Shown here: one piece after another, positions 1 to 29,076 of the stretch
Layout of the letters: the number at the start of each line of letters is the position of its first letter
Numbering within the stretch: the stretch's first letter is position 1
Made by a program: the position numbers and the translations under genes
Assembly (NCBI GenBank): GCA_041946805.1
Contig: JBHGBC010000067.1
Location: 1 to 29,076 of the forward strand
Source: a bacterium
GTDB lineage: Bacteria; Hinthialibacterota; Hinthialibacteria; Hinthialibacterales; Hinthialibacteraceae
Reading direction: 5' to 3'
Length of the DNA: 29,076 nt
Notes under the pieces: model-generated
Database searches by the model: none
What the model was told of the DNA's origin: nothing
What the model saw: only the letters and a program-made list of their open reading frames with translations

Positions 1-87
1 ATCCAGGAAAATCTACGGGAAGACATCCAGAAACTCGAGGAAGAACGCGAGGCCAAAAAACAGGCCGTCCGTGAGGCAGGGAAGTAA
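1..87 (+). CDS. 3' end of an unknown protein (partial, charged helical tail)
   Basis: Frame 1 reads IQENLREDIQKLEEEREAKKQAVREAGK then TAA at 85-87; GC3-rich codons as in neighbouring genes. Confidence 0.6.
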   Translation: MQENLREDIQKLEEEREAKKQAVREAGK

Positions 88-234
88 TTAGGCGTATTCG
101 GTTATCGCGCTCCCCGATGGAGAAGAGGGCGGTCCGTGTCCCCAGGGACCGGTTTGAGGGGCAAATCCGTGATCCCCTCTCTCCCGGGGCTGATCGTTAT
201 CCAGAAGTCTTGATCCTGCAAGAGATCCTAGGTT

Positions 235-262
235 GTAGGGGCACGTGGCAGCGTGCCCCTAC
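235..262. repeat. GTAG-type REP-like palindrome
   Basis: GTAGGGGCACG-TGGCAG-CGTGCCCCTAC, a perfect 11-bp inverted repeat starting with GTAG, intergenic. Confidence 0.7.
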
Positions 263-520
263 CGGTTTTTGGCGAAGGGGATTCGATGGACGTGGCGATG
301 GAGATCGATCGAATCCGATTCGCCCGGGGGGACCGGTAAAAACGCGGCACTACTCCCCTAACCGGTTCGTTCCTCTTTACGTGAGGGGGAAACAGCTATA
401 ATTAAACCCATCCCGTCCACATGTTTTTAGCCAGCTCGGGCGTATGGATTCAAAAGAACATGAACCTGCCACGCCGGAAAGGGGCCAGGAAATCCCTCCG
501 CATGGCAAGGAGGAGATTTT

Positions 521-1318
521 GTGAAAAAATGGTTTCAAGGTGAATGGGCCCTGATTCTGGGTTCTTCCAGCGGATTTGGGATGGCGGCGGCGCAAGCGTT
601 GGCGGCGCGGGGGATGAACATCTTCGGGGTTCATTTCGATCGGCGGTCGGCCATGGAAAAGATCAACGCGGACATCGACGCGATGCGGAAGCAGGGCGTG
701 GAGGTGGAGTATTTCAATTTCAACGCCGCCGACGAGGAAAAACGCCATTCGACCATCAAGACCATCCAAAAGAAGATGGGCGAGGGAACGGTGCTTCGGA
801 CCTTGGTTCACAGCCTGGCCTTCGGTTCCTTGAAATCGTACTTTGCCGAATCCAGCGAGGACGAAATCACCCAGCCGCAGATGGAGATGACCCTGGATGT
901 CATGGCCAACAGCCTGGTCTACTGGGCGCGGGACCTGCGGCGGGAGAAACTCCTGGGCGAGGGCAGCCGGGTTTTCGCCATGACCAGCGCGGGCGGCCAC
1001 CGGGCCTGGCCCTATTACGGGGCGGTCTCGGCGGCCAAGGCGGCGCTGGAAGCCCATATCCGGCAAATCGCTTTGGAACTGGCCCCCGCGGGTGTGCGGG
1101 CCAACTCCATTTGTGCCGGCGTCACCGACACCCCCGCGCTGCGCAAGATTCCCGGTCATGAAAAACTGGTCAACGAGGCCCGCTTGAAGAATCCCAACGG
1201 CCGCTTGACCACTCCGGAGGACATCGGCAAGGTCATCGCCTTGTTGTCTCTCCCGGAATCGGATTGGATCACGGGGAATGTCATCAACGCCGACGGGGGA
1301 GAGATCATTGTCGGATAA
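521..1318 (+). CDS. fabL: SDR-family enoyl-ACP reductase, FabL-like
   Basis: GTG start after AAGGAGGAG; LILGSSSGFG Rossmann motif, Y-x6-K (YGAVSAAK) of enoyl reductases, ELAPAGVRAN and WITGNVINADGG SDR C-terminus. Confidence 0.75.
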   Translation: MKKWFQGEWALILGSSSGFGMAAAQALAARGMNIFGVHFDRRSAMEKINADIDAMRKQGVEVEYFNFNAADEEKRHSTIKTIQKKMGEGTVLRTLVHSLAFGSLKSYFAESSEDEITQPQMEMTLDVMANSLVYWARDLRREKLLGEGSRVFAMTSAGGHRAWPYYGAVSAAKAALEAHIRQIALELAPAGVRANSICAGVTDTPALRKIPGHEKLVNEARLKNPNGRLTTPEDIGKVIALLSLPESDWITGNVINADGGEIIVG

Positions 1319-1324
1319 GGGGGA

Positions 1325-2506
1325 TTATACGTATTGTCCCGCGCAGTACCCCGATGACCACGCCCATTGAAAATTATGCCCGCCCAGGTGGCCGGTGACA
1401 TCCACCACCTCCCCGATGAAATAGAGATTCGATACTTTCCGCGCCTCCATCGTCTTGGGCGATAACTCCCTCGTGTCGACCCCGCCCCGCGTGACCTCGG
1501 CTTTTTGAAAGCCTTCCGTTCCCGAGGGTTCGATGTTCCAACCATGCAACTGAGCCGCAATCTGTTGAATCTGTTTTGGGGAGTATTGCCGGAGCGGCTG
1601 GGTCCACCCGTGCGCGCCGCACCAGGCTTGGGCGAACCGCCGCGGGAGATGTTCATTCAGCAGAGTGCCCGGCAACGCGCCGCTGGTCCGGTGTTTTTCG
1701 AGCCAATCCGGAACATCCAAACCCGGGAGCAGATTCATGGAGAGCGTCTCTCCCTCCCGCCAATAAGAGGATATCTGCAATATGGCCGGCCCGCTGAGGC
1801 CCTTGTGGGTGAATAGCGCGTTTTCGGTGAATTCCATATCGTGGCAGCGCACGGTGGCCGGAAGCGAGACGCCCCGCAGCGGGAACCAAACCGCCTGGTC
1901 CGCGGGGGAGAAGGTTAGGGGGACCAGGGCGGGACGGATTTCGGTCAGCGCGAGGCCGAATTGCCTGGCCACGCGGTAACCCAGGTCCGTGGCCCCCAGC
2001 TTGGCGATGGAAAGCCCGCCGGTGGCGATCACCAGTGATTGCGATTCAAAGGCTCCCTGGTTGGTTTGGACATGGAAGCGGAGATTCTTTTGGATCTCCT
2101 GGATGGTGCAGTTCAGACGGATATCCACCCGCGCCTGGGCGCATTCCTCCAGCAGCATCTGGATGATTGGCTGGGAAGATGCGTCGCAGAAGAGTTGGCC
2201 GAGTTTCTTTTCGTGATAGGGGATGTGGTGGATTTCCACCAGGCGGAGGAAATCCTGGGGCGTGTAGCGCGTCAGGGCGGAAACGCAGAAGCGGGGATTC
2301 TCCGAGAAAAAACAACCGGGGTGGGAATGGAGGTTCGTGAAATTACAACGGCCGCCGCCCGAGATGGCGATTTTCTTCCCCACCCGGGCGTTGTGTTCCA
2401 AGACCAGCACGGAGCGGCCGCGTTTGCCGGCCTCGAGGGCGCAAAACAACCCCGCCGCCCCCCCGCCCAGGATGATGACGTCTTTTTCCGGATTCATGCG
2501 GTACAT
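1325..2506 (-). CDS. HI0933/YhiN/BaiN-family NAD(P)/FAD-dependent oxidoreductase
   Basis: GGGAAG, GKKIAISGGGRCNFTN, LFTHKGLSGPAIL, AEVTRGGV, GEVVDVTGHLGGHNFQWAWSSG family motifs. Start could be 2497. Confidence 0.92.
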   Translation of the reverse strand: MYRMNPEKDVIILGGGAAGLFCALEAGKRGRSVLVLEHNARVGKKIAISGGGRCNFTNLHSHPGCFFSENPRFCVSALTRYTPQDFLRLVEIHHIPYHEKKLGQLFCDASSQPIIQMLLEECAQARVDIRLNCTIQEIQKNLRFHVQTNQGAFESQSLVIATGGLSIAKLGATDLGYRVARQFGLALTEIRPALVPLTFSPADQAVWFPLRGVSLPATVRCHDMEFTENALFTHKGLSGPAILQISSYWREGETLSMNLLPGLDVPDWLEKHRTSGALPGTLLNEHLPRRFAQAWCGAHGWTQPLRQYSPKQIQQIAAQLHGWNIEPSGTEGFQKAEVTRGGVDTRELSPKTMEARKVSNLYFIGEVVDVTGHLGGHNFQWAWSSGYCAGQYV

Positions 2507-2573
2507 GCGTACAGAGAATCAACCATGTTGAAAACTCATCCATCGGGCCGTTGGGGGAGAACTAACCTCAATT

Positions 2574-2606
2574 CCCTCTCCCTCTGGGAGAGGGCCAGGG
2601 TGAGGG
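2574..2606 (-). repeat. 33-bp CCCTCACCC...CCCTCTCCC...GGGAGAGGG palindromic repeat, copy 1
   Basis: Reverse complement matches 4403-4435 at 32/33 positions; internal hairpin CCCTCTCCC/GGGAGAGGG. Confidence 0.85.
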
Positions 2607-2734
2607 ATTTTTGCAGGGGCGGACCTTTGCGGCCGCACCCGTAAGGGAGTGAATCGATTACCCTTTCTGGCCATCCGATACACACAGGCCCGATAATCCT
2701 AGGACCGTTCCTGGTATTTCGAAGAAATGATCCT

Positions 2735-4318
2735 TCAGTCCTTGTATTCCAGATCGAGAATCTCCACCTGAAGGTTGCCGATCAGGCCGACGATGTCGGT
2801 TTGGGCCTCCAGCGAGCCTTCGGCCAGTTTGATGTGCGCGGCGTCCATCTCGATGCGGTTGAGCGTGGAATCGAGCGGCACCCAGCGGCCGCCCACGTAC
2901 ACCTCGTTCCAGGCATGGTAATAGAAGCCGTCATCCTGGAAGACCAGCCCCGCGATGATCTTGGTGGGAATGCCGAGGGAGCGGGCGAAAGCGGCGAAGA
3001 GGGTGGAATGTTCGTTGCAATCGCCCTTCATGGACGAAAGAATCTCGAGGGCGGAAGGAATGGTGACGCGGATTTCCTTCTTGATTTGGGTGTACAGCCA
3101 GTTGGCCAAGGCGATGGACGCCTCCCAGCGGTTGGCGGCCTGGCTCGTGATTTCCAGGGCCTTGTCCCGGATGCGGGCGTCGCCGCTTTGCACCAGCGAA
3201 TCGGATTTCAAGTAGGATTCCAGAGATGCGTCTGGATTGGAGAAGGGCGGTTTTTCGGCCGGGACGGAAGAACGGACCGCGGCATAGTCGAGGGCCTGGA
3301 TTTGGATGATCAGATTCCCCTCTTCCTCCTGAATCAATTTTTGAAACGAGCTGTCGAAGGGTATTTCGTCTTTCGCGACTCCCGCCAGTATGAATTTCAT
3401 GATTTTCAGAGCTTCGGGATTGGTGATGGGAGGCTCGATGAGAATGCGCGAAGCCTTGATGAGATCACGGCCGGCATCCACCGCGGGCTGGCTCTTGATC
3501 TCTTCGGAAACGAAATCCATGTTGGCCGCGTCATCCTTCGACTCGCGAATGGACGTGAAGGTAATGCCCGCGACGGGGCTCACCTCCTTGTAGACATTGC
3601 CGTTCGTATCGATCCAGGAGGTGGAGCGCAGGCCCTTCAGGTTGATCTCGACCTTGAAGGTGTCCACTTTCTCTCCTCCGGGCAGGGTGAGGGTCTCCCG
3701 GTCTTCCACCTTCGTGTTCACCGTGGCCAGAGACATGAGCATGGGGTCGAACACCGGGAAGACGTTTTGGCGTCCAGTCTCCAAACCCTCCCGGGCGAGG
3801 AGGAGATGGATCATTTCCATGTTGTATACAGGGGGATTGGTGGGGATCACCTCGTTCGTGGTATTGTTGTCCGACTTGGTGGTGACATGGAGGCCGTCCT
3901 TCTCGGCGGTGATCAAGCGCGAGAGGATTTGGCCGCTGGCCTCGTAGGAGAAGTTGAAGGCGCGCAGGGATAGATCCTCGTTGACCTCGCCCATTTGGCG
4001 CATTTTAATGGTCACCGGCATCCCCAGGGCTTCAATCTGGATGAACATGTCGGATTGAAAGAGAAAATGCTTGCCGGGCTGCGGCGAGATTGAATCGCTG
4101 CTGTCTTCTTTCAGCACGAAACGGGAAAATCCCACCTTCTTGTTGGCCAGGTAGAAGCCCAGATAATCTTGCCGCATGATCAAGGCCCCGTCGTTGATAT
4201 CGATGAGCGCGTCCTTGGCCAAAAACGACTGGCTGGTCACTTCCCGGTGCAGCAGTCCCATACAGATCAGCCACAAGACGATGAATAAGGGGGTGGTACG
4301 GTAGTGAAACAGCTTCAT
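2735..4318 (-). CDS. Exported/membrane-anchored transglutaminase-like domain protein
   Basis: N-terminal hydrophobic segment; C-terminal GDCNEH...ARSLGIP...YHAWNEVY...WVPLD with intact Cys-His-Asp triad. Confidence 0.88.
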   Translation of the reverse strand: MKLFHYRTTPLFIVLWLICMGLLHREVTSQSFLAKDALIDINDGALIMRQDYLGFYLANKKVGFSRFVLKEDSSDSISPQPGKHFLFQSDMFIQIEALGMPVTIKMRQMGEVNEDLSLRAFNFSYEASGQILSRLITAEKDGLHVTTKSDNNTTNEVIPTNPPVYNMEMIHLLLAREGLETGRQNVFPVFDPMLMSLATVNTKVEDRETLTLPGGEKVDTFKVEINLKGLRSTSWIDTNGNVYKEVSPVAGITFTSIRESKDDAANMDFVSEEIKSQPAVDAGRDLIKASRILIEPPITNPEALKIMKFILAGVAKDEIPFDSSFQKLIQEEEGNLIIQIQALDYAAVRSSVPAEKPPFSNPDASLESYLKSDSLVQSGDARIRDKALEITSQAANRWEASIALANWLYTQIKKEIRVTIPSALEILSSMKGDCNEHSTLFAAFARSLGIPTKIIAGLVFQDDGFYYHAWNEVYVGGRWVPLDSTLNRIEMDAAHIKLAEGSLEAQTDIVGLIGNLQVEILDLEYKD

Positions 4319-4402
4319 CCGACTTTTCCTTTGCCGGGTAATGATTTCAGGTGATTGAATCCGGATCTGAATTCCATCTTTTGTAACACCCTGAGAGGTC
4401 TT

Positions 4403-4435
4403 CCCTCACCCTAGCCCTCTCCCAGAGGGAGAGGG
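4403..4435 (+). repeat. 33-bp palindromic repeat, copy 2 (degenerate third copy near 4525-4560)
   Basis: CCCTCACCCTAGCCCTCTCCCAGAGGGAGAGGG; inverted relative to 2574-2606. Confidence 0.85.
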
Positions 4436-4484
4436 GATTGGTCTGAATCAGGATGGTCAGGGTACACAAGATGATCAGGATAGG

Positions 4485-4519
4485 GATGGGTTACGCGCTA
4501 ACGTGCTAATCCATCCTAC
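4485..4519 (-). repeat. GTAG-type REP-like element
   Basis: Minus strand reads GTAG-GATGGATTAGCACGTTAGCGCGTAACCCATC: GTAG followed by an imperfect palindrome (GATGGATTA/TAACCCATC). Confidence 0.65.
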
Positions 4520-4674
4520 GAATTCCCTTTCCCCGCCCCTCTGCCAGAAGGAGAGAGGGAGCGGGTGGTCTGTGCCATATCTTACTTCACATGGCTAAAC
4601 AGATAAGATTCCGTTTATACTAATCCTGGTACCTGATTATACGGTAGCCTGGAATGGGAAGGAAAACAAAGGCG

Positions 4675-6528
4675 ATGAAATCCATGCGGATACGTCGATG
4701 GTTCGCGCCGGCGGCGATGGCCGTCTTGGGGGTGGTGATTTCCGCCTGTTCCGGAAAACCAGACGCGGCCCATCCCGTCTTCGCCGGGAAGAACGTGCTG
4801 CTGATCAGTGTTGACACCTGCCGGGCGGATTACGTTCAGCCTTATAGGGAAGGCAAAGCCAAAACCCCCGTCATGGCGGCCTTGGCCGGAGACGGCGTCT
4901 GGTTCGCGGACGCGGTGACGCCCGTGCCGCTCACGGTCCCCGCCCACGCCACGCTGCTGACCGGCCTGCATCCCATTCAGCACGGTGTGCGGGATAATTT
5001 CAACTACCTGCTGAACGATACCGCGTTGACTTTGCCCGAACTGTTCTTGGAATCGGGCTATGCCACGGCGGGAGCCATCGGCTCGATCGTGCTGTCGCGC
5101 CGGTCCGGCTTCGGCCAAGGCTTCGACTGGTTCGATGACCGCTTCGCTCCGGCGGATTACGAATCCTACCAGCCGGTGGTGGAGCGCAACGCGGCCCGGG
5201 TGGTGGAATCGGCGACCGGCTGGCTGGAGACCTGGCAGGCCGCGGGCCGGGCGAAGCCCTTCTTTCTCTTCACGCATTTCTTCGATCCGCACATGCAGTA
5301 CAATCCGCCTCCCCCCTTTGACCAGGAATACCGCAACGCTCCCTACGCGGGAGAAATTTCGTATGTGGATTATTGTCTCGGGAAACTGATCGATTATTTG
5401 AAGGCCAAGGGCCTCTACGATGATTTGCTGATCGTTCTGGTGGGTGATCACGGCGAGGGACTGGGCGATCACAAGGAACACACGCACGGGCTGTTCTTGT
5501 ATGAAGAAGCGGTGCGGATTCCCTTCATCGTCAAACTTCCCTGGCGGGAAGGCGTGAAAACCGGTATCCGGAGCGGGCAAAGCGCGAGTCTCGAGGACGT
5601 GTTTCCCACGCTGGCCGGCCTGTGCGGCCTGGGTCCGGCTGAGACCAACGGCATCAATCTGGCGCCCTGGCTGCTCGAGGGCGCCGAACCCCGGCCGCGG
5701 CAAGTGGCGCTCGAAACGATGTATCCCTTGACGTACAACTGGAGCCCCTTGTACGCCTTGCGGGATTCCACCTGGAAATATGTGCACGCCCCGTTGCAGG
5801 AAATCTATCATCTGCCCGGCGATCCCCGGGAACGGGCCAACCTGGTGGACTCCGCCACCGCGCCCCTGCGGAAAATGCAGGACGCGCTGGAAAACCGGCT
5901 GATCGCTCTGGCCCAGTCGAAAACCAACGTGGCGTCCAACCTCATCACCACCGGCCGGATGGAGGTGCTCCACGCGCTGGGTTACGCCGCTGGGGGCGTG
6001 GTTCCCGGAACGCTGGGGCCGAACACTCCCCTGCCGGATCCCAAGACCAAAATCAATATCTACCTCCGCAACGACCAGGGGCTGGCGGCGATGGCCAAGG
6101 GATTCATCCCCGAGGCTATCGAGATCTTCAAGGAAGCGATTTTCGAGGATCCCAACAATCCCACCTCCTACCTGAACCTGGGCATGGCCTATTCGCAGCA
6201 GGAACGCTGGGACGAGGCCATCCAATACACGCAAAAAGCTCTCGAACTGGCGCCCCAGGCCAACCTCATCCATCTGCAGCTGGCCCGGCTGTTCCTGTTC
6301 GCGGGAGAGTTGGCCAAGGCGCGCCAACTGCTGGAGGCGATCATCCAGGACAATCCGGAATCGGCGGAAGCGCATTATCAACTCGGGAACGTGGCCCTCC
6401 AGGAGAAACGCTATGACGAGGCGGCGCGTCATTTCGAGGACGCGCAGCGCTGGATGCCGGATTTCCCTGGGATCGAAGAGGACATCCAATCCGCCCGCGA
6501 GGGGAAAGGGGAGGAAACGGGGGGGTAA
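4675..6528 (+). CDS. Sulfatase-like hydrolase/transferase with C-terminal TPRs, probable lipoprotein
   Basis: Lipobox-like VISAC; NVLLISVDTCRAD, TVPAHATLLTG, HFFDPH, GDHGE, HG alkaline-phosphatase-superfamily motifs; LHALGY; about 4-5 TPRs. Start 4654, 4675 or 4684. Confidence 0.88.
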   Translation: MKSMRIRRWFAPAAMAVLGVVISACSGKPDAAHPVFAGKNVLLISVDTCRADYVQPYREGKAKTPVMAALAGDGVWFADAVTPVPLTVPAHATLLTGLHPIQHGVRDNFNYLLNDTALTLPELFLESGYATAGAIGSIVLSRRSGFGQGFDWFDDRFAPADYESYQPVVERNAARVVESATGWLETWQAAGRAKPFFLFTHFFDPHMQYNPPPPFDQEYRNAPYAGEISYVDYCLGKLIDYLKAKGLYDDLLIVLVGDHGEGLGDHKEHTHGLFLYEEAVRIPFIVKLPWREGVKTGIRSGQSASLEDVFPTLAGLCGLGPAETNGINLAPWLLEGAEPRPRQVALETMYPLTYNWSPLYALRDSTWKYVHAPLQEIYHLPGDPRERANLVDSATAPLRKMQDALENRLIALAQSKTNVASNLITTGRMEVLHALGYAAGGVVPGTLGPNTPLPDPKTKINIYLRNDQGLAAMAKGFIPEAIEIFKEAIFEDPNNPTSYLNLGMAYSQQERWDEAIQYTQKALELAPQANLIHLQLARLFLFAGELAKARQLLEAIIQDNPESAEAHYQLGNVALQEKRYDEAARHFEDAQRWMPDFPGIEEDIQSAREGKGEETGG

Positions 6529-6563
6529 AGGTTCGTGTGGATGAACCTCCGCGTGAGACGCGA

Positions 6564-7988
6564 TCACGCCGTTAGAACCGCCCCCGCGGAGATGGTGTCG
6601 CCCAATCCCACTGTAAAGAGCGGATGCTCCACCAGCCGGGTGGGAACCGCGTGGCAGAAAAAACTCCGGTACGTGCCGATTCCCGACTCGAACAAATTCG
6701 GTTGCCGCAGACGTTCGGCAAGCGCGCGCAATTCCTGGAGGCCCCTATCACTAACCGGAGCTTTCCATCCGTGGGCGATGTTGTCCGGCGAGGAAAACAA
6801 GCCGTCCCGGGCGCGCGCGGCGGCCATGAGCGCGGCGAAAAGCAGGGCGTCGCGTGACGACTCGGGGGAGTGCCAGGGAGCGCGCTCCAGGCTCAGGTAA
6901 TAGCCCAGGTTGTGAAAGTGAATCCGTTCCACCGGGGCAGTATCGAGAAATGCCGCCATGGCGTGGAGAAACTCGGCGGCCGGGGACTTGCGGCGGAGTT
7001 TCCGGGACCGGTCCACGCCTTCGAGGACATCCAGGTAGAGGGGCAATTCGGTCTCGTTCAATCCCACGCTGTGGACGCGGGGCAGGATGCAATCCAGAAC
7101 GGCGCGGCGGATCGCGGGCGAGGCGATGGAGGCCAGCTCCAGGTGGATTTTCAGCCGTGGATGGCGCGCGCGGACGGTGTCCAGAAAATCCCCCAACGGC
7201 CGAATCACATCGTCGCAGGTGGAGCCGTCGGGGTACCGCTCGGAGAGGATATGAAAGCCGGAAAACAAAAGGTGGCTGTAATCGCCGCCGAGCGCGAGGA
7301 ACCCCTCGGCGAAGACCGGGTCCATGCGGAACTGGTTGTTGCGGGGATTCCAGGACGGAATGAAGCGGTTGGCGCGGCCGGGTCGAATCCGGAGACCGTC
7401 CAGGTCCATCGCAAAGTCCGCGCCGTACTCCAAAATCCAATGCACGGCGAAGATGCCCCGTTCCCGCGCCGCCCGCCGGGGGGATTGCAGTGCGTATCCC
7501 CCCTCCGCCGGGACTATGACCCGGAGATGATCCGAATCGCCGAACAGCTCGGCCAGTTCCACGGTCAGGGGATTGGCATAGACCGTGACCGGAATGCCCA
7601 GTGGGGCGAGCGACCGGGCCATGTTGCCGGACGTGCCGCCCAAGCGGTATTCGATGGGGCCCAAGTTGTCCTGTATCCACCGGTGCACGGCCTCGGAACG
7701 GATGACGCGCTGGCTGGCCGATCCCCGGTGGAGGGAATGAAAAAGGCCGGCGATAAGGTCCCCGGGGGTGTGGATCTCCAGGGGCACATCGCCCAGGCAA
7801 CCGGCCCGCGCCGCCTGGCGCAGGGCGGGATCGCGTCCGAGCACCGCCGCGAGGGTTGCGGGCGTCAGGCGGATGAATCCGTCGATGACCGAATGAAACG
7901 CGCAGGCCACGCCGGGCAGGGTTTTGATCTTTTCCAGACCCGCGAAATGGGCATTTTGATACAAGGCATTCCACGAGGCGATGGACAT
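6564..7988 (-). CDS. ADP-dependent glucokinase/phosphofructokinase family sugar kinase
   Basis: LGGTSGNMA, NRFI, FSGFH, KIHLELAS, SVGLNETEL, IHFHNLGYY and terminal TVGLGDTISAG, all characteristic of the ADP_PFK_GK family; RBS GAGGAG upstream on the minus strand. Confidence 0.9.
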   Translation of the reverse strand: MSIASWNALYQNAHFAGLEKIKTLPGVACAFHSVIDGFIRLTPATLAAVLGRDPALRQAARAGCLGDVPLEIHTPGDLIAGLFHSLHRGSASQRVIRSEAVHRWIQDNLGPIEYRLGGTSGNMARSLAPLGIPVTVYANPLTVELAELFGDSDHLRVIVPAEGGYALQSPRRAARERGIFAVHWILEYGADFAMDLDGLRIRPGRANRFIPSWNPRNNQFRMDPVFAEGFLALGGDYSHLLFSGFHILSERYPDGSTCDDVIRPLGDFLDTVRARHPRLKIHLELASIASPAIRRAVLDCILPRVHSVGLNETELPLYLDVLEGVDRSRKLRRKSPAAEFLHAMAAFLDTAPVERIHFHNLGYYLSLERAPWHSPESSRDALLFAALMAAARARDGLFSSPDNIAHGWKAPVSDRGLQELRALAERLRQPNLFESGIGTYRSFFCHAVPTRLVEHPLFTVGLGDTISAGAVLTA

Positions 7989-8422
7989 GGGAGATTCTCT
8001 CCTCTTCGTCCGGATGTCCCTACCGGGGGAGTTTGGAGGGAACGCGGCGTCCGATCAAGAGGAATCCCAAGGTATTGATTTCTCTCAGGAAATCCAATCC
8101 TCTTCCAGAATCTTACGGGAGTGGCCGGACGGGACACATGCCTTCGCCCGGGGGCCATCCAACTGAGTTCTTAAACCTTCCATACTCCCTGCCGATCATT
8201 ATGCTGATTTCGAATGGGACTATCTGCCCTCCTCCAGACTTCTTCCGGAGGGGATGGGGCAGATTGTCGTTTTAGCCGGAATGGCCGGGTATCGGCAATA
8301 TTTCGTGAGCCAGGGAGTTCGGTTGTTTTCAGGTTGATTGGCATTTCATGTCACGGTTTTGGAATGATCCTCTTCTTGGATCCCCCCTCGCTCGAGGGAC
8401 CACCACACGGAGTGTGTAAATA

Positions 8423-10279
8423 ATGTCCGTATCGGCAATTTGGCGGTTTCTCGCGGGGATTCTGATGGTAGTGAGTGTTCCGGGTGTGGGAGAGGCCTTG
8501 AATCCCATCGGTTCGGAAATCCGGCAGCGGAAAGTGGCCGTACTGAATCTGACCCAACGTAACCATGAATCTCCCGCCAATGTTTTTTCCCTGGAGCACG
8601 CGATGCAGGTTGCGGGAGTTCCCTACATGGTGACCACGGACGTAGCCGCCGCCTGCGAATCCCGGCTGGTTTTGATCACATCGGCCTTGCATCCCAACAC
8701 CTTGAGCGCGCCGGAAAAGAACCAGCTGGTGGAATACGTGTGGGACGGCGGCGTGCTGGTGGCGCCCAACATCCGCGATGTCTTTTTCTATCCCCTGTTC
8801 GGGATCAGCGGGTACGCGCAGGGAAAATTCCGGAGCCAGATGACCTGGCTTACCGCCAACTTTCCGGCGATGGGCCGCTGGATCGATGATCCCAACGAGA
8901 TCGTTATCCGGTTGAGCAATCCCGGTAAATATCCGGAAGGACTAACGACGCAATCGTATGTGTTGAATGGATCCAAGTCCTTGGCCGAATTTGACGACCG
9001 TGGGCCGGCGGTGACCCTCTACCCGTTCGGCCAGGGACAGGCCGTGGCCCTGGGCTTTTCGGTCAGCGATTTGATCTCGCGGAATTTGTTCAACAACGAT
9101 CTGGAAGCTCAACGCATCTATTCGAACGGCTTCGAACCGGCCACCGATACCTTGATCTTTTTCCTGCTCTCGCTGGCCGAGCAATATGTTCCCTATACCG
9201 TCCGGAAGCACACCAGCCCGGGGCGCAGCCGGTCCACGCTGATCCTGACCCATGATATCGACGCGACGAGCTCGATGAATAACATGCTCTATTTCGCCCG
9301 GGGGGAATCGCTGCGGAATATCCGCGCGACCTATTTCATCACCACCCGGTATTTCAGTGATTTTTTTTTCAAGCCTTATTACAACCCCGAAACGGTTGCG
9401 ATTGTCAACCGTCTGCTCGATTACGGCCAGGCGCTGGCCAGCCATACCGTCGGTCATTTCCTGGATTTCAACGTGATCGGTTACGGCGCTCCCGGCAACA
9501 CGAGGGAAAACTACAGTCCTTACTACAATGAGAACATGCAATCGGTGGGCGCCACGTTGTATGGCGAGTGCGAAGTCTCCAAACAGGTGCTCGAGGCCGA
9601 CACGGGAGTCTCCATCACGTCGTTCCGCGCCGGGCATTTGGTCACGCATAAATATCAGACCAATGTGTTGGACGCATTGGGATACTTGTATGATTCCTCC
9701 CTCAGCGCGAATGATATCCTGACCAATTTCCCCTATTTCATGTTTTTTGACAAATCCATCAATTCCCCTATATCGAACGTAATCGAAATTCCCCTCACGA
9801 TTTCGGATGTATATGGAGATGAATTCAACGAGTTGAATTACGAGGAGGCCGTCAATGTATGGCTGGATGTCATTGCGAGGAATAGGGCCAATTCCGCGCC
9901 GGCCGTGTTGTTGATCCACCCCACCAAACTCATCAAATACACGGCGCAAGAATTGCTGTTGGACAACCTGCCCCATGATGTTATCGTCATGGACATGGAT
10001 TCCTATGGGGATTTTTGGCGCCGGCGCCTCGTGTTGCCGTTTGAAACCGGCCTATCCGGCCAGACTCTGACCATTGCCTTTCAATCCCCGAAAGAAGAGA
10101 TCGATCCCCGCCTCAGTTTGACCATCCGCGGCGGGGCCCGGCTGGAGGAAATCCAAATCCTGTGGAATGGGAATCCGGTGTACTATTTTGATCTCGATCC
10201 CTGGACCGGGGACGACGTGATTGTATCCAACATTCACGTTCAGGAATTCGTGGGCGTGGAGGATTGGGCGCGGTATTGA
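8423..10279 (+). CDS. Secreted polysaccharide deacetylase (NodB/CE4-like) with N-terminal GATase-like domain
   Basis: Signal peptide (…VGEA); LTHDID, SHTVGH, SFRAG, YDSS, LLIHP motifs; ends VEDWARY. Confidence 0.8.
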   Translation: MSVSAIWRFLAGILMVVSVPGVGEALNPIGSEIRQRKVAVLNLTQRNHESPANVFSLEHAMQVAGVPYMVTTDVAAACESRLVLITSALHPNTLSAPEKNQLVEYVWDGGVLVAPNIRDVFFYPLFGISGYAQGKFRSQMTWLTANFPAMGRWIDDPNEIVIRLSNPGKYPEGLTTQSYVLNGSKSLAEFDDRGPAVTLYPFGQGQAVALGFSVSDLISRNLFNNDLEAQRIYSNGFEPATDTLIFFLLSLAEQYVPYTVRKHTSPGRSRSTLILTHDIDATSSMNNMLYFARGESLRNIRATYFITTRYFSDFFFKPYYNPETVAIVNRLLDYGQALASHTVGHFLDFNVIGYGAPGNTRENYSPYYNENMQSVGATLYGECEVSKQVLEADTGVSITSFRAGHLVTHKYQTNVLDALGYLYDSSLSANDILTNFPYFMFFDKSINSPISNVIEIPLTISDVYGDEFNELNYEEAVNVWLDVIARNRANSAPAVLLIHPTKLIKYTAQELLLDNLPHDVIVMDMDSYGDFWRRRLVLPFETGLSGQTLTIAFQSPKEEIDPRLSLTIRGGARLEEIQILWNGNPVYYFDLDPWTGDDVIVSNIHVQEFVGVEDWARY

Positions 10280-10512
10280 GGGGGGGGGAGAGGGCTGTGA
10301 TCCGTGGATCAGGGGGATTCCCCGCGGAGGCCGAGAACGCCGAGGGTGTTCTCTCGACCAATCCGGGGATCCAGAGGGGGAACCATTGACCCGAAGGAAG
10401 CCATGTTTCTGGCGCGCCGTTGGCGCTCACAAAAACAATTCCGCCAATCGGCCAACAGAAGCATCAAAAGTTCTACATCCTCCCGTCCCTAACCGATACG
10501 GCTTATCCGGCG

Positions 10513-10782
10513 TTACTTGAGATAGGACCGCAGGATAGCCGCCACTTGCTCCAGGTCCTCGCGCTGAGCCGGATCCGCGGCCGCGCCAAGGTGTTCCCGG
10601 ACATGCCCCTCCAGCACTTCGGCCATCAAGCCATTCACCGCGCCCCGGATGGCGGCGATCTGCTGCAAGACCGCGGAACACGCGGTTTCCTGTTCCAGGG
10701 CTTTGAGTAACGCTTCCACCTGTCCCCGGATGCGCCGCGTCCGGATCAGCAGCTTCTTTTTGCCCGCGATCGTGTGAGCCAT
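10513..10782 (-). CDS. RcnR/DmeR-type (CsoR/RcnR/FrmR family) metal-sensing repressor, 89 aa
   Basis: MAHT…RRIRGQVEAL…C…QQIAAIRGAVNGLMAEVLEGHVREH; His3, Cys35, His60, His64 match the RcnR Ni/Co ligand pattern. True start ATG at 10782, not 11040. Confidence 0.9.
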   Translation of the reverse strand: MAHTIAGKKKLLIRTRRIRGQVEALLKALEQETACSAVLQQIAAIRGAVNGLMAEVLEGHVREHLGAAADPAQREDLEQVAAILRSYLK

Positions 10783-10806
10783 ACCGTATCCCCATTGCCA
10801 GGAATC

Positions 10807-10825
10807 TATACTGATGTATAGTATA
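10807..10825. promoter_or_regulatory. RcnR/DmeR-type operator between divergent genes
   Basis: TATACT-GATGTAT-AGTATA inverted repeat, i.e. TACT-N7-AGTA spacing as in the E. coli RcnR site; overlaps -10-like hexamers (TATAAT 10822-10827), TTGCCA at 10795-10800. Confidence 0.75.
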
Positions 10826-10861
10826 ATGCCAAATCCTTGGACTCCAAAGGCACCATACCGG

Positions 10862-11809
10862 ATGACCGTTCCCTTTTCGCTGGAATCCTGGCGCCACTCG
10901 CATGTCTTTGACGAAGGCAATCCCCTGGCCGAGAGAAACACCCGCTGGGCTGTCGCCCTCACTGCGCTGATGATGGCCGCCGAGATCACCGGCGGCTGGA
11001 TCTTCAACTCGATGGCCCTGCTGGCGGACGGCCTGCACATGAGCTCGCACGCCCTGGCGCTCGGACTGTCCGCCCTGGCCTACCTGGCGGCGCGCCGCTA
11101 TGCTCACGATCCGCGGTTTGCGTTTGGGACCTGGAAGATCGAGGTGCTGGGTGGCTATACCAGCGCCATTTTTTTAGTGTTGTTCGCCGGATTGATGCTG
11201 TTCCAGTCCGTCGAACGCCTGCTCGCGCCGATGCCCATCCACTACGACCGGGCCATCGTCATCGCCTTGGCGGGCCTGGCAGTCAATCTGGCCTGCGCCT
11301 GGCTGCTCCAGGACGGCCAGGGACACGGTCAGGGACACGGCCACGCCCACGCGCCGGCGAATCACCCGCGGCATCATGATTTGAACCTGCGTTCCGCCTA
11401 TCTCCACGTGGTTGCGGACGCGGCCACCTCGGTGCTGGCCATCTTCGCGCTGGTGGGCGGCAAGTACTGGGGCGCGCGCTGGCTCGATCCCGCCATGGGC
11501 ATCGTGGGCGCCGGGCTGGTTTCCGTGTGGGCCTACGGGTTGCTGCGCGATACCGGCCGGGTGCTGCTCGACGCCGAGATGGATGCGCCGGTGACGGAGG
11601 AAATCCGGGAACTCATCGCCGCCGCGCCGGTTCCGGCCGGCATCAGCGATCTGCACATATGGCGCGTGGGCAAGGGTAAATACGCGTGCGTCCTTTCCCT
11701 CGTCGCTCCGGGCGGCGTCACGCCGGATTATTTCAAACGGCGCTTGGGCGTGCACGAAGAGTTGGCGCATATTACCGTGGAGGTGAACGATCCGGCCTCC
11801 GCGCCGTGA
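10862..11809 (+). CDS. dmeF: CDF-family Co(II)/Ni(II) efflux transporter
   Basis: WRHSHVF N-terminus, SMALLADGLHMSSH, FAFGTWKIEVLGGYTSA, His-rich loop, HDLNLRSAYLHVVADAATS, DLHIWRVG. Start taken at ATG 10862 because 10814 lies inside the operator. Confidence 0.9.
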   Translation: MTVPFSLESWRHSHVFDEGNPLAERNTRWAVALTALMMAAEITGGWIFNSMALLADGLHMSSHALALGLSALAYLAARRYAHDPRFAFGTWKIEVLGGYTSAIFLVLFAGLMLFQSVERLLAPMPIHYDRAIVIALAGLAVNLACAWLLQDGQGHGQGHGHAHAPANHPRHHDLNLRSAYLHVVADAATSVLAIFALVGGKYWGARWLDPAMGIVGAGLVSVWAYGLLRDTGRVLLDAEMDAPVTEEIRELIAAAPVPAGISDLHIWRVGKGKYACVLSLVAPGGVTPDYFKRRLGVHEELAHITVEVNDPASAP

Positions 11810-11982
11810 AGCCGGGGTAGAAGCGGCGCCGATAGGGGGGATGACCTTCGGGGAGAGGGGCATGCATCACCACGGACACAGGTCATCAGGGGACCGTGGA
11901 GATCCGCTCGATCCCAAGTGGATAACCGCGGGTGACAATTCACGGTGGCATTATCTTTCCCTCGATTGCAAAATGGGGAACC

Positions 11983-13329
11983 TTATTCCACCGTGATGGA
12001 TGGTCCCATGATTTGATTGAACGCGATGTAGTTTTGGTAATGGTGAATGGAAACCCAATCCGCCAGGGGATCATCCCGCAGGCGGCGGTTGATTTCCCAG
12101 AGCACGGCGTTCATCCCGCCGGCCGTGGAATAATCCTGCGTCCGGGCGCCGATGGAGTAGCGGGTATTGTGACCGCGGGCAAGTGCGATAACCGGTGCGG
12201 CGTATTCCAGAATGGCGTCCGGCGTGGTTTTGGTATAGGCCATGATACTGACTTGGTTGACGGATCCGCAGAGTTGGTCCATGGCTCCGGAGTTGTATTT
12301 CACATAATACGGAGCCACATCCGCTTCGAGTGCCGCCTCCATATTCTCCGCGGCGATTTTCCACCGTGCTTCCGCATACATTTCCGCCAGCATTTGGATC
12401 CATGCGGCCCGGGTTTCCGGAGAGGCGCCGGTCCATTCGGATTGCGCTTCCGGCTCGATGTCCAGATGCAGTCCCGCGAAGCGTGCTTCCTCGGTGTATG
12501 ACCGATTCAACGCCGCCACGCGTTCGATCCAATTCAGCAATTGATACCGGTATTCGGAGTAGAACCAGCGCGTTGAACTGACCAGCGCGGAGGTTTCGAT
12601 CCCGCTGGCGCGCAATTTCGCGATCATCCCCGGCAGGAGTTCCAGCATCGCGGGCGTATTCAGGACCGTTTGGTTGGTGGAAAAGTACACTTTGCGGATT
12701 TGATACAGCAGGCAAGTATCGTGGAAAGCCTGAACGGCCGCCTCGCTCACCAGAATCTCCTCCTCGTTCCAAACCCAAACCGCGCAGTTCCGGCCGGCGT
12801 CCGCTTCCGGTGTGGGAGTGGCGGTCGGCGTGGCAGTGGGTTCCGGCGTCTCGGTGGGCTCCGCCGTGGGTGTGGGGGTCACCGTGGGCGTGGGAGTCGC
12901 GGTGGAGGTGGCGGTCGGCGCCGGCGGGGGAGGGGAAGTGGGTGTGTCCGTGGCCGTTGGGGTTGGTGATGGGAAAACCGTGGGCGTGGCAGTGGATGTG
13001 GAAGTATGTGTGGCTGTCGGGGTTGCTGCGGGATCCGGCCGGCCGGCAGGCGTCGGTGTGGATTTCTTTTTTCCCTTGGAGGTTGAAATGGGAGCGGCGG
13101 GATTCATGCTCTTATCCTGGGAACCGGCCGCCCCGATGGGGTCTGTCGCGCTGGAGATGGCCGGGGAGCTGAAGACCTCGGGGGGGATATCGAGCGGGAA
13201 CAGCATCGCTTGGGCGGAGCTTTTCCGGACGGGATAAGCCCAGCATAGGATTAACAGGATGGGAATCAATCCGCTCCGGTACTTCTGATGAAGACGGGGA
13301 AACGGGTATGGCGGTGAAAACGGTTTCAT
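11983..13329 (-). CDS. Secreted protein: Pro/Thr-rich linker plus GH18-like TIM-barrel domain
   Basis: RBS GGGAGGGG before ATG 13329; hydrophobic signal region; PT-rich stalk; AVWVWN…FAGLHLDIEPE…SIMAY…SIHHY domain. Confidence 0.75.
   Translation of the reverse strand: MKPFSPPYPFPRLHQKYRSGLIPILLILCWAYPVRKSSAQAMLFPLDIPPEVFSSPAISSATDPIGAAGSQDKSMNPAAPISTSKGKKKSTPTPAGRPDPAATPTATHTSTSTATPTVFPSPTPTATDTPTSPPPPAPTATSTATPTPTVTPTPTAEPTETPEPTATPTATPTPEADAGRNCAVWVWNEEEILVSEAAVQAFHDTCLLYQIRKVYFSTNQTVLNTPAMLELLPGMIAKLRASGIETSALVSSTRWFYSEYRYQLLNWIERVAALNRSYTEEARFAGLHLDIEPEAQSEWTGASPETRAAWIQMLAEMYAEARWKIAAENMEAALEADVAPYYVKYNSGAMDQLCGSVNQVSIMAYTKTTPDAILEYAAPVIALARGHNTRYSIGARTQDYSTAGGMNAVLWEINRRLRDDPLADWVSIHHYQNYIAFNQIMGPSITVE
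12805..13060 (-). repeat. Low-complexity Pro/Thr linker coding repeats
   Basis: Encodes TPTATHTSTSTATPT…PTATPTATPTP. Confidence 0.8.
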
Positions 13330-13580
13330 GACAGAGTCCCCTCCCGCGGCCGGGTTCATGAGTGATCCGCGCGGAACGCCGCGAAGAAGGGGGCTGCTCC
13401 GCCCGGCAGCCCTGCTGCCCGGTCCACGAATCCCGTGGAGGTGGGCCAGAAGCTTTGCGTCCCACCCTTTCGGATGGTTTGCCTTTCTCAGGCGTGAAAA
13501 CCGGTTGAGAGAAAAAATTACCTCATCGCTCTTCCCTCCGGCCGGATGGGGCCGGTTTCCTGCAAATCAGGGCAAAACAT

Positions 13581-13612
13581 AGATAAGAAAACTGCCAGAT
13601 AAGAAAACTGCC
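13581..13612. repeat. Perfect 16-bp tandem direct repeat
   Basis: AGATAAGAAAACTGCC x2. Confidence 0.9.
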
Positions 13613-13993
13613 TATTGCCGATCCGTCTGGGTTTTGGGGACCGGTACGAGCAAAAAGAGAGCCAAAAGAGAGTAAGCGAATTACAAGATTGGCGCTCTTG
13701 TAGTTTTGTAATATAAACATGTAAATGAAGTGGATTTTTCCGGGAACCGGATGGGTTTTCCTGCTCAAAAATCAAAGGTTAGGCGGGATGCGCCCGGGTG
13801 GTTTTTTCGGGTAGCGGTTCGGGAATGGCGATATGGAAAACGGCCGCTTACCGGCCCTGGGCCAGCGACTGTAATCCGAATGCGATTACAGTAACTGGCA
13901 TGGTTACACAGGGGACCGCCGGGTGGGATCGGCAGGATCCGCCGGCGTGGAATGCCGGATTTTCGATAATTTGCAGTGAGTATCCTATAATGC

Positions 13994-14023
13994 TTGACAA
14001 AAGGGTCCATGCCGATTTATAAT
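13994..14023 (+). promoter_or_regulatory. Consensus sigma70-type promoter
   Basis: TTGACA (13994-13999), 18-bp spacer, TATAAT (14018-14023), followed by a very AT-rich tract; points toward the GT2 operon. Confidence 0.65.
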
Positions 14024-14683
14024 TCATAAATTAATTTTTATATAATTTTGCTTATAAACTCGGAAGAGTATTTTTAATAATTGGTTTATCCAGAAGCAAT
14101 AGTAATATATTTTGAAATATCATGCATGAATTATTCGGATATCCGGTACGAGTGGAATCGTTCTCGGAACCCTATCCATGGGGAAAGCTGGGATTGGGAA
14201 GAACGGCAAACCGTTCCAGGAACCTGATATCTCCTTATTAAAGTTTTGTAATACTAACGGCGAAAATAGGACCAAAGCAGGAAACGGCGAAGGCCGGCTG
14301 TTTCATAGGGCTTTCATTCGATGAGTTATCTTATGTCCTTTTTTCAGGGGATTTGGATACGTCATGGCAGGGACGGAGGGAGAAGTTGGTGTGACACCCC
14401 CATGGATAACTCGATGGTTCTGAAATGGTTAAAACCCTCATTGGAGCCAGGAAGCCTTTCATCCCGTGTATTGTCCATGGGAGACTCCACCTTATTTGTC
14501 CATCCATCCTTCTCGTGGAATTGAAGACGGCGCTTTTTTCCGGCAGCCATGGGCGCCCGGCGGCGGTCCGGGAACAATCGAGAAGCCGGGTCTCTGGATT
14601 ATGAGAGGAAGGGGAGTTTTTTTTCATTCGCGCATGGCATCGGATACCCGCCTCGCCGGCCGGTATCGGGAAGAGGACCAATC

Positions 14684-16141
14684 ATGACGGGCACCCTGAC
14701 GGAGAAAGAATTCAAGTTCACGCTCCTGGCGAATCCAAAATCCAAACTGGTTCCCGATGGCATCGAAACTCTCGTACCCGGGGTGGACTTGATCCAGGGG
14801 GAGGCTATCGATGTAGCCTCGTTTCTGGCCACGGACGTTTTTTTGATTTGCTTCGACGATCCGGAATGGGGATGGAGCCATGTCAAGGCGCTGCGGCAGG
14901 ATGAACATCAGCTGATCAAGCCCGTCGCCTCCCTCTCTCTGGATCCGCTGGAAGGTCCGGAGGATATGCTCGATGAGCAAATCCTGCTGTCGGGGGACCG
15001 GCTCCAGGCGGGCAAACAACTCGGCACCTTGAAGCGGCTCTCGCAGGAGGCGGTCCAATTCCCCATCACGCCCGAGGGAATCGAGGAATGCAAGCGCCGG
15101 GAGATCTTGTTTTTGAGTTACATAGCCGTCCGGGCGGCCCGGGGCAACGGCCTGCGGCCGCAAGTGGACATCGCCGCCTCGACCGGATACACCTACCCGC
15201 TCGTATCGCTGTTTCTCCAGTATCCGTGCGTTAAGGCGCATGAAGTGCTGGACAGCTGGGAGAAGGCCAAGCTGCTGCAGGGTGAAATCGTGGACCGGAT
15301 CAATCTCTGTCCCCAGTGCCGGCATTACAACCTCAATTTCCGGGAAGTGTGCCCCCTGTGCGGGTCGGGCCGGATTCAGGAAGAGTCGACCATTCACCAT
15401 TTTTCGTGCGGGTATATCGGCTTTGAACGCGATTACACCCAGGGGATGAAATGGATCTGCCCCAAGTGCGGGAAGGATTTGCGGCATATCGGAGTGGATT
15501 ACGACAAGCCGGTGGACAACATCTGGTGTTCGGACTGCCACGCGAATTTCTCCGAACCCGCCGTCCAGTGTTTTTGCCTGCATTGCCGGAAAATATCCAC
15601 TCCCGCGGATTTGGTACTGCGGCCGATCTACCGCTATCACCTGACCAACATCGGCCTCCGGTACGCGCGGAACGGAGTGCTGCCCGAGTTCGGCTTCATC
15701 GACCTGCTCAAGGACAATTTCAACCTGTACGACGTCAATGTTTTCAGGGAATTCCTGCGGATCGAGGTCCTGCGGTGCCGGCGGTACAAGTTTGATTCCT
15801 CGTTGATGGTGATCCAGGTGGAAAATTTCGGAGAACTCTGGGAGCGGATGGGGCTGGATTTCGTCATCCGGATGCGCAAGGAATTCATCGACTTGTTGAA
15901 ACGGGACCTCCGCAATACCGATCTCCTCGCGGTTCTGGGTGGCAATGAAATCGCCTTGCTGCTGACCAACACGCCGATTCAGCAGACCGATATGATTTTC
16001 GACCGGCTGAAGCGGTATTTCGACTCCGTCTTCGAGCACCAACTCCGGTTGAATGGCGGCCGGTACGACTTGTCGAGGGAGAATGCCGGCCTGGAAAGGT
16101 TTTTGACGGATGGTAGCCGCCCTGCTGCAGAGCCTTTTTGA
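14684..16141 (+). CDS. Multi-Zn-ribbon (TackOD1-like) protein with C-terminal degenerate GGDEF domain; probable c-di-GMP receptor
   Basis: RBS GAGG before ATG 14684; CPQC, CPLC, HFSC, CPKC, CSDC, CLHC; RNTD (RxxD I-site) five residues before GGNEI. Confidence 0.8.
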   Translation: MTGTLTEKEFKFTLLANPKSKLVPDGIETLVPGVDLIQGEAIDVASFLATDVFLICFDDPEWGWSHVKALRQDEHQLIKPVASLSLDPLEGPEDMLDEQILLSGDRLQAGKQLGTLKRLSQEAVQFPITPEGIEECKRREILFLSYIAVRAARGNGLRPQVDIAASTGYTYPLVSLFLQYPCVKAHEVLDSWEKAKLLQGEIVDRINLCPQCRHYNLNFREVCPLCGSGRIQEESTIHHFSCGYIGFERDYTQGMKWICPKCGKDLRHIGVDYDKPVDNIWCSDCHANFSEPAVQCFCLHCRKISTPADLVLRPIYRYHLTNIGLRYARNGVLPEFGFIDLLKDNFNLYDVNVFREFLRIEVLRCRRYKFDSSLMVIQVENFGELWERMGLDFVIRMRKEFIDLLKRDLRNTDLLAVLGGNEIALLLTNTPIQQTDMIFDRLKRYFDSVFEHQLRLNGGRYDLSRENAGLERFLTDGSRPAAEPF

Positions 16142-17414
16142 GTTCATCGGGCAATTGACGTGGGAACGGTTCTTCCGGACCTTCTGGTATTATCTCGTCC
16201 TGGACTTCCCCCGTTACATTCTGTTCGATTTCGTCGTGGTCTTCCTGATCTTCAAGCAACGGCTGCGGGCCGCCGTGTCCCGCCGCCAGGCCTTGTTCGA
16301 TCATCAGTTGCAAAACCATCCTCCCCTCGTTTCCGTGATTGTGCCCGCCTTGAACGAGGCGGCTACCATTCCTTATACCATTCAAACCCTGCTCGAACAA
16401 TCGTACAAGAACCTGGAAATCATCCTGGTGGACGATGGATCGGATGACCATACGGCCCGGATTGTCCAAGTCTTCGATCCCGCGCGGGTGAAATATTTCC
16501 GGCTGGCGGTGCGGTCGGGCAAAGCCGCGGCCTTGAATTTCGGATTGCGGCGCGCACGGGGCGAGTTCATCGTTTTCATCGATTCGGATTCGACCCTGGA
16601 ACGGGACGCGGTGTACGAGGTTTTGCGGCCGTTCTCCCATCCCAAGGTGGGGGCGGTGGCCGGCAATCTCAATCCCCGCAACGCGGGGGACAATTTGTTG
16701 ACCACGCTGCAGACGGTCGAGTATCTGTTCACCATCACCGTCGGGCGCCTCGTGCGGGCCCGGGCGAACATCCTCTCCATCATCTCCGGCGCGTTCGGCG
16801 CGTTCCGCCGCTCGGCGATCGATTTGGATTTCATCGGCGGGCAGGAGCCGGGGCCGGGCAACGATTCCGATATCACGATCCGGGTCCGGAAGGTGGGATA
16901 CCGGATCGAGTTCGTCCCGGAAGCCATCTGCCGGACGGACGTGCCCATCCGGCTGCTCCCGTTCTTTCGGCAACGCTGGCGCTGGGACCGCAACCTGATC
17001 AAGAACCGCCTGCGCAAGCACCGGGATGTGTTCAACATCTTCGCGCATCATTTCAATTTGTACAATTTTTTCTCCTTCCTTGATTTGATTTTCTTTCATT
17101 GCGTGCTGGCGGTGCTGGCCCCGTTGTATATCATCGACATACTGGCCAACTACCGCCGGGACGCGCTGATCATTTTTCTGATGAATTATTTCATATACAC
17201 CTTTTCCTCCATGCTGGAATTGACCGCCGCCTCCTATATCACCCGGCGGTGGAGCTACATGCAATTTATCCCCTATCTGTTCATCTACAACTTCTATCAC
17301 AAGATGATGAAGTTTTCCCGGTTGTTCGGATACGTTCAGGAACTGTTTTTCTTCTATTCCTATCACGATCCCTTCGCGCCGAAAAAAGTCAGGGAAAGGA
17401 TATTGCGATGGTAG
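16110..17414 (+). CDS. Processive GT2 polysaccharide synthase (PgaC/IcaA/HasA-like)
   Basis: N-terminal TM, VIVPALNE, DDGS, GKA, DSD, GND, QRWRW, C-terminal TM helices; overlaps upstream gene by 32 nt. Confidence 0.9.
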   Translation: MVAALLQSLFEFIGQLTWERFFRTFWYYLVLDFPRYILFDFVVVFLIFKQRLRAAVSRRQALFDHQLQNHPPLVSVIVPALNEAATIPYTIQTLLEQSYKNLEIILVDDGSDDHTARIVQVFDPARVKYFRLAVRSGKAAALNFGLRRARGEFIVFIDSDSTLERDAVYEVLRPFSHPKVGAVAGNLNPRNAGDNLLTTLQTVEYLFTITVGRLVRARANILSIISGAFGAFRRSAIDLDFIGGQEPGPGNDSDITIRVRKVGYRIEFVPEAICRTDVPIRLLPFFRQRWRWDRNLIKNRLRKHRDVFNIFAHHFNLYNFFSFLDLIFFHCVLAVLAPLYIIDILANYRRDALIIFLMNYFIYTFSSMLELTAASYITRRWSYMQFIPYLFIYNFYHKMMKFSRLFGYVQELFFFYSYHDPFAPKKVRERILRW

Positions 17415-19495
17415 CGCGGTGCGTCCTCGTCATGGCGGCTTTCCTGGGCTTCGTTCGCCCCGCGGGAACCGCGGCGTTGTATCAATTGGACGACCTGGAG
17501 GCTGTGGCCCTCGGCGCCGATCCGGAGCTCGAAAGCGCCTATCACACCCTGGGGGCTCTGATCGCCGAAGCCGACGGCGTGGATTTACGGTACTACCCGT
17601 TCCTCACGCTGCGGTATTCGCATTATCCCGGATTCGGCAGCATCGAGGGGGATGAGATCGGAACGAATCACTGGTTCTCGGCGCGGCTGCGCTGGGATCT
17701 TCTGGATTGGTTCCAGGTCAAGCCCGAGCAGGAAAAGGTCCGCCGGGCGGGGGTGGAAGATCAACGGATCAAGATTCAAATGCTGGAAGCCAAGGTCCTC
17801 CTGGAGTGCCGGACCCGGTATCTTGATCTCCTTGCGCAGAAAATCCAACGGGACTCGTATGCCCGGCAGAACGCTCTCCAGGAGGAAATTCTCCAGGTCT
17901 TGCAGGAACGGGCCCGGCTGAAGCGCGCCCTGCCCGTGGATGTCCTCCTGGTGGAAAAGGAGATCCAGGTTTCCCGCCAATATGCCCGGATGTACCGCGA
18001 GCATTTCGAAAAGAACCGGCGCTTGTTCGCGCAAGTCCTGGGCCTGGCCGAGGAAGACATCGACTGGGAACGGATCGCGTACACCCAGGAAGAACTCCCC
18101 GAGGCTCCGTTGATGGAAGCCGCCCGGGAACGATCACTGGACCGCCGGCGGCTCGATCAGCAGCTGCGGCGCGTCGAGTCGCAGGAACGGGCTGCGATGT
18201 ACGAGAACTTGGACATCGAACCGTTCGCCGGCTACCGCTACACCGAAAGCGACTACTCGGGCGCGCAAAGCGGCCTGGAAGCCGGTATCCAGGTGAACAT
18301 TCCCCTCTCCATTTTCCAGCGGGACGGCCTCCGGGACCGGATCGTCGCGGCGCAACGGAACGCCGTGGCCAAACAAGAGGAAGCGTTGGACTGGGACCTC
18401 CAGAGAACGGTCCGCGATCTGTACCGGAGTTATGAGGAGACCGGGATTCAAATCCTGGATTACGATCTCGAACTCCAAATCCTGCAGGAGAAGATCCAAA
18501 TCGAGCAGACCATCGCCGATCTCTCCGGCGCCGCGCCCGGAGTCAATCTCGAGATCCTGCGGTTGCAGGTGCAGGCTGAGGATACGCGCATGCGCCGGCA
18601 GCTCGAGGAATACGATCAATGGAAGGATTACTTCCGGCTGCTGAACCTGGCGGGCGCGCAGGACGCTTACGATATTTACGCCCGGGAGGCCGCCCGCGAG
18701 TATCCCCCGCTGGCTCTCTGGGTCTGGAGCCAGGGCGATTGGTTCCGCGCCATCGAGTCCGTCCCCCTTTTCAAACGGAATTGCGCGCGGCGGAACGTGA
18801 AACAGGTCTTTTTGTCTCTCAGCCAGGCCAGCCTGAAGGAAGAAGCGTTCCGCCGCTGGCTGCCCTACCTGGTGAAGGAACTGCACACGGCCGGAATCCA
18901 GGTGTCGGCCCTGATCAGCGAACACTCCTGGATCGATCCGGACAAGCGGCCGGTCTTGCTCCAGCATGTCCGGAATATCCTCGATTGGCAAAACACTTTT
19001 TCCAACCGGGAACGGCTGGATGGGATCCATCTGGATCTCGAACCGCAGGCGTTGCCTCAATGGCAGGACGATCCTCGATCCCTGCTTTCCCGGTTGGTGG
19101 ACACGGTGGCCGAAGTCCGCCGGGTGATCCAGGATTATCCTTCCGCCCCGCGGCTGGAATGTGATGTCATCCCGGCCTACGCGGAAATCGATTCCAACGC
19201 GCTGTACACCCTCATCCGCCACGCCGGGGCGATTCATATCATGACCTACGGGATTCTCAATGCCGAGCTCCTCGCCGGACGGACGCGGGAGATCGTGGCC
19301 CGGGTCCGGAACGATCCCGCCAAGCAGGTCACCATTGGGCTCAACGCGAAGGATTTCAAAAGCCATGAGAAATTCGTGAAGATGCTCTGGGAGGTGGACA
19401 AGCTATACCGGACCGCGGAAACCGGTCCGGCCGTTCCGGTTGTCTCCGTCCATGATTATTCCGGTTTCCTGGAACTCGAAGGTACCCGACGGTGA
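17408..19495 (+). CDS. TolC-like outer membrane efflux protein fused to a C-terminal GH18-like barrel
   Basis: ATG 17408 overlapping GT2 stop; signal peptide; two OEP-like helix/strand repeats (ARLRWDLLD, GIQVNIPLSIF); from 18710 LALWVWS…LDGIHLDLEPQ…HIMTY…SVHDY. Confidence 0.75.
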   Translation: MVARCVLVMAAFLGFVRPAGTAALYQLDDLEAVALGADPELESAYHTLGALIAEADGVDLRYYPFLTLRYSHYPGFGSIEGDEIGTNHWFSARLRWDLLDWFQVKPEQEKVRRAGVEDQRIKIQMLEAKVLLECRTRYLDLLAQKIQRDSYARQNALQEEILQVLQERARLKRALPVDVLLVEKEIQVSRQYARMYREHFEKNRRLFAQVLGLAEEDIDWERIAYTQEELPEAPLMEAARERSLDRRRLDQQLRRVESQERAAMYENLDIEPFAGYRYTESDYSGAQSGLEAGIQVNIPLSIFQRDGLRDRIVAAQRNAVAKQEEALDWDLQRTVRDLYRSYEETGIQILDYDLELQILQEKIQIEQTIADLSGAAPGVNLEILRLQVQAEDTRMRRQLEEYDQWKDYFRLLNLAGAQDAYDIYAREAAREYPPLALWVWSQGDWFRAIESVPLFKRNCARRNVKQVFLSLSQASLKEEAFRRWLPYLVKELHTAGIQVSALISEHSWIDPDKRPVLLQHVRNILDWQNTFSNRERLDGIHLDLEPQALPQWQDDPRSLLSRLVDTVAEVRRVIQDYPSAPRLECDVIPAYAEIDSNALYTLIRHAGAIHIMTYGILNAELLAGRTREIVARVRNDPAKQVTIGLNAKDFKSHEKFVKMLWEVDKLYRTAETGPAVPVVSVHDYSGFLELEGTRR

Positions 19496-20622
19496 AAATC
19501 AAATCGCTTCGCAAGCGGAATCTCACGATTTTCAAGACGGATCCCAGCGGCCAAATCCGCCGGATATCGATCGGCAAGGCGGTTTTTTTCGTGGTGTTGT
19601 TCTACATCGTCTTCGCCGTGAGCCAGTGGGTATATTTGTCCACCTGCTATGTAACCGGCATGGGATACGTGGAAGCGGAGTCGGTGTTTGTGCAGACGCT
19701 GCTGGTCTCCCGGATCGCGGACATTGACTGCCAGGTGCTGGATCCGGTCGCCAAGGGGCAAGCCCTGGTTTATCTGAATAACGCGCGGATCGAGGCCGAA
19801 ATCGACACGCAGAAGCATGAGATTGAATACAAACGCCTGGGTTCCGATGTCAAAAACCAGGAAGACGCGATCGCCTACCAGCAAAAACTGATCGATTTGG
19901 AAAACAATGCCAAAAAACTGGCGCAGCGGCTGAAAAACGCCCGTGCGGAAGAATCCCACTACCAAGGCGAATACGACCGGGCCATGAAAATGGTGCAAAG
20001 CAGTGTCGCCACGCTGGATGACGCGGAAAAGATCAACGAAAAATTGTTGGCGGCCCGCCGGAACGCTTCCGCCCTCGCCGCCGAATACGAACTCGAAAGG
20101 CGCCGCGTCCAGGATTACAAAAACAGCCAGGGCACGGTGCCTGAACTCCCTGAAACCGATGTAACGTTGCAACTGTATCAGAATTATTGGCGCAGTTTGT
20201 TGAACGAATCCATCCTCTACGCGCCCATGGACGGTGTCGTGGCCGAGATCTTCAAGCACGACGGCGAAGTGGTTAAAGTCGGGGAATCCGTCCTGAAAAT
20301 CTATGACTTGAACAAGAAATGCGTGCGCACCCAGTTCGACGGCAAGGACCGACTCCTGATCCAGGAAGGCGTGATCGTCAGCGTCGAGTTTGAAAGCCGC
20401 CGGAAGGCCGGCGGCATCATCCGCCAGGTCTTCCCCTCCGCGCACCCCATGCGGGACGAATACCGGAAAACCTATGTCCCGCCGGAAAATTTCGTCCTCG
20501 CGGACATTCAGATTTTAAGTGAAGATATCCAGCCCGAAATCATCAATACCAAGGCTTCCGTCTATTTGAAAAAGCCCAACTTCATCAACCGGTTGATCGA
20601 TTCCTGGATTCTGGGCGTCTAG
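19492..20622 (+). CDS. HlyD-family membrane fusion/periplasmic adaptor protein
   Basis: GTGA overlap with upstream stop; single TM; lipoyl halves (VAKGQALV, LYAPMDGVV…GEVVKVGESVL) around a long coiled coil. Confidence 0.85.
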   Translation: MKIKSLRKRNLTIFKTDPSGQIRRISIGKAVFFVVLFYIVFAVSQWVYLSTCYVTGMGYVEAESVFVQTLLVSRIADIDCQVLDPVAKGQALVYLNNARIEAEIDTQKHEIEYKRLGSDVKNQEDAIAYQQKLIDLENNAKKLAQRLKNARAEESHYQGEYDRAMKMVQSSVATLDDAEKINEKLLAARRNASALAAEYELERRRVQDYKNSQGTVPELPETDVTLQLYQNYWRSLLNESILYAPMDGVVAEIFKHDGEVVKVGESVLKIYDLNKKCVRTQFDGKDRLLIQEGVIVSVEFESRRKAGGIIRQVFPSAHPMRDEYRKTYVPPENFVLADIQILSEDIQPEIINTKASVYLKKPNFINRLIDSWILGV

Positions 20623-20758
20623 CATCGAATCCCGCGGATCCCGGAGGAAGCCGCTTCGCTGGCCCCGGCAACCCATGGTCCTCTCTTTTTGAGGGAGGCG
20701 GCCGGCGGGCCGCTCCCAACCGGGTGGTTTTTCAAAGTTTAATGACCGGATGGTCCGC

Positions 20759-21880
20759 TTAGGCTCCGGTCTGTGGCTGGAGCGGCCTGATCCGCTCGAG
20801 CAGCCAGGCGTCGAACTGCTCCTGGCGGTGCATGGTCCAGGCGGCGTGGATGACATGGGACCGCGCGGCGAGTTCGGACAACCGGGATTCGTGGGGGATC
20901 AGGCGGATCGCGTCTTTCTCGGTGAACAGCACCGGGTGTTGCCGTGATTTCAGGGCGAAGATCCGGATATCATTGTCCGCGAACCAATAGTGATCCGGAT
21001 AACGCAGGTGTTCCTGTACACGCAGCCCCAGCGCGCGGGCCTGTTTTTCCAGACGCTCCGGCGATCCGATTCCCGAAACCAGGATGACCGGCGTTCCGGT
21101 GAAATGTTTGACCGGGATCCCGGGCGTGCCCCGCTGTTTCATCCAGGTTTCGAGGGGAATCAGGTCGATCCATTCCAAGGTCCCGGAGAAGACCGGGCAA
21201 TACTCGGGAAGAGGGAGCCTTTTCGCGGGGGACGAAGGCGCGCCGAGAAAAACCACGGCGTCCGCGCGGCTCAAGGCCGGCAGCGGTTCCCGTAACGGGC
21301 CATACGGCAGGCAATGCCCGTTGCCCTCGGGCCTCTCGGCGTCGAGCAGAACGAAATCGAGGTCGCGTTGGACCTGGAGATGTTGAAAACCGTCGTCCAG
21401 CAGCACGATGTCGCATTCCCGCTTGGCGGTGAGGGTGTGGATGAGCGCGCCCCGGTCCGCCCCAATGCCGATGGGCGTTGGCGTGTACCGGCTAAGCAGC
21501 GCGGGTTCGTCTCCATACGCGGTGATTGAATGAGGATGGAGCGAACCGGAGCGAAGGATGAGTGGCGAGGAGGTTTGGCGGCCGTATCCCCGTAAAACGA
21601 TGGCCGGGTGGAATCCGTTGTATTGCAGCCAGTCGGCCAGATACAGTGTGAAGGGTGTTTTCCCCACTCCCCCCACGGTCAGGTTGCCCACGGAGATCAC
21701 CGGAACCGGGAACCGCCTTCTCCGAAAGTAATCCTTCTCGTAGAGCGCGCGGCGCAGGCGGGCGGCGCGGCCATACAGCCATGCGAGCGGGAGCAAAACC
21801 GGCGCCAGGCCGCGGAGCGGACCGCGGTGGTGATAGGCCAGATCGTGCCACGCGTGCGGGAGGGTGTTCCCCCGGTTCAT
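20759..21880 (-). CDS. lpxK: Tetraacyldisaccharide 4'-kinase
   Basis: PVISVGNLTVGGVGKTP, RGYG, GDEP, LLDDGFQH, LPYGPLREP, YPDHY, TEKD. Confidence 0.96.
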   Translation of the reverse strand: MNRGNTLPHAWHDLAYHHRGPLRGLAPVLLPLAWLYGRAARLRRALYEKDYFRRRRFPVPVISVGNLTVGGVGKTPFTLYLADWLQYNGFHPAIVLRGYGRQTSSPLILRSGSLHPHSITAYGDEPALLSRYTPTPIGIGADRGALIHTLTAKRECDIVLLDDGFQHLQVQRDLDFVLLDAERPEGNGHCLPYGPLREPLPALSRADAVVFLGAPSSPAKRLPLPEYCPVFSGTLEWIDLIPLETWMKQRGTPGIPVKHFTGTPVILVSGIGSPERLEKQARALGLRVQEHLRYPDHYWFADNDIRIFALKSRQHPVLFTEKDAIRLIPHESRLSELAARSHVIHAAWTMHRQEQFDAWLLERIRPLQPQTGA

Positions 21881-23211
21881 GCGCTTCGGTCATCCTCCAG
21901 GACAGGTTGGATCCATTGTACTATGGTTCGCAGCGCGCCTTGATTTTTTTCCACGGCCTCCCGGGCGCGTGTTCCCATGCGTTGTCCCAGGGCGGGATCC
22001 AGACATAGCCGGCGGATTGCTTCGCGCAATTCCGTTTCGTTCGCGACCTGGAGGGCGGCTTCTTCCCGCACCAACAGGGCGGCGGCGTCCCGGAAATTCT
22101 GCATGTTTGTCCCGAAAATCACCGGCTTGCCCCAGGCGGAAGGCTCGATGGGATTCTGCCCTCCGCGCACCCACATGGATTTGCCGATGAAGACCAGGTC
22201 GGCGGCGGCGTACACGTGGCGCAACTCGCCGATGGTGTCCAGCAGGATCACCGTGTTGGATTTCATGCCCGGGGTGGTTGCATCGAGTGTGGAACGGCGC
22301 GCGAGAGGGGCGTGGAAAGCCTTCAACTCGTCCAGGATGGCGTTCACCCGTTCCACGTGCCGGGGGGCGATCACAAGGCGCAGGGGATGCCCTTCCGCCC
22401 GCACGACTTGAAGGACGCGGAGCAGCAGGACTTCCTCCCCCGGGAAGGTGGAGCCGGCCACGAGGAGGATTTCCGCTTCGGAGACCTGAAACAGCCGGCG
22501 CCATTTCTCACGCTCGGCGGGATCGTCCGGAATGACGGCGGCGTCGAACTTCAAGTTCCCCGCGGGGATCACCCGCCCGGCGGGCGCGCCGATCCGCCGA
22601 AACCGGTCCGCGTCGGCTTCGCTCTGGGCGAGAATATGGTGAAACAGGCCCAGGAGGGGAGAGAAGAGCGGCGCCAGTTTCCGCAAACGCCGGAACGATT
22701 GATCGGAAAGGCGGGCATTGATCAAAAACAAGGGGATATCCAGTCCGGCGGCGGCGCGGAGAAAGTTGGGCCATAGTTCGGTCTCCAAAATCATCACGCA
22801 AGCCGGCCGTGTCCATGCCAATACCCGCCGGCACAGCGGGTACAGATCGATGGGCAGATAGAGCGAGAGATCCGCTTCGTTCAGAGTGCGGGCGAGTTCC
22901 TGGCCGGTGGAAGTCACCGTGCTGACCAGAATCTGGAAGGCGGGGAAATGTTTTTTAAGTTCCACTAACAACGGACGCGCGGCCTGTAGCTCACCCACGG
23001 AGACGGTGTGAATCCAGATGTAGGGCCCTTGCCGGAGGCGCTGCCATTTTTCCGGCGAGTAAAAAGTCAACCGTTCGCGCAGCCCTGCCCGGTATTTTGG
23101 AGTGGCCAGCATCCGGAACAAGTAATAGGGGGCGGCCAGGGCCAGACCCGCGTACCCCAGCAGGCCCCAACATTTCAAATGGAATCGTTCGAGAGAATGG
23201 TGCGCGTTCAT
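21877..23211 (-). CDS. waaA: Kdo transferase
   Basis: IWIHTVSVGE, ETELWPN, NARLS, GNLKFD, AGST, IAPRHVER, DTIGEL, GGQNPIEP; ATGA overlap with lpxK. Confidence 0.96.
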   Translation of the reverse strand: MNAHHSLERFHLKCWGLLGYAGLALAAPYYLFRMLATPKYRAGLRERLTFYSPEKWQRLRQGPYIWIHTVSVGELQAARPLLVELKKHFPAFQILVSTVTSTGQELARTLNEADLSLYLPIDLYPLCRRVLAWTRPACVMILETELWPNFLRAAAGLDIPLFLINARLSDQSFRRLRKLAPLFSPLLGLFHHILAQSEADADRFRRIGAPAGRVIPAGNLKFDAAVIPDDPAEREKWRRLFQVSEAEILLVAGSTFPGEEVLLLRVLQVVRAEGHPLRLVIAPRHVERVNAILDELKAFHAPLARRSTLDATTPGMKSNTVILLDTIGELRHVYAAADLVFIGKSMWVRGGQNPIEPSAWGKPVIFGTNMQNFRDAAALLVREEAALQVANETELREAIRRLCLDPALGQRMGTRAREAVEKNQGALRTIVQWIQPVLEDDRSA

Positions 23212-24548
23212 TCGGTTGCCGTGTCGATTCCGGCCAGGACCTGCGGCGACGGCCGGGGCAGCCGGGCCATCGCTTCATCCACCAGGGGAACGTAATAGAG
23301 GTCGAGTATCCGGTTCCAATCGTAATGATCGAGCGCCCGTTCGCGTCCAGCCTGGCCCAGGCGGGCGCGCAAGGCCGGGTCCTGGATGAGCCGGCGCAGG
23401 GCCTCGGCCAGGGCTTGGGGATCGCCCGGTTCGACCAAGATGCCGGTTTTCTCATGTTCCACGGTTTGCTGCAATCCTCCGATCCGGCTGGCCACCACCG
23501 GCAGGCCGGAGGCCATGGCTTCGGGGGCGGTGATCCCGAACGGTTCGATCCAGGTGGAAGGAACCGCCACGATGTCCATCTGCTGATACAACCGGGGCAA
23601 CTCGTCTTGATCCACCCAGCCCTGGTTGATCAGCCACGGCCGCGGGGAAGGGCAATCCAGGGCGGCGGTGTAATGGACTTCAAAGGAGAGATCCTCCCGC
23701 GCGAACCGGTCACACGCCTCGATCAACACTGACAAGCCCTTGAGGGGATCGTTGGCGCGGCCGGAGAGGAAGATTCTCACCGGCCGGTCCTCCCGCGGCC
23801 GGGGCGGAACGGGAGTGTAGCGTTCGCTGTCCACTCCCGAGGGGATGACGCGGATGTTCTTCACGTACGGGGCGAGCCGGTTGCGCATGAAGGGATTGTA
23901 CACGATCGCCCCCTGCAGCCGGGCAAGATTGCCTAATAATTTTTGGCGGTACGACTCGCTGAAGGCTCCGCTGAACAGGTACTCCTGGGAAAAATGCAGC
24001 ACCGGATGCTTTTCCTTGAATCCCAGCCCGATCTGCAAGGCGCGGACCAGGGCGGGCGCGCGGCGGAACCAGCAACGGTGGCATTCGCAGGGGTTTTCAA
24101 AATAGCCCTGGTTGCATATTCGGTTTTCGTGATAGCGGTAATAATGCAGGTTGACGCAGAGCAGCTCGTATGAATAAAACCGCAGGAAGCACCGTTCCGG
24201 ACCAAAGGCGGTCAGGAGATGGTTCTTCATGAAATACCCGTCCATCAAGAAGATCAGATCGGGCTTGTATTGCTCCACCGCGTGGCGGATGCGCTTCATC
24301 ACCGTGGAAAAATTGAACGAGAACCGGTTGAAGGGTATGCACACGGTGTGAAAAGGAAGATTCCCCTCCACATGGCCGCGGGGATAGTAGGTTTGAAAGT
24401 CGGGGGTGAACAGGCACACGGAGGCTCCCCGGTCCTGCAAACCCTGGATCACATGGTACGCGTCGATCCAGCATCCGCCCACCGGCGGCCAGTTGAAGGT
24501 CAGATCGACAAACGCGATACGTGGCGATATGGCGGTGCGCATTTTCAT
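23208..24548 (-). CDS. GT4 glycosyltransferase with Cys-rich insert
   Basis: IPSGVD, KG, PSTWIEPFGITAPEAMASGLPVVASRIGGL GT-B motif; ATGA overlap with waaA. Confidence 0.9.
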   Translation of the reverse strand: MKMRTAISPRIAFVDLTFNWPPVGGCWIDAYHVIQGLQDRGASVCLFTPDFQTYYPRGHVEGNLPFHTVCIPFNRFSFNFSTVMKRIRHAVEQYKPDLIFLMDGYFMKNHLLTAFGPERCFLRFYSYELLCVNLHYYRYHENRICNQGYFENPCECHRCWFRRAPALVRALQIGLGFKEKHPVLHFSQEYLFSGAFSESYRQKLLGNLARLQGAIVYNPFMRNRLAPYVKNIRVIPSGVDSERYTPVPPRPREDRPVRIFLSGRANDPLKGLSVLIEACDRFAREDLSFEVHYTAALDCPSPRPWLINQGWVDQDELPRLYQQMDIVAVPSTWIEPFGITAPEAMASGLPVVASRIGGLQQTVEHEKTGILVEPGDPQALAEALRRLIQDPALRARLGQAGRERALDHYDWNRILDLYYVPLVDEAMARLPRPSPQVLAGIDTATE

Positions 24549-24632
24549 AAGTCAATTATGGTACGCAAGGACGCCGATATCCTCCAGTGGCGCGAAGGGA
24601 ATTTCCCTTGTGAACAATCAGGACGTCTGGCG

Positions 24633-27620
24633 TCAGTACAGCCTGAAATCCTCGATGCCGGTGGGTCGTGATGAGCCTGTGAGACGGATGTCATCGATCA
24701 CGAATGTCCCGCCGCCGGCCGGCGATTGCTGCAACGCCGCGCCGTCACCGGTGTTGATCAGTGTGGAGAACCATCCGAAGCGGCGTTCCGGCATCAGCGG
24801 TTGGCTTCCTGAATTCAAGGGAACCGGGCCCGCGGTCCGTTCCTGATCGATCCACACATTATACGTTCCGCGCGTCTGGTCGATATCCACTTGAAAATGG
24901 AAGGTCTGCCCGGCCTGATAGGAGATGCCGGTGGCTTCCAGCACTCCGTCTCCATCCCGGTCCGCCAGCAGCGCACCCTGGCTGCCAAAAGCCATGACCG
25001 GAGGGCCGGCCGGGGCGGGCAGGCGGAGGCTGCCACTCGGCAGGGGCACATCCGATTCACGGGTGCTCAAGAACAACGCCAGGCCGGTTTGGTCCGTCTG
25101 CAGGGCGGCCGCCGACCAACGCAAGGTCAGATACGGGGAGTCCACCGGCGCGGCCAATTCGGGAATCACGAAACTGTAAGGCGTGGTGCGCAGGGTGGAG
25201 AGGGGATTCAGTGTCCTCGCCGGGTAGAAACGGGAGAAATCCACGGGGGCATGGCGGTCGGCGATGAGCAGCGCGTACAGGCTGTGGCCATCCGGAGCTT
25301 CCACGTAGGCCGCCTCGGACGAGGGCGCGCCGATCCACAAATCAGTCCCCGCCAGATAGGTCTCGGATTTGTTGGAGAACCCAGTGGTGCGGGTTTCGAT
25401 GGGCAGGCCGGAAGAGCGCGGTTCCAAGTCGTCGATCCGCCTTTCCGAGCGTGCGGGGTGGTTTTCGAAATCCTCCAGGAAGAGCAGCCGGCTGCCGGCG
25501 GGTTCCACCGGAGGTGCAAAGGGATGCGGCTCGAACGATCCACCCTGGATATCGCTCACCAGGAGAAGATCGTCATAGATGATTTCACCTCCCGCCTTGC
25601 CGCCCATCCGCCCGCCACGCATATCTGTTCCCCGCAGGCTGCCATCCGCGCCGGGAAGGAGTGTGCCGCGCGCGAGAGCTTCGGCTCCGCCGTCCAGGTA
25701 CAGATTCCATTCCGCCGATTCCAGATCCAGATCCAGCCGGAATCCAAACCGGCGTCCCGCCTCATAGGGCTGTCCAGTGGCCTCCAGAAGTCCGTCTCCG
25801 TCAGGATCCACGCCAATCATACCATTATCCATGAATCCAACGATGAGCCGCTGCCAGGCCTCCCCGCCCCCGCCCCCCGAGAGCATCAGGCGGCCGCACT
25901 CCACGTCACGTTGTTGGGGACTGGCGGACCAGGCGATCCGCGCCGTGCGGGTCAATTCATGATTTGGAGCGGTATTGTCGAGGAGTACGATTTCCGCGAC
26001 GGTGGTGGTTCGCAACGCTTTCCAACTCCAGCCGCTGGGATCGGACGCGATGACGCCAGGGAAATTCGGTGCGGGATTCACGGTTCCATCCGCGAAGGAT
26101 TCAAACGACTCATGAACGTGCGCCCGGTAGCGGTTTTCGCCGGAACCGTGGGGAATGGGATTGACCGAAACCAGCAGCAGGTTGTCGATATCGGCTTCGC
26201 CTCCCGTGGCTTGAAAGGTAAAGCCCGTTAGGTCCAGATCGCCGTTCCAACGGCCTTCCGCCGTTAACAACGCCGTATCGGCCACGGTGGGTGATGTGGC
26301 GCGGTACATCGTGACCTTGATTATTTTTTTATCCGGTTGGAACGTCACCACGAACCAGTGGGGCAAATCCGGGAGAATGGCGATGGATGTTTCGTCCAGC
26401 GCGCCGTCGCCGTTTGTATCCAAGGAAAGAAGGCCGTCCGCAGGGAGATTCATGAGGACTTCACCGCCGGCGGCGCGCAATTGCACCTGACTCCCGGACC
26501 GGGGGGTGAGGGCGAAGGAGAGGCGGATTTCGCCGGTCAGCGGTTTTTGTTTCGATACGAGGAATCCCAACGCACTATCCGCCATGAGATGTCCCCGGGC
26601 CAGGGATTGATAGGAGGCGTCCTCCACGACTTGCACCGAGCCCAGGGTGATGATCCGCGTGCCGAAGAGATCACCCCCGCGCGCGGACGGAAGCATGCCC
26701 GGCCATTCGTCGTCGAAATCCTCCAGGAACAGGGGAATCACGGCCGCGTCCTGGGCCACCACCGGCGGACGGAAAGCGAGGGGGCGGTAAGGCGCGTCGG
26801 GATCGATCTGGAAGACATTGTCATAGGCGAAGGTTCCCAGGCCCCGAGCCGAGGAGATCAATTCCAACTCGCGCAGGGTGCGTCCCGCCGCGCCGCCGAT
26901 CTCGAAGAAGGGGAGGTCCTCACGCGCCAGGACTCCGTTGATATACACGTCGTAGACCGACTGCTCCAGATCGAAAATGAGCACGAAAAAGGCAGGCCGG
27001 TTCGCGCGGTAGCCCGCCCCGAGATCGTCGATCGTGGCGCCCCCTTCTTGGTTGATGGTAATCCGGCCGGAAAAGTCCATGCCGGGAATCGGATTGCCTG
27101 TGTCGAACTCGCGGTACACGCCGCCGAAGCTGAGCAGGTTCAAACCTTCCGGTCCGGCGTCGACCACCGTGTCGGTTTCGGGAAACATCGCGCCGCCCGG
27201 CTCGTTTTCCTGGTAAGGGACCGCCATCCACGATACCACGGCCTTGCCCGCGAGATCGCCCTGGTCGAGGAGGATCGACTCCAGCAGCGAGACGCCGCCG
27301 TCCGCGCCGAAGGACCCGTCCCCCGGATCGGCGCCGCGGTCCTCGAGGCGCAGGACCGCGAGGCTCAGCCCGGTGGGATCGGGGACATAACGCGCCAGCG
27401 GCCGGGTCTTCCCGTTACCCGCGGGGGCTTCGATTTCGATCTCGCTGCCCCAGAGCCGGCCCCGGAAGCGGACGCGCTCGACGCCCTCGGGCAGGATGCC
27501 GGCCGCGCGGGTATCCGCGTCTTCGAACGACTCGTAGAACAAAGCCCGGTCCGCCCAACCTGGAGCCGCAAGCCCCGCCATACTGATAAAAGCGAACATC
27601 ACGGGTAAAACTGATTTCAT
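24633..27620 (-). CDS. Large secreted protein with four tandem beta-sandwich-like repeats
   Basis: Signal peptide (…PGWA); RBS AAGGA; four repeats each starting F/H-x-E-S/D-F and ending Y/I-D-N/D; ends PTGIEDFRLY. Confidence 0.8.
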   Translation of the reverse strand: MKSVLPVMFAFISMAGLAAPGWADRALFYESFEDADTRAAGILPEGVERVRFRGRLWGSEIEIEAPAGNGKTRPLARYVPDPTGLSLAVLRLEDRGADPGDGSFGADGGVSLLESILLDQGDLAGKAVVSWMAVPYQENEPGGAMFPETDTVVDAGPEGLNLLSFGGVYREFDTGNPIPGMDFSGRITINQEGGATIDDLGAGYRANRPAFFVLIFDLEQSVYDVYINGVLAREDLPFFEIGGAAGRTLRELELISSARGLGTFAYDNVFQIDPDAPYRPLAFRPPVVAQDAAVIPLFLEDFDDEWPGMLPSARGGDLFGTRIITLGSVQVVEDASYQSLARGHLMADSALGFLVSKQKPLTGEIRLSFALTPRSGSQVQLRAAGGEVLMNLPADGLLSLDTNGDGALDETSIAILPDLPHWFVVTFQPDKKIIKVTMYRATSPTVADTALLTAEGRWNGDLDLTGFTFQATGGEADIDNLLLVSVNPIPHGSGENRYRAHVHESFESFADGTVNPAPNFPGVIASDPSGWSWKALRTTTVAEIVLLDNTAPNHELTRTARIAWSASPQQRDVECGRLMLSGGGGGEAWQRLIVGFMDNGMIGVDPDGDGLLEATGQPYEAGRRFGFRLDLDLESAEWNLYLDGGAEALARGTLLPGADGSLRGTDMRGGRMGGKAGGEIIYDDLLLVSDIQGGSFEPHPFAPPVEPAGSRLLFLEDFENHPARSERRIDDLEPRSSGLPIETRTTGFSNKSETYLAGTDLWIGAPSSEAAYVEAPDGHSLYALLIADRHAPVDFSRFYPARTLNPLSTLRTTPYSFVIPELAAPVDSPYLTLRWSAAALQTDQTGLALFLSTRESDVPLPSGSLRLPAPAGPPVMAFGSQGALLADRDGDGVLEATGISYQAGQTFHFQVDIDQTRGTYNVWIDQERTAGPVPLNSGSQPLMPERRFGWFSTLINTGDGAALQQSPAGGGTFVIDDIRLTGSSRPTGIEDFRLY

Positions 27621-27672
27621 CGTACATCCTTTCTTCTTTGTGATGATGATTGGTTACACGCCTTGTGCTTTG

Positions 27673-27719
27673 CCGTAGGTTGAAACCAACGGCTATCCCA
27701 ATGAATCCCCTTCGGGGAT
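27673..27719. repeat. Two-hairpin REP-like element
   Basis: CCGTAGGTTGAAACCAACGG hairpin followed by ATCCCC-TTC-GGGGAT hairpin, intergenic. Confidence 0.55.
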
Positions 27720-27836
27720 GAAACAGGTGGTGAACCGATCATCTTCCAGCTGATCAATGGTTTTTAAATTTTCGAGTCGTATTTCCGTTTGCATCCCCCT
27801 CCTGACCACTCCCAAAATATGGGGGGAAAAAAAGAT

Positions 27837-28553
27837 TCAATGGCTGCCACGCCACAGGTCGCCGTTGGAAACCAGGCCGTTGGATGGATCGTATGTCCGG
27901 GCGTGGAGATAGTTCCGCAGCAGGGCGGGGGACCGCTGGCGCGTGGAAGTCCCCATGAACGAAGCCATGAGGCTGTATTCCGTCTCTTCGCCGTCGGCCA
28001 GGATGAAGGCGGTGGGCTCGTCGATGTCGCCCCGGTGGTTCAGGTCGTTGATCCCTTCGTTCTGATCGCGATCGGGGCCGAAACTGGTGATGATGTAACC
28101 CATGCGCCCGCCCGCGTAGCCGTAAGGCAACACCGGATTGCCCGAGAAAGGATCCAGGGGCGCTTGGGCGATATAGGAAATGGGCGAGGTCAGGCAGGGC
28201 ACTGGTGTTCCGGCTTTTGACGTCTGGAAGGTCACGAATTCCTCGATCAACGCAAAATCCATCCTCCCCGAGAGGAAACTTTCGCCGAGATTGTCCGTCG
28301 CGGGAGGAAACTGGTTGCGGTCCAGGCGGAACATCATCACCGCCTTGGCCACGGCGTCCAGGTCACCGTTGGTTTTGGCGGTCTGGGCGCGGAGGCGGGC
28401 CTGGAGGAAATTGGGCACGGCGATGGCGCTGAGAACGCCGAGAATGGCGGTCACAATCAATAACTCGATAAGGGTAAAGGCGCGCTGTGGGGCGGAAACC
28501 CTACCCGGGGCAATGCCATTCATAAAGCGGTTTCGAATGATTGAGTTTGGCAT
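27837..28553 (-). CDS. Prepilin-type N-terminal cleavage/methylation domain protein (GspG/pilin-like)
   Basis: RA|FTLIELLIVTAILGVLSAIAVPNF class III signal with Glu5; LTSPISYI…DPF, SFGPD, YDPSNGLVSNGDL. Start 28553 or 28523. Confidence 0.9.
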   Translation of the reverse strand: MPNSIIRNRFMNGIAPGRVSAPQRAFTLIELLIVTAILGVLSAIAVPNFLQARLRAQTAKTNGDLDAVAKAVMMFRLDRNQFPPATDNLGESFLSGRMDFALIEEFVTFQTSKAGTPVPCLTSPISYIAQAPLDPFSGNPVLPYGYAGGRMGYIITSFGPDRDQNEGINDLNHRGDIDEPTAFILADGEETEYSLMASFMGTSTRQRSPALLRNYLHARTYDPSNGLVSNGDLWRGSH

Positions 28554-28603
28554 GGATGAATCGATTTAATAAATCCTATCTGTTGTAATGGTAATAATAT
28601 TTT

Positions 28604-28635
28604 TGTTATGGTATCATAACATATGTTGGAGTCAA
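28604..28635 (-). promoter_or_regulatory. Pilin-gene promoter overlapped by an 18-bp palindromic operator
   Basis: Minus strand TTGACT-16 bp-TACCAT with TG extended -10; TGTTATG-GTAT-CATAACA inverted repeat at 28604-28621; AT-rich context. Confidence 0.6.
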
Positions 28636-28712
28636 GATAACCCGGTCGATTTTTTCCCCCTGGCGCGCGCGGCGGGAAAAACACTTCGATTGCGAAAGGC
28701 GTCGAACAAATG

Positions 28713-28736
28713 AAAAAGGCCCGAAATTTCCGGGCC
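28713..28736 (-). terminator. Probable intrinsic terminator
   Basis: Minus strand GGCCCG-GAAATTT-CGGGCC followed by TTTTT, about 55 nt after the stop at 28792. Confidence 0.7.
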
Positions 28737-28791
28737 GATTACTCAAGAGAATGACTCTGATTTACCCTTATTTACCGGGGAGGTAAAAGGT

Positions 28792-29076
28792 TCAGTACAA
28801 TTCCCACCTCTCGGGAACCAGACCCGAGGCTACCGGCGCCAAGGTCAGAATCCCCCACTGGGTTTCGTTATCCCATCCGCCATCGACATCTCCGTTCCAC
28901 CGGTATTGAGCGTCCCGGTTGTCCTGATTCGGAGTGTCACGGTCATCGATGGCGATGTCAAAGCCGATTTTGGACACGAATCCGGCCGTGGATTGACGGA
29001 ATTCGATGATCCAGCCGGTGCCATCCGCTTTCACCGCGCCCTTGCTTTCAATATCACCCGCGGGAGCACTGGCCAC
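28792..29076 (-). CDS. C-terminal fragment of a CBM9-like (sugar-binding) domain protein (partial)
   Basis: GWIIEF…IGFDIAIDDRD…W…WGILTL pattern typical of CBM9/DOMON-like domain ends; terminates VPERWELY; runs off window end. Confidence 0.65.
   Translation of the reverse strand: MASAPAGDIESKGAVKADGTGWIIEFRQSTAGFVSKIGFDIAIDDRDTPNQDNRDAQYRWNGDVDGGWDNETQWGILTLAPVASGLVPERWELY

Follow-up and report, generated by a model that had tools for sequence, protein, structure and literature searches.

The proteins of an uncultured bacterium of the class Hinthialibacteria (Hinthialibacterota/OLB16) include a large set that ends in a C-terminal tag about 10 residues long, [PG]-[TAVS]-x-[VI]-x-[DE]-W-x-[LVI]-[YFHQ]. 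Across the genome, the tag is found on 154 of the 4299 called proteins (3.6% of the proteome), 0–3 residues before the stop codon, and is a real feature. It is very probably a sorting or docking label on Sec-exported soluble enzymes and binding proteins and, judging from the sequences, probably an uncatalogued address label that brings enzymes to the cell surface. How it is read is less clear; the reading we prefer, with a probability of about 0.4, is that the tag is a pared-down sortase signal that goes back to the cleavage linker of type IX secretion system (T9SS) C-terminal domains (CTDs), on cargo exported by type II secretion.

The tag and its copies in the window

Tag matches cluster at the very end of proteins (116 directly at the stop codon, 34 one residue before it, then 2 and 2) and drop to 0–2 per position further inward, which excludes chance. 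Thus, the motif is strictly C-terminal, as the earlier note had anticipated: the rate at the terminus is 116/4299, compared to 147 matches in 1,633,454 internal windows, and the back-translated pattern occurs at 28 sites in the genome, against none for the reversed pattern. The Trp at position −4 is present in 139 of the 154 tags and Tyr or Phe at −1 in 106; Gly at −8 is found in only 31, so that the previously proposed consensus captured a genuine motif but gave Gly too much weight. In 153 secreted proteins chosen by the Trp alone, Pro alternates, being frequent at −10, −8 and −6 (39, 30 and 22 cases) and rare at −9, −7 and −5 (3, 2 and 2). The cargo is spread over 83 unrelated BLAST clusters, across which the tag is conserved at the protein level with synonymous codon variation, and close paralogs differ in its presence. 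A heuristic predictor assigns signal peptides to 129 of the 149 complete tagged proteins compared to 1399 of the 4077 untagged ones (odds ratio 12, p = 2e-38), an association between tag and export that agrees with the expected enrichment. Several of the 20 proteins that fail this heuristic look like start-calling errors, and one tagged protein, rhodanese-like, is without a clear signal. Transmembrane helices are absent from 146 of the 149 complete proteins, and a basic tail is likewise missing, as the earlier note had it.

The window, the 29,076-nucleotide stretch of contig JBHGBC010000067.1 analyzed here, contains all three of the tagged C-termini described previously; the spans given for them covered only the last 7–8 codons and the stop. 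All window genes were scored, ungapped, with the genome-wide 10-column tag matrix. The first copy, FVGVEDWARY* (10247..10279, plus strand; 19.0 bits), ends a polysaccharide deacetylase-like protein of 618 aa with a signal peptide (8423..10279, plus strand; PF01522 below the cut-off), in the AF2 model of which the tail (residues 612–617) is helical and the last block has a pLDDT of 71 against a mean of 94.6. The second, PTGIEDFRLY* (24633..24665, minus strand; 19.8 bits), is a Phe-for-Trp variant at the end of a 995-aa protein that also bears a signal peptide and has only a weak sialidase-like CBM match (24633..27620, minus strand). The third, SGLVPERWELY* (28792..28827, minus strand), contains a one-residue insertion that drops its ungapped score to −3.4 bits, and is therefore not among the 154; it ends a CBM9-like protein that is truncated by the end of the contig, with 94 C-terminal aa left (28792..29076, minus strand; PF06452 at 21.6 bits, just under the cut-off). 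The other 17 called genes of the window score −2.4 or less. Between the latter two cargo genes lies a co-directional gene for a GspG-like prepilin (27837..28553, minus strand; TIGR02532, PF07963), one of 131 pilin-like genes in this genome, which also encodes 8 secretins. Genome-wide, pilin genes adjoin 21 of 124 tagged compared to 51 of 761 untagged secreted genes (p = 5e-4), and 22 of the 27 tagged-gene/pilin neighbours are co-directional.

The tag is lineage-wide, as the earlier note had suggested for Sumerlaeota/OLB16-type genomes: it is present in 33 of the 34 other genomes of the class and in most Sumerlaeota genomes. One Sumerlaeota clade has a variant in which D is replaced by R, N or H and V by A; many apparent tag-negatives of this phylum bear a variant tag, so that presence/absence profiling fails there.

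Likeness to known sorting signals

The tag is outside every catalogued sorting family. Pfam and NCBIfam scans with 9 tails at an E-value of 10 matched no family, and an ESM Atlas search with the tail gave no return above 0.80. No description of the tag was found in the openly accessible literature; the text of PMC9324843 contains neither "C-terminal" nor "secret", and that of 10.1101/2023.06.07.544157 none of "Sumerlae", "Omnitroph", "T9SS" and "PorU". Like the tripartite signals (LPXTG, PEP-CTERM, GlyGly-CTERM, MYXO-CTERM), the tag is a short C-terminal label that follows a Pro/Thr-rich linker and is carried, within one lineage, by exported proteins that number in the dozens to hundreds and are unrelated to one another; unlike them, it lacks the transmembrane helix and basic tail and ends 0–3 residues before the stop. 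For a supposed link of DUF1559 pilins to PEP-CTERM genes no paper was found, and this link was not used.

Among the closest likenesses is that to the type A CTD of the T9SS (TIGR04183/PF18962). Of the homologs listed for the window deacetylase (119), the majority bear a PF18962 annotation and three a dockerin (PF00404); in the alignment with these homologs, the tag sits in the position of the CTD linker. This supports the proposal of export or surface attachment made in the earlier note, although the mechanism itself is inferred. A dockerin in place of the tag suggests a comparable attachment role, but the tag is one sixth of the dockerin length and has no calcium-binding repeats. Compared with the 17 mapped PorU cleavage sites of P. 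gingivalis (PMC4560394, Table 2), the commonest residues agree at P1 (T, 9/17 vs 81/154) and P4′ (D, 6/17 vs 67/154), with L/V vs V/I at P2′ and E in both at P3′; the match by matrix is strong, with a mean P1′–P4′ score of 2.2 against −9.6 for the background, a level reached by 0 of 5000 draws. A strict cleavage-site expression, x/[GSA][VIL], matches 54 of the 154 tags, and 51 have Pro or Arg at P1′. Conversely, the linker expression matches 9 of 30 Bacteroidota/Marinisomatota CTDs (2.6 when shuffled), and the CTD β1 four-mers outscore a Y/F-ending background (their level was reached by 0 of 5000 draws). The tag, at about 10 residues, is indeed far shorter than T9SS CTDs (43–55 residues for short ones, 69–82 for long ones; PMC11969387), but it is not unrelated to the T9SS because it resembles the CTD cleavage linker joined to the first strand. 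Like the CTD, it stands at the C-terminus of Sec-exported cargo from the same families of enzymes and has a linker resembling T/[GSA][VIL]x[DE]; it differs in lacking the folded domain and the PNP motif and in having a near-invariant Trp.

A T9SS translocon was not found in the source genome (96.8% complete): PorV (PF19572) gave no match in a search that detected its positive control, and neither did SprA (PF14349), for which the positive control was silent. A weak PorV/PorQ-like barrel, below the cut-off (NF033709, 68.8 bits vs 90), is present in the source genome and 28 of its 34 relatives and was not found in 6 tag-positive genomes.

C25 peptidases and candidate readers

By contrast with these components, C25 peptidases are encoded in all 35 genomes of the class and in 73 of the 75 Sumerlaeota genomes (108 of 110 overall). 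The phylogenetic profiling proposed earlier cannot separate candidate readers, because tag and enzyme are near-universal in both phyla; C25 proteins also occur in 4 of 6 unrelated genomes. Those considered in the source genome are of 1826 aa (C251) and 1281 aa (C259). An alignment of 30 proteins shows no exchange of the catalytic His or Cys, and the best sequence and fold match in the PDB is PorU (6ZA2), with a match that spans positions 59–766 of the PorU profile; the scores with NF033707, 212 and 165, are below the curated cut-off of 420, and the domain arrangement differs from that of PorU, given that the overall TM-score to 6ZA2 is only 0.36–0.37. By C25 domain, His/Cys dyad and PorU-type N-terminal region, these proteins qualify as PorU-like. 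In a quick tree, 55 C25 sequences of both tag-bearing phyla fall into one group (SH-aLRT 98). The C25 proteins themselves do not carry the tag, and the neighbourhoods of 28 C25 loci reveal no common sorting operon; the recurring neighbour encodes a TPR protein, not a barrel, and follows the 1800-aa C25 gene in five Sumerlaeota loci and in the source genome. Co-variation of C25 charges with the R/N/H-variant Sumerlaeota tags involved scattered columns, in both directions, without clear compensation, at low power.

Under the preferred reading, cargo would cross the inner membrane via Sec and the outer membrane via a type II secretion or pilus secretin; the tag would be a shrunken T9SS signal, with the T/[GSA]-[VI]-x-[DE] linker fused directly to a W-x-L-Y strand resembling CTD β1, and would bind, extended, to C251 or C259, which might cut near its start and attach the C-terminus thus exposed to a glycan or lipid of the surface, a display by a PorU-like sortase independent of any T9SS translocon. 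Consistent with such a role, canonical C25 substrates were not found in the source genome: TIGR04183 gave no match (the positive control was silent too, so that the absence is not firm), and a YPNP-type expression had only 3. Against it, the putative P1′ is Pro in 31 of the 154 tags (and Arg in 20); as X-Pro bonds resist most proteases, cleavage at T/x cannot be the rule for every tag. Further, the near-invariant Trp is not a feature of PorU sites, the PorU-like enzymes fall under the PorU cut-off and lack the tag and a conserved sorting operon, PF19572 was not found, and one Sumerlaeota clade has the D to R/N/H and V to A tags. PorU receives its cargo from PorV. Its cleavage is reported to be independent of sequence (PMC4804311).

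A distinctly less likely reading is that the tag is a plug of the PilC/PilY1 type, the last ~10 residues adding a β-strand to a GspK/PilK-like tip pilin, such that some 150 interchangeable enzymes would ride on the tips of type IV filaments and pass through a secretin. The last 6–12 residues of PilC/PilY1 work as such a plug (C-β, which binds PilK/PilX; 10.64898/2026.02.14.705861; 10.64898/2026.09.18.752573), at the end of a signal-peptide protein as here, and the tag has in common with it, within its last 10 residues, a conserved Trp and, at W+3, a hydrophobic residue (PMC13711793); an edge strand also allows the Pro alternation, and the excess of pilin genes beside tagged genes fits. The source genome encodes, in an H-I-J-K operon, a single-copy K-type pilin of 2144 aa, found in 33 of the 34 relatives. 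This pilin stops short of the last strand (34/34 database homologs, 9/9 class loci), whereas a W-containing cis strand terminates other GspKs. No PilY1 propeller (PF05567) was detected in the 35 class genomes, although the control was silent and the absence is not firm. However, directly behind the giant K lies, in 20/20 family genomes, the gene of a signal-peptide protein ending in N-[LM]-x-[FY]-[RK]-E, likely a dedicated plug, which weakens the notion that only tags could complete the strand-less K. Moreover, none of 19 Sumerlaeota K orthologs, for the queries used, ends at the penultimate strand, the cis strand being retained in a phylum that has the tag; at W−2, where the tag has E, P or S, the residue in the cis strands seen here is hydrophobic; the cargo, unlike PilY1, comprises ~150 unrelated proteins; and pilin counts are not significantly correlated with tag counts in 75 Sumerlaeota genomes (rho = 0.19, p = 0.11, canonical pattern only). 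Complex prediction for two giant-K fragments with a consensus-like tagged tail scored 0.00 with controls that did not fold, and counts neither for nor against.

Comparably doubtful is an uncut, non-covalent docking peptide, dockerin-like, the receptor of which, in the periplasm or at the surface, would be neither K nor a C25 protein; candidates are a T2SS substrate receptor, a TPR protein, a cohesin-like scaffold or the GspG-like paralogs. The dockerins that stand in for the tag in three homologs, the free C-terminus within 0–1 residue combined with the near-invariant Trp, as for a binding pocket, the TPR genes behind the 1800-aa C25 genes and a cohesin-domain gene at the head of a PilM/N-secretin operon all fit, but the receptor is hypothetical, the TPR neighbours need not be orthologous, and docking leaves unexplained both the PorU-site match and a PorU-like clade without substrates. 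Far less probable still is a tag without any export role, be it a tail that serves degradation, folding or regulation or a remnant copied along with mobile gene ends; the 20 of 149 proteins failing the signal-peptide heuristic and the rhodanese-like one would fit, but conservation as protein in 83 clusters, presence or absence between close paralogs, retention across two phyla and location at known sorting-domain positions are contrary to it.

Implications

With the tag, surface enzymes could be predicted in two phyla about which little is known, including CBM, LamG and CotH proteins, hydrolases and multiheme cytochromes. Should a PorU-type enzyme read a peptide of 10 residues with neither PorV nor SprA, synthetic peptides would allow tests of PorU specificity, the PorU-like C25 genes outside Bacteroidota would be explained, and a minimal display or ligation tag would be gained; should the tag plug a pilus, type IV filaments would have a linear loading signal of general use. 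The two phyla might even, though this is rather unlikely, possess a hybrid display system in which a 10-residue T9SS-signal remnant routes ~150 enzymes per cell via type II/type IV filament machinery, where it may dock on a pilin tip as an exchangeable strand, and a lineage-specific PorU-type sortase then anchors them; type II-type export would thereby have a linear peptide signal, and a PorU sortase would act without the T9SS.

C-terminal tags on exported proteins

All three C-terminal tails described in the earlier note are found in the window, on a deacetylase-like protein (8423..10279, + strand), a 995-aa protein (24633..27620, − strand) and a CBM9-like protein (28792..29076, − strand). 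Gene calling with a hexamer model in the genome (6.70 Mb, 315 contigs, 96.8% complete) yielded 4541 genes, 4299 of which have a stop codon and encode at least 80 aa. Scored with an iterated 10-column matrix (cut-off >8 bits, 0–3 residues from the stop), which was trained on the same set that it scores, the termini separate into a high-scoring and a low-scoring group, and values from 0 to 12 bits are rare. The tag is present in 154 of the 4299 proteins, at offsets 0, 1, 2 and 3 in 116, 34, 2 and 2 cases, with only 0–2 matches per position further in; the proposed enrichment at C-termini is thus borne out. This set includes the first two window copies; the third, which has a one-residue insertion, falls outside it. 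The consensus (n = 154) is [PG]-T(81)/A/V/S-[APGRS]-V(114)/I-[EPSA]-D(67)/E/G-W(139)/F-x-L(91)/V/I-Y(79)/F/H/Q, and selection on Trp only reproduces the profile (W at −4 in 111 of 1141 secreted versus 60 of 2698 non-secreted proteins).

Among the 149 tagged proteins whose 5' end is complete, an in-house heuristic (not SignalP) predicts signal peptides in 129, of which 126 are type I and 3 lipoprotein, versus 1399 of the 4077 others (odds ratio 12.3), an enrichment that the earlier note had anticipated. Its claim that transmembrane segments are lacking holds for 146 of 149 tagged proteins, and a Tat motif was found in 0 of 154. With their tails trimmed, the tagged proteins form 83 BLAST clusters. 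When 24 of the 154 were scanned against Pfam, eight had no family; the domains identified were LTD/CotH, CBM9, CBM96, LamG, beta-lactamase-like, MtrC/F-like multiheme cytochrome, rhodanese and PPDK-N. Because close paralogs exist both with and without it (one such pair at 77% identity), the tag is an appended module. It is real, modular and strictly terminal, and resides on Sec-exported proteins of two phyla. AlphaFold models the tail of the window deacetylase as a short helix that follows the final strand and has lower confidence.

Two tagged MtrC/MtrF-like multiheme cytochromes (L208:229-2142 and L208:6313-8361) were not called lipoproteins by the heuristic, so the tag may replace lipid anchoring there. 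A tagged 1028-aa protein (L210:2844-5930) has a PPDK N-terminal (AMP/ATP-binding) domain, unusual in an exported protein.

None of the proteins of the polysaccharide-like locus (window 11983-20622) is tagged, as the earlier note had remarked of the secreted barrel of its EPS locus. This locus encodes a TackOD1-GGDEF protein, a GT2-like glycosyltransferase, an HlyD adaptor, an outer-membrane efflux protein with an additional domain fused at its C-terminus, and a secreted Pro/Thr-linker protein in which this domain apparently recurs. LpxK-like, KdtA-like and GT4-like genes (20759-24548), named by sequence motifs only, lie directly downstream of the 995-aa protein gene and are consistent with an LPS-bearing outer membrane. 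The window also encodes a transglutaminase-like protein with DUF3108 (2735-4318) and an ADP-dependent sugar kinase (6564-7988).

Relation to T9SS sorting signals

The tag is uncatalogued in Pfam and NCBIfam, neither of which matched it to an already known sorting family, and literature searches of open-access text found no published description. As a member of the T9SS, PilY1 or tripartite families it fails in each case. It occupies the place where T9SS C-terminal domains (CTDs) and dockerins stand in homologs: PF18962 is present on most of the 119 listed deacetylase homologs and dockerin on three, and in the alignment with deacetylase homologs the tag falls on the CTD linker. Tag positions −9 to −5 agree column by column with the sites of the T9SS sortase PorU, mapped as x/(GSA)(VLI) (PMC4560394; PMC11969387), and among 30 CTD linkers drawn from five genomes the motif is enriched (9 of 30 versus 2.6 after shuffling). 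The W-x-L-Y half resembles the strand preceding the PNP of the T9SS CTD.

The genome encodes two PorU-type C25+CARDB proteins, for which PorU is the best solved match by both sequence and fold; an alignment of 30 proteins shows invariant His and Cys. C25 is present in 35 of 35 class genomes and 73 of 75 Sumerlaeota. In a quick tree of 80 C25 domains, 55 rows from the two phyla cluster apart from Bacteroidota PorU, a grouping that clade sharing between related phyla would produce anyway. The C25 domain of a 4885-aa secreted multidomain protein (C289:1380-16160) is divergent and does not belong to the conserved clade. PorV was not found in the genome by a search that detected its positive control; CTDs and SprA were not found either, in searches whose positive controls gave no signal.

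We infer that in its working the tag comes closest to a T9SS sorting signal. Tagged proteins would be exported through a secretin and processed by the PorU-type C25 clade, a tentative reading to which we assign a probability of about 0.4. Several observations count against this reading: Pro at the putative P1' in 31 of 154 tags, the sequence-independent cleavage reported for PorU (PMC4804311), the absence of a PorV-like barrel in 6 tag-positive genomes, the lack of a tag on the C25 proteins themselves, and the failure to find C25 operon linkage.

Type IV filaments and rival readings

The genome encodes 8 secretins and 131 pilin-like genes, about 120 of them in one GspG-like family whose paralogs (one at window 27837-28553) have near-identical leaders and variable heads and are dispersed over the genome; comparable expansions occur in 74 of 75 Sumerlaeota. 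Another operon (L235:2466-11880) encodes a cohesin-domain protein, a PilM-PilN fusion, a TPR protein and a TPR-secretin fusion.

A less likely alternative is that the tag is a pilus-tip plug. PilC/PilY1 is reported to dock on PilK via its last 6-12 residues (10.64898/2026.02.14.705861; 10.64898/2026.09.18.752573), relying on Trp and a hydrophobic W+3 (PMC13711793). Pilin-gene neighbours are 2.5 times commoner for tagged (21/124) than for untagged secreted genes (51/761), an arrangement also seen in the window, and the giant K pilin of the H-I-J-K minor-pilin operon (L233:131-11934), a single-copy protein of 2144 aa with many DxDGD repeats present in 33 of 34 relatives, lacks the last strand in 34 of 34 database homologs and 9 class loci (kin, in partly overlapping sets). 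However, this operon has a probable donor tail of its own: the next gene encodes a 429-aa secreted protein, without a Pfam family, which ends in N-[LM]-x-[FY]-[RK]-E, a tail conserved in 20 of 20 family genomes. This tail resembles a PilY1-type plug, although without the PilY1 propeller, and is the simpler candidate strand donor to giant K; the protein was not found, with the query used, in 10 more distant class genomes. In addition, 19 of 19 Sumerlaeota K orthologs examined extend beyond the strand where giant K stops. Binding of the tag to another docking receptor is as likely as the pilus-tip plug, and a tag without any export role is far less probable.

Distribution and sequence variants

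The strict pattern, back-translated, matches 33 of the 34 other genomes of the class, with 7-28 sites in each of 19 family members (0-3 in reversed controls). In a species collection scan, the matches listed include recurrent ones in Ca. Hinthialibacteria OLB16, 'Omnitrophota', Sumerlaeota and UBP4, along with scattered chance matches. One conserved gene, present in single copy, has its homolog at 63% in Ca. Hinthialibacter antarcticus, and on these grounds the class probably belongs to Hinthialibacterota. The pattern is present in 54 of 75 Sumerlaeota genomes, in agreement with the similar endings that the earlier note mentions for Sumerlaeota/OLB16-type genomes. Many of the remaining Sumerlaeota have the variant [AV]-x-[RNH]-W-x-x-Y-[ER]. 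In G050, G051, G054, G056 and G060, genomes of one Sumerlaeota group, it matches 13-25 sites (controls ≤3). Across variants, the invariant core is W-x-hydrophobic-Y close to the end. The variant of this group is charge-reversed, with R, N or H before the Trp and an extra terminal E or R, and offers a handle for a receptor search by co-variation.

Follow-up and report, generated by a model that had tools for sequence, protein, structure and literature searches.

A predicted c-di-GMP-gated exopolysaccharide operon combining a GT2 synthase, an HlyD-type adaptor and a barrel-fused TolC-fold protein

The window (the whole 29,076-nucleotide stretch of bacterial DNA analysed here) probably encodes a synthase-dependent exopolysaccharide (EPS) system of the GT2-adaptor-TolC type, gated by c-di-GMP; we infer its gating, polymer and export steps from computed genes, folds, co-occurrence and conserved motifs. 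Four overlapping genes at 14684-20622, defined by gene calls and Pfam, encode a regulator, a GT2 synthase, a TolC-fold/barrel fusion and an HlyD-type adaptor (Table 1), with overlaps of 32, 7 and 4 bases between successive genes. An earlier note on this DNA had claimed the same four-gene set, and its coordinates, domains and overlaps were all reproduced. The operon holds no ABC or RND gene, as had also been claimed, since the next gene past the adaptor, lpxK (20759-21880), runs on the opposite strand.

Table 1. Features of the operon and its surroundings in the window
Feature	Position	Strand	Basis and remarks
Polysaccharide-deacetylase-like protein, 618 aa, hydrophobic N-terminus	8423..10279	+	weak PF01522 match below cut-off
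Stand-alone barrel paralogue	11983..13359	-	likely start 13329, 448 aa; barrel behind Pro/Thr-rich linker
c-di-GMP-I riboswitch aptamer	13401..13492	-	Rfam RF03167, 64.8 bits, cut-off 59; clan CL00126
Candidate operon promoter TTGACA-18-TATAAT	13994..14023	+	consensus match only; AT-richer intergenic stretch
TackOD1 regulator gene	14684..16141	+	Pfam, AlphaFold model, fold search, conservation
GT2 synthase gene	16110..17414	+	Pfam, curated models, tree
TolC-fold/barrel fusion gene	17408..19495	+	Pfam, AlphaFold, fold search
HlyD-type adaptor gene	19492..20622	+	Pfam, hydropathy

Relatives were collected by profile searches in place of single-sequence and word-based scans; a single-sequence GT2 scan of GTDB contigs (two full-length relatives only among 76 loci) and a word-based search with the TolC fusion (three proteins only) were too insensitive. 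TackOD1 was carried by 14/300, 8/251, 4/201, 6/201, 18/201 and 2/61 genomes of the respective sets. Among 34 GTDB TackOD1 loci with full flanks, GT2 and adaptor were found in 27, together with TolC in 18 and as part of the complete four-gene set in 12, and 7 were without GT2 or MFP; all four genes were present in 30/30 full-flank metagenome loci, a set that had been ordered by similarity to the query and includes near-duplicates. The module genes occur in at least three orders, and for regulator, GT2 and adaptor the pairwise identities rise and fall together (Spearman 0.69-0.78, 75 loci). Methylocystis iwaonis, Phyllobacterium zundukense and Roseibium aggregatum are among its cultivable carriers. 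On the points by which the earlier note proposed to judge the system, the genes were syntenic across many lineages, no ABC, RND or MFS family turned up among the 72 operon neighbours scanned (of 95), and no characterised operon in the open-access literature matched gene for gene. No description of the present gene set was found in open-access full text; subscription papers or supplements could contain one.

An ordinary type I or efflux channel, in which adaptor and TolC work with an ABC or RND pump encoded elsewhere and the GT2 is just co-regulated or glycosylates the cargo, is very unlikely. Such a channel would suit one locus (L233) where the TackOD1 protein is accompanied by an ABC transporter plus MFP and no GT2, and another (L093) where a divergent MFS-OMF-HlyD operon adjoins the module. 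The adaptor, however, keeps with the GT2 despite changes in gene order, loss of TolC and loss of the hairpin, the hydrolase-like barrel fused to TolC points to a glycan cargo, and QxxRW together with membrane segments marks a processive, self-translocating enzyme.

The HlyD-type adaptor (376 aa; HlyD_3, E 6e-8), encoded with the synthase in a pump-free operon, has a basic cytoplasmic tail, one membrane helix at 25-43 and a hairpin of 148 residues separating the lipoyl halves. In the favoured GT2-adaptor-TolC system it would be anchored next to the synthase and dock by this hairpin on the TolC trimer, polymerisation supplying the driving force instead of a pump. The hairpin is 11-16 residues long in four loci, as against 96-217 in the remaining 70. 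Two of these four loci lie in 99%-complete genomes with no OEP by PF02321 and two family profiles, and in both the adaptor still adjoins the synthase despite the lost docking hairpin; the hairpin-less loci belong to one clade and were thus counted as one event. In three genomes whose locus has three genes and whose adaptor has the full hairpin, 6-16 OEP matches were found outside the locus. An operon without TolC would borrow a housekeeping TolC, and in a genome without any TolC the hairpin would be lost.

The fusion protein (695 aa) joins an OEP domain (PF02321, E 2e-12) to a C-terminal TIM barrel (about 18700-19492). Its AlphaFold model (pLDDT 90.8) was matched to TolC by fold search (Z 23.9, rmsd 4.6, 387 aligned), so that fold and profile matches both indicate a TolC-fold outer-membrane channel encoded in the operon. 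Neither this barrel nor the stand-alone one has a Pfam match, PF00704 included, and one relative matches PF00704 at E 3e-4, below the cut-off. The fused barrel shares the hydrolase TIM-barrel fold with Cwp19 (GHL10; Z 18.9) and a GH18 (Z 17.6), with ties among several hydrolase families. By sequence it belongs to the same family as PDB 10YV of Cellulomonas fimi (‘putative GH97’, E 1.5e-19), from which it differs by its fusion to TolC; no activity for 10YV was found in the open-access literature. It carries an H-x-D-x-E motif (H-L-D-[IVL]-E in 62/80), with His in place of one Asp of DxxDxDxE, the GH18 catalytic motif. Matches in the ESM Atlas were to unnamed clusters only; GH18/DUF4015 clusters, at 0.88-0.89, serve as leads. 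The earlier note had pointed to GH18-like motifs; the fold is a hydrolase TIM barrel tied among several GH families, and GH18 activity is a suggestion.

The barrel is missing in 20/34 full-flank GTDB loci and is thus not essential. In 10/12 divergent barrel fusions the N-terminal part was unrecognised by Pfam, and a profile of the divergent fusions found no TolC in the PDB; they were accepted as putative divergent TolC fusions indirectly, through a full-length profile match to the present family (597 columns, E 8e-54). The termini of TolC lie in the periplasm, so the barrel would sit there outside the tunnel, where it may trim or clear chains that miss the conduit.

The synthase (434 aa) carries D109, D158xD160, D252 and Q288-R-x-R-W292 (QRWRW at 288-292), has one hydrophobic segment near the N-terminus and about three near the C-terminus, ends after the membrane segments and is without a PilZ domain by Pfam. 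The catalytic D, DxD, D and QxxRW are retained in 94-96 of 96 GT2s, which share the motif G-P-G-[LE]-D-[GL]-D at the catalytic base and, in a quick tree without a hyaluronan synthase, group in a clade separate from PgaC/IcaA, NodC, BcsA and BgsA (SH-aLRT 96.4); hyaluronan synthase was compared through PDB sequence matches, which were weak (E 1e-10). The enzyme would polymerise a UDP-sugar and move the chain over the inner membrane, N-acetylhexosamine being slightly favoured as the sugar. A prediction of the complex of GT2, adaptor residues 1-75 and TackOD1 protein scored 0.01 (mark 0.32), which speaks neither for nor against such a complex.

PgaC/IcaA and NodC are the nearest curated models, with similar length and topology and 30-32% identity, as the earlier note had it in calling the GT2 PgaC-like, but the scores fall far below the cut-offs, and the GlcNAc polymer derived from this likeness and from the GH18-like motifs stays at the level of a suggestion. 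A PNAG synthase was rejected (164.9 bits against a cut-off of 422.3, outside the clade, no pgaABD or icaBCD partners), as were NodC (130.8 bits against 550, outside the clade, no nodAB alongside) and a BgsA/BcsA-type beta-glucan synthase (separate clade, without the C-terminal c-di-GMP-binding domain). Xanthomonas xagABCD and the sfz system of iron oxidisers were set apart by comparing their architecture, as given in the available published text, with Pfam content (no EpsE-like N-terminal domain or BcsB-like neighbour here).

The size and topology of the GT2, nearer to NodC and PgaC (identities of 29.7% and 31.7% along most of the sequence) than to BcsA, would also agree with a short oligosaccharide or glycolipid, such as a NodC-like signal or anchor, leaving through the adaptor and TolC in place of a long matrix polymer. 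The operon is without a TPR scaffold or polymer porin, and TolC channels usually pass small molecules and unfolded proteins. We nevertheless judge a short product unlikely: the scanned neighbours included neither a pump nor any tailoring gene of the Nod type (acyl-, methyl- or other), the accessory genes at module loci (deacetylase-like and nucleotide-sugar enzymes) are typical of polymer loci, matrix polymers are typically controlled by c-di-GMP, and BgsAB-TolC exports a polymer according to the available text on that system.

The regulator (485 aa, cytoplasmic) is a predicted c-di-GMP receptor. It comprises a receiver-like (pseudo-receiver) domain at about 8-128, which the earlier note had missed, a TackOD1 zinc-ribbon domain at about 138-320 (PF18551, E 2e-54) and a degenerate GGDEF domain at about 339-485 (PF00990, E 6e-9) with RxxD at 410-413. 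Its AlphaFold model (pLDDT 87.8) matched a REC fold at Z 12.8 and a GGDEF fold at Z 14.1 (rmsd 2.8, 138 aligned); no match was listed for the TackOD1 middle domain, for which searches with the whole model are a poor test. GG[DE]EF is intact in 0/102 relatives and reads GGNEI here, so that the motif of an active diguanylate cyclase is absent. RxxD is kept in 84/102, which with the GGDEF fold makes the protein PelD-like at the level of sequence and fold; R410 is absent in 16/102, the arginine loss marking a Bacteroidota-side subgroup. PelD is a membrane-bound degenerate GGDEF receptor with RxxD, in a system that uses GT4 and the PelB porin; the present regulator differs in being soluble and in having a zinc-ribbon domain. 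Binding of c-di-GMP to the RxxD of the catalytically dead GGDEF would switch on the neighbouring synthase, the TackOD1 protein filling the role of PilZ in BcsA and Alg44 and of PelD in Pel.

The system may make an EPS without the TackOD1 protein being a c-di-GMP-gated activator of the synthase; this protein could instead have a structural role, or regulate in response to phosphorylation or some other signal, its GGDEF being vestigial. The available text of PMC5847659 presents TackOD1 as an output domain in response regulators of archaea and assigns it no function, and archaeal TackOD1 proteins were found without the module; some members have canonical-looking receivers and two-component neighbours, and the full RxxD is missing in 18/102. 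The retention of RxxD while the catalytic motif is wholly scrambled, the invariance of D413 across a 75-row alignment and the diguanylate cyclase, HD or EAL genes flanking some loci make this rather unlikely.

The claim of a tripartite GT2-MFP-TolC conduit gains from synteny and the absence of a pump, but the idea is not new, having been proposed, in the available texts, for XcsAB-TolC and BgsAB-TolC. BgsAB glucan production in Sinorhizobium meliloti needs tolC, and a tripartite complex was proposed (available text of PMC13438883). That mixed-linkage beta-glucan system likewise has a pump-free GT2 and HlyD-type adaptor and is activated by c-di-GMP (predicted for the present operon); BgsA, however, has seven predicted membrane segments and its own C-terminal c-di-GMP-binding domain, and tolC is an unlinked housekeeping gene (same text), whereas the present 434-aa GT2 (24.6% identity with the presumed BgsA across 289 columns) has a separate TackOD1-GGDEF receptor and a dedicated, barrel-fused TolC inside the operon. 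The cyanobacterial XcsA-XcsB-TolC model of cellulose secretion (Maeda et al. 2018, via the available text of PMC12430437 and PMC8892547) also combines synthase, HlyD-like adaptor, TolC and a glycan hydrolase (XcsC) under c-di-GMP control (predicted for the present operon). As far as these texts describe it, XcsA is a PilZ-bearing cellulose synthase, XcsC a separate endoglucanase and tolC unlinked, and the model is without experimental validation, its genes not lying in one operon (PMC12430437); the present genes form one overlapping operon. In the alginate system Alg44 is the MFP-like partner of a GT2 (available text of PMC8892547); it bears PilZ and exit is via AlgK/E, unlike the separate soluble receptor and TolC-fold exit found here.

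The GT2-adaptor-TolC export principle has thus been proposed previously, and the present gene family appears undescribed. It is an even call whether the operon represents a widespread, undescribed EPS machine with its whole envelope-spanning conduit in one operon, comprising a new GT2 clade, perhaps with a HexNAc- or HexNAc-uronate-containing polymer, a soluble c-di-GMP receptor of a new kind (a first function for TackOD1) and the first TolC to carry its own glycosidase, which would belong to a new hydrolase family. That a glycosyltransferase can take the place of the pump in a tripartite TolC system is so far a proposal: in the available texts, the cyanobacterial model is called unvalidated partly over its scattered genes (PMC12430437), and the support for rhizobial BgsAB is genetic, its TolC being a shared one. 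With the synthase, the adaptor, a dedicated TolC and the receptor all encoded in a single operon of 6 kb, and with natural variants that lack TolC and the hairpin, the pump-replacement model can be tested directly. The locus further points to a likely function for TackOD1, to a new family of hydrolases and perhaps to a new biofilm polymer; TackOD1 occurs in a few percent of the genomes sampled across several phyla.

Outside the four genes, a sigma-70 consensus (12/12) that points toward the operon and was not in the earlier note was found at 13994-14023; promoter-like sites number 3 against a shuffle mean of 4.5, which is no excess over shuffled sequence. The deacetylase-like protein is a possible accessory part of the system, and its homologues adjoin the module in L175 and L210 only (2/142 other loci). 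A full-length GGDEF match is also present elsewhere in the source genome and, with the riboswitch of the stand-alone barrel gene, gives the operon a c-di-GMP context. The stand-alone barrel shares 25% identity with the TolC-fused barrel (E 2e-31). The earlier note had called this divergent protein a secreted barrel: the barrel is present, but a hydropathy scan did not confirm a secretion signal (no 19-residue segment at or above 1.6). It had also been counted with the system; in a same-genus genome the gene and its riboswitch lie on a different contig from the module, so that it was rejected as a core part and is better seen as accessory and not stably linked. The riboswitch, overlooked earlier, sits in the leader of this gene; when folded, the leader was not unusually stable (z -0.89) and no expression platform stood out. 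A riboswitch was rejected as a general feature of the module, as a scan of 8 other loci with the module gave none; this one is kept before the barrel orthologue in the same-genus genome G001 (68.5 bits).

The module at 14684-20622 is real, widespread and coherent, and is predicted, with fair confidence, to be a synthase-dependent exopolysaccharide system of the GT2-adaptor-TolC type. The four overlapping genes claimed in the earlier note were recovered on one strand, with overlaps of 32, 7 and 4 bases. Pfam assigned to them, in order, TackOD1 with a weak GGDEF match (the regulator), GT2, an outer-membrane efflux protein (OEP) whose C-terminal third carried no annotation, and an HlyD-type adaptor. 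Housekeeping or unrelated genes flank the operon (downstream lpxK, kdtA and a GT4 gene on the other strand, upstream a cation-efflux gene).

Features around the operon in the window
Feature	Position	Strand	Remark
Deacetylase-like protein, 618 aa	8423-10279	+	homologues adjoin the module in 2/142 other loci
Divergent small metal-repressor-like ORF and cation-efflux gene (PF01545)	10513-11809		between deacetylase-like gene and stand-alone barrel gene
Stand-alone barrel gene	11983-13359	-	Pro/Thr linker + barrel
c-di-GMP-I aptamer	13401-13492		leader of stand-alone barrel gene; 64.8 bits
Sigma-70 candidate	13994-14023		perfect consensus (consensus match only)
995-aa protein	24633-27620	-	hydrophobic N-terminus; no Pfam match above cut-off

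Genomes were selected with TackOD1 as the only criterion; it exceeded the cut-off in 3/61 relatives, in 14/300 genomes of the class of an Enterobacterales genome (one further genome unscored), in 8/251, 4/201, 6/201, 18/201 and 2/61 genomes of five further groups, and in 0/14 control genomes. Among the 54 resulting loci (window included, short contig G180 omitted), GT2 was found in 41, the adaptor in 38, OEP in 29 and the glycoside-hydrolase-like TIM barrel in 23, using GT2, adaptor and divergent-OEP profiles that were built from these same loci, so that thresholds were our own, and with divergent OEPs assigned by one profile comparison. The neighbourhood search proposed in the earlier note bore out the linkage: in the 34 loci flanked on each side by 4.5 kb or more, GT2 and adaptor occurred together in 27, with OEP as well in 18, and all four parts in 12. 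Several gene orders were seen (regulator-GT2-TolC-adaptor, TolC-adaptor-regulator-GT2 and GT2-regulator-TolC-adaptor). For metagenomes, the best 80 of 573 loci by likeness to the query were used, near-duplicates included; all four parts were present in 30/30 full-flank loci, fused in 29. Ten of 22 matched plasmid records were examined: regulator-GT2-adaptor occurred in 6/7 bacterial plasmids, the seventh being cut by the record end. GT2 was absent near TackOD1 in two haloarchaeal records; in a third, a short TackOD1 gene was accompanied by a GT2 that falls outside the family clade. Exceptions to linkage were four loci with TackOD1 alone (L121, L212, L213 and L229), one with an adaptor and no detected GT2 (L224), and L233, where a TackOD1-GGDEF protein (8203-10137) precedes an ABC transporter and adaptor without GT2; this regulator may act in a type I secretion locus as well.

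The operon has no ABC or RND transporter, and none was seen among the scanned neighbours of the module elsewhere in the family. Loci with both GT2 and adaptor numbered 100; in or against their blocks lay 95 additional genes, and the 72 scanned included no ABC, RND or MFS transporter. The other 23 were mostly cluster-mates of scanned genes, five being reading frames that cover a divergent MFS efflux operon of L093.

In 96 distinct full-length GT2s, D109, D158, D160, D252 and Q-R-x-R-W were each kept in 94-96, and the family motif at the catalytic base is G-P-G-[LE]-D-[GL]-D. In a quick maximum-likelihood tree (72 rows: 64 selected loci of the family and 8 references, several of the latter on long branches, hyaluronan synthase not among them), a branch with support 96.4 separated the family GT2s and one Sinorhizobium medicae gene from PgaC, IcaA, NodC, BcsA, a Bacillus fusion GT2, a haloarchaeal GT2 and a presumed BgsA. 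The last was assigned by its position beside an adaptor gene in a pSymB record that carries no annotation. The S. medicae gene is adjoined by an adaptor and a TackOD1 fragment; on this plasmid (L241, 6004-8595) the family GT2 and adaptor are followed by only 109 aa of TackOD1, possibly a decayed or split module copy in a model rhizobium.

Export of the GT2-adaptor-TolC kind had been proposed before and is still poorly proven, and the module would be a new form of it. In published work, tolC is needed for the BgsAB glucan and a tripartite complex is proposed (PMC13438883), the XcsAB-TolC model put forward by Maeda et al. 2018 is described and called unvalidated (PMC12430437, PMC8892547), and Alg44 has an MFP-like domain (PMC8892547). 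The module would work in the same way as BgsAB-TolC and XcsAB-TolC, yet its synthase clade, its receptor and the content of its operon set it apart from both. No published description of its gene set was found in open-access text.

A hairpin between the lipoyl halves of an adaptor docks on TolC; this stretch measured 96-217 residues in 70/74 adaptors and 11-16 in four, whose loci form one clade in the quick tree and so count as one event. Two of the four belong to genomes G057 and G1234 (99% complete), in which no OEP was found by PF02321 and both family profiles (one search without positive control). Three genomes with a three-gene locus and full hairpin (G195, G114 and G296) have 6-16 PF02321 matches elsewhere. 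Hairpin loss fits an adaptor with GT2 as its putative inner partner and a hairpin serving TolC.

The claimed TolC-hydrolase fusion was recovered in a predicted structure (pLDDT 90.8) of the 695-aa protein minus its first 20 residues: a complete TolC protomer (Z 23.9, rmsd 4.6, 387 aligned) is followed by a hydrolase-like TIM barrel of ambiguous family, whose best fold matches, Cwp19 (Z 18.9), a putative fucosidase (Z 18.2) and GH18 (Z 17.6), score little higher than many further hydrolase families. A sequence search with the barrel family matched PDB 10YV (E 1.5e-19), titled a putative GH97, on which no publication was found in open-access text. A barrel search gave 439 cluster representatives, and a TolC-like N-terminal part matching the window TolC was present in 32 of the 149 listed; H-L-D-[IVL]-E was present in 62/80 barrels from the loci. 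Since TolC termini face the periplasm, the C-terminal barrel should sit there, outside the tunnel, where it might clear or trim chains.

The AlphaFold model of the regulator (pLDDT 87.8) comprises a receiver-like domain, a TackOD1 domain and a GGDEF fold. In 102 distinct full-length relatives with a GT2 neighbour, RxxD was kept in 84 (R410 in 86, D413 in 98), E361, R364 and R367 were all present in 54, and GG[DE]EF occurred in none; such conservation would be expected from a receptor, predicted here to be one for c-di-GMP, and not from a cyclase. PMC5847659 presents TackOD1 as an output domain of archaea whose function is obscure. In three related loci (L214, at 9280-9726, L216 and L217), the TolC-barrel gene is succeeded by one for a small PilZ protein, and the contigs showed no adaptor.

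The GlcNAc-containing polymer proposed earlier survives as hints of N-acetylhexosamine, the window GT2 scoring far below cut-off against the PgaC/IcaA (164.9 bits, cut-off 422) and NodC (130.8 bits, cut-off 550) models. These hints are that UDP-GlcNAc is the substrate of the enzymes closest to it among curated models and in the tree, that deacetylase-like genes adjoin some loci, and that seven loci carry a nucleotide-sugar dehydrogenase gene (best named model, all sub-cut-off, in four scanned: TviB-type UDP-GlcNAc dehydrogenase in three, UDP-ManNAc dehydrogenase in one). On this sequence evidence, a HexNAc-containing polymer is slightly favoured. The window's deacetylase-like protein has a homologue immediately 3' of GT2 in L175 (E 3e-98) and another, at a distance of two genes, in L210 (E 2e-91).

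The divergent barrel protein, counted in the earlier note as part of the system, appears from its sequence and location to be a c-di-GMP-regulated paralogue (25% identity to the TolC-fused barrel) and not a core part, and it may act on the same polymer. In a same-genus genome, the operon locus shares only 14675-20579 with the window (75% identity) between differing flanks, and the stand-alone barrel gene with its riboswitch is on another contig. The window aptamer has A where the best-scoring model (GGC-variant) has G, which we take to be the canonical c-di-GMP form. Five c-di-GMP-I-type aptamers exceeded the cut-off in the window's genome, and two other GGDEF matches were found, one full-length. 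The remaining four aptamers (contigs C267:7161, C272:52327, C246:32632 and C270:30687) include some with variant residues in the binding loop, and at least three sit before proteins with export-like N-termini.

Eleven loci (e.g. L126:6149-7417, L130:16182-17369, L202:3314-5254) have an unnamed lipoprotein-like family within or just after the module, LVIVD-like (ESM Atlas) and in some members with a C-terminal DUF4114. A larger variant in L135, L137 and L152 combines, in a single run, a TPR protein, deacetylase-like genes, split OEP and barrel, adaptor, regulator, GT2 and unknown genes. In the window, the small metal-repressor-like ORF presumably resembles RcnR/CsoR. An element of ~220 bases (locus L006, 12850-13075) has dozens of copies in the window's genome at 74-81% identity. 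The 995-aa protein ends in a short motif similar to the ends of the deacetylase-like protein and of 28792-29076, perhaps a lineage-specific sorting signal.
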